Source: Malacoraja senta (Eukaryota). Taken from it: a stretch of DNA of 64,000 bases. The stretch covers positions 930,001-994,000 of the forward strand of contig CM075981.1 of the NCBI GenBank assembly GCA_038087875.1. Direction: 5' to 3'. Positions 1-64,000 of the stretch are shown here, piece by piece (position 1 is the stretch's first letter; every line of letters begins with the position of its first letter). Both the position numbers and the translations under genes were made by a program. The notes under the pieces are model-generated. The model was given only the letters and a program-made list of their open reading frames with translations, made no database searches and was not told where the DNA came from.

Positions 1-450
1 CCCATCATCATTCTTTGCGAGGGTCAGCCTAAGCACACCTCAACCCATTGTCTCCGGGCCAAAATATTGTGGGTTCAAGTCCGTTAAGGGGCTATGGATA
101 AAGCAAGAAAATGGGTTCAAGTGGATAAGGTAGATAAGCCCAAGATGTAAATGATCCTGAAGCCTGGGTAAGGGGCCTCTGAAACTTAGTCAAGACTAGA
201 TTTTACCTGCCTCAGTGACCAGTTGCAAATAAAATGATCTAACTTGAGCCCGTCCCTAGATACTGCCTAGCCATGGGAAATGGGGAGAGGGAGGGAAGTA
301 ACAGCGTGGAACTGCAGAACTATTCATAGCTTTTATAGCCTATTACAGTGCAAGAAGTAAGTCAAGTGTGTTTTATTGTCATACCGTATGTACTTGCAGC
401 AGCACAATCGAGCAATATACATGAATTCCTTTATCTTTTATCTTTTCCAA

Positions 451-807
451 CAGATGGCGCAACGGGCTAAGTGTTCGGCTGGCAACCGGAAGGTAGCCGG
501 TTCGAATCGCGCTTGGAGTGCATACTGTCGTTGTGTCCTTGGGCAAGACACTTCACCCACCTTTGCCTGCGTGTGAATGTGTTTGAATGTGTGTGAATGT
601 GTGTGAGTGATTGGTGGTGGTCGGAGGGGCCGTAGGCGCAAATTAGCAGCCACGCTTCCGTCAGTCTGCCCCAGGGCAGCTGTGGCTACAGAAGTAGCTT
701 ACCACCAGCGAGTGTGACTGAGGAGTGAATGAATAATGCGATGTAAAGCGCCTTGAGTATTAGAAAGGCGCTATATAAATATAATCCATTATTATTATTA
801 TTATTAT
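451..807 (+). mobile_element. tRNA-derived SINE with L2-type 3' tail (Mermaid/V-SINE-like), present in unit 1 only
   Basis: A-box-like tggcgcaacgg, B-box ggttcgaatc (~499), core gtccttgggcaagacactt, tail tgtaaagcgccttgag...aggcgctatataaat followed by (TTA)n. Absent from unit 2. Confidence 0.85.
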
Positions 808-1217
808 CAATGCCTGAACTGCAAATTTCTGGGTGAGATCTGTAACCAAAAAGATTCAACCATCATGACCACAGAAACTACCCCACAAAAAAGTCAATTT
901 CTGTAACTGAAGAAAGTTCGATTGAAAATGCTGGTCTTAGCAACATTGCTACAGAATGTCTTCTCAACTCTAGAGGTACTCCGTTCGAAATATGCAAAGT
1001 TCTTACTGAGCAGGAGAGTGCAGGGGAAAGGATGAGATTTTCCTTGGCTCAATTGTCCAGATGCAGTGAGGAGGGGTAAGTTGGGCCGAAGGGCCTGTTT
1101 CTGCATTGTATGACTCTATGACTCCAATGCAATCTAGCCTGGGAACAATTGTTTCTTAGATATTAAAGGATCTATGGAAATAGAACTAGTACTGGATATT
1201 GACATGATGAAGGATAA

Positions 1218-1264
1218 TACAATACAATACAATACAATACAAAGCCCTTTATTCGTCCCCGAGG
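1218..1264 (-). mobile_element. 47-bp retroposed LINE 3' tail with (TATTG)n, unit 1 only
   Basis: Flanked by ggataa direct repeats (1212-1217, 1265-1270). Unit 2 has the empty site tgaaggataagct at ~41861. Confidence 0.75.
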
Positions 1265-1636
1265 GGATAAGCTATGATTTCAATGCATGGTGTAGTTATG
1301 AAGGACCGAATGGGGCCTGACATATTTGTTCATTAATTTGTTCACCCTACAATACACATTTATTTGTTTTGAACACATTTCCAATCAATGTACAAGCACA
1401 TCAAAGGCCAACGTGCGATGGAATGAAACATTGTGTGTGAGCTGCATCTTGCTGTGGTTAACGTGCTTCCTGTTAATATGAGCAGTTGAGCAAAACACAA
1501 AAAAACACTTCAGTGGGTCAAACAGCATCTGTGAAAGGAAATGGACAGATGACATTTCAGGTCACGACCCTACTTCAGACTGGTGTTACTTTTCTCAGAA
1601 TTTGACTGCAGCAGAAACCCACAAACATACAATGTT

Positions 1637-1835
1637 ACACAAAAATGCTGGAGAAACTCAGCGGGATGCAGCAGCATCTATGGAGTGAAGGAAATAGGCA
1701 ACGTTTCGGGCCGAAACCCTTCTTCAGACCCGAAATGTTGCCTATTTCCTTCGCTCCATAGATGCTGCTGCACCCGCTGAGTTTCTCCAGCATTTTTGTG
1801 TACCTTCGATTTTCCAGCATCTGCAGTTCCTTCTT
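1637..1835. mobile_element. Fold-back Penelope terminal-repeat (pLTR) mini-element
   Basis: About 75-bp inverted arms homologous to the Penelope 3' end at 6691-6830. 14-bp TSD aaacatacaatgtt (1623-1636, 1836-1849). Counterpart near 42230-42430. Confidence 0.85.
1697..1730 (-). ncRNA. Minimal type I hammerhead ribozyme motif
   Basis: Minus strand reads GGU-CUGAAGA-A-GGGU UUCG GCCC-GAAAC-GUU-GCC. Catalytic core and stem II are intact; activity is untested. Confidence 0.6.
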
Positions 1836-2277
1836 AAACATACAATGTTCACTAGTTCATAAGTTCTAAGTGCAGAATTAGGCCTTTCGGCCCATCAAGT
1901 CCGCCATTCAATCATGGCTGATCTATCTTCTCCTGCCTTCTCCCCATAACCCCTGACACCCCCACTAATCAGGAATCTGTCAATCTCTGCCTAACAAATA
2001 TTCATTGACATGGCTTCCACAGCCGTCTGTTGAAATAAATTCCACAAATTCACCACCCTGGCTGACTAAAGAAATTTGGCCCATATCTCTGTAAACCTAT
2101 CCTGTCCAGATTCCCTCAGGTTCCTATTTAATGTTTCCCCCTCACCTTAAACCTATGTCCTCTGGTTCTCAAACTATGTCCCCTGGTTCTCAAGTATTCA
2201 GTAAGAACATGTAGACTATAAGAATGTTAGCTCAGGGAGAGCACCTTGCCCTGGCAGGTCAGTGTGTTTCAGGTAGA

Positions 2278-2535
2278 ACACAGTGGCACAGCAGTAGTGT
2301 TGCTGTCTTACAGCGCCTGAGACCCAGGTACGATGCTGACTTCGGGTGCTGTCTGTATGGAGTTTGTATGTTCTCCCTGTGTCCGCAAGGGTTTTCTCTG
2401 GGTGCTCCGGTTTCCTCCCACACTCCAAAGACATACAGGTTTGTAGGTTAATTTGCACAGTATATGGTATATGGGGTGAACACTGGTTGTCACGGTCTCA
2501 GTGGGCCGAAGAGCCTGTTTCCATGCTGTATCAAT
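2278..2535 (+). mobile_element. HE1/V-SINE-type tRNA-derived SINE
   Basis: Head gtggcacagcagtag, V-domain gggtgctccggtttcctcccaca...ccaaagac, tail gtgggccgaag.gcctgtttcc. Boundaries approximate. Confidence 0.85.
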
Positions 2536-2859
2536 AAAGTTTTCTTGCCAATTGCACACTCCAGAAGTAGATGGATAACAGTTTTGTCCAGAGCACAGGT
2601 GCCTTGTGTAGCTCTGTGGTTGTGCAACACAATGCAATGCAAAAAGGATCTGACTGGGGAGCCCTTCCCACCAACACACAAGGAAGGATGTTCAGTCGGC
2701 TTGAAAAACCATCGGGGAGGAAGTACCATAGACTTAACTCTGTAGTTTGCTTGCCAGTTTGCAAGCATGCAGCTCCCATGCTGCTAACCAGGGTTCAATC
2801 CTTGTTCTTGCCTGCAAGGTAAGTTGAAGGATATTTCAGACAATCACACATTGGCACAG

Positions 2860-3120
2860 CAGGTAGAGCCGCTGCCTCACAGCATACGAATCCTGGGTTC
2901 GAACCTGCCCTTGGGTGCTGTCTGTGTGGAGTTCGCACGTTCTCTGTGTGACCATGTTCGTTTCCTCCGGGTGCGCGGATTTCCTCCCACATCCCAAAGA
3001 GGTGTGGGTTTGTAGGTTAATTGGCCCTCTGCAAATTGACCCTCGTGTGTAGGGAGTGGATGCGAAAGTGGTCGGTGTGGACTCGGTTGTCCGCCGGGCC
3101 TTTTCCACGCTGTATCACTC
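2860..3120 (+). mobile_element. HE1/V-SINE-type SINE
   Basis: Same head, V-domain and tail motifs. Boundaries approximate. Confidence 0.8.
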
Positions 3121-3345
3121 TATAAATGAGTTTACCGGGTGCAGTTTAGTGTGCATTCTGATATTTGGATGATAACTTACACGAGAGACCACTGGAACAG
3201 CCAACACACTGGATATGCATTTCAGTAACAGATGGGATGAGACAGTGTGATGAAAGAACAATACATGGGATACTGTCTTGAATATGAGAAGGATCGTTAG
3301 CACAGGCCTTCAGCCAAGAGGTAAATATAATCCAAGCTTTATGTA

Positions 3346-3489
3346 TAAGAAGGAACTGCAGATGCTGGTTTAAATCAAAGATAGACACAAAATGCTGGAG
3401 TAACTCAGCAGGACAGGCAGCATCTCTGGAGATTCCTTCCCTCCAGAGTTGCTGCCTGTCCTGCTGAGTTACTCCAGCATTTGGTGTCT
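3346..3489. mobile_element. Fold-back pLTR mini-element
   Basis: About 50-bp inverted arms (gatagacacaaaatgctggag.../...ctccagcatttggtgtctatc). 16-bp TSD atccaagctttatgta (3330-3345, 3490-3505). Confidence 0.85.
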
Positions 3490-3721
3490 ATCCAAGCTTT
3501 ATGTAGTCTGGTTTACTGGCATTCCATAGAGCTGTACCTGCAGTAAGCATGCAATTAATTGCTGTGACATTTACAACACCAAGAGTGAATTTATGTTGAA
3601 TTTAGCTTTTTGTTGTTGTTATGTGCTTGTGATGCTGCTGTAAGTAAGATTTTCATTGTACCCGTGCCTCGCAGTATTTGTGCACATCACAATAAATTTG
3701 GCTTGACTTGACTGTTCGGGG

Positions 3722-4020
3722 TGGGACAGTGGAGCAGTGGTAGAGCTGCTGCCTCACAGCGCCAGAGAGCTATAGTTGATCCTGACTACGGGTGCTGTCT
3801 GCAGAGTTTGTACGTTCTCCCTGTGACTGCATGGGTTTCCTCCGGGTGCTCCGGTTTCCTTCCACATCCCAAAGACGTACAGGTTTGTCGGTTGATTGAC
3901 TTTGGTAAGAAAAATTGTAAACTGTTTCTAAAGTGTAGGATAGTGCTAGTGTACGGAGTGATTGCTGGTCGGTGCGGACTCGGTGGGCCGAAGGGCCTGT
4001 TTCCACACTGTATCTCTAAA
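3722..4020 (+). mobile_element. HE1/V-SINE-type SINE
   Basis: Full head, V-domain and tail. A second partial copy follows at ~4090-4225. Confidence 0.85.
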
Positions 4021-4323
4021 AGTAAAAAACTAAAATTAAAAGGCTGGACTATTTTCATCAATCATGGAAAATTGGATTACTTTTATTTTACACTCCAAAG
4101 ACGTACAGGTATGTAGGTAAATTGGCTTGGTAAATGTAAAAATTGTCCCTAGTGTGTGTAGGATAGTGTTAATAAGCGAGGATCGCTGGTCGGCGCGGAC
4201 TCGGTGGGCCGAAGGGCCTGTTTACTGAAGTATACTGAACTAAATTTGTTGAATTTAACTGAGACAACTTCAAATTCTAAAGTTTCACATTTTATCAGCA
4301 GTCTCATTCTGGTTTCACAATCA

Positions 4324-4334
4324 GGCTTCCTGTT
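4324..4334 (-). promoter_or_regulatory. Possible ETS-family site upstream of the leader exon
   Basis: aacaggaagcc on the - strand ~90 nt 5' of the ATG. ETS sites are common in leukocyte receptor promoters, but this is a motif match only. Confidence 0.25.
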
Positions 4335-4420
4335 CCCTGCTACCTCATTCTTGATACATGTCATATTTGTCAGACCATTCAGTCTGAGGACTAAGAGCTG
4401 AGCAGCAGATCAGTGCTAAC

Positions 4421-4478
4421 ATGGTCTCCGTGGATAAAACTATGTGGATTACAATCCTTCTCATTTATTCCCAGCCTG
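4421..4478 (+). CDS. CD300/pIgR-like receptor copy 1, exon 1 (signal peptide) MVSVDKTMWITILLIYSQP
   Basis: In-frame ATGs at 4421 and 4442, a hydrophobic leader, and a strong phase-1 donor G|GTAAGT that matches the phase-1 V exon. Confidence 0.8.
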
Positions 4479-4825
4479 GTAAGTAACAGCTTGATTTGGA
4501 CGTTCATGTGACCCGACTCTACGGGAAGTACGAGATAGTCACAAAGTGCTGGAGTAAGTCAGCGGGTCAGACTGAAGAAAAGTCTCGACCGGAAACGTGA
4601 CCCATACCTTCTATCCAGAGATGCTGCCTGTCCCTCTGAGTTACTCCAGCATTTTGTGTCTATCTTCGGTGTAAACCAGCATCTGCAGTTCCTTCCTTTA
4701 CATATGCTGGAAATACTTAGCAGGTGTGTCGAGAAAAATAGTTATCCTAAAACCTCACTCTATCTCTCTCCCCACAGATGTGGCGTGATCACCTGATTAT
4801 TTTTTTGTTTTCATGTTACCAAAGA

Positions 4826-5085
4826 CCTGGGTTCGATCCTGACTAAGGGGTCTGTCTGTACGGAGTTTGTACTTTCTCCCTGTGACCGCAAGAGTTTTCT
4901 CCCAGTGCTCAGGTTTCCTCCAACATCCCAAAGACGCACAGGTTTGTGGGTTAATTGGCCTCTATAAATAGGGAATATGGACTATGTAAATTATCCCAAG
5001 TGTGTAAGATACTAGGTCAGCATGGACACGTTGGGCCGAAGGGCCAGGTTCCATGCTCTACCTTAAACTAAACTAAACTAAACTA
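4826..5085 (+). mobile_element. HE1/V-SINE-type SINE in intron 1
   Basis: V-domain and tail followed by (AACTA)n. Confidence 0.8.
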
Positions 5086-5974
5086 AAGTAACAGTGTCAA
5101 AGTGCAAAGGGACCCTTTCTATTTATAAAATATTGTTTTATTGCTTGCTTGCTTGCACTCACTAACAGCAGCCAAGCAATAATGCCAAAACAATTGTCTC
5201 CATTTTACAACACTTCCTCTTATTTAAAGTTCAGATATTAAATTGTTTGACGTCTCAGTTCCTCTTGGGCTGAGGCTTAATCTTGCAATAAGTAGACATT
5301 TCCTTCTTGTTCTTGGACTTCAACCATGCATATTTGTCAAAGTCATCAGCATGCCATATTAATAATTTCTTGCGACCAAGTTATTTTTTTCAAATGTTAT
5401 TACTGATGCTCAGATGCATGAGCGAAGGCCAACATTGACTGTCTTCATTCACCAGATCATTTCAGGTAATCTAGGATCATTGCTTTACTAGTTTAGTTTA
5501 GTCCAATGAAGCCCAATTATTGATCGTTCAAGGGTGTAAATAGGAGGTCAGGACTGCGCTCTAGCTAGTGAGAGGATGGGTCAGTTGCCTGATAACAGTT
5601 GGGAAGAAACTGCCTTTGAATCTAGAGCATTGGGTTCAGTTTCTGTACCTCGTGCCCAATAGTAGACAGGTAAAGAAGGAGTGACTGGGATGAAACTGGT
5701 CCATGATTATGCTGGTGGCCTGTAATGGTCAGCTGGATGGTTGACAGGGAGGAGAAGGCTTTTGACCCCAGGACGGATATGGATGGACAAATCAGTAGGG
5801 CAGAAAAGTGGCAAAGACAGTTTAATCCAGAGAAGTGAGAGGAATTACATTTGACAAAGAGATCAAAATAAAGACATTAATAAATCGATGTTGAGGGAGT
5901 GTGGAGGAACAGAAGGACATTGAAGAATATTCTCACAGCTCATTAAATGCAACATGACAATTAGTTAGTTTAGA

Positions 5975-6245
5975 GATACAGCCTGGAACAGGCCCTTCGG
6001 TCCACCATTTCGAAGCCGACAGCGACTAGTTCTATCCTACACCCTTGGGGTAATTTACAGAAGCCAATTAACTTACAAACCTACTCATCTTTGGATTGTG
6101 GGAGGAAACTGGAGCACCCAGGGGAAACCCATGCGGTCACAGGGAGAACGTACAAATTCCATACAGACAGCACCTGTAGACAGGATCAATCCTGGATCTT
6201 TGGCGCTGTAAGGAAGCCACCCTTCTGCTGTGCCACTGTGCTGCC
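5975..6245 (-). mobile_element. HE1/V-SINE-type SINE in intron 1
   Basis: Reverse complement of the head, V-domain and tail motifs. Confidence 0.8.
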
Positions 6246-6690
6246 CAACTAGTGTAAACAGTTAGGACCAAAGAACTGCAGGTGCTGGTTTGTACCAAAT
6301 ATAGAAACAAAGTGCTGGAGTAACTTAGAAGGGTTACATGAACAAATCAAAATTCCCCCTCAGCTGTCTCCACCAAACACTTGTTATGCTGCCTGTCCTG
6401 CTGAGTTACTCCAGCATTTTGTGTCTACCTTCCACCTGTCACTTGCCAGGCTTTATCCCATCTCCACCTCTCTTCCAGCTTTCCCCACCCTATTTTAATC
6501 AGGCTGAAGAAGGGTCCCAACCCGACACGTCACGTGTCCATTCCCTCCACAGATGCTGCCAGATCTGCTGAGTTACATCGGCACTTTGTGTTTGACTCAA
6601 GGGTAAGTGAATGTCCAGACACGGGTTGGACCATTCGGCCTATCGTTGGTTAGGGAAGAGTGGGTGAGCCATCAAACGCTGTGTTAAGTA

Positions 6691-9527
6691 TTAAAGAAGG
6701 AACTGCAGATGCTGGAAAATCGAAGGTACACAAAAATGCTGGGAGAAACTCAGCGGGTGCAGCAGCATCTATGGAGCGAAGGAAATAGGCAATGTTTCGG
6801 GCCGAAACCCTTCTTCAGACTGATAGGAGGTGGGGAGATGAAAGGAAAAAAGGAAAAGCGGCGGAGGAGGAGCCAGAGGGCTGGGGGATGGGAGGACACA
6901 ACCAGAGGGCTGATGAAGGGGAGGGGACAGCAACGGCTAGCAGAGTTGGGAGAATTCAATGTTCATGCCCCAAGGATGTAGACTGCCCAAGCGGAATATG
7001 CGGTGCATTTCCTCCAATTTCCGGTGTTGCTCGCTGTGCCCATGGAGGAGACGCAGGACAGAGAGGTCAGATACGGAATGGGAGGGGGAGTTGAAGTGCT
7101 GAGCCACCGGGAGGTCAGGTAGGTTATTGCGGACCGACCGGAGGTGTTCGGCGAAACGATCGCCAAGCCTCCGCTTGGTCTCACCGATGTAGATCAGCTG
7201 ACATCTAGAGCAGCGGATGCAATAGATGAGGTTGGAGGAGATGCAGGTGAACCTCTGTCGCACCTGGAACGACTGCTTGGGTCCTTGAATGGAATCGAGG
7301 GGGGAGGTGAAGGGACAAGTGTTGCATCTCTTGCGGTTGCAAGGGAAAGTACCCTGGGAGGAGGTGGTACGGGAGGGAAGGGAAGAATTGACAAGGGAGT
7401 TACGGAGGGAGCGGGTCTTTGCGGAAGGCAGACATGGGAGGAGATGGGAAGATGTGGCGAGTGGTGGGGTCACGTTGGAGGTGGCGAAACTGACGGAGGA
7501 TCACTTGTTGTATGTGACGGCAGATGGGATGAAAGGTGAGGACTAGGGGGACTCTGCCCTTGTTGTGAGTGGGGGGGATGGGGAGAGAGAGCAGTGTTGC
7601 GGGGTATGGCAGAGACCCTGGTGCGAGCCTCATCTATGGTGGAGGAGGGGAACCCCCGTTCCCTGAAGAATGAGGACATTTCGGATGCCCTGGTGTGGAA
7701 CGCCTCATCCTGGGAGCAGATGCGGAGTAGACGGAGGAATTGAGAGTGGGGGATGGAGTCCTTACAGGAAGCAGGGTGGGAAGAAGTGTAGTCCAGATAG
7801 CCATGGGAGTCAGTAGGTTTGTAGTGGATGTCGGTATGAAGTCTATCACCTGCGATGGAGATAGTGAGGTCAAGGAATGGTAGGGAAGTGTCGGAAATGG
7901 TCCAGGTGTATTTGAGTGCCGGATGGAAGTTGGTGGTGAAGCGGTTGAAGTCAGTCAGTTGTGTGTGGGTGCAGGAGGTGGCACCAAAACAGTCATCGAT
8001 GTAGCGGAGGTAGAAGTCGGGGATGGGGCCCTGGTACGTATTGAACAAGGATTGTTCTACGTACCCGACAAACAGGCAGGCGTAGCTGGGGCCCATGCGT
8101 GTGCCCATAGCTACGCCTTGTATTTGCAGGAAATGGGAGGAGTCAAATGAGAAGTTATTGAGGGCAAGGACCAGCTCCACTAGTGGGAGGAGGGTGTCAG
8201 TGGCCGGGTATAGGTTGCTTCTTCGGTCGAGGAAAAACCGGAGGGCTTCGAGACCATCCTGGTGGGGGATGGAGGTGTACAATGACTGGATGTCCATGGT
8301 GAAGATGAGGCGGTGAGGGCCTAGAGAGTGGAATGCGCGCAGATAACGGAGAGTGTCTGAGGTGTCTTGAACATAGGTAGGGAGGGATTTAACCAAGGGG
8401 GATAGGATGGAGTCGAGGTAGGCGGAGATGAGTTCGGTGGGGCACGAACAGGCAGAGACAATGGGTCTACCGGGACAGTCACGTTTGTGGATTTTGGGGA
8501 GAAGGTAAAATCGGGCCTTGCGGGGCTGGGGAACGATGAGGTTGGAGGCTCGGTCGGGCAGGGCGTGGGAGTGGATGAAGTCGGTGATGGTGCTGGAGAT
8601 GGTGGCCTGGTGCTCGTCAGTGGGGTCATGGTCCAGGGGTATGTAGGAGGAGGTGTCCGAGAGTTGGCGCGTGGCCTCAGCTTTGTAGAGATCGACGCGC
8701 CAGACTACCACGACACCTCCCTTGTCGGCGGGTTTGATAACCCAATCTAGGTTGTTGCGGAGTGAGTCGATGGCAGTGCGTTCAGGGGGGGAGAGATTGG
8801 AGTGAGACGGGGAGTGGAGAAGTTGAGGCGGTTGATGTCACTGCGGCAGTTTTTGATGAAGAGTTCTAAAGCCGGAAGGCTACGAGGGGGGTTCCACGAG
8901 GAGGGGGTGCGTTGGAGACAGGAAAAGGGGTCATCAGTGGGGGGCGAGGACTCCTTCCCATGGAAGTGCGCTGTGAGGCGAAGGCGACGGTAGAAGCGTT
9001 CCAAGTCATGGAGGGCGCGGAACTCATTGAGGTGGGGACGGAGGGGGAGAAAGGTAAGACCTCTGCTGTGGACAGACCGTTCGATGTCAGAGAGGGGGAG
9101 GTCGGGGGGGATGGTGAACACCCGGCAGGGATGAGGGTTGGGGCCGGAGGAAGGCAGGTGGGTGGAATGGGGACGAGGCGATGTGTGGTGGGGGGGTGGT
9201 GGGTGGTGGGCGGGTGGTGGGTGGTGAGGGGGTGAGAGGGCTGTAGTGTGGGTGGGGAAGAGAAGGGGTCCCATAGTTGGAGAAGGATGGTGAAGTATCA
9301 GTGGAACTAACACTGTGGACTAGGCAGACTAGCGCTAGGACCCAGTGGAGTCAAACCCAGGAGGGTGGGAGTGAGCAGCGTGGAGGCTTCAGGCCCAGTA
9401 CACAGACCAGTCTGCAGGTGAGGCGACGGCTGCGGGCTGCTGGAGGGAGGTTCAGTGGCGAGGGTCGGCGGACCCGATGGTAGGAGTCCTCGGGCAGTGG
9501 AGTCGGGGTCGGCGGGGCTAGTAGATT
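6691..9527 (-). mobile_element. Penelope-like retroelement (RT + GIY-YIG endonuclease), frameshifted
   Basis: ORFs 7470-8711 (RT: GVAMGT, YLRYIDD) and 6937-7473 (C-x4-C-x2-C linker, LIYCIRC...IYIGETKR). 3' pLTR at 6691-6830. 11-bp TSD tgtgttaagta (6680-6690, 9528-9538). Confidence 0.95.
6787..6822 (-). ncRNA. Minimal hammerhead motif in the Penelope 3' pLTR
   Basis: CUGAAGA-A-GGGU UUCG GCCC-GAAAC-AUU. Penelope-like elements are known to carry minimal hammerheads. Counterpart at 47362-47397. Confidence 0.6.
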
Positions 9528-9577
9528 TGTGTTAAGTAGATTTGTCCTGTACATTTTCTGAAGATTTTTCTTCTCAG

Positions 9578-9904
9578 TTTCAGGTGGACTGTCCCTGTGG
9601 GGAAAGAAATCTGTAGGAGGAGTTGTGGGAAAAGATATCACAATCGATTGTCACTATAATGCATGGTACCGCTCACGCATTAAATACTGGTGTGACGGGT
9701 GGACTAACGCGTGTTTAATTGTAGTGGAAACAAATGGGCAACATGGACGGAGCGGAAGAGTGTCAATCACAGATAACCAGGCACAAGGAATATTTACTGT
9801 GACTGTGGAGCATCTTCACTCTGGAGATACAGGATGGTACAGATGTGGAATTGCTGCACCTGGCGTTGATCCATGGTTTAACGTTCATCTCCAAGTATCT
9901 GAAG
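9578..9904 (+). CDS. CD300/pIgR-like receptor copy 1, exon 2 (Ig V domain)
   Basis: ctcag| acceptor, GAAG|GTACGT donor, 327 nt, phase 1-1. Motifs ITIDCHY, KYWC..W..AC, RVSITD, FTVTV..L...DTGWYRCG give four Cys, as in CD300/pIgR/TREM V domains. Confidence 0.93.
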
Positions 9905-9924
9905 GTACGTTTTACATTTATACC

Positions 9925-10110
9925 AAGCCAATTAACCTGTAAACCTGTACGTTTTGGAGTGTGGGAGGAAACCGAAGTTTTCAGAGAAAACCCACGCAGG
10001 TCACGGGGAGAATCTACAAACTCCAGACAGACAAGGCCCCCGTGGTCATGATCGAACCCGGGTCCCTGGCGCTGTAAGGCAGCAATTCTACAGCTGTACC
10101 ACCGTGCTGC
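9925..10110 (-). mobile_element. HE1/V-SINE-type SINE just downstream of the V donor
   Basis: Reverse complement of head and V-domain. Mirrored at ~16625-16815. Confidence 0.8.
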
Positions 10111-10324
10111 CCTAAATGATGTACCAAAGGGATCCATGCCGGGATCACAATGCTGTTTGGCCGAATTCTGTTCTTACCCCTCCTGGGAGTTTACAGATGA
10201 CGCCCCTGGATCTTGAATAATGACGAAACGGCAAACAGGGAATTGTCTTTTATTGTGTAGGAAAGAACTGCAGATGCTGGTTTAATCGAAGATAGACACA
10301 AAATCTGTAGAGAAGATAGATTCG

Positions 10325-10815
10325 TCACTGGGTGGCGCCGAGATGGCAGCCTCGCCAAATCCTGTGTGTTATTTCAACATTTTTGTTATTTTTACTGTTT
10401 CTAAAATGTATGTTTTAATGTTTCGACCGTGGGGCTTGTGGACTTTAACACCATGAAGCCGCGGTCTCCAGTTAGAAAAGGCCGATTCGGGAGATCCATT
10501 CCGCGGAGTGTTTCCGTTCCGCCCCGACGCTGGAGTCTCCATCATCCCGACGAGAGGGCTTGAACATCGGCCCGTCGGCAGAGGCAGTGCTGAGGGTTCA
10601 AGGCCCCGACCACCACGGGTGAACAAAGGAGGAAGATGACTGAACTTTATTGCCTTCCATCACAGTTGCGAATGATGATTCCCCTGTGGTGGATGTTTTT
10701 GTTAAAATTATTGTGTATTGCGTTATTCTTTTTAACTTGTATGGCTGTATGATAACTCAAATATCACTGTACCTTTATTGGTGCACGTGACAATAAATGT
10801 GAACTTGAACTTGAA
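10325..10815 (+). mobile_element. Unclassified GC-rich non-autonomous retroelement with tgacaataaa(tgaact)n tail
   Basis: Related - strand copies at ~35075-35880 and ~37760-38160, and a truncated copy at 16078-16410. The tail resembles L2/Rex1-type 3' ends. Confidence 0.55.
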
Positions 10816-11004
10816 ATGCTGGAGTAACTCAGCGGGACAGGCAGCATTCTGGAGGGAAGGAATGGGTGACGTTTCCGCCCGAGACCCATCGTCAGACCCG
10901 AAACTTCACCCATTCCTTCTCTCCAGAGATGCTGCCTGTCCCGCTGAGTTACTCCAGCATGTTTTGTCTATCTTTAATTGACTTTTATTTCCTTTTCTCA
11001 ACAG

Positions 11005-11113
11005 AACCTAAATCTAATTCTGAATCGTCAACAACAGTAGCATTTACTTCAACTACAAAAGTAACACCTGAAAACAAATCTCAGGAAACCCCTGCGCCCA
11101 GTTTCGATAACAA
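11005..11113 (+). CDS. Receptor copy 1, exon 3 (Ser/Thr/Pro-rich stalk) EPKSNSESSTTVAFTSTTKVTPENKSQETPAPSFDN
   Basis: Polypyrimidine tract plus caacag| acceptor, phase 1 in. AA|GTATAA donor, phase 2 out, matching the next exon. Confidence 0.8.
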
Positions 11114-11187
11114 GTATAATTTTCACTTGCTCAAGTTTTGATTGGCCTTGCTTTTCAATATGAGGGGTGGAGACACAAGGAACTGTT

Positions 11188-11670
11188 GAAACATACATAG
11201 ATACATAGATAGATAGACAATAGGTGCAGGAGTAGGCCATTCAGCCCTTCGAGCCAGCACTGCCATTCAATGTGATCATGGCTGATCATCCACAATTAGT
11301 ACCCCGTTCCTGCCTTGTCCCCATATCTCTTGATTCCGCTAGCCCTAAGAACTCTATCTAACTCTCTTTTGAATTTATCCAGTGAATCGGCCTGCACTGC
11401 CTTCTGAGGCAAAGAATTCCACAACTCTCTGGGTGAAAAGGTTTTCCTCATCTCAGTTCTAAATGGGCTACCCCTTATTCTTAAAATGTGGCCCCTGGTT
11501 CCGGACTCCCCCAACATCGGGAACATGTTTCCTGCATCTCGCGTGTCCAATCCCTTAATAATTTTGTATGTGTCTATAAGATGCCCTCTCATCCTTCTAA
11601 ATTCCAGTGAATACAAGCCCAGTCGCTCCATTCTTTCATCATATGACACTCCCACCATCCCGGGAATTAA
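11188..11670 (-). mobile_element. CR1 LINE 3' fragment
   Basis: ORF 11296-11826 contains the CR1 ORF2 C-terminus (RLGLYSLEFRRMRG...TRGH...G.GY) plus 3'UTR and ATAG tail. Copy at ~51761-52243. Confidence 0.9.
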
Positions 11671-12319
11671 CCTCACTGGATGCTGGAACCTTGAGTACAA
11701 CACAAAGTACTGGAGTAAATCTAGCTTGTCAAGGGTGGCATGGTGGTGCAGCGGTAGAGTTGCTGCCTTACAATGCATAATCAAGGACCACCCACCCTGG
11801 TCACTCCCTCTTTTCCCCTCTCCCATCAGGCAAGTTGTATGGAGGTTTGAAAACGCACACCTGCAGAGTCAGGGACATTTTCTTCCCAGCAGTTATCAGG
11901 CAACTGAACCATCCACTCGCCAGCTGGAAAGCGATCCTGACCTCCCATCTACCTCATTGGCGACCTTCCAACTATCTTTAATCATCTGGTGACATAGAAT
12001 TAAAGATCAACTAAGCTGGTGCATGCTGGTGTTTACATACCACTCGTCACTTCTCCCATCTTTTCTTTTCTAACTTTATCAACGCTGGACACAAAGTGCT
12101 GGAGTACCTCAGCGAGTCAGGCAGCATCTCTGAAGAACATGGATAGGTGAGGTTTTGGGTCGAGATCCTGGATGGTGGAATTTCCCAGCTGAACTCCCTG
12201 GGCTCTGTTGCTGTACCCTGCTCCATGCAGAGATTTCACAGCAATCAGGATATTAATGTTTCCAACATGAACAATCTTTTTTCCTCGCACTGATTCTAGA
12301 TCTTTCCCCCTTTGCTCAG

Positions 12320-12410
12320 TTACATTATATGGACGGTGGGACGCTGGCTGTACTTCGCTCTGCTTGGGATCTGCAGTATCTCAGTCTCATTGTTCACAAG
12401 TATAAGGAAG
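12320..12410 (+). CDS. Receptor copy 1, exon 4 (transmembrane, contains Arg) YIIWTVGRWLYFALLGICSISVSLFTSIRK
   Basis: tttgctcag| acceptor, phase 2 in. Hydrophobic segment. AAG|GTATGT donor, phase 0. Confidence 0.85.
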
Positions 12411-13313
12411 GTATGTTTTGCGGATATCATCAGAATCGCTGAATGCTTCCAAATGATCTCCATTAATACCTTCAAACATGCTGATAAAATAAAACAAACG
12501 AAAAGTGTTTAGAAAAGGTATTTCACAAATACAGGCCAAACCAATGCTCTACGAAGATGATATCAATAGGTCTTGACAAGATGTTTGTGTGCAGAATGAA
12601 CTGAAGTGTTTGACGTAGATGTTGTAGCGTCATTGAATCGGAGAAATACAGCACGGAAACAGGCCCTTTGGCCCATTGTGGCCACGCAGACCATCATATC
12701 TGAACCCCAGTTCCCTCCCTTGTACTTTCAGTTTGAAGAACGGTCCCGACCTGAAATGTCACCCATCCTTTTTCTCCAGAGATCTTGCCTGACTTGCTGG
12801 GTTACTCCAGCACTTTGTATCTATCAGGCCATTGATCACCCATACACATTAGTTCTATGTTATCCCATTCTCTCATTGCAACTCCCAACACACTAGGGGA
12901 AATTCACACTGGCCAATTAATTTGCAAAACCACAAGTCTTTGGGAGGTGGGAGGAAACTGGAGCTAGCAGTTTTATGTTTATATTTAAATTTATTTATTA
13001 TTGTTATGTCTATTTTCTTTTTTTATGTGCTGCATTGGCAATAAGCATTTCACTACACCAATTGGTGTATGTGACTAATAAAGAACCGTTGAGCCTTTGA
13101 GACCCACATGGCCACAGCGAGAACATGCAAACTCCACACAGATAGCACCAAAGTCAAAATCCAAGCAAATTCTTGGACACTGTGAGGTAGCAGCTCTATC
13201 CGCTGCATCACTGTGCCAATTGGAAGCAGAATTCTGTTGTGAGTGGCCTTGTGAAATAAAGCACAATTTCCCGAGTTAATGAATCTGATGACTTCAACAT
13301 TTTTTTTTTGCAG

Positions 13314-13349
13314 GGACCCAATGAACCGAAACCTCACAGCTTTCCGTAG
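13314..13349 (+). CDS. Receptor copy 1, exon 5 (short cytoplasmic tail) GPNEPKPHSFP*
   Basis: Strong acceptor (T)10-GCAG|. The phase-0 reading stops at TAG 13347-13349. The complete model is 206 aa from ATG 4421. Confidence 0.65.
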   Translation, partial: GPNEPKPHSFP

Positions 13350-14004
13350 AAGGCAGAATGAAGATCCACTGGTGATAGTGACTGAGAAACAACTCTCCAA
13401 CAAGACCAAATGATCATTATTATTTTGAATGAATGAATGAATGAATGAATGCTTTATTGTCACATGTGACAAGTCGCAGTGTAATTCTTTGCTTGCTAAC
13501 CCAAGGTATGAAAATAGTCACCCATAAAGGGCATTGACAAAGTGTTTTTCAATTTGCTTTCATAATAGACTGCACAGAATTAATGTTTCTTCTGCTAAAA
13601 CTATTAACTTAGTTCACTCAATATTCACTCAGTAAAGGTGCCATCAAAACAATGTTGCAAGCCTTTATAGCAATGACATTATTTTGTGTTGTGTAGCATG
13701 ATATTGCAGTCATGAGGAATAAATTGTATTAAATCCTGGAAATGCCTCATGGTTTTAACTGTGAAGAATATTTGGAAGAGGGAAACTATAAGCTATGACA
13801 TCCCATCAGATCAATTGTTCTGGAAGTACTTTTTCTCATGAGAACATCATTGTAATATACATTGCTGAGCAGTTTTCAAGTCACGTCTGGCTTATTCTTA
13901 TATGCATGTATGGTGAGGTGCAGGTACAATGAAAATCACACTTGTGGCAACGTCACAGGCCCATACACGTAGACACACAAAAATATAAATGATACATAGG
14001 GTGT

Positions 14005-14300
14005 TCAGCGGTGGAGTTGCTGCCTTCATTTCAGCGCCAGAGACGCGGGTTCGATCCTGACTACGGGTGCTGTCTGTACAGAGTTTTTATGTTCTCCCCA
14101 TGACCAAGTGGGTTTTCTCTGAGATCTTTGGTTTCTTCCCACACTCCAAAGACGTGCAGGTTTGTAGGTTAATTGGCTTCGGTAAAATTGTAAATTGACC
14201 CTAGTGTGTACAGGATAGTGCTGGTGAGAGGAGGGGATCACTGGTTAGCGTGAACTAGGTGGGCCAAAGGTCCCGTTTCCATGCTGTATCTCTAAACTAA
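14005..14300 (+). mobile_element. HE1/V-SINE-type SINE
   Basis: Head, V-domain and tail motifs. Confidence 0.8.
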
Positions 14301-15250
14301 ACTTAACTCAACTAAGATGTCCAATTCTACTGAATAAAAGTCACCATATCTCTCAAGCTAATTGGCACTTTACTCAAAGCAATGGGTTCCATCTGACAAT
14401 CTTGTTCTCTTTATTCATTGCATGTGAAAACAGTTGAGACTTAATTTTATTTCCTTGCCTCAACAGAACTTGAATAATCTTATGAAGGAATGATGAATGA
14501 ATAGGTTTATTGACCAAATATTCACATACAAGGAATTTGCCTTGCTCTGCTCGCAAGTGCAATGTGACATTAGGAATGACACCTAAAACATTAAACATTA
14601 ACAATAACATATATTTTTATAACAGAACCAATGACAACCACACTATCTCCAATTACAAGATTGATATCAACAGTACTCAAAACAAAATATAGTGCAAGAT
14701 ATATTCTTGTCATAACTTTTTTTACGCACTGGAACTGAATCCATGTCAAGGACATTTGGTCGATTTTGTTTTGTTAAACGCAAGTGTCAAGAGTTTGATT
14801 GTCATATGTAGCGACAGGGGGGCAATATAGTTCTTTGTTTCAGTAGCATAACGAGTCTGCGGATTTATAGAGTTATACAACACGGGAAACAGACCCTTCA
14901 GCCCAACTTGTCCAAGTCGACCAAGATGCCCCATCTACTCTAGTTTCCTCCTGCCAGCGTTTGGTCCATCTCCTTCTAAACCAGTCCTATCATGTAACTG
15001 TCCAAAATGCCTTTAAAATGTTTTTGTAGCACCTGCCTCAACTACCTCATCATTTAGCTCATTCCATACACCCACAACTCACTGCGTGAAAAAATGATGC
15101 CCCTCAGGAACCTATTAAATATTTTCGCTTTTACCTGAAGCCTTGTCCCCTGAGTCTTGATTCCCCTACTCTAGGTAAGAGACTTGTTTCTCTTGTTACC
15201 CTTGTTTCCCTTTCCCCTAATCTGTCTGAAGAAAGGTCTCGACTCTGAAA

Positions 15251-15636
15251 CATATAAGATTGTTAAGGGCTTGGACATGCTAGAGGCAGGAAAACATGTT
15301 CCCGATGTTGGGGGAGTCCAGAACCAGGGGCCACAGTTTAAGAATAAGGGGTAAGCCATTTAGAACAGAGAGGAGGAAACACTTTTTCTCACAGAGAGTG
15401 GTGAGGTCTGTGGAATTCTCTGCTTCAGAGGGCAGTGGAGGCAGGTTCTCTGGATACTTTCAAGAGAGAGCTAGATAGGCCTCTTAAAGATAGCAGAGTC
15501 AGGGGATATCGGGAGAAGGCAGGAATGGGGTACTGATTAGGGATGATCAGCCATGATCACATTGAATGGCGGTGCTGGCTCGAAGGGCCAAATGGCCTAC
15601 TCCTGCACCTATTGTCTATAGTATTGTCTATTGTCT
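15251..15636 (+). mobile_element. CR1 LINE 3' fragment
   Basis: MFPMLGESRTRGHSLRIRG...; 3'UTR gatgatcagccatgatcac...cctactcctgcacc. Copy at ~55822-56205. Confidence 0.9.
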
Positions 15637-16834
15637 AAAACATCACCTATTCCTTTTCTCCAGAGATGCTGCCTGATCCGATGAGTAACTCTAGATTTTT
15701 GTGTCTATCTTCAGTTTGAACGAGCATCTGCAGTTCCTTCCAACACAACCCTATCTATTCCCCTCATTGTGCTTGTAAACACAATGCACACAGTTAATAT
15801 ATAATGTCCAAATATGAATTAGTTGATAACTCCAATAAGGAACAATAAATAACATGTCCTTAGTCCAACCAAAGACTGTCCATACTTCATAGTTGAGGTT
15901 AGTGTGCAGTGTTCAAAAGCCTAATTGTTGCTGCTGAGAAGCTGTTTCTTGAACCTGGAGGTCACGGTTTTCAGGCTCCTGTACCTTCTTCCCAATGGCA
16001 AGAGTGAAATGAGAGCATGGTCAGAGTGTCATAGAGTGATACAGTGTGGAAACAGGCCCTTCGGCCCAACTTTATTCGGCAATAAAGTTCAGTCATCTTC
16101 CTCCTTTGTTCACCCGTGGTGGTCGGGGGGCCTTGAACCCTCAGCACTGCCTCTGCCGACGGGCCGATGTTCAAGCCCTCTCGTCGGGATGATGGAGACT
16201 CCAGCGTCGGGGGCGGAACGGAAACACTCCGCGGAATGGATTCTCCCGAATCGGCCTTTTCTAACTGGAGACCGCGGCTTCATGGTGTTAAAGTCCACAA
16301 GCCCCACGGTCGAAACATTAAAACATACATTTTAGAAACAGTAAAAATAACAAAAATGTTGAAATAACACACAGGATTTGGGCGAGGCTGCCATCTCGGC
16401 GCCACCCAGTGACGCATCTATCTTCTCTATGGATTTTGTGTCTATCTTCGATTAAACCAGCATCTGCAGTTCTTTCCTACACAACAAAAGACATTCCCTG
16501 TTTGCCGTTTCGTCATTATTCAAGATCCAGGGGCCGTCATCTGTAAACTCCCAGGAGGGGTAAGAACAGAATTCGGCCAAACAGCATTGTGATCCCGGCA
16601 CTGATCCCTTTGGTACATCATTTAGGGCAGCACGGTGGTACAGATGTAGAATGGCTGCCTTACAACGCCAGGGACCCGGGTTCGATCATGACCACGGGGG
16701 CCTTGTCTGTCTGGAGTTTGTACATTCTCCCCGTGAACTGCGTGGGTTTTTCTCTTAAAACTTCGGTTTCCTCCCACACTCCAAAAACGTACAGGTTTAC
16801 AGGTTAATTGGCTTGGTATAAATGTAAAACGTAC

Positions 16835-17160
16835 CTTCAGATACTTGGAGATGAACGTTAAACAATGGATCAACGCCAGGTGCAGCAATTCCACAGCTGT
16901 ACCATCCTGTATCTCCAGAGTGAAGATGCTCCACAGTCACAGAAAATATCCTTGTGTCGGGTTATCTGTGATTGACACTCTTCCGCTCCGTCCGTGTTGC
17001 CCATTTGTCTTCACTACAATTGAGCACGCGATATCCCACCCGTGACACCAGTATTTAATGCGTGAGCGGTACCGTGCTTTATAGTGACAATCGATTGTGA
17101 TATCTTTTCTCACAACTCCTCCTACAGATTTCTTTCCCCACAGGGACAGTCCACCTGAAA
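16835..17160 (-). pseudogene. Orphan inverted Ig V exon (V2) with a 1-nt deletion
   Basis: Paralog of 9578-9904 with both splice sites intact. It is 326 nt, with a frameshift near 16949 (ggatatttt vs ggaatattt) that could be a consensus error. No - strand leader or TM exon found. Confidence 0.8.
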
Positions 17161-17211
17161 CTGAGAGGAAAAAATCTTCAGAAAATGTACAGGACAAATC
17201 TACTTAACACA

Positions 17212-19769
17212 AATCTACTAGCCCCGCCGACCCCGACTCCACTGCCCGAGGACTCCTACCGTCGGGTCCGCCGACCCTCGCCACTGAACCTCCCCTCCAG
17301 CACCCCGCAGCCGTCGCCTCACCTGCAGACTGGTCTGTGTACTGGGCCTGAAGCCTCCACGCTGCTCACTCCACCCTCCTGGGTTTCACTCCACTGGGTC
17401 CTAGCGCTAGTCTGCCTATACCTCAGTGTTAGTTCCACTGATACTTCCCCATCCTTCTCCAACTATGGGACCCCTTCTCTTCCCCACCCACACTACAGCC
17501 CTCTCACCCCCCCCACCCCCTCACCACCCACCACCCCCCCCACCACCCACCACCCCCCCACCACACATCGCCTCGTCCCATTCCACCCACCTGCCTTCCT
17601 CCGGCCCCAACCCTCATCCCTGCCGGGTGTTCACCATCCCCCCCGACCTCCCCCTCTCCGACATCGAACGGTCCGTCCACAGCAGAGGTCTTACCTTTGT
17701 CCCCCTCCGTCCCCACCTCAATGAGTTCCGCGCCCTCCATGACTTGGAACGCTTCTACCGTCGCCTTCGCCTCACAGCGCACTTCCATGGGAAGGAGTCC
17801 TCGCCCCCCACTGATGACCCCTTTTCCTGGCTCCAACACACCCCCCTCCTCGTGGAACCCCCCCTCGTAGCCTTCCGGCTTTAGAACTCTTCATCAAAAA
17901 CTTGCCGCAGTGACATCAACCGACTCAACTTCTCCACTCCCCGTCTCACTCCAATCTCTCCCCCCCTGAACGCACTGCCATCGACTCACTCCGCAACAAC
18001 CTAGATTGGGTTATCAAACCCGCCGACAAGGGAGGTGTCGTGGTAGTCTGGCGCGTCGATCTCTTACAAAGCTGAGGCCACGCGCCAACTCTCGGACACC
18101 TCCTCCTACATACCCCTGACCATGACCCCCACTGACGAGCACCAGGCCACCATCTCCAGCACCATCACCGACTTCATCCACTCCCACGCCCTGCCCGACC
18201 GAGCCTCCAACCTCATCGTTCACCAGCCCCGCAAGGCCCAATTTTACCTTCTCCCCAAAATCCACAAACCTGACTGTCCCGGTAGACCCATTGTCTCTGC
18301 CTATTCGTGCCCCACCGAACTCATCTCCGCCTACCTCGACTCCATCCTATCCCCTTGGTTAAATCCCTCCCTACCTATGTTCAAGACACCTCTGACACTC
18401 TCCGTCATCTGCGCGCATTCCACTCTCTAGGCCCTCACCCCCTCATCTTCACCATGGACGTCCAGTCATTGTACACCTCCATCCCCCACCAGGATGGTCT
18501 CGAAGCCCTCCGTTTTTTCCTCGACCGAAGAAGCAACCTACACCCGGCCACTGACACCCTCCTCCCACTAGCGGAGCTGGTCCTTACCCTCAATAACTTC
18601 TCATTTGACTCCTCCCATTTCCTCCAAATACAAGGCGTAGCTATGGGCACACGAATGGGCCCCAGGTACGCCTGCCTGTTTGTCGGGTACGTAGAACAAT
18701 CCTTGTTCAATACGTACCAGGGCCCCATCCCCGAATTCTACCTCCGCTACACCGATGACTGTTTTTGGTGCCACCTCCTGCACCCACACACAACTGACTG
18801 ACTTCATCCGCTTCACCACCAACTTCCATCCGGCACTCAAATACACCTGGACCATTTCCGACACTTCCCTACCATTCCTTGACCTCACTATCTCCATCGC
18901 AGGTGATAGACTTCATACCGACATCCACTACAAACCTACTGACTTACATGGCTTTCTGGACTACACTTTCTTCCCACCCTGCTTCCTGTAAGGACTCCAT
19001 CCCCACTCTCAATTCCTCCGTCTACGCCGCATCTGCTCCCAGGATGAGGCGTTTCCACACCAGGGCATCCGAAATGTCCTCATTCTTCAGGGAACGGGGG
19101 TTCCCCTCCTCCACCATAGATGAGGCTCGCACCAGGGTCTCTGCCATACCCCGTAACACTGCTCTCTCTCCCCATCCCCCCACTCACAACAAGGGCAGGG
19201 TCCCCCTAGTCCTCACCTTTCATCCCACCAGCCGTCACATAAAACAAGTGATCCTCCGTCAGTTTTGCCACCTCCAACGTGACCCCACCACTCGCCACAT
19301 CTTCCCATCTCCCCATATGTCTGCCTTCCGCAAAGACCACCTCCTCCGTAACTCCCTTGTCAATTCTCTTCCCTCCCGTACCACCCCCTCCCCGGGTACT
19401 TTCCCTTGCAACCGCAAGAGATGCAACACTTGTCCCTTCACCTCCCCCCTCGATTCCATTCAAGGACTCAAGCAGTCGTTCCAGGTGCGACAGAGGTTCA
19501 CCTGCATCTCCTCCAACCTCATCCATTGCATCCGCTGCTCTAGATGTCAGCTGATCTACATCGGTGAGACCAAGCGGAGGCTTTGCGATCGTTTCGCCGA
19601 ACACCTCCGGTCGGTCCGCAATAACCTACCTGACCTCCCGGCTCAGAACTTCAACTCCCCCTCCCATTCTGTATCTGACCTCTCTGTCCTGGGTCTCCTC
19701 CATGGCCACAGCGAGCAACACCGGAAATTGGAGGAAATGCACCGCATATTCCGCTTGGGCAGTCTACAT
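17212..19769 (+). mobile_element. Penelope-like element in the inverted arm, frameshifted, 3' end replaced by CR1
   Basis: RT and GIY-YIG fragments in ORFs 18122-19850. Same insertion point relative to the V exon (tacttaacaca at 17201-17211). Confidence 0.93.
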
Positions 19770-22700
19770 AGATACATAGATAGATACATAGAAAATAGGT
19801 GCAGGAGTAGGCCATTCGGCCCTTCGAGCCTGCACCGCCATTCAATATGATCATGGCTGATCATCCAACTCAGTATCCCGTACCTGCCTTCTCTCCATAC
19901 CCCCTGATCCCCTTAGCCACAAGGGCCACATCTAACTCCCTCTTAAATATAGCCAATGAACTGGTCTCAACTACCCTCTGTGGCAGAGAGTTCCAGAGAT
20001 TCACCACTCTCTGTGTGAAAAAGTTTTTCCTCATCTCGGTCCTAAAGGATTTCCCCCTTATCCTTAAGCTGTGACCCCTAGTCCTGGTCTTCCCCAACAT
20101 CGGGAACAATCTTCCTGCATCTAGCCTGTCCAACCCCATAAGAATTTTGTACGTTTCTATAAGATCCCCTCTCAATCTCCTAAATTCTAGCGAGTATAAG
20201 CCAAGTCTATCCAGTCTTTCTTCATATGAAAGTCCTGACATCCCAGGAATCAGTCTGGTGAACCTTCTCTCCACTCCCTCTATGGCTATAATGTCCTTCC
20301 TCAGATTTGGAGACCAAAACTGTATGCAATGCTCCAGGTGTGGTCTCACCAAGACCCTGTACAACTGCAGTAGAACCTCCCTGCTCCTATACTCAAATCC
20401 TCTTGCTATGAAGGCCAACATACCATTCGCTTTCTTCACTGCCTGCTGCACCTGCATGCCTACTTTCAATGACTGGTGTACCATGACACCCAGGTCTCGC
20501 TGCATCTCCCCATTTCCTAATCGGCCACCATTTAGATAATAGTCTGCCTTCCCGTTTTTGCCACCAAAGTGGATAACCTCACATTTATCCACATTATACT
20601 GCATCTGCCAAACATTTGCCCACTCACCCAGCCTATCCAAGTCACCTTGCAGTCTCCTAGCATCCTCCTCACAGCTAACACTGCCCCCCAGCTTAGTGTC
20701 ATCCGCAAACTTGGCGATGTTGCTTTCAATTCCCTCGTCCAGATCATTAATATAAATTGTAAATAGCTGGGGTCCCAGCACTGAGCCTTGCGGTACCCCA
20801 CTAGTCACTGCCTGCCATTGTGAAAAGGACCCGTTTACTCCTACTCTTTGCTTCCTGTTTGCCAGCCAGTTCTCTATCCACATCAATACTGAACCCCCAA
20901 TACCGTGTGATTTAAGTTTGTATCCTAATCCCTTATGCGGTACCTTGTCGAAAGCCTTCTGAAAGTCCAGATACAACACATCCATTGGTTCTCCCCTATC
21001 CACTCTACTAGTTACATCCTCGAAAAATTCTATAAGATTCGTCAGACACGATTTACCTTTCGTAAATCCATGCTGATTTTGTCCAATGATTTCACCACTT
21101 TCCAAATGTGCTGCTATCCCATCTTTAATAACTGACTCTAGCAGTTTCCCCACTACCGATGTTAGACTAACTGGTCTGTAATTCCCCGTTTTCTCTCTCC
21201 CTCCCTTCTTAAAAAGTGGGGTTACGTTTGCTACCCTCCAATCCTCAGGAACTACTCCAGAATCTAAAGAGTTTTGAAAAATTATCACTAATGCATCCAC
21301 TATTTCTGGAGCTACTTCCTTAAGTACTCTGGGATGCAGCCTATCTGGCCCTGGTGATTTATCGGCCTTTAATCCATTCAATTTACCCAACACCACTTCC
21401 CGACTAACCTGGATTTCACTCAGTTCCTCCATCTCCTTTGACCCGCGGCCCCCTGCTATTTCCAGCAGATTATTTATGTCTTCCTTAGTGAAGACGGAAC
21501 CAAAGTAGTTATTCAATTGGTCCGCCATATCCTTGTTCCCCATGATCAATTCACCTGTTTCTGACTGCAAGGGACCTACATTTGTTTTAACTAATCTCTT
21601 TCTCTTCACACATCTATAAAAACTTTTGCAGTCAGTTTTTATGTTCCCTGCCAGTTTCCTTTCATAATCCATTTTCCCTTTCCTAATTAAGCCCTTTGTC
21701 CTCCTCTGCTGGTCTCTGAATTTTTCCCAGTCCTCTGGTATGCTGCTTTTTCTGGCTAATTTGTACGCATCATCTTTTGCTTTGATACTATCCCTGATTT
21801 CCCTTGTTATCCACGGATGCACTACCTTCCCTGATTTATTCTTTTGCCAAACTGGGATGAACAATTTTTGTAGTTCATCCATGCAGTCTTTAAATGCCTT
21901 CCATTGCATATCCACCATCAACCCTTTTAGAACTAATTGCCAGTGAATCTTGGCCAATTCACGTCTCATACCCTCAAAGTTACCTTTCTTTAAGTTCAGA
22001 ACCGTTGTTTCTGAATTAACAATGTCACTCTCCATCATAATGAAGAACTCAACCATATTATGGTCACTCTTGCCCAAGGGGGCACGCACAACAAGACTGC
22101 TAACTAACCCTTCCTCATTACTCAATACCCAGTCTAGAATAGCCTGCTCTCTCGTTGGTTCCTCTACATGTTGGTTTAGATAACTATCCTACATACATTC
22201 CAAGAAATCCTCTTCCTCAGCACACCTGCCAATTTGATTCACCCAATCTATATGTGGATTGAAGTCACCCATTATAACTGTTTTGCCTTTGTTGCACGCA
22301 TTTCTAATTTCCTGTTTGATGCCATCCCCAACTTCACTACTACTGCTAGGTGGCCTGTATACAACACCTACCAGCGTTTTCTGCCCCTTAGTGTTTCGCA
22401 GCTCTACCCATCCTCCAAGCTAATGTCCTTCCTTTCCACTGCGTTAATCTCTCTAACCAGCAACGCTACCCCACCTCCTTTTCCTTTCTCTCTATCCCTC
22501 CTGAATATTGAATATCCCTGGATGTTCAGCTCCCAGCCTTGGTCACCCTGGAGCCATGTTTCCGTGATCCCAACTATATCATAATCATTAATTGCTATCT
22601 GCACGTTCAACTCATCCACCTTATTACGAATGCTCCTTGCATTCAGACACAAAGCCTTCAGGCTTGTTTTTACAACGCTCTTACCCCTTATACAATTATG

Positions 22701-24233
22701 TTGAAAAGTGGCTCTTTTTGATTTTTGCCCTGGATTTGTCTGCCTGCCACTTTTACTTTTCACCTTGCTACCTATTGCTTCCGCCCGCATTTTACACCCC
22801 TCTGTTTCTCTGCTCACCCATTTAAGAACCCCACCACCTCTTATTCTCTGTTTATTAATGTTTTCTTCTTTCCCCCCTACATGTTGGGTCTGAGTGCTTT
22901 CCTTCTCTGCCTCCTGCCTCACACACTGTCTAATAGCATTCTCTATTTGAGTCCCTCCCCCCAACCATTCTACTTTAAAGACTCCCCAGTAGCCTTTGCA
23001 GATCTCCTCGCCAGGATATCGGTCCCCCTCAGGTTCAAGTGCAACCCATCCTTTTTGTACAGGTCGAACCTTCCACAAAAGAGGTCCCAATGATCCAGAA
23101 ATTTGAATCCCTGCCTTCTGCACCAGTCCTTCAGCCACGCATTTATCCTCCACCTCGCTCCTTTCCTACTCTCACTGTCGCGTGGCACAGGCAGTAATCC
23201 CGAGATTGTTACCTTTGCTGTCCTTCTCTTTAACTCCCCTCCTAACTCCCTAAATTCTCCTTTCAGGACCTCTTCTCTTTTTTTAACCTATGTCATTGGT
23301 ACCTATATGTACCACGACCTCGGGCTCCTCTCCCTGCCCTTTCAGGATATCTTGGACACGTTGAGACACATCACAGACCCTGGCACCAGGGAGGCAAACT
23401 ACCATCCGGGTCTCCCGACTGCGTCCACAGAATCGCCTGTCTGACCCCCTAACTATAGAGTCCCCTATTAGTATTGCCCTCCTCTTCTTTTCCTTACCCT
23501 TCTGAGCAACAGGGCCGGTCTCTATACCGGAGGCCCGGCCGTTGTCGCTACCCCCAGGTAGGCTGTCCACCCCAACAGTGCTCAAACAGGAGTACGTATT
23601 GTCAAGGTGTACAGCCACCGGGGTACTCTCTCGTCCCTGCCTGTGCCCCTTGCCTCTCTCAACCGTGATCCACTTGCCTGCCTCCTGTGGTATTGGAGTG
23701 ACCACATCCCTGTAACTCTTCTCAATGAGTTCCTCGCTCTCCCTGACCAGACGGAGGTCATCGAGCTGCTGCTCCAGGTTCCTAATACGGTCCATTAGGA
23801 GCCCCATCTCGATACACCTGGCGCAGATGTGGACGTCTGGAGGGCTATCAGACTCCATGACTTCCCACATCTGACATCCAGAACAGTAAACTGCCCTGGC
23901 CCTCATACTCCCCTTACCTAGGATACAATACAAAACAAACTGCTACAATACAAAACAAACTGCTACAATACAAAACAAACTGCTACAATACAAAACAAAC
24001 TGCTACAATACAGTACAATCAGCAGGGATCTGACTCCCAATCAGCTGCTCCCTCTTGTCTGCTTCCACCAATCAGCGGCTTCCTCAAGCCCACTTGTTTT
24101 TGAAGTGGAACTTGGAACGTTGCCGATTTTGGCACTCTGTAAGGAACAAGCAAGCCCCGCGCTCCACTTTATCCCCTACCGCTCAGGTGTAGCTCCTCCC
24201 TCTGCGACAGCTCCAACGGCTCTCGGGCCTCTG
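19770..24233 (-). mobile_element. Near full-length CR1 LINE (ORF1 zinc finger/SGNH esterase; ORF2 APE endonuclease + RT)
   Basis: ORF1 23283-23933 and 22970-23188 (CSGC..CARC, LIGDSIVR, HIGTND, DGLHLN). ORF2 begins LNARSIRNK; 751-aa RT portion at 19870-22125 (GVPQGSVLGP, FADD). Disrupted by a stop near 22190 and a 13-nt deletion near 22410. Confidence 0.95.
23924..24013. repeat. 20-bp tandem repeat (tacaatacaaaacaaactgc) x4.5 in the CR1 5' region
   Basis: Four exact units plus a partial unit read directly. Confidence 0.95.
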
Positions 24234-24235
24234 TT

Positions 24236-24510
24236 GGATTAATTATATATGTTGTATTAATTATATATGACATTAATTTCATATCCACTAAAAAATAATC
24301 AATTCTTGAATATGTTTTATGTACCGAAGAGTAAAACGAATATTCCCTTCCTGCTGGATTAGCAGATCTCCATACATCTGTTATATTAGTATTTTTTATA
24401 TATGTATTTAGAAGTTCACTAGTCTTAGATTTTAAATTACTCCTTCTTTGTTTTACTGATTTGTCTAAGTATGGATCTAAAACACAGTTAAAATCCCCAC
24501 CTATTATCAC
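24236..24510 (-). mobile_element. L1/Tx1-type endonuclease fragment (element A, 3' part)
   Basis: IIGGDFNCVLD...DVWR...YSFYS..HKTYSRIDYFLV. Confidence 0.9.
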
Positions 24511-24522
24511 ATTTTTATAATT

Positions 24523-26992
24523 TTTTTTTTTTTTTTTTTTTAAATTTTTATTTATTAGAAGTACATTACATCACAGCCACATACATTAATACTCGTCATT
24601 TATATCTTCTTACAATTAATGTACTCCCTTTATTTTTTTTTTACGCTAAAGAAAGAAAAGATTGAAAGAGAGAAGAAAGTGAAGGAAAAAGTGCAAGTGT
24701 AGAAAAGTGTAGAAAATGTAACAACAAACAAAAAAAAAAAAAGGACGAGGACCCTATGAAAGCGAAATTAAAGACAAAAAAAAAAAAGGAGTTAAGAAAT
24801 AGGCCCTAAGAAAAGAAAAGAGAGAGAGAAAAAAAGAAAAACAAATGTTTTTTTTTTTTGAGCATCACGTAAATAGGACATACCAACTCTTCAACTATCA
24901 TCCCCCCTTACCCGACCTCAATTTTTTATTTTTTTAAAGTACTTTTGCACCCTATGTTTGTAATAATTCTATAAATGCAGACCACGTCAGGTGGAAGTGA
25001 TCTGGTTTACCTGCTAGGAGGAGTCTTATCTCTTCAAGGTGTAGTGTTTCAAACATATTTGAAATCCACATATTTATAGTTGGTATTGGAGCCTTCTTCC
25101 AAAATTTTAGAATTAGCTTTTTTCCAGTTATTAACCCATAATCCATTAATTTCTTTTGAAACACATTTAGTTCTGGATCATCTTCCGTTATTCCGAAGAT
25201 AATCCATTCTGCTTTGGGTATCAGTCTTGTTTTAAATAACTTTGTAAAGATTTCAAAAATTTCATTCCAAAATTTTTGAATTTTTCGTACAGAAGACAAA
25301 TGAGTGCGCTATAGTTGCTTCTTGGGATTGACATTTATCACAAATAGATGATACGTTTGGGAAAATTTTATGAATTTTAGTTTTCGAATAATATAATCTA
25401 TGTAAAATTTTAAATTGTATTAAAGTGTGTCTTACATTAATCGAGCATTTATGTACTTTTAATAAGTATTCATTCCAACTTTCCTTTGAAATTTTAATGG
25501 CTAACTCTTGTTCCCAGTCTCTTCTGATACCCTCCGTAGATGGTATTTGTACATTTAAGATAATATTGTACAAATATGATATTAAGTTTGCTGATTCCGC
25601 TTTTGTCTGCATTGCCTCGTCCAGTACATCTGCTGGGTTATTATGATGATCTTTTATATATTTTTTCAAATAGTCGCATATTTGAAAGTATTTAAAATAT
25701 TGATTATTTCCGAGTTTATATTTTATTTGTAATTGTTGAAATGAAAGTAATTTTCCAGTTTCATACAAGTCACCAAGCGTTTTAATTCCTAGTCTATCCC
25801 ATTGTGTATAAGCTTTATCTATAATAGAAGGACTAAACGAAGGGTTATTGACTATAGGTAATAAAAGTGATAAGTTTCTTAATTTTAAATTTTGTTTTAT
25901 TTGTTTCCAAATACGGATTGTACTATGAATAATTGGGTTCTTATTATAGTTTATGTTATTCAATTTCATTGGAGAGAGGAGGATCGCTCCAATGTTTCTA
26001 GAGGAGCAATCCTCTTTCTCCATTACAATCCAGTCTACTTGCTGGGCGGAGTTATCCATCAGTTGAATCATGTTTTTAATATTTACTGACCAATAATAAT
26101 ACATAAAATTGGGTAGTGCTAGACCCCCCAATACTTTAGATTTATTCAGATGGGTTTTTTGTATTCTATGTGATTTATAGTCCCATATAAAATTAGTGAT
26201 ATCTGAGTCGAGTTTTTTAAAAAACTTCTTAGGTAAGTATATAGGAATTGATTGAAATAGGTATAAAATTTGTGGTAAAAAGATCATTTTTATTGCGTTT
26301 ATTCGGCCTATTAAAGACATCGGAAGCGTTTTCCAGAATTTAATTAATGTATTCAGTTTATTAAGTAGGGGGTCAAAATTTGCCCTGAGCATACCTTGAT
26401 ATGCTCTGGTAATTTCGATTCCCAAATATTTAAATTTTTCTGTAGCTATTTTAAAAGGGAATTTTAAAAGATGTGTTGAATCTTTCGGTTTTATTGACAT
26501 AATTTCACTTTTATTCCAATTTATTCTATATCCAGAAAAAGATCCGAAGTCTTCAATTAAATTTAATATATTTGGTATAGTGATTTGAGGTTTTGTGATA
26601 TACAATAATATATCATCCGCGTATAAAGATATTTTATTATATGAGTCTTTAGTATTATATCCATGAATATCAGGGTGTATTCTAATTTTTTCTGCTAGCG
26701 GTTCAATAATGAGAGCAAACAGCTGTGGTGATAATGAGCATCCTTGTCTATTTCCCCTTGATAGTTGAAATTTCGAGGATAATATGTTATTAGTAAGTAT
26801 TCTAGCTGTAGGTTTGTTATATAGTAACTTAATCCATAAAATAAAATTCTCTCCCAGTTGAAATTTTTGTAATACTTTATCCATATAATTCCATTCTACT
26901 TGATCAAATGCTTTTTCAGCATCCAGCGAAATAATTGATAATTCTTGATCTTCAGATTTGTGTGAGTGCATTATGTTGAGTAGACGTCTCAT
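24523..26992 (-). mobile_element. 5'-truncated L1/Tx1-type LINE (element B) with poly(A), inserted into element A
   Basis: RT motifs SLDAEKAFD, RQGCSLSP, LYADD. Poly(T) on + at 24521-24542. TSD atttttataatt at 24511-24522 and 26993-27004. Confidence 0.92.
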
Positions 26993-27004
26993 ATTTTTAT
27001 AATT

Positions 27005-27167
27005 AAACTCTAATATTATATCTATAATTTTATCAAAAAATTGAGGGTTATCAAAATTCGGAGCATAAATATTTACCATAGTTATTGGGGTAGCATAAAT
27101 TTCTCCCGAAACTATGATATACCTTCCCTCTTTATCTGATATAGTATTCTTTAATTTGAAAGAATTA
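27005..27167 (-). mobile_element. L1/Tx1-type endonuclease fragment (element A, 5' part)
   Basis: SDKEGRYIIVSG...VNIYAPN; continues at 24510 as YKN-VIIGGDFN once element B is removed. Confidence 0.85.
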
Positions 27168-28860
27168 TGCATTAATCGAACATTTGTGTATATATATAAA
27201 ATTATTTTCCCATGTAACCTTCGTAATTTTGAACATTAATTCCCGTTCCCACTCTTCTCTAAGTACCTCTGTCGATGATAGGTCTATATTTAAAATACTA
27301 TTATATAAATATGATATTAATTTCTGTGTCAGCCTTAATATTCATTGCTTCTTCCAGTAAATCAAAAGTTATTTTTTGATATCCTTGTATGTATTTCTTC
27401 ATGAAATCGCAAATCTGAAGATATTTAACATTTTGGTTATTTTTCAGTTTAAATTTTAATTGTAATTGTTGGAATGATAATAGATTTCCCATTTCATACA
27501 TATCACTGGTCCTTTTAATTCCCATTCTTTCCCATTGGTTATATGTTTTATCAATAAGAGATGGTTTAAATAAAGGATTATTCGCTATTGACATTAACAA
27601 TGATAAATTTCTTCATTTTAGAGATAATTTTATTTGTTCCCAAATTCTTATTGTATCGTGTATAATTGGGTTCTTCTTATATATTGTGTTGTTCAGTTTT
27701 TTCGGGGAGAAGAGGATCGTTCCTATATTACAAGGAAAATAATCCTCTTTCTCCATTTTTATCCATTCTGTCTGTTGGGTAGAACTGTCCAACCAGTAAA
27801 TTATATTCTTAATATGCACTGCCCAATAGTAATACAAAAAATTCAGGACTGAAAGTCCCCCGACATCTTTTGGTTTACATAAGTATTTTTTTTTTATTCT
27901 GTGTGATCTATAATCCCAAATAAAATTAGTAATATTAGAGTCTAATTTAAAAAATATATATTTTGATATATATAATGGTATAGATTGAAATAGGTATAAT
28001 AATTGTGGTAGAAAGATCATTTTTATAGCGTTTATTCTATAGCGTATATAGCGTAATTACACCTATTAATGATAATGGGTTTTCCAAAATTTAATCAGCG
28101 TATTGAGTTTATTTAATAAAGGCATAAAATTAGCATTGAATAATGCTTTATATTTTCTAGTAATTTGAATACCCAAATATTTAAATTTTTCTGTTACAAT
28201 TTTAAAGGGGAACTTCAATAAGTGTGTAGATTCTTGAGGTTTTAACATCATGATTTCACTTTTATTCCAGTTTATTCTATATCCAGAAAAGGACCCAAAT
28301 TCCTCTATTAAATTTAATAAATTTGGTATGCTCGTTTGTGAATTTGTAATATATAGAAGTATATCGTCTGCATATAATGAAATTTTATTATTTGAGTCCC
28401 TAGTATTGTAACCCTGGATATTCGGATGAATTCTTATACTTTCAGCCAAGGGCTCTATCATAAGGGCAAATAGCAGGGGTGATAACGCACATCCCTGCCT
28501 ATTGCCCCTTGATAATTGAAATTTTGGAGATAACATATTATTGGTTAACATTCTTGCCATCGGTTTATCATATAATAATTTTACCGAAGCAATAAAATTC
28601 TTTCCCATATTAAATTTTTGCAGTACTTTATATAAATACTGCCACTCTACCTGATCAAATGCTTTCTCTGCGTCCAGAGAAACAATTGATATATCTTCTT
28701 CCTCCGTTTTATGTGAGTACATTATATTAAACAGGCGTCTCAAATTATTAAATGAATGTCCGTTTGATCAGGGTTTATCAATTTACTAATATATTTGCTT
28801 AATCTTCTTGCTAAAGTCTTTGCTAAAATGTTCTGGTCTGTATTTAAAAGTGATATAGCT
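27168..28860 (-). mobile_element. Degenerate L1/Tx1-type RT region (element C)
   Basis: ORFs 28066-28743, 27613-28020 and 27301-27600 are colinear paralogs of element B with frameshifts. Confidence 0.9.
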
Positions 28861-29569
28861 CCACAACACTACCCAGAGGCCTGCCATTTACTCTGTAGGT
28901 CCTGCCCTTGTTCGACGTCCCAAAATGCAACACCTAACTCTTCTCTGTATTAAATTCCATCAACCGATGCTCCGCCCCCCAGGTCAATCGATCCAGATCC
29001 TGCTGCAATCATAGGGGTTATGTGGAGAAGGCAGGAGAATGGGGTTAGGAGGGAGAGATAGATGAGCCATGATTGAATGGTGGGGTAGACTTGATGGGCC
29101 GTATCACTTATGCCTGATGACCGTATTACCAAATATTCCTCACTCGTGCCAGGTTTTTGACTCTTTTCACCATTTTCATTACTCTAAGAACATTAATTTT
29201 TTGTTTGAAATGTGCTGAGAAAATTTGAAACTCGAGAGTTAATATGCAAGATCAGTGAGGTTTCATACCCAATGTCTTGCTGAATTCTTCCTCATTTATG
29301 TTCCTCATAACGTTTCTACTTAAACGTTATTTTGCAATGAAGAGGAAGAGCTGAGCGAGTTACGTGTGACAATAAACTTAACTAGCTAATTAACTAACAA
29401 AAACCTTCAAAATGTAAATTAACAATTAGTGCTAAAAACATTTTTGATATAGTCTAGTCCTTGTGCAAAGTGCCAATATATGCTTGATTGTTATCATGGA
29501 CAAAAGAGGGATTGGAGGGGATGACTGTGGTGAAAAAGGTCCTTTATTAAGTTGGCTGCTATCTTGAGG

Positions 29570-29830
29570 CAGGGTGGCACAGTGACACAGCGGTAGAGTT
29601 GCTGCCAGACACCTGGGATCAATCCTGACTACGGAGATTGTACGTTCTCCCAGGGACCACGTGGGTTTTCTCTGGGTGCTCTGGTTTCCTCCCACATTCC
29701 AAAGACGTGCAGGTTAATTGGCTTCTTAAATTGTACCTAGTGTGCACGATAGAACTAGTGTATGGGTGATTGCTGGTCAGAGCGAACTTAGTGGGGCAAA
29801 GGGCATGTTTCCATGCTGTAACTAAACTAA
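29570..29830 (+). mobile_element. HE1/V-SINE-type SINE
   Basis: Head, V-domain and tail motifs. Confidence 0.8.
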
Positions 29831-30362
29831 ACATGACAGGAACAAGCCCTCGGGCCAATAATGTCCCTGCCAAACATAATGCCAGGAACCAGGCCATCTC
29901 ATAGATGAACTGAGGCCCAGGCCAATTTTAATTTCAGAATTTCAAGCAGAAGCCCCTCAATTTTAGATGTCCCCAAATCAAGATCCCTTTGAAGCAGACA
30001 GGCATGAGGCCCATGCCAAATGGCACTCATTGCCCCCCCCCCCCCTCTGATAGGGCTTGACCTGAACAAACCCTTATCTGGCTGCACATAATCCATATCC
30101 TTCCAGCCCTGCACCTCTATGTACTTATCTAAAAGTCTCTTACATCACACCCTCATGTTCATTTCCAACAGGTTTGAAGAAGCTGTTCCTGAAATTGGTG
30201 GAGTAGAATTTCAAGCTTTTATATCTTCTGCCTGGATGGGAGAGGGGAGAAGAGGGGTCGGCTGGGGTGAAAAAGGTCCTTAATTATGTTGTCTGCTTTC
30301 TTGAGGCATCGTGAGGTATAGATGGCTCAATGCAGTGCATCTATAGAATCTATACCATAGAT

Positions 30363-30398
30363 AGGTGATGTTTCGGGTCGGGGCCCTTCTTCAGACCC
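30363..30398 (-). ncRNA. Minimal hammerhead motif
   Basis: GGGU-CUGAAGA-A-GGG CCCCGA CCC-GAAAC-AUC-ACCU. Stem I (4 bp) and stem II can form. Confidence 0.55.
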
Positions 30399-30640
30399 GT
30401 CAAAATGTAGAAACAAGGAACCGAAGATACTGGTTTACACAAAAGACACAAAGTGCTGGAGTAACTCAGTGGGATAGACAGCATACCTGGAGAACAAATA
30501 GACAAAATTAACTGCAAAAGCTGGTTGACAAAAAGAGCAAGCAGTTGTGTTTGCCTCACCACAGATAGAGCATTAATTAACTTGACACATTGCTCAACAA
30601 TTGACTTCCAAGAAGAACACAGTTTTGCAAAGTCAAGACC

Positions 30641-31977
30641 TCTGAAGTCATGAAGACATTCGAAAGGCTTGTGCTGGCCAAGCTGAAAAATATCACAAAC
30701 TCCCTTCTGGATTCTCTGCAGTTTGCATATCGGGCCAATAGATCTGTGGATGATGCAGTCAACCTGGACCTGCACTTCATCCTACAGCACCTAGACCGCC
30801 AGGGGACCTATGCGAGGATCCTGTTTGTTGATTTTAGCTCTGTATTCTACACCATTGCGCCAGAGCTACTACACTCCAAACTTTCTGAGTTGACTGTGCC
30901 TGAACCCCATCTGTCGATGGATCACCAGCTTCCTGACAGACAGGAAGCAGCATGTGAGGCTGGGAAAACACATCTCGGACCCGCAAATGCTCAGCATAGG
31001 AGCACCGCAAGGCTGCGTACTCTCTCCTCTCCTCTACTCTCTCTACACCAACGACTGCACCTCTACAGACACCTCTGTCAAGCTTCTGAAGTTTGCGGAC
31101 GACTCAACCCTGATTGGACTGATCCAGGATGGGGAGGAATCTCCCTACAGACAGGAAGTATCACAGCTGGCGTCCTGGTGCCGTCGCAACAACCTAGAGC
31201 TCAATGCTCTTAAGACAGTGGAATTGCTTGTAGACTTTAGGAGAGCTCCCCCTCCCCTCACCCCACTCACCATCAACAACACCACAGTCACATCTGGAGT
31301 CTTTTAAGTTCCTGGGAACCATCATCTCCAAGGACCTTAAGTGGGGGGCGACCATCGACTCCACAGTCAAAAAGGCACAACAGAGGATGTACTTCCTACG
31401 GCAGCTGAGGAAGCACAATCTGCCACAGGCAATGATGGTCCAATTCTACACGGCCATCGTAGAGTCTGTTCTCACCTTCTCCATCATGGTCTGGTTTGGC
31501 TCAGCCACCAAGCACGACACCTGGAGGCTGCAGCGAATCGTCCGATCAGCAGAGAAGGTTATTGGTTGCAACCTTCCCTCCATTGATGAACTGTACACTG
31601 CAAGGGTCACGAAGCGAGTGGGCAAGATCATCTCTGACCCCGCTCACCCTGGCCACAAACTCTTTGAATCACTTCCCTCTGGAAGGCGACTCCGGATTGT
31701 CAAAGCTGCCACAGCCAGACATAAAAACAGTTTTTATCCACGAGTAGTTGCTCTACTCAACAGCCAAAAATCTGTATCCTCCCTTTGATCTGGTATTTTG
31801 TTGGTTCACATGCTTGATCAATGGTGTTTTATCATTAATGTTTTATTATTATTAATGTTTAGTGTTTTCTGAGTCATTCGTAACTGTTACTGTATGTCAT
31901 GTTGTTACTTGTGGGCAGAGCACCAAGGCAAATTCCTTGCATGTGAATACTTGGTCAATAAACTTACTTACTTATTA
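30641..31977 (+). mobile_element. 5'-truncated Rex1/Babar-type LINE, frameshifted
   Basis: MKTFERLV...LQFAYRANRSVDDAV...LFVDFSS, GAPQGCVLSPLLYSLYTND, KFADD, AQQRMYFLRQL; 3' tail caataaac(ttac)n. Confidence 0.88.
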
Positions 31978-32243
31978 AATTTGATCTTTATCTAAGCAAG
32001 ATAATGAGAACAATTTTGTGATCAACACGTCCACACTATATAACATTAACAAACAATTGTTCCTTCCTATTTTTTCTAAGTTGCTTCATACGTTTGTTGT
32101 TTGGCCAATAAAATGTAATAATAAAAAATGTAACGCATTACATTATGTTTAAGAAAGAACTGCAGATGCTGGCAAAATCGAAGATGGACAAAAATGCAGG
32201 AGAAACTCAGCGGGTGAGGCAGCATCTATGGAGCGAAGGAATC

Positions 32244-32277
32244 GGCGACGTTTCGGGTCGAGACCCTTCTTCAGACT
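32244..32277 (-). ncRNA. Minimal hammerhead motif in a pLTR element (~32150-32277)
   Basis: AGU-CUGAAGA-A-GGGU CUCG ACCC-GAAAC-GUC-GCC. Perfect core and stem II, canonical GUC triplet. Confidence 0.62.
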
Positions 32278-33010
32278 TATTTTATGGTCAGTATTGCAAG
32301 TGGCAATATAAACTGGAAGGTACAAAAACAAGGCTTCTGCAGAATGTTTAATAGCCAAGTTCCTTGAAAGTTCCTGAGCAGATTGGGAATCTGGTTGAAA
32401 AAATGAATTAACTCTGATACATAGAATATGAGTTTTTATGAAACTTTATGAAACATGCAAGAGCCAAAAAACTGCTCAAGGCACTCAATGCGTTAAGCGG
32501 AGTCTACAAGCTGAAATAAATTGTCAACATTTTGGGTCTAGACTGCACCAGGATACCTTCTTGCTTCAGATTCGAGCATCTACAGGTCTCGTGTACCTCC
32601 ATTTATAAAAAATGAGTTTGGTCACAATTGTAGTCACCACTTTAGGAAGGTTGTGAAATTGTTAGAGAGGTCCAGAAGGGATTTAGAAAAAGTAACTTAG
32701 GAATGAAGGACTTTAGTCCGGTGGATAATTGATCTCCTGAGAACAGAGAAGGTTGCAAAGTGATCTGATGGAGATGTTTAAATCAAGGAAAAATACAAAT
32801 GCCAAATGGAAGGCACAGTGGCATAGCGGTAGAGTTGCTGCCTTACAGCTACAGAGACCCAGGTTTGATCCTGGCAATGGGTGCTGTCTGCACTGAGTTT
32901 GTACGTTATCCCTCTAATCACGTGGGTTTCCTCCCATATTCCAAATACGTGCTGGTTTGTAGGTTTTAATATAACCCCAATGACCATATCTTTATATTTT
33001 TAAATGGTTA

Positions 33011-33220
33011 AGAAGGAACTGCAGATGCTGGAAAATCAAAGGTAGACAAAAATGTTGGTGAAACTCAGCGGGTGAGGCAGCATCTATAGAGCGAAGGAAA
33101 TAGGCGACGTTTCGGGTCGAGACCCTTCTTCAGTCTGAAGAAGGGTTTAGGCCCAAAACGTTGCCTATTTCCTTTGCTGCGTCACCCGCTGAGTTTCTCC
33201 AGCATTTTTGTCTACCTTTG
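33011..33220. mobile_element. Fold-back pLTR mini-element with head-to-head hammerhead motifs
   Basis: Central palindrome acccttcttcag-t-ctgaagaagggt (33122-33146). Flanks ttaaatggtta and ttaattggtta are TSD-like with 1 mismatch. Confidence 0.8.
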
Positions 33221-33918
33221 TTAATTGGTTATATGGTTAACTCATTGGTTATATGGTTAACTATGTTACATGTGACAATAAACTAAACTAACATACTAGG
33301 TTATTTGACTTCTGTAAATTGGCTCTAGTGTGTAAGATAGAACTAGTGTATGGGTGATTGTTGGTCGGCACAGACTCGGTGGGCCAAAGGGCCTGTTTCC
33401 GCACTGTAACTCTAAACATAAAAGTAAAAGTAGAACTAAAACTGACACAAAAATTAGTTTCTAGCTTAGCATAGATTCTAATAAATATATAAGGTTTGTG
33501 TACAACACATGGCCTGGAGAGAATGGATGTGAAGAGGATGTTTCCACTAGGAGATTTAGGACCAGAGGCCACAGCCCCAGAATAAAAGGACGTAATTTAG
33601 AAAGGGGATGAGGAGGAATTTCTTTAGTCAGAGGATGGTGAATCTGTGGAATTCATTGCCACAGAAGGCTGTGGAGGCCAAATCAATGAATATTTTTAAT
33701 GCGGAAATTGATAGATTCTTGATTAGTACGGATGCCAGAGTTTATGGGAAGAAGGGAGGAGAAAAGGGTTGAGAGGGAAAGATAGGTCAGCCATGATTGA
33801 ATGGTGGAGTAGACTGGATGGGCCAAATGGGCTAATTCTGCTCCTATCACGTGAACTTATGAACATGAGTTTAAATATGTTTCTGATGTGGTCCTTTCAA
33901 TAATGATGTATTTTCTAG

Positions 33919-33965
33919 AATCGAAAGGCAAGAGATCTCACAGAGAAGATAACAATGAAACCCAG
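33919..33965 (+). CDS. Candidate 47-nt cytoplasmic exon A (x)SKGKRSHREDNNETQ
   Basis: ttttctag| acceptor, CAG|GTAAGG donor, phase 1 to 0. Paralogous in size, sequence and downstream intron to 39415-39461. Confidence 0.6.
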
Positions 33966-34127
33966 GTAAGGATGTGAAGTGTGAATTGTCTGAATGTTTG
34001 AGAATATATAAACTAATATTATGTAGCATAACACAGGCCATTCAGCCCCACTAGTCCACTTCAACGTTAATACTAAACACCAATCGCTATGCATCCTTCT
34101 TCATCAAACCCCATCAACATCAACAAG

Positions 34128-34320
34128 GGTGGGACAGCTGGTAGAGCTGCTGCCTCACAGCGCCAGAGACCCAGGTTCGATCCTGACCTCGGGTGCTGTC
34201 TGTGTGCAGTCTTTACATTCTCCCTGCGACCACGTTTCCTCCAGGTGCTCTGGTTTCCACCCACATCCCAAAGACGTGTGGGTTTGTAGGTTAATTGGCT
34301 TCTGCAAATTGCCCCGAGCT
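34128..34320 (+). mobile_element. HE1/V-SINE-type SINE
   Basis: Head and V-domain motifs. Confidence 0.8.
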
Positions 34321-35991
34321 TTTCGAGATGAGAAAACGGGATAACATAACATAATTCTTTATGGCTCTATATCACTGAGGTTCGATTAAAAACATCTCAA
34401 AGATTTCCAATGAGGTAGATGAGAGGTCAGGACAGCACTGAAGCTGATGTGTGGGACATCTTTTACCCAGGGGATAAAATGTTCCTAAATTACATCAACA
34501 ATGCTCAGAATTGTCTTTCCCTTGTGATAACGCATCCTCAGTAAATGCCCCTCTGATCTCTCGGGGCGACACGGTGGCACAGTGTATGCCCCGAGGGATC
34601 TGAGACCCTGGTTCGATCCTGACTATTGGTGCTGTCTGTACGAAATTTGTACATTTTCCCCGTGACCACGTGGATTTTCTCCAAGTTCTTCGGTTTTCTC
34701 CGACACTCCAAAAACGTAGAGGTTTGTAGGTTAATTGGCTCGGTAAATTGGTTAATTGGCTTGGGAACACGCGGTATCCACGAGGACTTAGGCCTTCCGT
34801 GAACGCTGGTCGCCGCGGGAGGTAGAGTGTTTTGTTGACAAAGATGGCGATATACTCATTTGATGATCGTTTGTTTGTAAATTGTCAACATGGGCAGTCT
34901 TGGATTGTGTTAATACTCTGTATGTTTGTTTTTATTTTTTGAATAAAAGTATTTGTATAATAATAAAAAAACACCTTGGACTGCACTCAGGGCTGAGCTG
35001 CGGCCACAGAGTGCTAGAGTAACTTAACGGGTTAGGCTACATCTGTGCAGGGAATGAATAGGTGACATTTAGGGTCAAGTTCAAGTTCAAGTTCACATTT
35101 ATTGCCACACGCATCAATTATGGTACAGTTAAATGTTATTTTCCATGCAGCCACACAATCAAAAAGAGCACAATACACAATAGAATACAACTTGAACATC
35201 CACCACAGTGGAATCAACATTCTTCACTGTGATGGAAGGCAATAACGTTCAGTCAGTCCTCCTCCTTTGTTCATCCGTGGTCGGGGCCATGCAGCCGCCA
35301 CTACGGACGGCCCGATGTACAGGCCCTCTCTTCAGGATGCTCGAAACTCCGACGTCGGGACAGACGGACACTCCGCGGCTTGGAGGTCCCGAATCGGCCG
35401 CTTCCTACCGGATGTTATATGCCGCAGGCCGGCGGTCGGAGCTCTTCTCCGGCGATCCCCGGCGAGGGATCCCAGACTCCGCTAGAAGCTCCGCAGACCG
35501 CGGCTTCAGGATGTTATAATCCGCGGGCCAGAGATTGGAGCACTTCTTCTGGTGATCCCCGGCAAGGGATCGCCCGGCTCCGCGATGGAAAGTCCGCACT
35601 GCGCCCGCTGCTGAAGCTCTGGGCCCAACTCCGGGGGAGGCCGCTCCAATCTAAGCTGTTAGCCCATGAGGGAGGGTGAAAATGCGACTAGGAGAAAAGT
35701 CACATTCCACCGAGATAAGTGACTGAAAAACGGTTTCCCCCCTATTCCGCGCCCCAACCTCCCCACCCCCCCCCCCCACCCCCACACATAAATACACTAA
35801 ATCACACTAAAAACAAAAAAGTCGAAAGGACGGACAGCTGCTAGCGAGGCTGCCGGCTCGCGTCGCCACCCGATGGTCACAACCGTTCTTCAAATAGTAT
35901 CTGTGTGGGAAGGAACTGCAGATGCTGGTTTAAACCGAAGATAGACACAAAATGCTGACGTAACTCAGAGGGACAGGCAGAGAGAAGGAAT

Positions 35992-36026
35992 GGGTGATGT
36001 TTCGGGTCGAGACCCTTCTTCAGACT
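35992..36026 (-). ncRNA. Minimal hammerhead motif in a pLTR element (~35905-36026)
   Basis: AGU-CUGAAGA-A-GGGU CUCG ACCC-GAAAC-AUC-ACCC. Confidence 0.58.
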
Positions 36027-36216
36027 ATTCTATATTGCCCCTAAGTATTCAAAATTTATCACCTCATTTCTCTGCAATAAAAGAATCTGCCATATGTCTA
36101 GGAAGGAATTGCAGATGCTGGTTTCACCTAGACCACAGCTAACAAATGTTTTTATCCAGCCCACAGCTAACATGGTTTTAACCAAAACCACAGCTAACAA
36201 TAGTTTTTTTCATCTA

Positions 36217-37220
36217 GACCCCAGCTATTTACAATTATATTAATGAGCTGGATGAGGGAATTGAAAGCAACATCTCCAAGTTTGCGGATGACACTAAGGT
36301 GGGGGGCAGTGTTAGCTGTGAGGAGGGTGCTAGGAGACTGCAAGGTGACTTGGATAGGCTGGGTGAGTGGGCAAATGTTTGGCAGATGCAGTATAATGTG
36401 GATAAATGTGAGGTTATCCACTTTGGTGGCAAAAACGGGAAGGCAGACTATTATCTAAATGGTGGCCGATTAGGAAATGGGGTGATGCAGCGAGACCTGG
36501 GTGTCATGGTACACCAGTCATTGAAAGTAGGCATGCAGGTGCAGCAGGCAGTGAAGAAAGCGAATGGTATGTTGGCTTTCATAGCAAGAGGATTTGAGTA
36601 TAGGAGCAGGGAGGTTCTACTGCAGTTGTACAGGGTCTTGGTGAGACCACACCTGGAGTATTGCGTACAGTTTTGGTCTCCAAATCTGAGGAAGGACATT
36701 ATAGCCATAGAGGGAGTGCTGAGAAGGTTCACCAGACTGATTCCTGGGATGTCAGGACTTTCATATGAAGAAAGACTGGATAGACTTGGCTTATACTCGC
36801 TAGAATTTAGGAGATTGAGAGGGGATCTTATAGAAACGTACAAAATTCTTATGGGGTTGGACAGGCTAGATGCAGGAAGATTGTTCCCGATGTTGGGGAA
36901 GTCCAGGACAAGGGGTCACAGCTTAAGGATAAGGGGGAAATCCTTTAAGACCGAGATGAGGAAAAACTTTTTCACACAGAGAGTGGTGAATCTCTGGAAC
37001 TCTCTGCCACAGAGGGTAGTTGAGGCCAGTTCATTGGCTATATTTAAGAGGGAGTTAGATGTGGCCCTTGTGGCTAAGGGGATCAGGGGGTATGGAGAGA
37101 AGGCAGGTACGGAATACTGAGTTGGATGATCAGCCATGATCATATTGAATGGCGGTGCAGGCTCGAAGGGCCGAATGGCCTACTCCTGCACCTATTTTCT
37201 ATGTATCTATGTATCTATTC
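36217..37220 (+). mobile_element. 5'-truncated CR1 LINE nested in a pLTR element
   Basis: ORF 36299-37120 is nearly identical to the C-terminus of the CR1 at 19870-22125; (TATC/TATG) tail. Confidence 0.93.
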
Positions 37221-38599
37221 ATTTGTTCTATATCTCTCTATATCACCGTCTATATCTCTCGTTTCCCTTTCCCCTGACTCTCAGTCTGAAGGGTCTCAAC
37301 CCAAAATATAATCTATTCCTTTTCTCCACAGATGCTGTCTGACCCGCTGAATAACTCCAGCTTTTTATGTCTACCTTCTGCCATATGTCTGTCCACTCCG
37401 CCACCAAGTCTATGTACTCCCGAAACTCAACAACATCCTGGATTGCAGTTCACAATGCTATTTCGTTTTGCATCATCAGCACATTTCAAACTTGTGACTT
37501 GCAAGTCCAAGTCTAGGTCACTTATATCGATTTTTAAAAAGCCAACACCAGTCGATCTATTTACCTTCGTCCTGCTCAATAAACAGCCAATCACCCATAT
37601 TCCTCTGTAGTAGTGAGTCTGGGTCCCCTTTACCCTGACTCTGTCGGATGAAGGGTCTCGACCTAAAACATCACCTATTCCTTTTCTCCAGAGATGCTGT
37701 CTGACCCACTGTTACCCCAGTTTTCAGTGTCTTTCCTCTGTCGTATGATGCTTAATCATCTTCAAGGTTTCAAGGTCAGTTTACTGTCACATGTACCAAT
37801 TAAGGTACAGTGAAATTTGAGTTACCATACAGCCATACTAAGTGAAAAGCAACAAGACTCACAACCATATAAAAGTTAACATCAACATCCATCACAGTGG
37901 ATTCCATATTCCTCACTGTGATGGAAGGCAATAAAGTTCAAGCTTCTTCCTCTTTGTTCTCCCGTGGTCGGGGCAGTCAAACCATCCACAGTCGGGGCAA
38001 TCAAAGCCTCCGCAGCCGGTGATCGAAGTCCCCGTTGAGGTGATCGAAACTCCTGCATAGGGGCGGTTGAAACTCTCTCCGCTGCATGGATCTCCCGAGC
38101 CCATGGGACTCTTACCAGAGACCGCGGGCTTCACGATGTTAAAGTCCACAGGCCCGATCCATTTCAGATCCAAGACCTATTACAACAGGGTAAGAGGGAA
38201 AAGAGGAGGGAACCTCATTGAAACATCAAATAGTGAACGGCCTGGATACAGTGGATGTAGAATGGATGTTTCCACTAGTGGGACAGTCTAGGACCAGAGG
38301 TCATAACCTCAGAATTAAAGTACATTCCTTTAGGATGGAGATGAGGAAGAATTTCTTTTGTCAGAGGGTGTGGAATTTTTTGCCACAGAAGGCCGTGGAG
38401 GCCGTCAATAGATATTTTTAAGGCATAGATGGATAGATAGGTTCTTGATTAGTACTGGATTGTGGAGAGAAGGCATGAGAAAGAGATTAGGAGGGAGAGA
38501 TAGATCAGCCATGATTGAATGGCGGAGTAGATGGATGGGCCGAATAGCATAATTCTGCTCCTATCACTTATGAGCTGATGAAAACCTGCTGGAGCAGAT

Positions 38600-38995
38600 A
38601 AGGTAAGGACACAAAATGGTGGAGTAACTCAGCGGAACAAGCAGCATCTCTGGAGAGAAGGAACGTTTCAGGTCAAGACCCTTTTTCAGACTGATGTCAG
38701 GGAGTAGGTAGTACACAGATAAAATGTAGTCGGAGACAGTAAGACTGGTCAAAGAATTGGGAATGGGGAGGGGATGGAGAGAGAGGGAAACCAATGGCTA
38801 CTTGAAGTTAGAGAAGTCAATGTTCATACCACTGGGGTGTAATTGCCCAAGTGAAATATGAGGTGCTGTTCCTCCAAATTGCGCTGGGCCTCACTCTGAC
38901 AATGGAGGAGGCCCAGGACAGAAAGGTTAGTGTGGGAATGAGAGTGGTAGTTAAAGTGTTGAGCAACCGGGAGATCAGGTAGGTTTAGGCAGCTT
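38600..38995 (-). mobile_element. Penelope 3' fragment (GIY-YIG C-terminus + pLTR), older subfamily
   Basis: LPDLPVAQHFN.HSHS...LSVLGLLHCQSE.QR.LEEQHLIFHLG. Confidence 0.85.
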
Positions 38996-39414
38996 TCGGG
39001 AGGGATGGGTAGAGCACAGGGAATATGATCCACTGTGAACAATATGTACAGTAACCAGAAAACAGGGCAGATTCTTGCTCCGTTCGTGCAAATATACTGC
39101 AGTACTTTTGGGGTTCTCCTAAATATAAGGTCTTGCACACAACACGTAGATGTTTCAGTGTGTTGGAAGGAACTGCAGATGCTGGTTTATACTGAAGATA
39201 AACACAAAATGCTCTAGCAATTCAGCGGGTCAGGGTGCATCACTGCCGAAAAGGAATAGTTGACGTTTCGAGTCGAGACCCTTCTTCAGACTGAGAGTCA
39301 GGGGAAAGGGAAACGAGCGATATAGAAGGTACAAAGAACAAATGAATGAAATATATGAATGAATGATGTTCAAACCTGTTCCTGATATGGCTCTATCGAC
39401 AACATATTTTCCAG

Positions 39415-39461
39415 AATCCAATTGCAATACATCACAAGGTGAAGACAACAATGAAATCCAG
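39415..39461 (+). CDS. Candidate 47-nt cytoplasmic exon B (x)SNCNTSQGEDNNEIQ
   Basis: ttttccag| acceptor, CAG|GTAAAA donor, phase 1 to 0, matching the phase-0 acceptor at 39880. Confidence 0.65.
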
Positions 39462-39574
39462 GTAAAAATGTGAAATATAAATTCTCTGAGTGATGAAGAA
39501 TATATAATATTGAATTATCTGTGTTTACACAGGCCATTTACCAACACCAGTCCACTCCAGCTAAGAGATCCATC

Positions 39575-39745
39575 GCAGAAACAGGATCTTCGGCCCACAG
39601 TGTCCACGCCGACCGGTGACCCCCGCACACTAACACTCTCCTACACACACTAGGGGCAATTTGCAATTATGCCAAACCAATTAACCTACAAACCTGTTGT
39701 AGACGCTGTCAGGCAGCAACTCTACCGCTGCTCCACCGTGCTGTG
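39575..39745 (-). mobile_element. HE1/V-SINE-type SINE (internally deleted)
   Basis: Reverse complement of the tail and head motifs. Confidence 0.7.
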
Positions 39746-39879
39746 CTATCTTTGTGTTGTAAACAGCAGCCATGGCTTGTTCTGTACACTGAACAGTTCG
39801 AGACCTACTTTGTAATAGACATCTGTTGAGGACCTTTCAAATCTATTAGGTCGTAAAATTTGATTTTGTTACATTTTAG

Positions 39880-40155
39880 GAAATAGCAGTGTTGGAAGGA
39901 AACCACGTTGATGCAAATCTGCAGCAACTTGCAAAGATCAGGGCAGATGACCATTTGGATAACAATGAAGGTGAACGCACGTATGCAGTGGTGAATTGTC
40001 AAAGGAAGTCGAGATCAAGGCAACATGTGGCTGAAAACGCTGTCGTCTACGCAGATGTCAATTTTCATCGCAACTACCCAAAGGGCACTCGGAAACCCCA
40101 CTCTCCTGGGACTCCAGAGAACCCCGAATCAATCTATGCCTCTGTTGTTTCTTAG
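39880..40155 (+). CDS. Terminal cytoplasmic exon of an inhibitory receptor with ITIMs
   Basis: acattttag| acceptor and 91 open codons EIAVLEG...RTYAVV...VVYADV...SIYASVVS*. VVYADV and SIYASV fit the ITIM consensus (I/L/V/S)xYxx(L/V/I). Confidence 0.8.
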   Translation, partial: EIAVLEGNHVDANLQQLAKIRADDHLDNNEGERTYAVVNCQRKSRSRQHVAENAVVYADVNFHRNYPKGTRKPHSPGTPENPESIYASVVS

Positions 40156-40245
40156 GAGAGATTTTTAATTTGGTGTGAGTTTTTGGCAATACTTGATTTA
40201 CCACTCTGTTCAGATGACACTGCGTTAATCTGCTTTATACTTTGT

Positions 40246-40469
40246 CAAAGATGGACACAAAATGCTGGAGTACCTCAGCAGGTCAGGCAGCATCTCTGGA
40301 GAAAATGGACAGGTGGCCTATGAGGTTGGGACCCTTCTTCAGATGGTCTGTAGAAAGGTCCTGACCCAAAATGGTACCAATCCATTTTCGCCAGAGATGT
40401 TTCTTGACCATCTGAGTTACTCCAGCATTTTGGGTTTGTCTTTGGTATAAACTGGCATCTTTTTATAGC
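40246..40469. mobile_element. Degenerate fold-back pLTR element downstream of the ITIM exon stop
   Basis: Inverted arms; 10-bp TSD tatactttgt (40236-40245, 40470-40479). Confidence 0.7.
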
Positions 40470-43400
40470 TATACTTTGTGAAGCTCTTTCTGAGCGGTTT
40501 TGTTCAATTCATCAGGTGTCAGGGCTGATGGGGAGAAGGCATGAGAGTGGTGTTAGGAGGGAGAGGTAAATCAGCGATGATTCAATGGCGGAGTAGCCTT
40601 GATGGGCCAAATTGCCTGCTCCTATCACTAATGACCTTATGAATTCCACTCCCATCACCAATCTCTTGCATCCGCCAGTATAATGAATGAGCCTAGATCA
40701 TGCATACAAATGATAAAATGGGACTGCTTCTCATTCCGATAATACCCACCCACAAATGCCCCAACCCTCCCATCATCATTCTTTGCGAGGGTCAGCCTAA
40801 GCACACCTCAACCCATTGTCTCCAGGCCAAAATATTGTGGGTTCAAGTCCGTTAAGGGGCTATGGATAAAGCAAGAAAATGGGTTCAAGTGGATAAGGTA
40901 GATAAGCCCAAGATGTAAAATGATCCTCAAGCCTGGGTAAGGGGCCTCTGAAACTTAGTCAAGACTGGATTTTACCTGCCTCAGTGACCAGTTGCAAATA
41001 AAATGATCTTACGTGAGCCCGTCCCTAGATACTGCCTAGCCATGGGGAAATGGGGAGAGGGAGGGAAGTAACAGCGTGGAACTGCAGAACTATTCATAGC
41101 TTTTATAGCCTATTATAGTGCAAGAAGTAAGTCAAGTGTGTTTTATTGTCATACAGTATATACTTGCAGCAGCACAATAGAGCAATATACATGAATTCGT
41201 TTATCTTTTGTACTCACTGAGAATGCAAGGTAGAGGTAGGGGAGGAAGGTAATGTAGATGTGGTTGTATGAAATGCACTGAATGCTTTGTATCTGAGGGC
41301 ATCTGCCACAGGACATGTGTAACCAAAGTTGGCCAATTTGTAATTAAAATATTTTTTTCTGAAAACAAGCCCAGAGTCCACGTGAAATGTTCCCGTCTAC
41401 AACGTCCCTCCCCAGTACATGAGCACACGACCTACGAGCACCTCAGTGCCAACTGGTAGAGTACATCAATGCCTGAACTGCAAATATCTGGGTGAGATCT
41501 GTAACCAAAAAGATTCAACCATCATGACCACAGAAACTACCCCACAAAAATTTCTGTAACTGAAGAAAGTTCGATTGAAAATGCTGGTCTTAGCAGCATT
41601 GCTACAGAATGTCTTCTCACCTCTAGAGGTACTCCGTTCGAAATATGCAAAGTTCTTACTGAGCAGGAGAGTGCAGGTGAAGGGATGAGGTTTTCCTTGG
41701 CTCAATTGTCCAGATGCAGTGAGGAGGGGTAAGTTGGGCCGAAGGGCCTGTTTCTGCGTTGTATGACTCTATGACTCCAATGCAATCTAGCCTGGGAACA
41801 ATTGTTTCTTAGATATTAAAGGATCTATGGAAATAGAACTAGTACTGGATATTGACATGATGAAGGATAAGCTATTATTTCAATGCATGGTGTCGTTATG
41901 AAGGACCGAATGGGGCCTGACATATTTGTTCATTAATTTGTTCACCCTACAATGCACATTTATTTGTTTTGAACACATTTCCAATCAATGTACAAGCACA
42001 TCAAAGGCCAACGTGCGATGGAATGAAACATTGAGAGTGAGCTGCATCTTGCTGTGGTTAACGTGCTTCCTGTTAATATGAGCAGTTGAGCAAAACACAA
42101 AAAAAACACTTCAGTTGGTCAAACAGCATCTGTGAAAGGAAATGGACAGATGACATTTCAGGTCACGACCCTACCAGACTGGTGTTACTTTTCTCAGAAT
42201 TTGACTCAGAAACCCACAAACATACAATGTTACACAAAAATGCTGGAGAAACCCAACGGGTGCAGCAGCATCTATGGAGCGAAGGAAATAGGCAACGTTC
42301 CGGGCCGAAATCCTTCTTCAGACCCGAAATGTTGCCTGTTTCCTTCGTTCCATAGATGCTGCTGCACCCGCTGAGTTTCTCCAGCATTTTTGTGTACCTT
42401 CGATTTTCCAGCATCTGCAGTTCCTTCTTAAACATACAATGTTCACTAGTTCATAAGTTCTAAGTGCAGAATTAGGCCTTTCGGCCCATCAAGTCCGCCA
42501 TTCAATCATGGCTGATCTATCTTCTCCTGCCTTCTCCCCATAACCCCTGACACCCCCACTAATCAGGAATCTGTCAATCTCTGCCTAACAAATATTCATT
42601 GACATGGCTTCCACAGTCGTCTGTTGAAATAAATTCCACAAATTCACCACCCTCTGACTAAAGAAATTTGGCCCATATCTCTGTAAACCTATCCTGTCCA
42701 GATTCCCTCAGGTTCCTATTAAATGTTTCCCCCTCACCTTAAACCTATGTCCTCTGGTTCTCAAGTATTCAGTAAGAACATGTAGACTATAAGAATGTTC
42801 TCATATTCTCAGAGCACCTTGCACTGGCAGGACAGTGGGTTTCAGGTAGAACACAGTGGCACAGCGGTAGAGTTGCTGTCTTACAGCGCCTGAGACCCAG
42901 GTACGATGCTGACTTCGGGTGCTGTCTGTATGGAGTTTGTATGTTCTCCCTGTGTCCGCATGGGTTTTCTCTGGGTGCTCCGGTTTCCTCCCACATTCCA
43001 AAGACATACAGGTTTGTAGGTTAATTTGCACAGTAAATGGTATATGGGGTGAACACTGGTTGGCACGGTCTCAGTGGGCCGAAGAGCCTTTTTCCATGCT
43101 GTATCAATAAAGTTTTCTTGCCAATTGCACACTCCAGAAGTAGATGGATAACAGTTTTGTCCAGAGCACAGGTGCCTTGTGTAGCTCTGTGGTTGTGCAA
43201 CACAATGCAACGCAAAAAGGTTCTGACTGGGGAGCCCTTCCCACCAACACACAAGGAAGGATGTTCACAGTCGGCTTGAAAAACCATCGGGGGGAAGTAC
43301 CATAGACTTAACTCTGTAGTTTGCTTGCCAGTTTGCAAGCATGCAGCTCCCATGCTGCTAACCAGGGTTCAATCCTTGTTCTTGCCTGCAAGGTAAGTTG

Positions 43401-44995
43401 AAGGATATTTCAGACAATCACACGTTGGCACAGCAGGTAGAGCCGCTGCCTCACAGCATCTGAATCCTGGGTTCGAACCTGCCCTTGGGTGCTGTCTGTG
43501 TGGAGTTCGCACGTTCTCCGTGTGACCATGTTCGTTTCCTCCGGGTGCGCGGATTTCCTCCCACATCCCAAAGAGGTGTGGGTTTGTAGGTTAATTGGCC
43601 CTCTGCAAATTGACCCTTGTGTGTAGGGAGTGGATGCGAAAGTGGTCGGTGTGGACTCGGTGATCCGCTGGGCCTTTTCCACGCTGTATCACTCTGTAAA
43701 TGAGTTTACCGAGTGCAGTTTAGTGTGCATTCTGATATTTGGATGATAACTTACACGAGAGACCATTGGAACAGCCAACACACCGGATATGCATTTCAGT
43801 AACAGATGGGATGAGACAGTGTGATGATAGAATAATACATGGGAGACTGTCTTGAATATGAGAAGGATCGTTAGCACAGGCCTTCAACCAAGAGGTAAAT
43901 ATAATCCAAGCTTTATGTATAAGAAGGAACTGCAGATGCTGGTTTAAATCAAAGACAGACGCAAAATGCTGGAGTAACTCAGCAGGACAGGCAGCATCTC
44001 TGGAGATTCCTTCCCTCCAGAGTTGCTGCCTGTCCTGCTAAGTTACTCCAGCATTTTATGTCTATCCAAGCTTTATGTAGTCTGGTTTACTGGCATTCCA
44101 TAGAGCTGTACCTGCAGTAAGCATGCAATTAATTGCTGTGACATTTACAACACCAAGAGTGAATTTATGTTGAATTTAGCTTTTTGTATTGTTATTTGCT
44201 TGTGATGCTGCTGTAAGTAAGATTTTCATTGTACCCGTGTCTCGCAGTATTTTGTGCACATCACAATAAATTTGGCTTGACTTGACTGTTCGGGGTGGGA
44301 CAGTGGAGCAGTGGTAGAGCTGCTGCCTCACAGCGCCAGAGAGCTATAGTTGATCCTGACTACGGGTGCTGTCTGCAGAGTTTGTACGTTCTCCCTGTGA
44401 CTGCATGGGTTTCCTCCGGGTGCTCCGGTTTCCTTCCACATCCCAAAGACGTACAGGTTTGTAGGTTGATTGACTTTGGTAAGAAAAATTGTAAACTGTT
44501 TTTAAAGTGTAGGATAGTGCTAGTGTACGGGGTGATTGCTGGTCGGTGCGGACTCGGTGGGCCGAAGGGCCTGTTTCCACACTGTATCTCTAAAAGTAAA
44601 AAAACTAAAATTAAAAGGCTGGACTATTTTCATCAATCATGGAAAATTGGATTACTTTTATTTTACACTCCAAAGACGTACAGGTATGTAGGTAAATTGA
44701 CTTGGTAAATGTAAAAATTGTCCCTAGTGTGTGTAGGATAGTGTTAATAAGCGAGGATCGCTGATCGGCGCGGACTCGGTGGGCCGAAGGGCCTGTTTAC
44801 TGAAGTAAACTGAACTAAATTTGTTGAATTTAACTGAGACAACTTCAAATTCTAAAGTTTCAGATTTTATCAGCAGTCTCATTCTGGTTTCACAATCAGG
44901 CTTCCTGTTCCCTGCTACCTCATTCTTGATACATGTCATATTTGTCAGACCATTCAGTCTGAGGACTAAGAGCTGAGCAGCAGATCAGTGCTAAC

Positions 44996-45053
44996 ATGGT
45001 CTCCGTGGATAAAACTATGTGGATTACAATCCTTCTCATTTATTCCCAGCCTG
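44996..45053 (+). CDS. CD300/pIgR-like receptor copy 2, exon 1 (signal peptide)
   Basis: Identical to 4421-4478; ATGs at 44996 and 45017. Confidence 0.8.
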
Positions 45054-47266
45054 GTAAGTAACAGCTTGATTTGGACGTTCATGTGACCCGACTCTACGGG
45101 AAGTACGAGATAGTCACAAAGTGCTGGAGTAAGTCAGCGGGTCAGACTGAAGAAAAGTCTCGACCGGAAACGTGACCCATACCTTCTATCCAGAGATGCT
45201 GCCTGTCCCTCTGAGTTACTCCAGCATTTTGTGTCTATCTTCGGTGTAAACCAGCATCTGCAGTTCCTTCCTTTACATATGCTGGAAATACTTAGCAGGT
45301 GTGTCGAGAAAAATAGTTATCCTAAAACCTCACTCTATCTCTCTCCCCACAGATGTGGCGTGATCACCTGATTATTTTTTTGTTTTTCATGTTACCAAAG
45401 ACCTGGGTTCGATCCTGACTAAGGGGTCTGTCTGTACGGAGTTTGTACTTTCTCCCTGTGACCGCAAGAGTTTTCTCCCAGTGCTCAGGTTTCCTCCAAC
45501 ATCCCAAAGACGCACAGGTTTGTGGGTTAATTGGCCTCTATAAATAGGGAATATGGACTATGTAAATTATCCCAAGTGTGTAAGATACTAGGTCAGCATG
45601 GACACGTTGGGCCGAAGGGCCAGGTTCCATGCTCTACCTTAAACTAAACTAAACTAAACTAAAGTAACAGTGTCAAAGTGCAAAGGGACCCTTTCTATTT
45701 ATAAAATATTGTTTTATTGCTTGCTTGCACTCACTAACAGCAGCCAAGCAATAATGCCAAAACAATTGTCTCCATTTTACAACACTTCCTCTTATTTAAA
45801 GTTCAGATATTAAATTGTTTGACGTCTCAGTTCCTCTTGGGCTGAGGCTTAATCTTGCAATAAGTAGACATTTCCTTCTTGTTCTTGGACTTCAACCATG
45901 CATATTTGTCAAAGTCATCAGCATGCCATATTAATAATTTCTTGCGACCAAGTTATTTTTTTCAAATGTTATTACTGATGCTCAGATGCATGAGCGAAGG
46001 CCAACATTGACTGTCTTCATTCACCAGATCATTTCAGGTAATCTAGGATTATTGCTTTACTAGTTTAGTTTAGTCCAATGAAGCCCAATTATTGATCGTT
46101 CAAGGGTGTAAATAGGAGGTCAGGACTGCGCTCTAGCTAGTGAGAGGATGGGTCAGTTGCCTGATAACAGTTGGGAAGAAAACTGCCTTTGAATCTAGAG
46201 CATTGGGTTCAGTTTCTGTACCTCGTGCCCAATAGTAGACAGGTAAAGAAGGAGTGACTGGGATGAAACTGGTCCATGATTATGCTGGTGGCCTGTAATG
46301 GTCAGCTGGATGGTTGACAGGGAGGAGAAGGCTTTTGACCCCAGGGCGGATATGGATGGACAAATCAGTAGGGCAGAAAAGTGGCAAAGACAGTTTAATC
46401 CAGAGAAGTGAGAGGAATTACATTTGACAAAGAGATCAAAATAAAGACATTAATAAATCGATGTTGAGGGAGTGTGGAGGAACAGAAGGACATTGAAGAA
46501 TATTCTCACAGCTCATTAAATGCAACATGACAATTAGTTAGTTTAGAGATACAGCCTGGAACAGGCCCTTCGGTCCACCATTTCGAAGCCGACCAGCGAC
46601 TAGTTCTATCCTACACCCTTGGGGTAATTTACAGAAGCCAATTAACTTACAAACCTACTCATCTTTGGATTGTGGGAGGAAACTGGAGCACCCAGGGGAA
46701 ACCCATGCGGTCACAGGGAGAACGTACAAATTCCATACAGACAGCACCTGTAGACAGGATCAATCCTGGATCTTTGGCGCTGTAAGGAAGCCACCCTTCT
46801 GCTGTGCCACTGTGCTGCCCAACTAGTGTAAACAGTTAGGACCAAAGAACTGCAGGTGCTGGTTTGTACCAAATATAGAAACAAAGTGCTGGAGTAACTT
46901 AGAAGGGTTACATGAACAAATCAAAATTCCCCCCTCAGCTGTCTCCACCAAACACTTGTTATGCTGCCTGTCCTGCTGAGTTACTCCAGCATTTTGTGTC
47001 TACCTTCCACCTGTCACTTGCCAGGCTTTATCCCATCTCCACCTCTCTTCCAGCTTTCCCCACCCTATTTTAATCAGGCTGAAGAAGGGTCCCAACCCGA
47101 CACGTCACGTGTCCATTCCCTCCACAGATGCTGCCAGATCTGCTGAGTTACATCGGCACTTTGTGTTTGACTCAAGGGTAAGTGAATGTCCAGACACGGG
47201 TTGGACCATTCGGCCTATCGTTGGTTAGGGGAAGAGTGGGTGAGCCATCAAACGCTGTGTTAAGTA

Positions 47267-50100
47267 TTAAAGAAGGAACTGCAGATGCTGGAAAATCGAA
47301 GGTACACAAAAATGCTGGAGAAACTCAGCGGGTGCAGCAGCATCTATGGAGCGAAGGAAATAGGCAATGTTTCGGGCCGAAACCCTTCTTCAGACTGATA
47401 GGAGGTGGGGAGATGAAAGGAAAAAAGGAAAAGCGGCGGAGGAGGAGCCAGAGGGCTGGGGGATGGGAGGACACAACCAGAGGGCTGATGAAGGGGAGGG
47501 GACAGCAACGGCTAGCAGAGTTGGGAGAATTCAATGTTCATGCCCCAAGGATGTAGACTGCCCAAGCGGAATATGCGGTGCATTTCCTCCAATTTCCGGT
47601 GTTGCTCGCTGTGCCCATGGAGGAGACGCAGGACAGAGAGGTCAGATACGGAATGGGAGGGGGAGTTGAAGTGCTGAGCCACCGGGAGGTCAGGTAGGTT
47701 ATTGCGGACCGACCGGAGGTGTTCGGCGAAACGATCGCCAAGCCTCCGCTTGGTCTCACCGATGTAGATCAGCTGACATCTAGAGCAGCGGATGCAATAG
47801 ATGAGGTTGGAGGAGATGCAGGTGAACCTCTGTCGCACCTGGAACGACTGCTTGGGTCCTTGAATGGAATCGAGGGGGGAGGTGAAGGGACAAGTGTTGC
47901 ATCTCTTGCGGTTGCAAGGGAAAGTACCCGGGGAGGGGGTGGTACAGGAGGGAAGGGAAGAATTGACAAGGGAGTTACGGAGGGAGCGGTCTTTGCGGAA
48001 GGCAGACATGGGAGGAGATGGGAAGATGTGGCGAACGGTGGGGTCACGTTGGAGGTGGCGAAACTGACGGAGGATCACTTGTTGTATGTGGCGGCAGGTG
48101 GGATGAAAGGTGAGGAATAGGGGGACTCTGCCCTTGTTGTGAGTGGGAGGATGGGGAGAGAGAGCAGTGTTGCGGGGTATGGCAGAGACCCTGGTGCGAG
48201 CCTCATCTATGGTGGAGGAGGGGAACCCCCGTTCCCTGAAGAATGAGGACATTTCGGATGCCCTGGTGTGGAACGCCTCATCCTGGGAGCAGATGCGGAG
48301 TAGACGGAGGAATTGAGAGTGGGGGATGGAGTCCTTACAGGAAGCAGGGTGGGAAGAAGTGTAGTCCAGATAGCCATGGGAGTCAGTAGGTTTGTAGTGG
48401 ATGTCGGTATGAAGTCTATCACCTGCGATGGAGATAGTGAGGTCAAGGAATGGTAGGGAAGTGTCGGAAATGGTCCAGGTGTATTTGAGTGCCGGATGGA
48501 AGTTGGTGGTGAAGCGGTTGAAGTCAGTCAGTTGTGTGTGGGTGCAGGAGGTGGCACCAAAACAGTCATCGATGTAGCGGAGGTAGAAGTCGGGGATGGG
48601 GCCCTGGTACGTATTGAACAAGGATTGTTCTACGTACCCGACAAACAGGCAGGCGTAGCTGGGGCCCATGCGTGTGCCCATAGCTACGCCTTGTATTTGC
48701 AGGAAATGGGAGGAGTCAAATGAGAAGTTATTGAGGGCAAGGACCAGCTCCACTAGTGGGAGGAGGGTGTCAGTGGCCGGGTATAGGTTGCTTCTTCGGT
48801 CGAGGAAAAACCGGAGGGCTTCGAGACCATCCTGGTGGGGGATGGAGGTGTACAATGACTGGATGTCCATGGTGAAGATGAGGCGGTGAGGGCCTAGAGA
48901 GTGGAATGCGCGCAGATGACGGAGAGTGTCTGAGGTGTCTTGAACATAGGTAGGGAGGGATTTAACCAAGGGGGATAGGATGGAGTCGAGGTAGGCGGAG
49001 ATGAGTTCGGTGGGGCACGAACAGGCAGAGACAATGGGTCTACCGGGACAGTCACGTTTGTGGATTTTGGGGAGAAGGTAAAATCGGGCCTTGCGGGGCT
49101 GGGGAACGATGAGGTTGGAGGCTCGGTCGGGCAGGGCGTGGGAGTGGATGAAGTCGGTGATGGTGCTGGAGATGGTGGCCTGGTGCTCGTCAGTGGGGTC
49201 ATGGTCCAGGGGTATGTAGGAGGAGGTGTCCGAGAGTTGGCGCGTGGCCTCAGCTTTGTAGAGATCGACGCGCCAGACTACCACGACACCTCCCTTGTCG
49301 GCGGGTTTGATAACCCAATCTAGGTTGTTGCGGAGTGAGTCGATGGCAGTGCGTTCAGGGGGGGAGAGATTGGAGTGAGACGGGGAGTGGAGAAGTTGAG
49401 GCGGTTGATGTCACTGCGGCAGTTTTTGATGAAGAGTTCTAAAGCCGGAAGGCTACGAGGGGGGTTCCACGAGGAGGGGGTGCGTTGGAGACAGGAAAAG
49501 GGGTCATCAGTGGGGGGCGAGGACTCCTTCCCATGGAAGTGCGCTGTGAGGCGAAGGCGACGGTAGAAGCGTTCCAAGTCATGGAGGGCGCGGAACTCAT
49601 TGAGGTGGGGATGGAGGGGGAGAAAGGTAAGACCTCTGCTGTGGACAGACCGTTCGATGTCAGAGAGGGGGAGGTTGGGGGGGATGGTGAACACCCGGCA
49701 GGGATGAGGGTTGGGGCCGGAGGAAGGCAGGTGGGTGGAATGGGGACGAGGCGATGTGTGGTGGGGGGGTGGTGGGTGGTGGGCGGGTGGTGGGTGGTGA
49801 GGGGGTGAGAGGGCTGTAGTGTGGGTGGGGAAGAGAAGGGGTCCCATAGTTGGAGAAGGATGGTGAAGTATCAGTGGAACTAACACTGTGGACTAGGCAG
49901 ACTAGCGCTAGGACCCAGTGGAGTCAAACCCAGGAGGGTGGGAGTGAGCAGCGTGGAGGCTTCAGGCCCAGTACACAGACCAGTCTGCAGGTGAGGCGAC
50001 GGCTGTGGGCTGCTGGAGGGAGGTTCAGTGGCGAGGGTCCGCGGACCCGACGGTAGGAGTCCTCGGGCAGTGGAGTCGGGGTCGGCGGGGCTAGTAGATT
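47267..50100 (-). mobile_element. Penelope-like element with an uninterrupted 590-aa RT + GIY-YIG frame
   Basis: ORF 47512-49284; TSD tgtgttaagta at 47256-47266 and 50101-50111. Confidence 0.95.
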
Positions 50101-51227
50101 TGTGTTAAGTAGATTTGTCCTGTACATTTTCTGAAGATTTTTCCTCTCAGTTTCAGGTGGACTGTCACTGTGGGGAAATAAATATGTAGAAGGAGTTGTG
50201 GGAAAAGATATCACAATCGATTGTCACTATAAAGCATGGTACCGCTCACACATTAAATACTGGTGTGACGGGTGGGATATCGCGTGTTTAATTGTAGTGG
50301 AAACAAATGGGCAACACGGACGGAGCGGAAGAGTGTCAATCACAGATAACCAGGCACAAGGAATATTTACTGTGACTGTGGAGCATCTTCACTCTGGAGA
50401 TACAGGATGGTACAGATGTGGAATTGCTGCACCTGGCGTTGATCCATGGTTTAACGTTCATCTCCAAGTATCTGAAGGTACGTTTTACATTTATACCAAG
50501 CCAATTAACCTGTAAACCTGTACGTTTTGGAGTGTGGGAGGAAACCGAAGTTTTCAGAGAAAACCCACGCAGGTCACGGGGAGAATCTACAAACTCCAGA
50601 CAGACAAGGCCCCCGTGGTCATGATCGAACCCGGGTCCCTGGCGCTGTAAGGCAGCAATTCTACAGCTGTACCACCGTGCTGCCCTAAATGATGTACCAA
50701 AGGGATCCATGCCGGGATCACAATGCTGTTTGGCCGAATTCTGTTCTTACCCCTCCTGGGAGTTTACAGATGACGCCCCTGGATCTTGAATAATGACGAA
50801 ACGGCAAACAGGGAATTGTCTTTTATTGTGTAGGAAAGAACTGCAGATGCTGGTTTAATCGAAGATAGACACAAAATCTGTAGAGAAGATAGATTCGTCA
50901 CTGGGTGGCGCCGAGATGGCAGCCTCGCCAAATCCTGTGTGTTATTTCAACATTTTTGTTATTTTTACTGTTTCTAAAATGTATGTTTTAATGTTTCGAC
51001 CGTGGGGCTTGTGGACTTTAACACCATGAAGCCGCGGTCTCCAGTTAGAAAAGGCCGATTCGGGAGATCCATTCCGCGGAGTGTTTCCGTTCCGCCCCGA
51101 CGCTGGAGTCTCCATCATCCCGACGAGAGGGCTTGAACATCGGCCCGTCGGCAGAGGCAGTGCTGAGGGTTCAAGGCCCCGACCACCACGGGTGAACAAA
51201 GGAGGAAGATGACTGAACTTTATTGCC
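47551..51227. repeat. Inverted repeat, left arm (unit 2)
   Basis: Reverse complement of 56654-60338. Confidence 0.95.
50151..50477 (+). CDS. Receptor copy 2, exon 2 (Ig V domain)
   Basis: 327 nt with the same splice sites; 10 nt and 7 aa differences from copy 1. Confidence 0.93.
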
Positions 51228-51577
51228 TTCCATCACAGTTGCGAATGATGATTCCCCTGTGGTGGATGTTTTTGTTAAAATTATTGTGTATTGCGTTATT
51301 CTTTTTAACTTGTATGGCTGTATGATAACTCAAATATCACTGTACCTTTATTGGTGCACGTGACAATAAATGTGAACTTGAACTTGAAATGCTGGAGTAA
51401 CTCAGCGGGACAGGCAGCATTCTGGAGGGAAGGAATGGGTGACGTTTCCGCCCGAGACCCATCGTCAGACCCGAAACTTCACCCATTCCTTCTCTCCAGA
51501 GATGCTGCCTGTCCCGCTGAGTTACTCCAGCATGTTTTGTCTATCTTTAATTGACTTTTATTTCCTTTTCTCAACAG

Positions 51578-51686
51578 AACCTAAATCTAATTCTGAATCG
51601 TCAACAACAGTAGCATTTACTTCAACTACAAAAGTAACACCTGAAAACAAATCTCAGGAAACCCCTGCGCCCAGTTTCGATAACAA
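51578..51686 (+). CDS. Receptor copy 2, exon 3 (stalk)
   Basis: Identical to 11005-11113. Confidence 0.8.
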
Positions 51687-52892
51687 GTATAATTTTCACT
51701 TGCTCAAGTTTTGATTGGCCTTGCTTTTCAATATGAGGGGTGGAGACACAAGGAACTGTTGAAACATACATAGATACATAGATAGATAGACAATAGGTGC
51801 AGGAGTAGGCCATTCAGCCCTTCGAGCCAGCACTGCCATTCAATGTGATCATGGCTGATCATCCACAATTAGTACCCCGTTCCTGCCTTGTCCCCATATC
51901 TCTTGATTCCGCTAGCCCTAAGAACTCTATCTAACTCTCTTTTGAATTTATCCAGTGAATCGGCCTGCACTGCCTTCTGAGGCAAAGAATTCCACAACTC
52001 TCTGGGTGAAAAGGTTTTCCTCATCTCAGTTCTAAATGGGCTACCCCTTATTCTTAAAATGTGGCCCCTGGTTCCGGACTCCCCCAACATCGGGAACATG
52101 TTTCCTGCATCTCGCGTGTCCAATCCCTTAATAATTTTGTATGTGTCTATAAGATGCCCTCTCATCCTTCTAAATTCCAGTGAATACAAGCCCAGTCGCT
52201 CCATTCTTTCATCATATGACACTCCCACCATCCCGGGAATTAACCTCACTGGATGCTGGAACCTTGAGTACAACACAAAGTACTGGAGTAAATCTAGCTT
52301 GTCAAGGGTGGCATGGTGGTGCAGCGGTAGAGTTGCTGCCTTACAATGCATAATCAAGGACCACCCACCCTGGTCACTCCCTCTTTTCCCCTCTCCCATC
52401 AGGCAAGTTGTATGGAGGTTTGAAAACGCACACCTGCAGAGTCAGGGACATTTTCTTCCCAGCAGTTATCAGGCAACTGAACCATCCACTCGCCAGCTGG
52501 AAAGCGATCCTGACCTCCCATCTACCTCATTGGCGACCTTCCAACTATCTTTAATCATCTGGTGACATAGGATTAAAGATCAACTAAGCTGGTGCATGCT
52601 GGTGTTTACATACCACTCGTCACTTCTCCCATCTTTTCTTTTCTAACTTTATCAACGCTGGACACAAAGTGCTGGAGTACCTCAGCGAGTCAGGCAGCAT
52701 CTCTGAAGAACATGGATAGGTGAGGTTTTGGGTCGAGATCCTGGATGGTGGAATTTCCCAGCTGAACTCCCTGGGCTCTGTTGCTGTACCCTGCTCCATG
52801 CAGAGATTTCACAGCAATCAGGATATTAATGTTTCCAACATGAACAATCTTTTTTCCTCGCACTGATTCTAGATCTTTCCCCCTTTGCTCAG

Positions 52893-52983
52893 TTACATTA
52901 TATGGACGGTGGGACGCTGGCTGTACTTCGCTCTGCTTGGGATCTGCAGTATCTCAGTCTCATTGTTCACAAGTATAAGGAAG
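52893..52983 (+). CDS. Receptor copy 2, exon 4 (transmembrane, Arg)
   Basis: Identical to 12320-12410. Confidence 0.85.
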
Positions 52984-53886
52984 GTATGTTTTGCGGATAT
53001 CATCAGAATCGCTGAATGCTTCCAAATGATCTCCATTAATACCTTCAAACATGCTGATAAAATAAAACAAACGAAAAGTGTTTAGAAAAGGTATTTCACA
53101 AATACAGGCCAAACCAATGCTCTACGAAGATGATATCAATAGGTCTTGACAAGATGTTTGTGTGCAGAATGAACTGAAGTGTTTGACGTAGATGTTGTAG
53201 CGTCATTGAATCGGAGAAATACAGCACGGAAACAGGCCCTTTGGCCCATTGTGGCCACGCAGACCATCATATCTGAACCCCAGTTCCCTCCCTTGTACTT
53301 TCAGTTTGAAGAACGGTCCCGACCTGAAATGTCACCCATCCTTTTTCTCCAGAGATCTTGCCTGACTTGCTGGGTTACTCCAGCACTTTGTATCTATCAG
53401 GCCATTGATCACCCATACACATTAGTTCTATGTTATCCCATTCTCTCATTGCAACTCCCAACACACTAGGGGAAATTCACACTGGCCAATTAATTTGCAA
53501 AACCACAAGTCTTTGGGAGGTGGGAGGAAACTGGAGCTAGCAGTTTTATGTTTATATTTAAATTTATTTATTATTGTTATGTCTATTTTCTTTTTTTATG
53601 TGCTGCATTGGCAATAAGCATTTCACTACACCAATTGGTGTATGTGACTAATAAAGAACCGTTGAACCTTTGAGACCCACATGGCCACAGCGAGAACATG
53701 CAAACTCCACACAGATAGCACCAAAGTCAAAATCCAAGCAAATTCTTGGACACTGTGAGGTAGCAGCTCTATCCGCTGCATCACTGTGCCAATTGGAAGC
53801 AGAATTCTGTTGTGAGTGGCCTTGTGAAATAAAGCACAATTTCCCGAGTTAATGAATCTGATGACTTCAACATTTTTTTTTTGCAG

Positions 53887-53922
53887 GGACCCAATGAACC
53901 GAAACCTCACAGCTTTCCGTAG
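53887..53922 (+). CDS. Receptor copy 2, exon 5 (short tail)
   Basis: Identical to 13314-13349. Confidence 0.65.
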   Translation, partial: GPNEPKPHSFP

Positions 53923-56900
53923 AAGGCAGAATGAAGATCCACTGGTGATAGTGACTGAGAAACAACTCTCCAACAAGACCAAATGATCATTATTATTTTG
54001 AATGAATGAATGAATGAATGAATGCTTTATTGTCACATGTGACAAGTCGCAGTGTAATTCTTTGCTTGCTAACCCAAGGTATGAAAATAGTCACCCATAA
54101 AGGGCATTGACAAAGTGTTTTTCAATTTGCTTTCATAATAGACTGCACAGAATTAATGTTTCTTCTGCTAAAACTATTAACTTAGTTCACTCAATATTCA
54201 CTCAGTAAAGGTGCCATCAAAACAATGTTGCAAGCCTTTATAGCAATGACATTATTTTGTGTTGTGTAGCATGATATTGCAGTCATGAGGAATAAATTGT
54301 ATTAAATCCTGGAAATGCCTCATGGTTTTAACTGTGAAGAATATTTGGAAGAGGGAAACTATAAGCTATGACATCCCATCAGATCAATTGTTCTGGAAGT
54401 ACTTTTTCTCATGAGAACATCATTGTAATATACATTGCTGAGCAGTTTTCAAGTCACGTCTGGCTTATTCTTATATGCATGTATGGTGAGGTGCAGGTAC
54501 AATGAAAATCACACTTGTGGCAACGTCACAGGCCCATACACGTAGACACACAAAAATATAAATGATACATAGGGTGTTCAGCGGTGGAGTTGCTGCCTTC
54601 ATTTCAGCGCCAGAGACGCGGGTTCGATCCTGACTACGGGTGCTGTCTGTACAGAGTTTTTATGTTCTCCCCATGACCAAGTGGGTTTTCTCTGAGATCT
54701 TTGGTTTCTTCCCACACTCCAAAGACGTGCAGGTTTGTAGGTTAATTGGCTTCGGTAAAATTGTAAATTGACCCTAGTGTGTACAGGATAGTGCTGGTGA
54801 GAGGAGGGGATCACTGGTTAGCGTGAACTAGGTGGGCCAAAGGTCCCGTTTCCATGCTGTATCTCTAAACTAAACTTAACTCAACTAAGATGTCCAATTC
54901 TACTGAATAAAAGTCACCATATCTCTCAAGCTAATTGGCACTTTACTCAAAGCAATGGGTTCCATCTGACAATCTTGTTCTCTTTATTCATTGCATGTGA
55001 AAACAGTTGAGACTTAATTTTATTTCCTTGCCTCAACAGAACTTGAATAATCTTATGAAGGAATGATGAATGAATAGGTTTATTGACCAAATATTCACAT
55101 ACAAGGAATTTGCCTTGCTCTGCTCGCAAGTGCAATGTGACATTAGGAATGACACCTAAAACATTAAACATTAACAATAACATATATTTTTATAACAGAA
55201 CCAATGACAACCACACTATCTCCAATTACAAGATTGATATCAACAGTACTCAAAACAAATATAGTGCAAGATATATTCTTGTCATAAATTTTTATACGCA
55301 CTGGAACTGAATCCATGTCAAGGACATTTGGTCGATTTTGTTTTGTTAAACGCAAGTGTCAAGAGTTTGATTGTCATATGTAGCGACAGGGGGGCAATAT
55401 AGTTCTTTGTTTCAGTAGCATAACGAGTCTGCGGATTTATAGAGTTATACAACACGGAAACAGACCCTTCAGCCCAACTTGTCCAAGTCGACCAAGATGC
55501 CCCATCTACTCTAGTTCCTCCTGCCAGCGTTTGGTCCATCTCCTTCTAAACCAGTCCTATTCATGTAACTGTCCAAATGCCTTTAAAATGTTTTTGTAGC
55601 ACCTGCCTCAACTACCTCATCATTTAGCTCATTCCATACACCCACAACTCACTGCGTGAAAAAATGATGCCCCTCAGGAACCTATTAAATATTTTCGCTT
55701 TTACCTGAAGCCTTGTCCCCTGAGTCTTGATTCCCCTACTCTAGGTAAGAGACTTGTTTCTCTTGTTACCCTTGTTTCCCTTTCCCCTAAACCTGTCTGA
55801 AGAAAGGTCTCGACTCTGAAACATATAAGATTGTTAAGGGCTTGGACATGCTAGAGGCAGGAAACATGTTCCCGATGTTGGGGGAGTCCAGAACCAGGGG
55901 CCACAGTTTAAGAATAAGGGGTAAGCCATTTAGAACAGAGAGGAGGAAACACTTTTTCTCACAGAGAGTGGTGAGTCTGTGGAATTCTCTGCTTCAGAGG
56001 GCAGTGGAGGCAGGTTCTCTGGATACTTTCAAGAGAGAGCTAGATAGGCCTCTTAAAGATAGCAGAGTCAGGGGATATCGGGAGAAGGCAGGAATGGGGT
56101 ACTGATTAGGGATGATCAGCCATGATCACATTGAATGGCGGTGCTGGCTCGAAGGGCCAAATGGCCTACTCCTGCACCTATTGTCTATAGTATTGTCTAT
56201 TGTCTAAAACATCACCTATTCCTTTTCTCCAGAGATGCTGCCTGATCCGATGAGTAACTCTAGATTTTTGTGTCTATCTTCAGTTTGAACGAGCATCTGC
56301 AGTTCCTTCCAACACATACCCTATCTATTCCCCTCATTGTGCTTGTAAACACAATGCACACAGTTAATATATAATGTCCAAATATGAATTAGTTGATAAC
56401 TCCAATAAGGACAATAAATAACATGTCCTTAGTCCAACCAAAGACTGTCCATACTTCATAGTTGAGGTTAGTGTGCAGTGTTCAAAAGCCTAATTGTTGC
56501 TGCTGAGAAGCTGTTCTTGAACCTGGAGGTCACGGTTTTCAGGCTCCTGTACCTTCTTCCAAATGGCAAGAGTGAAATGAGAGCATGGTCAGAGTGTCAT
56601 AGAGTCATAGAGTGATACAGTGTGGAAACAGGCCCTTCGGCCCAACTTTATTCGGCAATAAAGTTCAGTCATCTTCCTCCTTTGTTCACCCGTGGTGGTC
56701 GGGGGGCCTTGAACCCTCAGCACTGCCTCTGCCGACGGGCCGATGTTCAAGCCCTCTCGTCGGGATGATGGAGACTCCAGCGTCGGGGCGGAACGGAAAC
56801 ACTCCGCGGAATGGATCTCCCGAATCGGCCTTTTCTAACTGGAGACCGCGGCTTCATGGTGTTAAAGTCCACAAGCCCCACGGTCGAAACATTAAAACAT

Positions 56901-57406
56901 ACATTTTAGAAACAGTAAAAATAACAAAAATGTTGAAATAACACACAGGATTTGGCGAGGCTGCCATCTCGGCGCCACCCAGTGACGCATCTATCTTCTC
57001 TATGGATTTTGTGTCTATCTTCGATTAAACCAGCATCTGCAGTTCTTTCCTACACAACAAAAGACAATTCCCTGTTTGCCGTTTCGTCATTATTCAAGAT
57101 CCAGGGGCGTCATCTGTAAACTCCCAGGAGGGGTAAGAACAGAATTCGGCCAAACAGCATTGTGATCCCGGCACTGATCCCTTTGGTACATCATTTAGGG
57201 CAGCACGGTGGTACAGATGTAGAATGGCTGCCTTACAACGCCAGGGACCCGGGTTCGATCATGACCACGGGGGCCTTGTCTGTCTGGAGTTTGTAGATTC
57301 TCCCCGTGAACTGCGTGGGTTTTCTCTTAAAACTTCGGTTTCCTCCCACACTCCAAAAACGTACAGGTTTACAGGTTAATTGGCTTGGTATAAATGTAAA
57401 ACGTAC

Positions 57407-57733
57407 CTTCAGATACTTGGAGATGAACGTTAAACAATGGATCAACGCCAGGTGTAGTAATTCCACAGCTGTACCATCCTGTATCTCCAGAGTGAAGATG
57501 CTCCACAGTCACAGTAAATATTCCTTGTGTCGGGTTATCTGTGATTGACACTCTTCCGCTCCGTCCATGTTGCCCATTTGTTTCCACTACAATTGAACAC
57601 GCGATATCCCACCCGTGACACCAGTATTTAATGTGTGAGCGGTACCGTGCTTTATAGTGACAATCGATTGTGATATCTTTTCTCACAACTCCTCCTACAT
57701 ATTTCTTTCCCCACAGTGACAGTCCACCTGAAA
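57407..57733 (-). other. Orphan inverted Ig V exon (V2'), open frame and both splice sites intact
   Basis: 327 nt, VSGGLSLWGKKYVGGVVRKDITIDCHYKARYRSHIKYWCHGWDIACSIVVETNG...WYSCGITTPGVDPLFNVHLQVSE. No leader or TM on this strand in the window. Confidence 0.85.
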
Positions 57734-57783
57734 CTGAGAGGAAAAATCTTCAGAAAATGTACAGGACAAATCTACTTAACACA

Positions 57784-60338
57784 AATCTACTGGCCCCGCC
57801 GACCCCGACTCCACTGCCCGAGGACTCGTACCGTCGGGTCCGCCGACCCTCGCCACTGAGCCTCCCTCCAGCAGCCCGCAGCCGTCGCCTCACCTGCAGA
57901 CTGGTCTGTGTACTGGGCCTGAAGCCTCCACGCTGCTCACTCCCACTCTCCTGGGTTTGACTCCACTGGGTCCTAGCGCTAGTCTGCCTATACCTCAGTG
58001 TTAGTTCCACTGATACTTCCCCATCCTTCTCCAACTATGGGACCCCTTCTCTTCCCCACCCACACTACAGCCCTCTCACCCCCCCCACCCCCTCACCACC
58101 CACCACCCCCCCCACCACCCCCCCACCACACATCGCCTCGTCCCCATTCCACCCACCTGCCTTCCTCCGGCCCCAACCCTCATCCCTGCCGGGTGTTCAC
58201 CATCCCCCCCGACCTCCCCCTCTCCGACATCGAACGGTCCGTCCACAGCAGAGGTCTTACCTTTGTCCCCCTCCGTCCCCACCTCAATGAGTTCCGCGCC
58301 CTCCATGACTTGGAACGCTTCTACCGTCGCCTTCGCCTCACAGCGCACTTCCATGGGAAGGAGTCCTCGCCCCCCCACTGATGACCCCTTTTCCTGGCTC
58401 CAACACACCCCCTCCTCGTGGAACCCCCCTCGTAGCCTTCCGGCTTTAGAACTCTTCATCAAAAACTGCCGCAGTGACATCAACCGCCTCAACTTCTCCA
58501 CTCCCCGTCTCACTCCAATCTCTCCCCCCTGAACGCACTGCCATCGACTCACTCCGCAACAACCTAGATTGGGTTATCAAACCCGCCGACAAGGGAGGTG
58601 TCGTGGTAGTCTGGCGCGTCGATCTCTACAAAGCTGAGGCCACGCGCCAACTCTCGGACACCTCCTCCTACATACCCCTGGACCATGACCCCACTGACGA
58701 GCACCAGGCCACCATCTCCAGCACCATCACCGACTTCATCCACTCCCACGCCCTGCCCGACCGAGCCTCCAACCTCATCGTTCACCAGCCCCGCAAGGCC
58801 CGATTTTACCTTCTCCCCAAAATCCACAAACCTGACTGTCCCGGTAGACCCATTGTCTCTGCCTATTCGTGCCCCACCGAACTCATCTCCGCCTACCTCG
58901 ACTCCATCCTATCCCCCTTGGTTAAATCCCTCCCTACCTATGTTCAAGACACCTCTGACACTCTCCGTCATCTGCGCGCATTCCACTCTCTAGGCCCTCA
59001 CCCCCTCATCTTCACCATGGACGTCCAGTCATTGTACACCTCCATCCCCCACCAGGATGGTCTCGAAGCCCTCCGTTTTTTCCTCGACCGAAGAAGCAAC
59101 CTACACCCGGCCACTGACACCCTCCTCCCACTAGCGGAGCTGGTCCTTACCCTCAATAACTTCTCATTTGACTCCTCCCATTTCCTCCAAATACAAGGCG
59201 TAGCTATGGGCACACGAATGGGCCCCAGTACGCCTGCCTGTTTGTCGGGTACGTAGAACAATCCTTGTTCAATACGTACCAGGGCCCCATCCCCGACTTC
59301 TACCTCCGCTACACCGATGACTGTTTTGGTGCCACCTCCTGCACCCACACACAACTGACTGACTTCATCCGCTTCACCACCAACTTCCATCCGGCACTCA
59401 ATACACCTGGACCATTTCCGACACTTCCCTACCATTCCTTGACCTCACTATCTCCATCGCAGGTGATAGACATCATACCGACATCCACTACAAACCTACT
59501 GAATCCCATGGCTATCTGGACTACACTTCTTCCCCCCCTTGCTTCCTGTAAGGACTCCATCCCCCACTCTCAATTCCTCCGTCTACGCCGCATCTGCTCC
59601 CAGGATGAGGCGTTCCACACCAGGCATCCGAAATGTCCTCATTCTTCAGGAACGGGGGTTCCCTCCTCCACCATAGATGAGGCTCGCACCAGGGTCTCTG
59701 CCATACCCCGTACACTGCTCTCTCTCCCCATCCCCCCCACTCACAACAAGGGCAGGGTCCCCCTAGTCCTCACCTTTCATCCCACCAGCCGTCACATAAA
59801 ACAAGTGATCCTCCGTCAGTTTCGCCACCTCCAACGTGACCCCACCACTCGCCACATCTTCCCATCTCCCCATATGTCTGCCTTCCGCAAAGACCGCTCC
59901 CTCCGTAACTCCCTTGTCAATTCTTCCCTTCCATCCCTTCCCTCCCGTACCACCCCCTCCCCAGGTACTTTCCCTTGCAACCGCAAGAGATGCAACACTT
60001 GTCCCTTCACCTCCCCCCTCGATTCCATTCAAGGACTCAAGCAGTCGTTCCAGGTGCGACAGAGGTTCACCTGCATCTCCTCCAACCTCATCCATTGCAT
60101 CCGCTGCTCTAGATGTCAGCTGATCTACATCGGTGAGACCAAGCGGAGGCTTTGCGATCATTTCGCCGAACACCTCCGGTCGGTCCGCAATATCCTACCT
60201 GACCTCCCGGCTCAGAACTTCAACTCCCCCTCCCATTCCGTATCTGACCTCTCTGTCCTGGGTCTCCTCCATGGCCACAGCGAGCAACACCGCAAATTGG
60301 AGGAAATGCACCGCATATTCCGCTTGGGCAGTCTACAT
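57784..60338 (+). mobile_element. Penelope-like element in the unit 2 inverted arm, frameshifted
   Basis: ORFs 58474-59256 and 59265-60419. Confidence 0.93.
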
Positions 60339-63300
60339 AGATACATAGATAGATACATAGAAAATAGGTGCAGGAGTAGGCCATTCGGCCCTTCGAGCCT
60401 GCACCTCCATTCAATATGATCATGGCTGATCATCCAACTCAGTATCCCGTACCTGCCTTCTCTCCATACCCCCTGATCCCCTTAGCCACAAGGGCCACAT
60501 CTAACTCCCTCTTAAATATAGCCAATGAACTGGCCTCAACTACCCTCTGTGGCAGAGAGTTCCAGAGATTCACCACTCTCTGTGTGAAAATGTTTTTCCT
60601 CATCTCGGTCCTAAAGGATTTCCCCCTTATCCTTAAGCTGTGACCCCTTGTCCTGGTCTTCCCCAACATCGGGAACAATCTTCCTGCATCTAGCCTGTCC
60701 AACCCCATAAGAATTTTGTACGTTTCTATAAGATCCCCTCTCAATCTCCTAAATTCTAGCGAGTATAAGCCAAGTCTATCCAGTCTTTCTTCATATGAAA
60801 GTCCTGACATCCCAGGAATCAGTCTGGTGAACCTTCTCTGCACTCCCTCTATGGCTATAATGTCCTTCCTCTGATTTGGAGACCAAAACTGTATGCAATA
60901 CTCCAGGTGTGGTCTCACCAAGACCCTGTACAACTGCAGTAGAACCTCCCTGCTCCTATACTCAAATCCTCTTGCTATGAAGGCCAACATACCATTCGCT
61001 TTCTTCACTGCCTGCTGCACCTGCATGCCTACTTTCAATGACTGGTGTACCATGACACCCAGGTCTCGCTGCATCTCCCCATTTCCTAATCGGCCACCAT
61101 TTAGATAATAGTCTGCCTTCCCGTTTTTGCCACCAAAGTGGATAACCTCACATTTATCCACATTATACTGCATCTGCCAAACATTTGCCCACTCACCCAG
61201 CCTATCCAAGTCACCTTGCAGTCTCCTAGCATCCTCCTCACAGCTAACACTGCCCCCCAGCTTAGTGTCATCCGCAAACTTGGAGATGTTGCTTTCAATT
61301 CCCTCATCCAGTTCATTAATATAAATTGTAAATAGCTGGGGTCCCAGCACTGAGCCTTGCGGTACCCCACTAGTCACTGCCTGCCATTGTGAAAAGGACC
61401 CGTTTACTCCTACTCTTTGCTTCCTGTTTGCCAGCCAGTTCTCTATCCACATCAATACTGAACCCCCAATACCGTGTGATTTAAGTTTATATCCTAATCT
61501 CTTATGTGGTACCTTGTCGAAAGCCTTCTGAAAGTCCAGATACAACACATCCACTGGTTCTCCCCTATCCACTCTACTAGTTACATCCTCGAAAAATTCT
61601 ATAAGATTCGTCAGACACGATTTACCTTTCGTAAATCCATGCTGACTTTGTCCAATGATTTCACCACTTTCCAAATGTGCTGCTATCCCATCTTTAATAA
61701 CTGACTCTAGCAGTTTCCCCACTACCGATGTTAGACTAACTGGTCTGTAACTCCCCATTTTCTCTCTCCCTCCCTTCTTAAAAAGTGGGGTTACGTTTGC
61801 TACCCTCCAATCCTCAGGAACTACTCCAGAATCTAAGGAGTTTTGAAAAATTATCACTAATGCATCCACTATTTCTGGAGCTACTTCCTTAAGTACTCTG
61901 GGATGCAGCCTATCTGGCCCTGGTGATTTATCGGCCTTTAATCCATTCAATTTACCCAACACCACTTCCCGACTAACCTGGATTTCACTCAGTTCCTCCA
62001 TCTCCTTTGACCCGCGGCCACCTGCTATTTCCGGCAGATTATTTATGTCTTCCTTAGTGAAGACGGAACCAAAGTAGTTATTCAATTGGTCCACCATATC
62101 CTTGTTCCCCATGATCAATTCACCTGTTTCTGACTGCAAGGGACCTACATTTGTTTTAACTAATCTCTTTCTCTTCACATATCTATAAAAACTTTTGCAG
62201 TCAGTTTTTATGTTCCCTGCCAGTTTCCTTTCATAATCTATTTTCCCTTTCCTAATTAAGCCCTTTGTCCTCCTCTGCTGGTCTCTGAATTTTTCCCAGT
62301 CCTCTGGTATGCTGCTTTTTCTGGCTAATTTGTACGCATCATCTTTTGCTTTGATACTATCCCTGATTTCCCTTGTTATCCACGGATGCACTACCTTCCC
62401 TGATTTATTCTTTTGCCAAACTGGGATGAACAATTTTTGTAGTTCATCCATGCAGTCTTTAAATGCCTTCCATTGCATATCCACCATCAACCCTTTTAGA
62501 ACTAATTGCCAGTGAATCTTGGCCAATTCACGTCTCATACCCTCAAAGTTACCTTTCTTTAAGTTCAGAACCGTTGTTTCTGAATTAACAATGTCACTCT
62601 CCATCATAATGAAGAACTCAACCATATTATGGTCACTCTTGCCCAAGGGGGCACGCACAACAAGACTGCTAACGAACCCTTCCTCATTACTCAATACCCA
62701 GTCTAGAATAGCCTGCTCTCTCGTTGGTTCCTCTACATGTTGGTTTAGATAACTATCCTGCATACATTCCAAGAAATCCTCTTCCTCAGCACACCTGCCA
62801 ATTTGATTCACCCAATCTATATGTGGATTGAAGTCACCCATTATAACTGTTTTGCCTTTGTTGCACGCATTTCTAATTTCCTGTTTGATGCCATCCCCAA
62901 CTTCACTACTACTGCTAAGGTGGCCTGTATACAACACCTACCAGCGTTTTCTGCCCCTTAGTGTTTCGCAGCTCTACCCATACCGATTCGACATCCTCCA
63001 AGCTAATGTCCTTCCTTTCCACTGCGTTAATCTCTCTAACCAGCAACGCTACCCCACCTCCTTTTCCTTTCTCTCTATCCCTCCTGAATATTGAATATCC
63101 CTGGATGTTCAGCTCCCAGCCTTGGTCACCCTGGAGCCATGTCTCCGTGATCCCAACTATATCATAATCATTAATTGCTATCTGCACGTTCAACTCATCC
63201 ACCTTATTACGAATGCTCCTTGCATTCAGACACAAAGCCTTCAGGCTTGTTTTTACAACGCTCTTACCCCTTATACAATTATGTTGAAAAGTGGCTCTTT

Positions 63301-64000
63301 TTGATTTTTGCCCTGGATTTGTCTGCCTGCCACTTTTACTTTTCACCTTGCTACCTATTGCTTCCGCCCGCATTTTACACCCCTCTGTTTCTCTGCTCAC
63401 CCATTTAAGAACCCCACCACCTCTTATTCTCTGTTTATTAATGTTTTCTTCTTTCCCCCCTACATGTTGGGTCTGAGTGCTTTCCTTCTCTGCCTCCTGC
63501 CTCACACACTGTCTAATAGCATTCTCTATTTGAGTCCCTCTCCCCAACCATTCTACTTTAAAGACTCCCCAGTAGCCTTTGCAGATCTCCTCACCAGGAT
63601 ATCGGTCCCCCTCAGGTTCAAGTGCAACCCATCCTTTTTGTACAGGTCGAACCTTCCACAAAAGAGGTCCCAATGATCCAGAAATTTGAATCCCTGCCTT
63701 CTGCACCAGTCCTTCAGCCACGCATTTATCCTCCACCTCGCTCCTTTCCTACTCTCACTGTCGCGTGGCACAGGCAGTAATCCCGAGATTGTTACCTTTG
63801 CTGTCCTTCTCTTTAACTCCCCTCCTAACTCCCTAAATTCTCCTTTCAGGACCTCTTCTCTTTTTTTAACCTATGTCATTGGTACCTATATGTACCACGA
63901 CCTCGGGCTCCTCTCCCTGCCCTTTCAGGATATCTTGGACACGTTGAGACACATCACAGACCCTGGCACCAGGGAGGCAAACTACCATCCGGGTCTCCCG
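60339..64000 (-). mobile_element. CR1 LINE, unit 2 copy (5' end beyond the window)
   Basis: 832-aa ORF 60439-62937 plus the upstream endonuclease N-terminus in 62915-63736, separated by a single 1-nt frameshift near 62916. Confidence 0.95.

Follow-up and report, generated by a model that had tools for sequence, protein, structure and literature searches.

An apparently young inverted duplication around the V exon of a CD300/CMRF35-like receptor gene in the skate Malacoraja senta

Activating receptors of the CD300/CLM family are built from a single pIgR-type V-set domain with both cysteine pairs, a Ser/Thr stalk, a basic transmembrane residue and a very short tail, and their fast-evolving V exon exchanges sequence with paralogues, as has been reported for primate CD300A/C. 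The receptor gene described here, from the skate Malacoraja senta, appears to share these features; it differs in having an adjacent inverted V relic, its class being set by its domain and by the NCBI names of its skate homologues. To our knowledge, no inverted relic of this kind has been described beside a V exon in the CD300 family.

In chicken and rabbit, pseudo-V donors act by somatic gene conversion, and their arrays resemble the skate locus in placing V segments that lack a leader or promoter near an expressed V (some of them inverted) and in showing short mosaic patches; in contrast, the skate locus has one copy per unit, a non-rearranging innate receptor and fixed differences between its two V exons, and is not conserved among skates. 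Sex-chromosome palindromes likewise have large inverted arms around a short, unique, gene-bearing spacer, but they are old structures, conserved for millions of years, whose arms are kept at an identity of at least about 99.9% by conversion, whereas left-right identity in the skate is 97.3-97.7%, with left and right arms set apart by 57 fixed differences. The locus has more in common with template-switch inverted duplications (FoSTeS/MMBIR), namely a kilobase-scale single-copy spacer, microhomology, filler sequence, breakpoints in repeats, lineage specificity and an empty site in relatives; here, however, the mechanism is read from the junctions, and the abutment of a LINE tail leaves a reverse-transcription route. 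Finally, Penelope elements are reported to disperse intron-containing host genes (Arkhipova et al. 2013, PMC3846280), and in the skate a Penelope element and unspliced host DNA were duplicated together; unlike those cases, the skate copy has no framing terminal repeats, element 3′ end or recognisable target-site duplication.

The receptor gene and its palindrome

The window, which is the whole stretch of DNA analysed, spans 64,000 nt (GCA_038087875.1, contig CM075981.1, positions 930,001-994,000, forward strand). The receptor gene is modelled with five exons encoding 204 aa, in the order leader, V, stalk, transmembrane segment with Arg, and short tail. In particular, exon 1 (4421-4478, plus strand) encodes the leader or signal peptide and ends in a phase-1 GTAAGT donor, as supported by tblastn with skate homologues (P0044/P0047), splice sites and an open reading frame; its unit-2 copy (44996-45053) is 100% identical. 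Exon 2, or V1 (9584-9904, plus strand; 321 nt, phase 1-1), encodes a pIgR/CD300-type V-set domain, detected by Pfam in the open reading frame at 9625-9942 (E=1e-10) and matched in the PDB by pIgR (3.5e-47, multi-domain) and CLM-1/CD300 (4e-19). The domain has the canonical and the extra cysteine pairs, and the cysteines of its DCHY, YWC, AC and YRCG motifs align to the PDB matches.

The three downstream plus-strand exons all have canonical splice sites: the Ser/Thr-rich stalk (exon 3, 11005-11113, also matched by skate homologues), the Arg-containing transmembrane segment (exon 4, 12320-12410, 93% identical to residues 265-294 of P0044) and an 11-residue tail with its stop codon (exon 5, 13314-13349), followed by a 3′ UTR up to the AATAAA at 13718. 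An mRNA from a related skate has the identical exon order, with its contig ending at the position of this AATAAA, and the stalk-to-transmembrane junction is the same in a spliced skate transcript (P0153/L003). Read-through of the exon 3 donor reaches a stop at 11139-11141 after 9 codons, and a Leucoraja RefSeq model terminates in the same way. Skate and ray homologues carry the NCBI name CMRF35-like molecule. From its single pIgR-type V-set, basic transmembrane residue and short tail without an ITIM, the gene is predicted to encode a CD300/CMRF35-like receptor of the activating type.

The original prediction placed the leader ahead of a Penelope element and V1, then a spacer with the stalk, transmembrane and tail exons, then an inverted second V exon (V2) and Penelope copy, with the same layout repeated in a second unit; self-BLAST, Pfam and tblastn agree on this order, and the palindromic architecture is confirmed. 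In unit 1, the left arm (L1, 6976-10654, plus strand) carries the V1 exon between 2552 nt of Penelope and 750 nt of intron 2, the 5.4-kb spacer (10655-16077) encloses exons 3-5, and the right arm (R1, 16078-19769, minus strand) is an inverted copy of 6976-10654. The arms form a 3707-nt self-BLAST alignment at 96.5% identity with gaps, or about 97.4% on substitutions alone in a four-arm alignment. In unit 2, the corresponding arms are L2 (47551-51227, plus strand), with the V1′ exon at 50157-50477, and R2 (56654-60338, minus strand), with the V2′ exon at 57407-57727; self-BLAST gives 96.9% identity between them. The units are direct repeats of 40.6 kb, matching at 98.7% between 1265-23417 and 41865-64000 (self-BLAST).

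By tblastn, the window contains exactly four V exons, a V1 pair on the plus strand and a V2 pair on the minus strand, and all four keep an AG acceptor and a GT donor, as had been claimed for V2. V2 lies 2.3 kb beyond the poly(A) signal; tblastn of the window with skate homologues found leader and transmembrane matches on the plus strand only, which bears out the claim that V2 has neither on its own strand. The reading frame of V2′ is fully open as predicted, and V2 of unit 1 (16835-17154, minus strand) has lost one nucleotide (AA to A, at the equivalent of 9789). This frameshift may be an assembly error rather than real, as it is of a kind with numerous probable consensus errors at homopolymers of the right arms, where 1-nt homopolymer indels are 3-4 times more frequent than in the remainder of the unit and flag a caveat on assembly quality. 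By chance alone, V2 would remain open with a probability of 0.56-0.71, so its openness is no more than expected.

Origin of the inverted arm

The Penelope-like insertion lies in intron 1 on the minus strand (6691-9527) and stops 45 nt short of the V1 acceptor; an 11-bp target-site duplication borders it on either side (TGTGTTAAGTA, at 6680-6690 and 9528-9538). Pfam identifies its reverse transcriptase (RVT_1, within 7470-8711) and GIY-YIG domain (within 6937-7473), confirming the predicted identity of the element; however, its placement within the arm holds only in part, because the arm edge cuts the insertion, which reaches 285 nt further. Its open reading frame is broken across three frames, and no hammerhead ribozyme motif was matched by Rfam at gathering or E<=1 thresholds, which divergent motifs may escape.

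The introns of orthologous loci in other skates are 88-92% identical to the window, and the Penelope site is empty in Leucoraja (L001, 14339-14349), Amblyraja (L002, 14013-14023) and Rhinoraja (L004, 12968-12978). Further, the right arm has no counterpart in Amblyraja, where the last window position before the inner junction (16072) aligns to position 48372 within an intact SINE; orthology resumes at window position 28858 (Amblyraja 49475), and about 1.1 kb of target sequence present in Amblyraja is missing here. Across 110 kb of orthologous skate loci, there are no minus-strand V exons. The layout that might have been sought in related skates was thus missing its Penelope element in three of them and its right arm in Amblyraja, which points to a palindrome that is young and specific to this lineage.

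The breakpoints fall in repeats: a SINE, the microsatellite tail of a LINE and a G-rich retroelement. At the inner junction, the SINE is broken after ...CAACTT (16072), an AACTT overlap is followed by the 5-nt filler TATTC (16073-16077), which is partly palindromic, and a 9-nt inverted repeat (AACTTTATT / AATAAAGTT) extends across 16068-16089. At the outer junction, the arm adjoins the 3′ tail, (TCTATGTA)n, of a full-length minus-strand LINE with reverse transcriptase, endonuclease and ORF1-like regions (19770-24012, 5′ limit approximate), with the 5-nt microhomology TACAT at 19765-19769. The 5-nt microhomology at both junctions and the filler at one of them make copying by template switch most likely.

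Together, these features are probably best read as a young, lineage-specific inverted segmental duplication within a tandemly duplicated CD300/CMRF35-like gene, with no dedicated function. The sequence gives the order of the steps. A Penelope-like element first entered intron 1, 45 nt from the V exon; a 3.7-kb piece, in which the V exon has most of the element on one side and some of intron 2 on the other, was then copied in inverted orientation to a site 2.3 kb beyond the poly(A) signal, between the broken SINE and the LINE microsatellite tail, most likely by a replication or repair template switch (MMBIR/FoSTeS or fold-back); the whole 40.6-kb unit was next duplicated in tandem; and the gene body (about 4265-16765) was later homogenised between units. 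In support of this order, 57 sites separate both left arms from both right arms, and left-right identity (97.3-97.7%) is below both left-left (99.3%) and right-right identity (98.7%) in the four-arm alignment. A mechanism acting on DNA alone does not account for the exact abutment of the right arm to the LINE 3′ tail, except if the LINE was present beforehand and its microsatellite was the break site.

It is possible, although unlikely, that the right arm was instead made through RNA, by a LINE or Penelope reverse transcriptase that was primed at the nicked SINE, copied nascent sense pre-mRNA of the gene from 10654 to 6976 and jumped by microhomology to the 3′ tail of LINE RNA, leaving a single chimeric insertion of right arm and LINE. 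Such a route would place the arm exactly where it lies, with the target break on one side and the LINE 3′ tail on the other; it would give the arm the orientation of a cDNA made from sense pre-mRNA, as observed, and is consistent with the TACAT microhomology to the LINE tail repeat, with the snap-back-like filler at the inner junction, and with reports that Penelope elements disperse intron-containing host genes (PMC3846280) and begin reverse transcription internally (PMC11167929). However, its template order (host RNA, then full-length LINE RNA) is opposite to that of known chimeric retrocopies, and the arm stops 285 nt before the end of Penelope, with no terminal repeats of the element to frame it. 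Nor could a target-site duplication be identified, and about 1.1 kb of Amblyraja target sequence is missing.

Divergence of the V exons and proposed functions of V2

The arms have not been homogenised. In the four-arm alignment, 57 sites group left with left and right with right, compared to 3 sites grouping arms by unit (L1R1|L2R2) and 1 with the pattern L1R2|L2R1, and there is no left/right phase switch along the arms in either unit. Therefore, neither unit has undergone an inversion or a large conversion since the tandem duplication.

The V exon behaves differently from the rest of the gene. Exons 1, 3, 4 and 5 are 100% identical between units, compared to only 97.3% for V, and the units differ by about 0.1% in their core, with patches of 4-4.5% at 7355-7575 and 9433-9744. 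V exons diverge 3-7 times faster than their flanks, synonymous sites included. When changes are polarised, the V exon has 4 in the left lineage, all non-synonymous, and 2 in the right lineage; the flanks have 4 and 7, respectively. With 4 non-synonymous and 0 synonymous changes gained by V1, V2 appears to be a leaderless relic closer to the ancestral sequence.

At three V sites (9594, 9611 and 9677), V1 and V2 of one unit share states in cis, including one derived change that is not CpG decay and one synonymous change. All four homoplasies of the 3.7-kb arm are confined to 9594-9744, and simulated parallel mutation produced at least three cis-shared sites with a probability of 0.0003-0.003, which suggests that V2 has not been fully inert in evolution. 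Further, an ancestral-like ITT motif is present in R2 at a position at which the other three arms (L1, L2 and R1) share IAA, a pattern that would also require templated exchange. It is therefore plausible that V exons have now and then undergone micro-conversion in the germline, and conversion between V exons of CD300 paralogues is documented in primates (PMC12447643). Eight fixed V1/V2 differences were never exchanged, and two of them (9628 and 9664) lie between cis-shared sites, so that conversion tracts, if any, would have to be several in number and each less than about 35 nt long. Overall, the mosaicism appears weak, confined to the V exon and typical of conversion and selection in immune multigene families; diversifying selection and short-tract conversion would account for it, with V2 perhaps joining occasionally as one of several partners.

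The same sites bear on the proposal that V2 diversifies V1 over evolutionary time by serving, in cis, as donor or partner in germline conversion, a one-member pseudo-V donor arrangement. We consider this quite unlikely. The cis-shared states, which all fall in the 5′ half of the V exon, the clustered homoplasies, the low probability of parallel mutation and the rapid divergence of the V exons all argue for it; against it stand the eight fixed differences, the absence of the layout from three related skates, and a pattern at 9853/9856 that is equally compatible with transfer in either direction between V1 and V2. Other donors, or mutation, are required for most private V1 changes (9606, 9617, 9660, 9703-9707), which do not resemble V2, and polishing errors among four near-identical copies could imitate shared states. 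The stronger form, in which V2 is a cis template for short-tract V1 conversion, either at a high rate in the germline or somatically in leukocytes, is very doubtful. Of the predicted donor role, then, the three shared sites stand in its favour, and the intact fixed differences and the missing layout in relatives do not.

The predicted inversion switch, here taken as programmed or recurrent, in which arm recombination flips the spacer or swaps in V2 to give off or soluble states, fared worse and is highly improbable. Non-allelic homologous recombination could act on inverted arms of 3.7 kb that are 97% identical, and a flip would leave the leader facing V2, or V1 without a transmembrane exon, but this is geometry only: the spacer has the same, ancestral orientation in units 1 and 2 and in the Amblyraja orthologue, neither arm pair has a phase switch, the palindrome is not conserved in relatives, and neither a recombinase nor specific sites were seen. 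Read-through of the stalk donor already offers a soluble form, so no DNA flip is needed. A switch or donor function thus finds no support in a structure that is lineage-specific, whose arms are unhomogenised, whose spacer keeps the ancestral orientation and whose V2 is leaderless and lies beyond the poly(A) signal.

It is just as improbable that the right arm is an artefact of fold-back chimeric reads. The excess of homopolymer indels speaks for an artefact in that it suggests a lower consensus quality there, but such reads yield near-identical arms without a spacer, whereas here the arms differ by 57 substitutions common to both right arms, the 5.4-kb spacer is unique, the SINE and LINE junctions are distinct, and the structure was assembled twice with private differences.

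Implications for receptor evolution

The palindrome looks like a by-product of repeat-driven rearrangement rather than a built-in switch, and the locus mainly shows the ordinary birth-and-death and conversion dynamics of a CD300-like family in cartilaginous fish. It offers a datable, stepwise case of the remodelling of a retroelement-rich immune cluster, whose traceable steps are the Penelope insertion, an inverted duplication at SINE and LINE breaks, a tandem duplication, partial homogenisation and mosaicism limited to the V exon. Were V2 a template for V1, the module would be a minimal and recently born case of donor-V diversification in a non-rearranging innate receptor. If it is true that V2 has exchanged sequence with V1, a donor-V arrangement would have arisen de novo beside an innate receptor, which would bear on the origins of templated diversification.

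Tandem units, inverted arms and the receptor gene

Self-comparison of the window reveals two tandem units in direct orientation, offset by about 40.6 kb (1265-23417 versus 41865-64000, 98.7% identical), each containing one inverted arm pair. In unit 1, the arms at 6976-10654 and 16078-19769 form an inverted alignment of 3707 nt (96.5% identity including gaps) and are separated by a spacer at 10655-16077; in unit 2, the inverted arms are located at 47551-51227 and 56654-60338. The inverted-arm architecture of the original prediction is thus present and assembled in both units, and the window contains no N runs. According to a four-way alignment of the left (L1, L2) and right (R1, R2) arms of units 1 and 2, substitution-only identities are 99.3% for L1-L2, 98.7% for R1-R2, and 97.3-97.7% between left and right arms.

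The plus-strand ORF at 9625-9942 encodes a V-set domain whose closest solved structures are pIgR domain 1 and CLM-1/CD300, with all four cysteines aligned. Queried with this domain, tblastn detects four V exons, and no more, in the 64 kb: two on the plus strand (V1, at 9586-9903 and 50159-50476) and two on the minus strand (V2, at 17152-16836 and 57725-57408). The full V1 exon extends over 9584-9904 (321 nt, phase 1-1). Inspection of the four copies bears out that the spare V keeps both splice sites and is open in unit 2: every copy retains an intact AG acceptor and GTACGT donor, and the V2 exon of unit 1 has one A deleted at the position equivalent to 9789. The absence of a leader or transmembrane (TM) segment on the spare V's strand also holds, as tblastn with homologues finds no leader-like or TM-like matches on that strand. 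The 17 kb separating the units contain LINE ORFs only.

The closest protein matches come from skates and rays and include 'CMRF35-like molecule 1' of Leucoraja erinacea (XP_055510915, P0047) and XP_032898776 of Amblyraja radiata (P0044), each with 71-72% identity to the query in the V domain. Using these two proteins, tblastn places the leader (4421-4478), stalk (11005-11113), TM (12320-12410) and tail (13314-13349) exons, with canonical splice sites, compatible phases and a spliced product of 204 aa. The TM segment contains an Arg, because of which a hydrophobicity scan missed the TM exon until the homologue-guided search located it; together with a tail of 11 residues, the predicted receptor layout is of the activating CD300-like type. 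An assembled mRNA from a related skate (contig L003, protein P0153) has the identical exon order of leader, V, stalk, TM and tail; its 3′ UTR aligns with 13312-13724, ending at the AATAAA at 13718, and the right arm therefore begins 2.3 kb past the likely poly(A) site. At the Amblyraja locus (L002), the 35-kb XP_032898776 model (10001-45653) has a second plus-strand V exon at 40210-40521, and a stretch of about 27 kb that is rich in LINEs and Penelope elements, and absent from the window, between its stalk and TM exons; this gene model is probably a fusion of two genes.

Minus-strand ORFs in the left arm match RVT_1 (7470-8711) and GIY-YIG (6937-7473), a combination that identifies a Penelope-like element. 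In Leucoraja, Amblyraja and Rhinoraja longicauda, window position 6690 joins 9528 directly with an 11-nt overlap, forming an empty site; the region 6691-9527, flanked by the target-site duplication TGTGTTAAGTA, is therefore the Penelope insertion, and it reaches 285 nt past the outer arm edge. The arms have a strong strand asymmetry, with a GC skew of +0.40 in the left arm (8000-10000) and -0.39 in the right arm (16000-20000), because the element's antisense strand contains G-rich runs, and this asymmetry might promote fork stalling. Rfam searches find neither hammerheads nor other RNAs (whole window at the gathering threshold; 5500-24500 at E<=1). The introns contain recurring short hairpin-like repeats of the form gctggagtaactcagcgg...ccgctgagttactccagc (10820-10960, 6340-6580 and 6700-6830), which have no Rfam match. 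The LINE copies at 19772-20774 and 36217-37218 are 98% identical in inverted orientation, with a 92% copy at L002 28802-31849, and the family appears to be young. Two minus-strand, AT-rich L1-like LINE fragments (25435-27003 and 27170-28753) are arranged in tandem with 74% identity; the block holding them is absent from the orthologous Amblyraja site.

Comparison with other skates and origin of the right arm

The most informative result of the analysis is the comparison with three skates, which covers the homologous loci of Leucoraja (L001, P0047), Amblyraja (L002, P0044) and Rhinoraja longicauda (L004, P0154). All three loci align collinearly with the window, with nucleotide identities of 85-92% in introns and flanks, and the intron divergence of M. 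senta from Leucoraja and Amblyraja is about 10%. In particular, the Amblyraja spacer is collinear, in equal orientation, up to window position 16072 (L002 48372), the equivalent of which falls inside a SINE that is unbroken in Amblyraja, and orthology restarts at 28858 (L002 49475), indicating that the right arm and the LINEs following it are absent at the Amblyraja site. Moreover, there is no minus-strand V exon in the 110 kb spanning the three loci. The layout that the original prediction proposed to look for in relatives is not present at these loci, and hence the palindrome arose after M. senta split from these skates.

At the inner junction, the SINE is broken after ...CAACTT (16072) and followed by TATTC (16073-16077) and then the arm; the SINE end, this filler and the first arm bases together form a 9-nt inverted repeat (AACTTTATT / AATAAAGTT) with a 4-nt centre. 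At the outer junction, the arm ends at the equivalent of 6976 and is followed directly by a full-length LINE on the minus strand, entered at its 3′ tail of (TCTATGTA)n; the arm end and this tail have 5 nt in common (TACAT/ATGTA). Judging from another copy of that LINE, the tail repeat varies. A search beyond the LINE's 5′ end did not recover the remainder of the SINE or of the arm. Replication or repair template switching leaves microhomology and short, partly palindromic filler, and from the microhomology and filler at these junctions, we infer that such a switch made the right arm. A chimeric copy mediated by reverse transcriptase, in which the enzyme copies sense pre-mRNA into cDNA and then jumps to the tail of the LINE RNA, would likewise put the arm exactly between the SINE break and the LINE tail, and is retained as an alternative to the template switch. 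An origin by LINE 3′ transduction is rejected, as there is no LINE upstream of 6976, where the flank is the Penelope 3′ end; a plain Penelope 5′-transduction retrocopy is also rejected, as the final 285 nt of the element are missing from the right arm, which also has no target-site duplication. That the right arm is an assembly fold-back artefact is very unlikely, considering that 5.4 kb of unique sequence separates the arms, the inner and outer junctions are distinct, 57 substitutions are common to both right arms, and the structure was assembled twice with private differences.

Private one-base homopolymer indels number 19 in R1, 9 in R2 and 1-2 in the left arms; between units, there are 28 in the 3.7 kb of the right arm, 2 in the left arm and 1 in the adjoining LINE. 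Natural divergence usually gives a far lower indel-to-substitution ratio than the right arms show, and these indels are probably consensus errors. All reading frames called in the right arms are affected by this excess, the frameshifted V2 at 16835-17154 among them, and the unit 1 frameshift (AA to A), belonging to the homopolymer class, is not counted as evidence of decay. Nor is the open V2 frame of unit 2 evidence of constraint, since the exon stays open after 6-10 random substitutions with a probability of 0.56-0.71.

History of the arms and V exons

Parsimony-informative sites group L1+L2 versus R1+R2 in 57 cases, both arms within one unit in three (9594, 9611 and 9677), and L1+R2 in one (9744, a C-to-T change at a CpG); the inverted duplication is therefore older than the tandem duplication and, judged by these alignments, the arms have not been homogenised since the latter. 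An inversion or long conversion would leave a left/right phase switch along the arms, and there is none along either arm pair. Divergence between units is about 2% upstream (1265-4265), about 1.3% in the right arm and LINE, and about 0.1% across 4265-16765, except for patches at 7355-7575 and 9433-9744 with 4-4.5%. Between units, identity is 100% for exons 1, 3, 4 and 5 and the sequence flanking them, and 97.3% for the V exon region. Such a profile is well known from gene bodies that evolve in concert and have divergence islands at the ligand-binding exon, and its mosaic form suggests a recent 12.5-kb inter-unit conversion over an older duplication. The 220-nt patch within the Penelope element (7355-7575 and 47928-48148), where L1 and L2 are about 4% different on a near-identical background, has variants that are not right-arm-like, placing its donor, if any, outside the window.

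The V exon is more diverged than the surrounding arm in every comparison (L1-L2, 3.1% versus 0.4-0.5%; R1-R2, 3.1% versus 0.7-1.2%; left-right, 4.1-5.3% versus 1.6-2.8%), and the excess includes synonymous sites. With outgroup states taken from the orthologues of the three skates, four exon changes fall on the V1 lineage, each of which alters the amino acid (H to D, S to L, S to R, L/M to W), and two fall on the V2 lineage; in the flanks, the respective numbers are four and seven. By these counts, V2 looks like a fossil of V1 that drifts at an approximately neutral rate, and the V1 protein appears to have been changing.

Among the three sites shared in cis between the arms of one unit, 9677 shows a derived A-to-G change common to L1 and R1, and 9594 is synonymous; further, R2 carries an ancestral-like ACT ACA versus GCT GCA in L1, L2 and R1, and a three-base cluster in L1 (9703-9707) equals the outgroup states. 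These patterns would need templated exchange rather than point mutation; in simulations allowing generous branch lengths and strongly heterogeneous rates, the probability of at least three cis homoplasies is 0.0003-0.003. The fixed V1/V2 differences at 9628 and 9664, between the cis-shared sites, are unexchanged, so that any arm-to-arm tracts would be very short and multiple. Private V1 changes are mostly not V2-like, and paralogues from outside the window were therefore probably involved as well. In primates, V-exon gene conversion is known among CD300 paralogues (PMC12447643).

Proposed switching and donor use of the palindrome

The geometry is correct in principle both for an inversion that uncouples the TM exons and for a double event that moves V2 sequence into the gene, as originally proposed; there is no sign that the inversion occurs or is used, and nothing indicates occurrence or use of the double event. 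The spacer has its ancestral orientation in both units, the arms have diverged, the palindrome arose recently and is missing from the relatives, and V2 lacks a transcript context. Moreover, read-through of the stalk-exon donor (11114-11141) yields ...KYNFHLLKF and a stop at 11141, making a soluble form possible without any DNA change. The Leucoraja RefSeq model (P0047, at L001) ends with the identical read-through peptide (YNFHLLKF-stop), and an intron-retention soluble isoform is possibly conserved between the window and Leucoraja.

Overall, cis-templated diversification of an innate receptor V exon is a highly improbable reading of this locus. The kinds present here are known ones, namely an activating CD300/CMRF35-like receptor gene, a Penelope-like element insertion, an inverted segmental duplication of the template-switch type, and a tandem duplication with partial concerted evolution; their combination is a new instance, not a new kind. 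The weak micro-conversion signal leaves open that V2 may be one of several conversion partners with a modest evolutionary role.

Follow-up and report, generated by a model that had tools for sequence, protein, structure and literature searches.

Patchwork site patterns in the V exons of two tandem CD300/pIgR-like receptor genes of a skate and their inverted copies

In large palindromes, e.g., of the human Y chromosome, the arms are more than 99.9% identical and exchange sequence non-reciprocally. The pseudo-V segments of chicken immunoglobulin loci undergo somatic gene conversion, which is AID-dependent, occurs in B cells and draws on many donors. Microconversion is known in MHC class I and II and in CYP21A2/CYP21A1P, and MHC genes are diverse in their exons and homogenised in their introns. 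To our knowledge, MDIR/CD300-like genes have barely been studied in cartilaginous fish, where the family is known mainly from cDNA. The modular domain immune-type receptors (MDIR) of the clearnose skate are CD300/TREM/pIgR-like multigene receptors (PMC3031540), and our literature search found no report on MDIR inverted orphan exons or conversion. In primate CD300A and CD300C, gene conversion is confined to the IgV exon (PMC12447643). Here, we describe a locus of the skate Malacoraja senta in which two tandem receptor genes differ in the V exon and share a patchwork of variants with inverted V exon copies.

Structure and history of the locus

Self-comparison of the window, i.e., the whole 64-kb stretch of DNA analysed, revealed tandem units with a period of about 40.57 kb. 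By self-blastn, positions 1265-23417 and 41865-64000 are 98.66% identical (162 mismatches, 69 gaps), and the divergence between the units is very uneven along their length. Each unit holds one inverted repeat with arms of 3.7 kb, the arm pairs being 96.4-96.9% alike:

1..23417: tandem unit 1, visible part (self-blastn)
40769..64000: tandem unit 2, visible part (self-comparison)
6976..10654, + strand: arm 1p, with part of a retroelement, a V exon and 750 bp of intron 2
16078..19769, - strand: arm 1m, inverted secondary copy
47551..51227, + strand: arm 2p (self-blastn)
56654..60338, - strand: arm 2m (self-blastn)

Arm 1p is taken as the original copy because it is collinear with the outgroup skates; arm 1m has no counterpart in the orthologous region of Amblyraja radiata. 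The retroelement makes up most of each arm. This bulk, and the orphan status of two of the V exons, had been overlooked in the earlier note.

The V exons, designated here by their arms (V1 = 1p, V2 = 1m, V1' = 2p and V2' = 2m, the assignment of the earlier V labels being deduced), and the exons of gene 1 are located as follows:

4421..4478, + strand: leader exon, gene 1, outside the arm (tblastn with P0044/P0047)
9578..9904, + strand: V exon 1p, exon 2 of receptor gene 1 (Pfam V-set 2.8e-12)
11005..11113, + strand: Ser/Thr-rich stalk exon, gene 1, in the spacer (splice model)
12320..12410, + strand: transmembrane exon, gene 1, 93% identical to P0044/P0169
13314..13349, + strand: short cytoplasmic tail exon with stop codon, gene 1 (splice model)
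16835..17160, - strand: V exon 1m, orphan inverted copy
50151..50477, + strand: V exon 2p, exon 2 of receptor gene 2, open reading frame
57407..57733, - strand: V exon 2m, orphan inverted copy, open reading frame

Identical copies of the gene 1 leader (44996-45053), stalk (51578-51686), transmembrane (52893-52983) and tail exons (53887-53922) are present in unit 2. Under a unique canonical AG/GT splice model, the receptor genes encode 206 aa in a type I layout of leader, V, stalk, transmembrane and tail, with an Arg within the hydrophobic stretch of the transmembrane exon; this structure parallels that of P0169, a 191-aa transcript-derived protein. V exon 1p has an open reading frame and intact AG/GT splice signals. 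The splice signals are also intact in 1m, where the frame is shifted by one 1-bp deletion that may be assembly noise. In both 1m and 2m, the nearly invariant Gly of codon 15 is replaced by Arg. Neither leader nor downstream exons for the inverted V copies, nor any further V-set exon, were found within the 64-kb window, and V2 and V2' are promoter-less inverted orphan V exons.

The V exons encode CD300/pIgR-like (skate MDIR-type) V-set domains. They matched the Pfam V-set family PF07686 (2.8e-12 and 1.9e-12), and an AF2 model (pLDDT 93.8) displayed strands A-G of the V-set immunoglobulin fold, with CD300lf as its top Foldseek match (TM 0.94, rmsd 1.3 A, 38% identity). In phmmer searches against the PDB, pIgR domains scored 43 bits and CLM-1/CD300lf 4e-19, and TIM, NKp44 and TREM2 were far weaker, with TCR at about 1e-3; judged by these similarities, the nearest solved relatives are pIgR D1 and CD300 rather than antigen-receptor V domains. 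Cys22, Cys36, Cys43 and Cys87 are invariant or nearly so among 30 relatives and present in the three open copies; besides the canonical B-F pair they include a second, putatively bonded cysteine pair in the C-C' region. The closest database proteins are 70-77% identical in the V domain, and matches named MDIR2 and MDIR5 occur among the relatives. In skates and rays this family is large, and no part of the arm other than the V exon has many paralogues.

Two retroelements adjoin these features:

6691..9527, - strand: Penelope-like retroelement with RVT_1 and GIY-YIG (Pfam), in intron 1, 50 bp upstream of the V exon
19772..23153, - strand: LINE (endonuclease and reverse transcriptase), its 3' microsatellite tail adjoining the outer end of arm 1m

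The copies in unit 2 begin at about 47267 and at 60341, respectively. The Penelope-like element encodes a reverse transcriptase followed by a GIY-YIG endonuclease in a single frame (RVT_1 match 1.1e-7; GIY-YIG 1.7e-4, at 22.3 bits just below the Pfam cutoff of 22.6). Counted against the 590-codon open frame of arm 2p, frame-shifting indels of the element number 2 in 1p, 6 in 1m and 7 in 2m. None of these three arms has a stop-creating substitution in that frame.

The order of events is clear: retroelement insertion, inverted duplication, tandem duplication. The Penelope-like element inserted into intron 1, leaving an 11-bp target-site duplication on its two sides (6680-6690 and 9528-9538), and both outgroup skates display the empty site. 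Next, an inverted copy of a 3.7-kb piece, which comprises part of the element, the V exon and the beginning of intron 2, was placed 2.7 kb downstream of the stop codon of the gene. The inverted duplication is lineage-specific and produced the promoter-less orphan V exon. Finally, the whole region of about 40.6 kb was duplicated in tandem.

Site patterns and divergence in the V exons

A four-way MAFFT alignment of the arms yielded 3,658 ungapped columns with 62 parsimony-informative sites. Orientation is followed by 58 of these, the unit by three and a crosswise grouping by one, and all four discordant sites are located in the V exon, within 151 bp. The main patterns are given below, with bases in the order 1p/1m/2p/2m:

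9594: C/C/A/A, by unit, synonymous
9611: C/C/A/A, by unit, Ser/Tyr
9677: G/G/A/A, by unit, Arg/His
9628: G/A/G/A, by orientation, Gly/Arg
9664: T/C/T/C, by orientation, Trp/Arg
9694: G/C/G/C, by orientation, Asp/His
9744: T/C/C/T, crosswise

The groupings, coordinates and residue changes given in the earlier note were all correct in this alignment, and its central claim that all three bipartitions are mixed within the V exon is confirmed. The probability that four of four discordant sites fall in the exon is 5.9e-5 under uniform placement and 8.9e-4 conditional on the positions of the informative sites, and that of a span of 150 bp or less is 4e-4. Unit-type sites are visible only where the units differ, which is almost solely in the exon and so biases their detection, and arm 1m is needed for all three unit-type calls. 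Copies 2p and 2m differ at 13 exon sites, and the other three pairs of a + arm with a - arm at 17 each. A 307-bp stretch without any orientation-specific difference (9321..9627) holds the unit-type sites 9594 and 9611; within it, 1p and 1m are the closest pair with 4 differences, all other pairs having 8.

The divergence between the two genes is concentrated in the same exon. Their V exons differ at 10 nucleotides where 0.8 are expected (P=1.6e-8), and the other four coding exons are identical between the units. Among the variable exon sites, 21/24 are nonsynonymous, with a nonsynonymous density of 0.085 vs 0.016 in the flanking intron (P=1.8e-6). On the AF2 model the variable codons map to the A/A' strand, the BC loop (CDR1) and the CC', DE and FG loops, and they fall in family-hypervariable columns. 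This V-exon divergence probably reflects selection or sequence import.

The sites were rooted with the orthologues of Leucoraja erinacea and A. radiata. At 9677, A is the state of both orthologues and of a paralogue, which makes the G of both unit 1 arms derived; as the change from A to G creates a CpG, it does not represent CpG decay. At 9594 and at 9611, all four bases occur among skate orthologues and paralogues, i.e., these positions are hypervariable, and 9703-9707 are also multi-state among skates. In addition, rooting uncovered three further places at which three copies have the derived state and the odd copy has kept the outgroup state: 2p has the inverted-arm type at 9703/9707 (patch of at most 21 bp), 1m the + arm type at 9856 (at most 31 bp) and 2m the + arm type at the intronic site 10014 (at most 71 bp). 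In the 3' part of the retroelement, for which other copies of the element provided the root, private changes proved to be plain derived singletons; therefore, the signal is local to the V exon.

Proposed gene conversion and its rivals

The earlier note had explained the shared variants by arm-to-arm conversion after the tandem duplication. The part that stands is the unit-specific states shared by opposite arms, which are too many for independent mutation: in simulations of independent parallel mutation, generously allowing only 24 exon positions to vary, at least four homoplasies occurred with P = 0.005 and at least three unit-type sites with P = 0.006. Against the simple picture, one tract is insufficient and 9744 is best read as a double CpG hit. 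One tract cannot cover the sites because the orientation differences at 9628, 9664 and 9694 survive between or beside them, and at least two separate patches are required, with maximum lengths of 307 bp and 29 bp. No tract in the exon was significant in tests of the kind named in the earlier note: a PHI-like test for recombination gave P = 0.06-0.5, and a GENECONV-like test identified neither a significant tract in the exon nor significant longest concordant runs. The sole GENECONV-like hit in the arms was rejected as an indel artefact.

The best reading, to which we give an even chance, is that several short-patch conversions among the V exons acted together with diversifying selection. Since the tandem duplication, near-identity of the two genes would have been maintained over about 10-12 kb, while their V exons would have swapped very short patches, a few bp to about 300 bp long, through gene conversion, a non-reciprocal form of copying. 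The partners would chiefly be the functional exon of a unit and its inverted orphan, further patches possibly coming from MDIR V exons outside the window, and diversifying selection would retain replacement changes in the ligand-binding loops. Sites 9594 and 9611 would represent a single co-transferred patch. The former is silent and the latter a replacement, yet they show the same bipartition 17 bp apart and both are transversions, which argues for copying rather than convergent selection. Site 9677 may be a second micro-patch or a parallel change, and 9744 is probably a C to T change at a CpG that occurred twice, not exchange. The patches of this conversion reading are very short and interleaved with retained differences, and the whole signal is carried by only about 8 sites, which make up about 6 events.

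Mosaic signals can be imitated or obscured where nested repeats are assembled with uneven quality, as at this locus, and the true sequences might simply fit the orientation tree, the shared states resulting from the mixing of reads of nearly identical copies during consensus building or polishing. Such an artefact would fit the clustering of 1-bp indels between the units (39 events at 14.7-19.2 kb of unit 1 vs 0 at 8-14.6 kb), the spacer indels, at which by outgroup unit 1 is the odd one at 17 columns and unit 2 at none (2 ambiguous), and the private 1-bp indels, about 20 in 1m (about 6 per kb) and about 9 in 2m compared to 0-1 in the + arms. Seven apparent substitutions private to 1m are two compensating homopolymer-length errors, the frame breaks of the retroelement are small indels only, with zero stop codons, and A-A-A in the true 1m would turn all three unit-type sites into private changes of 1p. 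However, random consensus errors are indels and would not copy the base of the partner arm at three sites, nor does read mixing give a reason for unit-specificity; mixing should also be rarest in the exon, the part in which the copies are most different (3-5%), nothing similar is seen at the other 50 orientation-type sites, and the hidden incompatibilities involve 2p and 2m too. We regard an artefact as unlikely.

Somewhat less probable still is an exchange that did happen but drew on other members of the MDIR/CD300-like gene cluster: V exons beyond the window would have donated the same family-common patches to each copy separately, with no passage from arm to arm. The many paralogues that the V exon alone has within the arm, and the size of the family in skates and rays, are consistent with external donors, as are the unit-2 states Tyr at codon 9 and His at codon 31, both widespread within the family. 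Changes private to one copy occur in clusters (1p has three within 5 bp, 1m and 2m have doublets), an A. radiata paralogue shows states otherwise private to 1p or 2p, and a second patch of between-unit differences lies in the multi-copy retroelement (7355-7575). This explanation would, however, require one patch to be imported twice, into both arms, and in both units, and the 64-kb window holds no other V-set exon; protein searches returned no sequence from M. senta. Of similarly low probability is a history without sequence transfer, in which a small number of hypermutable or positively selected positions mutated repeatedly and independently. The earlier note had named recurrent hypermutable positions lacking tract structure as refuting its reading, and the hypervariability of 9594 and 9611 fits part of that description. 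Such mutation is in line with the C to T change at a CpG in two copies at 9744, the position of 9677 in a CpG, the multi-state sites 9594, 9611 and 9703-9707, the variable codons in family-hypervariable columns and the lack of tract structure in the PHI-like and GENECONV-like tests. Against it, P is at most 0.006 even with only 24 free sites, the synonymous site 9594 matches the pattern of its neighbour 9611 with both being transversions, 9677 changed in the non-hypermutable direction, protein selection should not act on orphan copies, and 10014 is intronic.

A more far-reaching proposal, which we consider doubtful at best, is that the inverted promoter-less V exon serves as a lineage-specific germline conversion partner for an innate receptor. 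Patchy exchange limited to the V exon and running both ways would then diversify the two tandem MDIR genes, with no divergence in their other exons, as a germline counterpart of the chicken pseudo-V segments. The orphan was created together with the piece of the Penelope-like element, and such a partner would act on a non-rearranging receptor.

Comparison with known systems

If real, the mosaic would provide a compact and datable case of a germline-encoded innate receptor gaining binding-site diversity, in which two young tandem genes differ in the ligand-binding exon only and share the patchwork with an inverted orphan. The MDIR/CD300-like family of cartilaginous fish would thereby gain a mechanism. 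As V-exon conversion is well known in CD300, KIR/LILR and MHC genes, the general understanding would remain unchanged.

As in the Y palindromes, inverted arms on one chromosome would exchange sequence non-reciprocally; however, the skate arms are only 96.4-96.9% alike with 58 fixed differences, indicating that any exchange is rare and local. A palindrome kept uniform by concerted evolution was rejected, these differences being common to both units. The locus resembles MHC and CYP21A2 microconversion in its very short, putatively templated patches among retained differences, and MHC genes in having diversity in the ligand-binding exon and homogenised flanks, but it concerns another gene family and taxon and is known from four copies in one assembly. 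As in the chicken, where the leaderless V copies may have either orientation, such copies lie near a functional V and would exchange short patches with it (about 10-200 bp in the chicken), whereas in the skate the exchange would be in the germline, there is one orphan per unit and exchange seemingly goes in both directions. Like the clearnose skate MDIR, the genes belong to a skate multigene family with a CD300/pIgR-like V and a layout of leader, V, stalk and transmembrane; compared to MDIR, the present gene is distinguished by its single V domain and its tail of 11 residues. With primate CD300A/CD300C it shares the fold family and the proposed exchange, in the V exon only, between neighbouring paralogues. 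However, conversion in the primates homogenises the V exon while the tails diverge, whereas in the skate the V exon is divergent and patchy, the rest is identical, and one of the partners is a promoter-less inverted orphan exon.

Tandem units, inverted arms and the receptor gene

Self-comparison of the window revealed a tandem repeat with a period of about 40.57 kb, in which 1265-23417 and 41865-64000 are 98.66% identical (162 mismatches, 69 gaps), and an inverted repeat in each of both tandem units, with an arm identity of 96.4-96.9% and a spacer of 5.4 kb. The arms and their V exons are referred to by tandem unit (1 or 2) and strand (p for +, m for -).

Arms of the inverted repeats (self-comparison) and their V exons
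6976-10654, + strand, arm 1p; V exon 9578-9904, + strand
16078-19769, - strand, arm 1m; V exon 17160-16835, - strand
47551-51227, + strand, arm 2p; V exon 50151-50477, + strand
56654-60338, - strand, arm 2m; V exon 57733-57407, - strand

Each V exon encodes a V-set domain (Pfam, 2e-12) whose sequence is nearest, among solved structures, to pIgR domains and CD300/CLM-1, and the predicted structure of the V domain (AlphaFold model from 30 relatives, pLDDT 93.8) had CD300lf as its top structural match (TM 0.94, rmsd 1.3 A, 38% identity). The nearest database proteins are all from skates or rays: Amblyraja radiata (XP_032898776.1), Leucoraja erinacea (XP_055510915.1, 'CMRF35-like molecule 1'), Rhinoraja longicauda and Rostroraja eglanteria ('Modular domain immune-type receptor 2/5'). 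MDIRs, or modular domain immune-type receptors, are CD300/TREM/pIgR-like multigene receptors from clearnose skate (PMC3031540). A protein search with the V exon alone matched solely the little skate orthologue, and a wider search returned no proteins from the same species. Four further exons were placed by homologues.

Exons of the unit 1 gene placed by homologues
4421-4478, + strand, leader exon
11005-11113, + strand, stalk exon
12320-12410, + strand, transmembrane exon
13314-13349, + strand, tail exon

Together with the V exon at 9578-9904, a single canonical splice-site combination reads through and yields a predicted type I protein of 206 residues, composed in order of a signal peptide, the V domain, a Ser/Thr-rich stalk, an Arg-containing transmembrane segment and an 11-residue tail; by its likeness to activating CD300 members, it looks like an adaptor-coupled receptor. 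In each of the two complete tandem genes, the V exon on the + strand is thus exon 2. Those on the - strand are situated 2.7 kb past the stop codon and face back toward the gene, and the window holds neither leader nor downstream exons for them. Splice signals are retained in both 1m and 2m; the reading frame is open in 2m and carries one 1-bp deletion in 1m. Codon 15 (17110, 57683) specifies Arg in both of these inverted orphan exons, at a position of near-invariant Gly in the family (445 of 495 domains), which is consistent with relaxed constraint. All derived changes that arose along the lineage of the functional + strand exons occur at variable positions.

The bulk of each arm consists of a Penelope-like retroelement with reverse transcriptase and GIY-YIG endonuclease, located on the strand opposite to the receptor gene.

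Retroelements of the window
6691-9527 (unit 2 ~47267-50100), - strand, Penelope-like retroelement in intron 1, 50 bp upstream of the V exon
19772-23153, 25262-28743, 30650-31213, 36217-37218 (unit-2 copy 60341-63736), LINE-type retroelement DNA with RVT_1 and endonuclease domains

The Penelope-like element is flanked by an 11-bp target-site duplication, and in both L. erinacea and A. radiata the insertion site is empty, with window position 6690 joined straight to 9528; it is therefore a lineage-specific insertion in intron 1. Its frame is open over 590 codons in arm 2p, relative to which 1p, 1m and 2m carry 2, 6 and 7 frame-shifting indels, respectively, and no stop-creating substitutions were found in any copy. 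A purine-rich part of the element (7355-7575) displays 9 differences in 220 bp between the otherwise identical + arms and private changes in all four copies; this cluster might represent import from other element copies or consensus errors in multi-copy sequence. The DNA between arms and units is mostly of LINE type. One LINE reverse-transcriptase frame has 832 codons in unit 2 and 751 in unit 1, and a 1-kb LINE 3' piece occurs three times (19772-20774, 36217-37218 in inverted orientation, and 60341-61343). Rfam gave no match in the window.

DNA identity to the window is 88-92% for the orthologous loci in L. erinacea (L001) and A. radiata (L002), and the window accordingly belongs to a third skate. 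The A. radiata locus jumps from window position 16072 to about 28858, so that the inverted arm and the adjoining LINE are missing there; the + arms are the original copies. The inverted duplication is younger than the Penelope-like insertion, because the arm start falls within that element. The inner junction of the inverted copy sits inside a SINE-like repeat, where it forms a perfect 9-bp hairpin (16068-16095; unit 2 56640-56665), and the outer one borders on a LINE 3' microsatellite and shows microhomology of about 5 bp (19760-19790; unit 2 ~60330-60350). Hairpin and microhomology suggest that the copy may have arisen by replication template switching. The fixed differences between + and - arms are often neighbouring doublets or triplets (e.g., 7436-7439, 9225-9227, 9319-9320, 9779-9781, 10135-10136, 10306-10307), far above the yield of single-base mutation, and these may have been introduced jointly, e.g., by error-prone synthesis while the inverted copy formed.

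Beyond the gene itself, an exon-like sequence at 39880-40152 (+) matches the C-terminal end of a Rhinoraja 'polymeric immunoglobulin receptor-like' protein (P0003) at 70% identity, and the collinear position in L. erinacea is where an upstream neighbour gene with several V domains ends. In A. radiata, about 27 kb between the stalk and transmembrane regions (L002 17193-44404) are non-collinear with the window and hold an extra V exon (40164-40530); the annotated A. radiata protein P0044 has an additional domain (Pfam Ig_2/Ig_3, weak matches) which is absent from the window. The gene content of the receptor locus is strongly different between skates.

Divergence of the V exons between the two genes

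Both units have the same leader, stalk, transmembrane and tail exon sequences, whereas the V exons of the two genes differ at 10 nucleotides, comprising 8 nonsynonymous changes in 7 residues, when 0.8 differences would be expected from the remaining near-identical block (P = 1.6e-8). In the comparison of all four copies, variable columns make up 24 of the 321 in the exon (7.5%), as compared to 3.2% elsewhere (P = 4e-4). Changes at 21 of these 24 sites are nonsynonymous, a density of 0.085 versus 0.016 in the flanking intron (P = 1.8e-6), and the variable codons coincide with the family's hypervariable columns.

Variable codons, placed on the predicted model
7, 9, 11: A/A' strand
25, 27, 31: BC loop (equivalent of CDR1)
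37, 40, 41, 44: CC' loop and its edges
65, 66: DE loop
86, 90, 91, 97: F/G hairpin (equivalent of CDR3)

Point mutation and selection are insufficient to account for this pattern, as the two synonymous differences between the otherwise identical genes are also above expectation. Either sequence was imported into the V exon, or the exon was spared from a homogenisation of the other gene parts. On a larger scale, divergence between the units (1-23417 versus 40769-64000) is itself a mosaic: it amounts to about 2% over 1-4 kb, does not exceed 0.2% between 4 and about 16 kb, a stretch that includes the whole gene, and reaches about 1% over 16-22 kb. The low value over the gene body could reflect recent homogenisation between units or copies equalised by consensus building.

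Discordant sites among the four arms

The complete arms were aligned four ways (3,717 columns, 3,658 ungapped), and sites, numbered by window coordinates in 1p, were classed as orientation-type (1p and 2p versus 1m and 2m), unit-type (1p and 1m versus 2p and 2m) or cross-type (1p and 2m versus 1m and 2p). The ungapped columns contain 58 orientation-type, 3 unit-type and 1 cross-type sites, 68 singletons (10 in 1p, 25 in 1m, 12 in 2p, 21 in 2m) and 1 three-state site; a unit-type site requires a difference between units, which are near-identical from about 4 to 14.5 kb save for 9001-10000 and a 220-bp retroelement patch, so that exchange elsewhere in the arms is visible only through lost orientation-type sites. 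The alignment confirmed the mosaic of sites described in the earlier note, i.e., unit-type sites at 9594, 9611 (Ser/Tyr) and 9677 (Arg/His), interspersed with orientation-type sites at 9628 (Gly/Arg), 9664 (Trp/Arg) and 9694 (Asp/His), and the cross-type site 9744, the only one of its kind in the arms.

All four discordant sites lie inside the V exon (P = 5.9e-5 for uniform placement, P = 8.9e-4 among informative sites) and span at most 150 bp (P = 4e-4). The stretch 9321-9627 contains no orientation-type site despite a mean spacing of 63 bp, and here 1p and 1m differ at 4 sites and each other pair at 8. Within the V exon, 2p and 2m differ at 13 sites as opposed to 17 in the other three pairs of + and - arms. 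Thus, discordance is local, within the V exon or close beside it, and affects all four copies.

Rooting with two orthologues (L. erinacea, A. radiata) and one A. radiata paralogue uncovered further incompatibilities, hidden as apparent singletons in which the odd copy holds the outgroup state and three copies are derived. At 9703/9707, 1p has an ancestral-like state and 2p shows the inverted-arm block (patch of at most 21 bp, with the differences at 9694 and 9716 retained); at 9856, 2m is ancestral and 1m has the + arm state (at most 31 bp); and at the intronic position 10014, 1m is ancestral and 2m has the + arm state (at most 71 bp). The retroelement part was rooted over its first 500 bp (6976-7472) with copies from the outgroup loci, the reverse-transcriptase part being unrooted, and the singletons of this only rooted segment are ordinary private derived changes.

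Tests of the type proposed in the earlier note did not detect a tract: a PHI-like test gave P = 0.06-0.5, not significant for the V exon, and a GENECONV-like run test found no significant tracts there, its sole significant run, in the retroelement part, consisting of two compensating 1-bp indels private to 1m. A single tract over 9594-9744 is rejected, since it would have wiped out the orientation-type sites 9628, 9664, 9694 and 9716 in one unit, all of which are intact. Crossing-over between the inverted arms, flipping the spacer, predicts consecutive cross-type sites on the inner side of the breakpoint; it is rejected, as the arms hold a single one. To account for the sites of the earlier note, two or more patches (one of up to 307 bp, one of up to 29 bp) and a recurrent CpG change are required, and about six events once the rooted sites are included.

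Exchange, recurrence or assembly error

Recurrent mutation has some grounds in the data. At 9744 an ancestral C within a CpG became T in 1p and 2m, which is best read as recurrence at a hypermutable site and is counted apart from exchange, and in seven skate sequences every one of the four bases occurs at 9594, as it does at 9611. Together with the lack of a significant tract, this agrees in part with the caveat of the earlier note that the sites might be hypermutable positions without tract structure. However, the transversion at 9594 is synonymous, lies 17 bp from the one at 9611 (Ser/Tyr) and has the same bipartition, and protein-level selection fails to explain it because it is silent; at 9677 the ancestral A was replaced by a G common to both unit-1 arms, a change which creates a CpG and destroys none. 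In addition, when independent mutation was simulated on four terminal branches with a generous five changes per branch, at least four homoplasies (P = 0.005) or at least three unit-type sites (P = 0.006) rarely arose even with only 24 variable exon positions. Pure recurrent mutation is accordingly rather improbable. Import from MDIR V exons beyond the window is also a distinctly unlikely source of the variants; tblastn found no further V-set exon inside the window as a possible donor.

The quality of the assembly bears on all of these calls. Between the units, 39 1-bp indel events, mainly in short homopolymers, separate 14684-19176 from 55257-59732, with an indel to mismatch ratio of about 2:1 in the spacer, and they fall at 14.7-19.2 kb of unit 1, compared to 0 at 8-14.6 kb and 2 in the + arm. 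With A. radiata as reference, unit 1 was aberrant in all 17 resolvable indel columns of the spacer. Private 1-bp indels are most frequent in 1m (about 20), followed by 2m (about 9) and the + arms (0-1), and a run of seven 'substitutions' private to 1m represents two compensating homopolymer-length changes. This ratio of indels to substitutions is non-biological and looks like that of a long-read consensus with too little polishing; the frameshift in V exon 1m is untrustworthy, and 1m is the least reliable of the four arms. All three unit-type calls rest on this very arm, so an assembly artefact is kept as a rival. Yet random errors would not copy the base of the partner arm three times, and read mixing has no cause to be unit-specific; an artefact is therefore not the main reading and is considered unlikely. 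A false palindrome from fold-back or missed-adapter reads is ruled out by the 58 fixed arm differences common to both units. Haplotypes wrongly placed in tandem are not favoured, the whole window being free of N runs, and such a misassembly would still leave the arm-to-arm sharing to be explained.

We give an even chance to several short-patch, non-reciprocal exchanges among the V exons, which is the best explanation. The main partners would have been the functional exon and the inverted orphan copy in the same unit, the rest of the gene would have been homogenised between units, and diversifying selection would act on the binding loops. The arm-to-arm conversion proposed in the earlier note is thus partly supported, its simple form giving way to some six events.

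Conversion confined to V-type exons is known in many other immune receptor families. Among CD300 genes, it has already been described for the IgV exon of primate CD300A/CD300C (PMC12447643). To this, the present locus would add an orphan inverted exon, a co-copied retroelement and a skate taxon.

Follow-up and report, generated by a model that had tools for sequence, protein, structure and literature searches.

A 47-nt exon and an ITIM exon located 3' of an intact activating receptor gene in the skate Malacoraja senta are probably the leftover 3' end of a neighbouring MDIR3-type inhibitory gene and stand apart from the activating gene; the donor-like GT that could join the two would be there by chance. 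An earlier note on this DNA had proposed that one locus switches between an activating and an ITIM-bearing form by means of this internal donor, with a 3' half orphaned by duplication as the alternative. The switch found no support, whereas the alternative fits the collinearity with 3' ends of MDIR3-type genes, which stops at 38160.

The activating gene and its surroundings

The whole stretch analysed, hereafter the window, comprises 64,000 nt (Malacoraja senta GCA_038087875.1, contig CM075981.1, positions 930,001-994,000, forward strand). By its sequence, it is part of a skate cluster of genes for MDIRs (modular domain immune-type receptors; CD300/pIgR-like). Self-BLAST revealed a tandem unit of about 40.6 kb, with 98.7% identity between 1..23417 and 40769..64000, and both unit copies seen in the window encode an intact activating protein of 204 amino acids. 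The layout is that of a clustered multigene family: the window holds tandem units, and MDIR3-type and activating genes have the same orientation in the clusters of Amblyraja radiata and Leucoraja erinacea. Identified features are listed in Table 1.

Search with the V domain gave 2389 matches, the best being skate/ray MDIR, pIgR-like and CMRF35-like proteins (60-72% identity). The N-terminal V-set domain is of the CD300/pIgR type that marks cartilaginous-fish MDIR/CD300-like receptors, and the basic TM residue (VGRW) followed by a short ITIM-less tail is that of the activating MDIR subtype. The short-form architecture and all its junctions agree with a spliced transcript contig of a related skate (L001/P0186) and with A. 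radiata P0044. The leader exon ends in CTG/GTAAGT (phase 1; slash, splice junction) and the stalk exon, exon 3, in CAA/GTATAA (11113/11114, phase 2), where the A. radiata orthologue has CAG/GTATAA; reading through the latter donor gives ...DNKYNFHLLKF and a stop. The TM exon begins at 12320, not at 12300 (CAG/TTACAT, acceptor phase 2), and ends in a strong canonical donor, AAG/GTATGT, in phase 0. Its arginine is kept in all 26 VGRW-TM homologues. The tails of these proteins are likewise all short and lack the 47-nt/ITIM module, and their sole match to the ITIM pattern is SQYRGL in two Mobula models. The 3' UTR of the short form extends to about 13724, with AATAAA at 13718 (L001 614-1028 and window 13312-13724 are 92.8% identical). 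The usual product is probably made with the strong donor at 12410, coding ending at 13349. The conserved arginine of its TM probably recruits an ITAM adaptor, through which the 204-aa protein would signal.

The Penelope-like insertion in intron 1 lies 55 nt 5' of the V-exon acceptor and is absent from the orthologous loci of A. radiata and L. erinacea, where it shows as a collinearity gap. Two LINE elements occupy much of what would be a 21.5-kb intron between the TM exon and the first 47-nt exon; they are absent here in A. radiata (L002 48372->49475 corresponds to window 16072->28858).

Table 1. Features identified in the window
Feature	Position	Strand	Evidence and remarks
Leader exon, activating MDIR gene	4421..4478	+	tblastn to P0044/P0047 residues 1-19; 94% identical to transcript L001
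Penelope-like retroelement (RT + GIY-YIG), intron 1	6690..9528	-	ORFs; Pfam RVT_1, GIY-YIG on unit 2 copy
V-set Ig exon	9584..9904	+	phase 1 to phase 1; Pfam V-set E=2.8e-12; 64-72% identical to skate MDIR/CMRF35-like proteins
Stalk exon	11005..11113	+	matches P0047/P0186 stalk; junction fixed by transcript L001
Activating-type TM exon YIIWTVGRWLYFALLGICSISVSLFTSIRK	12320..12410	+	93% aa identity to A. radiata P0044 and transcript-derived P0186; junctions in L001
Internal candidate donor ACAA/GTATAA	12396..12405	+	exon piece 12320-12399 leaves phase 1
Last coding exon, short form (GPNEPKPHSFP, stop)	13314..13349	+	tblastn to P0044 C-terminus
Inverted duplicate, Penelope-like element + V exon	16078..19769	-	self-blast 96.5% identity; V copy at 16835-17154 has 1-nt gap
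Two LINE elements (RT, endonuclease ORFs)	19870..28743	-	ORFs; Pfam RVT_1, Exo_endo_phos
Relic of 47-nt-exon region	33511..34063	+	carries 47a; wider region 72-76% to 47b region by blastn
Exon 47a (xSKGKRSHREDNNETQ)	33919-33965	+	
3' remnant of MDIR3-type inhibitory gene	38160..40316	+	part of intron, 47b, 418-nt intron, ITIM exon, start of 3' flank
Exon 47b	39415-39461	+	
ITIM exon	39880-40155	+	open 91-codon frame to TAG; VVYADV and SIYASV
Intergenic DNA up to next unit's leader exon	40311..45323	+	order as 3' of MDIR3-type genes in A. radiata, L. erinacea
Leader exon, unit 2 copy	44996-45053	+	second copy of unit 1 leader
V-set Ig exon, unit 2 copy	50157-50477	+	10 nt differences from unit 1
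Unit 2 counterpart of inverted duplicate	56654-60338	-	intact V copy 57407-57727, Pfam V-set

Tail exons without their gene

The 47-nt juxtamembrane exon (xSK...NNETQ) and the terminal ITIM exon are those of the MDIR3 subtype, and these exons are intact: 47a and 47b each possess an AG acceptor and a CAG/GTAA donor, the ITIM exon has a phase-0 acceptor, and its frame is open. Also confirmed is the lack of a + strand V or TM exon, for 13.4-39.4 kb, by tblastn with homologue TM segments, six-frame hydropathy scan and blastn with orthologous TM DNA. This includes the 24-34 kb interval, in which a dedicated TM exon would have spoken against the proposed switch. In blastn with word size 7, orthologous MDIR3-type TM-exon DNA had no match anywhere in the window. 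By these three approaches, the uncharged TM exon with phase-1 donor that a complete MDIR3 gene should own was not found; leader, Ig exons and stalk of such a gene are equally absent from the window copy.

A dedicated TM is otherwise the rule. It occurs in all nine proteins found with the window-type tail and ends in phase 1 before xSK...NNETQ. Seven of the nine read I[IN]YIV[AV]SGVTVLLLILIIAFFWYRKRKTK here, and the two R. longicauda proteins have close variants. In A. radiata, its exon is situated 1.8-2.2 kb 5' of the 47-nt exon. Homology of the window to MDIR3-type genes begins at 38160, 590-760 nt 3' of their TM-exon position. From there to 40316 the window is collinear with A. radiata L004 84680-86801 (87.6%), with L003, and with L. 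erinacea L005 243-3174, and in both species the homology continues through the ITIM exon and intergenic DNA to the next leader. By position, exon 47b and the ITIM exon correspond as orthologues to the final two exons of MDIR3-type genes in both species; the intron between them measures 410-430 nt in A. radiata.

Such a 3' half is what would remain after a tandem duplication or an unequal crossover that had one of its ends within the TM-to-47 intron; the break falls at about 38160, beside repeat DNA. Exon 47a is probably a similar relic, older and more decayed: the exon with its immediate flanks has 85% mean column identity to 47b, and tblastn detected no ITIM exon or tail remnant behind it. 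We infer both the duplication junction and the parental gene, since the window extends neither upstream nor to the unit 2 counterpart of 23.4-40.8 kb.

The tail is 82-85% identical to A. radiata tails, and its first ITIM is changed from ITYAVV to RTYAVV, whereas VVYADV and SIYASV are retained. Changes specific to the lineage amount to about 8 in 91 residues, a divergence not obviously above that of functional orthologues. The dN/dS of the ITIM exon relative to A. radiata is 0.7-1.0, which, like the altered first ITIM, favours the orphan reading. Against that reading, nucleotide identity is 91-92% in the tail versus 88-89% in its flanks, and all three orphan exons retain open frames and good splice sites; either the orphaning was recent or some constraint persists.

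A probable exchange of receptor modules

Leader, V, stalk, TM and last exon of the activating gene have orthologues in A. radiata (CM021389.1 33.90-33.96 Mb, RefSeq 'CXADR-like membrane protein', P0044) and L. erinacea (CM054030.1 29.57-29.59 Mb, 'CMRF35-like molecule 1', P0047), the orthologous DNA being about 88-94% identical to the window. In both loci an MDIR3-type gene ends just 5' of the leader, as does the remnant in the window. Unlike in the window, the stalk exon is followed directly by a module comprising uncharged TM, 47-nt exon and an ITIM exon with another type of tail; in A. radiata this module yields an intact inhibitory ORF of 291 aa. Before the activating TM, A. radiata additionally has exons V2, C2 and stalk2, which the window lacks. 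The stalk is joined straight to the activating TM in the window because a 27-kb block (L002 17193-44434) is missing. In comparison with the two other skates, the inhibitory TM/ITIM module that belonged to leader, V and stalk has gone, and these exons are joined to the activating one instead; of the neighbouring inhibitory gene, only tail exons would be left.

Such swaps work because both TM types have a phase-2 acceptor. Joining an activating TM to an inhibitory tail would fail because the activating TM donor is in phase 0 and the inhibitory one in phase 1. If the tail exons are orphans, the proposed switch is not a feature of the locus, which is still a clear example of modular rebuilding of paired receptors. 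Gene predictors may wrongly fuse these exons with the upstream gene.

Could the activating gene reach the ITIM exon?

The orphan exons lie on the same strand as an apparently active gene, 21-27 kb 3' of it, and two in-frame routes lead to them. As the note had pointed out, the frame stays open from 12399 via 33919 to the ITIM exon (296 aa); entry through 39415 is equally open. The canonical phase-0 donor at 12410 joined to 39880, with both 47-nt exons skipped, is likewise in frame (284 aa), so the internal donor is not the sole in-frame route.

Splicing from 12410, either straight to 39880 or via one 47-nt exon, where the frame shifts and a stop follows after about 17 extra residues, could give rise to read-through chimeras as low-level by-products of the downstream exons, of little or no function, an outcome we hold to be very unlikely. 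The donor is strong, its phase fits the phase-0 acceptor of the ITIM exon, and acceptors of the orphan exons are good. On the other side, transcription would have to continue past the poly(A) site and splicing to pass over the proximal terminal exon; the in-frame form must also bypass two well-formed 47-nt exons. A protein combining charged TM and ITIM tail was found neither among 204 relatives nor in the searched protein databases. It is similarly improbable that a recent duplication placed ITIM exons behind the activating gene, which then began capturing them via 12399 or via 12410 -> 39880. If it did, one V domain would be displayed both on a DAP12/FcRgamma-type activating form and on an ITIM-bearing form, and the locus would be at an early stage of exon capture, by which an activating receptor becomes dual or inhibitory again.

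The switch itself is highly improbable. It supposes that transcription sometimes proceeds beyond the poly(A) site near 13.7 kb, with 12399 then joined to 47a or 47b and that exon in turn to the ITIM exon. The GT is indeed present at 12400-12401, after ...TTCACAA, and in phase 1. Its claimed identity with the exon-3 donor extends to the letters CAA/GTATAA, which appear to serve as a weakened donor in exon 3; the phase there is 2, not 1. As the A. radiata exon-3 donor reads CAG/GTATAA, the letters common to both window donors are a lineage-specific coincidence. In addition to the open frame and the apparent use of these letters as a donor in exon 3, the intact acceptors and donors downstream speak for the switch, and a K/R-rich juxtamembrane stretch, KSKGKR, would come after the TM. 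But at this site -1 is A, +4 is T and +5 is A, and AAG/GTATGT, 11 nt further 3', is a strong competitor. All 22 mapped donors of related genes have G at -1 (non-G, 0/22). The related transcript L001 retains the site within the mRNA and uses the strong donor, and none of the 26 homologous TMs is joined to a 47-nt/ITIM module. Splicing would moreover have to span the retroelement-filled intron and skip the 13314 acceptor together with poly(A) signals. With a GT frequency of 0.057 in the window and about five phase-1 positions between hydrophobic core and canonical donor, an in-phase GT is expected in about 25% of such exons. That the same GT recurs in A. radiata and the related mRNA is explained by its place in a conserved codon, that for Ser in TSIRK. 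We therefore consider the GT after 12399 a weak chance site, and long-form transcripts are presumably not made. The predicted product (296 aa, same V domain, Arg-containing TM, two ITIMs), an isoform of dual or inhibitory function that would parallel ITIM+ NKp44-1, is just as doubtful as the splice itself; a genuine switch would offer a rare view of exon capture at an early stage.

Alternatively, the ITIM exons might belong to a complete inhibitory gene with 5' exons upstream of the window, the activating gene being nested in its giant TM-to-47 intron. The window begins about 600 nt 3' of the expected ITIM-exon position of any preceding unit, and upstream content falls outside it. The nested arrangement is very unlikely: the intron would exceed 39 kb and hold a whole same-strand gene, compared with 1.8-2.2 kb in A. 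radiata, and if the array extends upstream, a nearer 47/ITIM pair would serve. Equally remote is an assembly artefact, in which the repeat and the junction at about 38160 stem from mis-joined near-identical paralogous segments: the region is repeat-rich and self-BLAST shows duplicates of 96-99% identity in both orientations, but the window has no sequence gaps, the copies differ consistently at many positions, and the order from ITIM to next leader is the same in two other species.

Comparison with known receptor systems

In CD300, KIR, LILR and teleost NITR/LITR families, near-identical ectodomains occur with ITIM tails or with charged-TM short tails, and in KIR2DL4 a charged TM residue and an ITIM coexist in a single receptor. 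The precedent for a splicing switch is human NKp44 (NCR2), a charged-TM receptor in which, according to PMC5078064, alternative splicing yields ITIM+ and ITIM- isoforms. There, alternative exons are adjacent within one gene and isoforms are documented by transcripts; in the window, the ITIM exons, probably those of another gene, are found more than 21 kb away behind a poly(A) site and are known as genomic sequence.

Among the closest systems are MDIR1-5 of clearnose skate, Rostroraja (Raja) eglanteria (Cannon et al. 2006, Immunogenetics 58:362, cited in PMC3031540); PMC3031540 describes MDIRs as a multigene family in which some members are activating and others inhibitory. These MDIRs share the CD300/pIgR-like V-set domain with the window gene, whose VGRW TM is of the type found in MDIR5 (P0153), and the ITIM tail in the window is 79% identical to that of MDIR3 (P0199). 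MDIR3 and MDIR5 contain several Ig domains, whereas the activating gene of the window has a single V and a short stalk, and the tail exons of MDIR3 type occur here without a single upstream exon of their gene. An activating/inhibitory pair stands side by side in P0009, from a related ray or skate. In paired receptors, activating forms derive from inhibitory ones by recombination. The window does not differ from these families in principle; it displays the debris of recombination, in the form of orphan tail exons and orphan V exons.

Tandem units and the activating receptor gene

Self-comparison of the window revealed a tandem repeat (1..23417 versus 40769..64000, 98.7% identity), each unit of which holds an inverted duplicate of 6976-10654. 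The V exon encodes a V-set domain; searching 1.84 billion representative proteins with it gave 2389 relatives, of which the closest come from skates and rays and are named pIgR-like, CMRF35-like and, in Rostroraja eglanteria, MDIR2, 3 and 5 (modular domain immune-type receptor). Assignment to MDIRs is based on the description of the family in PMC3031540 and on the names that MDIR2, MDIR3 and MDIR5 bear in UniRef. Non-coding DNA of the window is about 90% identical to that of Amblyraja radiata and of Leucoraja erinacea, i.e. the two are about equally distant.

Exons of the plus-strand gene (see the table) were fixed by homology together with L001, a spliced transcript contig of a related skate (Logan run SRR13269331, encoding protein P0186). 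Both tandem copies encode an intact 204-aa protein, with 7 residue differences that all fall within the V domain. Since the arginine of its TM (YIIWTVGRWLYFALLGICSISVSLFTSIRK) is conserved without exception in 26 homologous TMs, and since all 26 homologues with this TM have short tails and none of them the 47-nt/ITIM module, the gene is an activating-type MDIR. We infer that its TM would partner an ITAM adaptor.

The stalk, TM and last exons of the two copies are identical and the whole unit is 98.7% identical, while the V exons (9584-9904 and 50157-50477) differ at 10 of 321 nt, 8 of these changes being nonsynonymous and all located in the N-terminal half. This pattern suggests diversifying selection or gene conversion at the ligand-binding face.

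Coordinates of exons in the window and in two related skate loci
Feature	Sequence	Coordinates	Strand	Basis or remark
Leader exon	window	4421-4478	+	homology and L001
V exon	window	9584-9904	+	homology and L001
Stalk exon	window	11005-11113	+	homology and L001
TM exon	window	12320-12410	+	homology and L001
Last exon	window	13314-13349	+	homology and L001; AATAAA at 13718
V copies in inverted duplicates	window	16835-17154 and 57407-57727	-	
47-nt exon 47a	window	33919-33965	+	
47-nt exon 47b	window	39415-39461	+	
ITIM exon	window	39880-40155	+	
Inhibitory TM, 47-nt and ITIM exons	A. radiata L002	19000-19088, 22170-22216, 22817-23092		
Inhibitory TM, 47-nt and ITIM exons	L. erinacea L005	18825-18905, 19775-19819, 20423-20680		

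A Penelope-like retroelement (RT and GIY-YIG; 6690-9528 and 47266-50101) is inserted upstream of the V exon, only 55 nt from its acceptor; the corresponding sites of A. radiata and L. erinacea lack it. Downstream of each activating gene, this element and the V exon recur as an inverted duplicate (16078-19769 and 56654-60338) containing no leader, stalk or TM exon. The inverted V copy has a 1-nt gap in unit 1 and is intact in unit 2. It differs from the plus-strand V by 16 nonsynonymous and 1 synonymous changes, and may be an orphan exon or possibly a gene-conversion donor.

Probable orphan 47-nt and ITIM exons

Both 47-nt exons have AG acceptors and CAG/GTAA donors. The ITIM exon encodes 91 residues followed by a stop; VVYADV and SIYASV are present, and the remaining one of the three ITIMs has already decayed from ITYAVV to RTYAVV. 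The earlier note had found no TM exon belonging to these exons, and this was borne out along three routes. Neither tblastn with TM segments of four homologues nor a Kyte-Doolittle scan detected a dedicated inhibitory TM exon on either strand of 13.35-39.4 kb, a region that includes the 24-34 kb where such an exon would have spoken against isoform switching; only chance hydrophobic stretches within LINE/SINE sequence were obtained there. A. radiata TM-exon DNA (blastn, word size 7) had no match anywhere in the window.

The encoded tail is 79% identical to R. eglanteria MDIR3, 82-85% to four A. radiata proteins and 70-77% to tails of L. erinacea and Rhinoraja longicauda. All proteins sharing it possess an uncharged TM of their own that closely resembles IYIVASGVTVLLLILIIAFFWYRKRKTK; a single 16-residue segment (xSK...NNETQ) separates this TM from the part encoded by the ITIM exon. 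In A. radiata genomic DNA, the 47-nt exon is located 1.8-2.2 kb downstream of the TM exon and the 47-to-ITIM intron measures 410-430 nt; the corresponding intron behind 47b is 418 nt long.

Importantly, 38160-40316 of the window is collinear with the 3' end of such MDIR3-type genes (87.6% over 2.2 kb to the A. radiata locus L004), the homology starting 590-760 nt downstream of the orthologous TM exon. In both A. radiata and L. erinacea, collinearity extends across intergenic DNA to the leader of the next gene; an ITIM exon followed after about 5 kb by the leader of another gene is therefore the ancestral arrangement. On the simplest reading, 47b and the ITIM exon would be the 3' remnant of an MDIR3-type gene. 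A tandem duplication, or an unequal crossover, that broke at one end within the TM-to-47 intron would have left this remnant behind. An orphaned 3' half had been the second option of the earlier note, and it is this option that the collinearity and the missing TM exon support.

The region around exon 47a (window 33511-34063) is a copy of the 47b region, and an older one: the exon with its immediate flanks is 85% identical to 47b, and blastn over the wider region gives 72-76%. No ITIM exon was found behind 47a. Its frame and splice sites are intact, and a transcript containing 47a as well as 47b would be out of frame.

Candidate internal donor in the TM exon and the proposed isoform switch

The principal proposal of the earlier note was that one locus yields a short activating form and, by way of an internal donor after 12399, a long ITIM form. 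The site itself is real: TTCACAA is followed by GT at 12400-12401, and the canonical donor AAG/GTATGT lies after 12410 (the TM exon starts at 12320, not at 12300 as first placed). Splicing of 12399 to 39880 by way of one or the other 47-nt exon does give an open frame, of 296 aa. A transcript skipping both 47-nt exons would likewise stay in frame from the strong phase-0 donor at 12410 into the ITIM exon (284 aa). GT has a frequency of 0.057, and the juxtamembrane stretch offers about five phase-1 positions, so that about a quarter of such exons should contain an in-phase GT; this coincidence, no more than chance expectation, is therefore of little weight by itself.

Among donors of annotated MDIR genes (22 mapped, at four skate loci), G is found at -1 in all 22 and at +5 in 17. 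Unlike these, the internal site (CAA/GTATAA), 11 nt upstream of AAG/GTATGT, has A at -1, T at +4 and A at +5. The related mRNA reads ...CACAAGTATAAGGAAG/GGACCC: it was spliced at the 12410-type donor and still contains the internal GT.

The internal donor indeed shares its letters with the exon-3 donor (11113/11114); the latter is in phase 2. Since this donor is CAG/GTATAA in the A. radiata orthologue and the exon of the related mRNA ends ...AACAG, CAA/GTATAA at exon 3 of the window represents a lineage-specific G-to-A weakening and no habit of the family. Comparison thus weakens the case built on these letters functioning at exon 3. Given this donor, splicing of the membrane form may be inefficient in Malacoraja senta. 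Read-through of exon 3 (window 11105-11145 and 51678-51718) ends in ...KYNFHLLKF and a stop. The L. erinacea RefSeq protein P0047 (169 aa) has this very C-terminus, which makes a soluble isoform of V and stalk plausible.

Several features would suit a switch. The orphan exons retain open frames and good splice sites, and the ITIM tail has diverged no further than functional orthologues, having acquired about 8 private changes over its 91 residues. Its nucleotide identity to A. radiata (91-92%) exceeds that of the flanks (88-89%); dN/dS of the exon is 0.7-1.0, estimated from only 22-24 differences. Isoforms with and without ITIM are moreover described for NKp44, a receptor with a charged TM (PMC5078064). 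On the other hand, for a long form to arise, transcription would have to run past the poly(A) signals near 13.7 kb, and splicing would have to bypass the 13314 acceptor and remove a 21.5-kb intron. A large part of this intron is LINEs and an inverted repeat, absent at the corresponding A. radiata position. Database searches retrieved no protein joining the VGRW TM (the arginine-containing type) to the ITIM module and no short ORF with the window's ITIM tail, the last search giving zero candidates. The switch is unsupported rather than refuted.

The idea that the internal GT is a relic of an ancestral phase-1 inhibitory TM donor was rejected, the alignment matching the canonical donor there instead. 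The difference in phase between the two TM types (0 versus 1) is due to indels within the exon.

Origin of the activating gene

Leader, V and stalk exons are common to the window, A. radiata (L002) and L. erinacea (L005) at about 90% nucleotide identity. In both other skates, the stalk is directly followed by an uncharged TM exon and a 47-nt exon, and then by an ITIM exon whose tail is of a different type. Together with leader, V and stalk, the A. radiata exons form an intact 291-aa inhibitory ORF, and the L. erinacea exons are 89-94% identical to them at the protein level. These exons are apparently unannotated, inside or behind RefSeq models P0044 (A. radiata) and P0047. Possibly these annotated models lack exons or join them wrongly; alternatively, both tail types may be produced from the locus.

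The 27-kb block that holds these exons (L002 17193-44434), and in A. radiata also V2, C2 and stalk2 exons, is wholly missing from the window, and the next exon there after the stalk is the activating TM exon. Acceptors of both TM exon types are in phase 2, which allows the join. The window gene thus combines the 5' half of an inhibitory receptor with an activating 3' module, and transcript P0186 demonstrates expression of such an architecture in at least one skate. The break is situated at window 11984-12002, beside a CR1-like LINE fragment.

Model P0044 joins the leader and V common to the window gene to the downstream activating module. Should this model be correct, A. radiata may have one V with two tails, each tail with a dedicated TM exon. 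A third arrangement of MDIR modules is seen in a fourth skate, R. longicauda, whose related activating gene P0187 (L006, CM130186.1 32412984-32441741) has a stalk2-type stalk directly before the VGRW TM.

The locus is an annotation trap, and is of interest chiefly as a display of modular receptor evolution. It is a new member of a known family: as described in PMC3031540, MDIRs comprise activating and inhibitory receptors in one multigene family, kin of CD300, TREM and pIgR.
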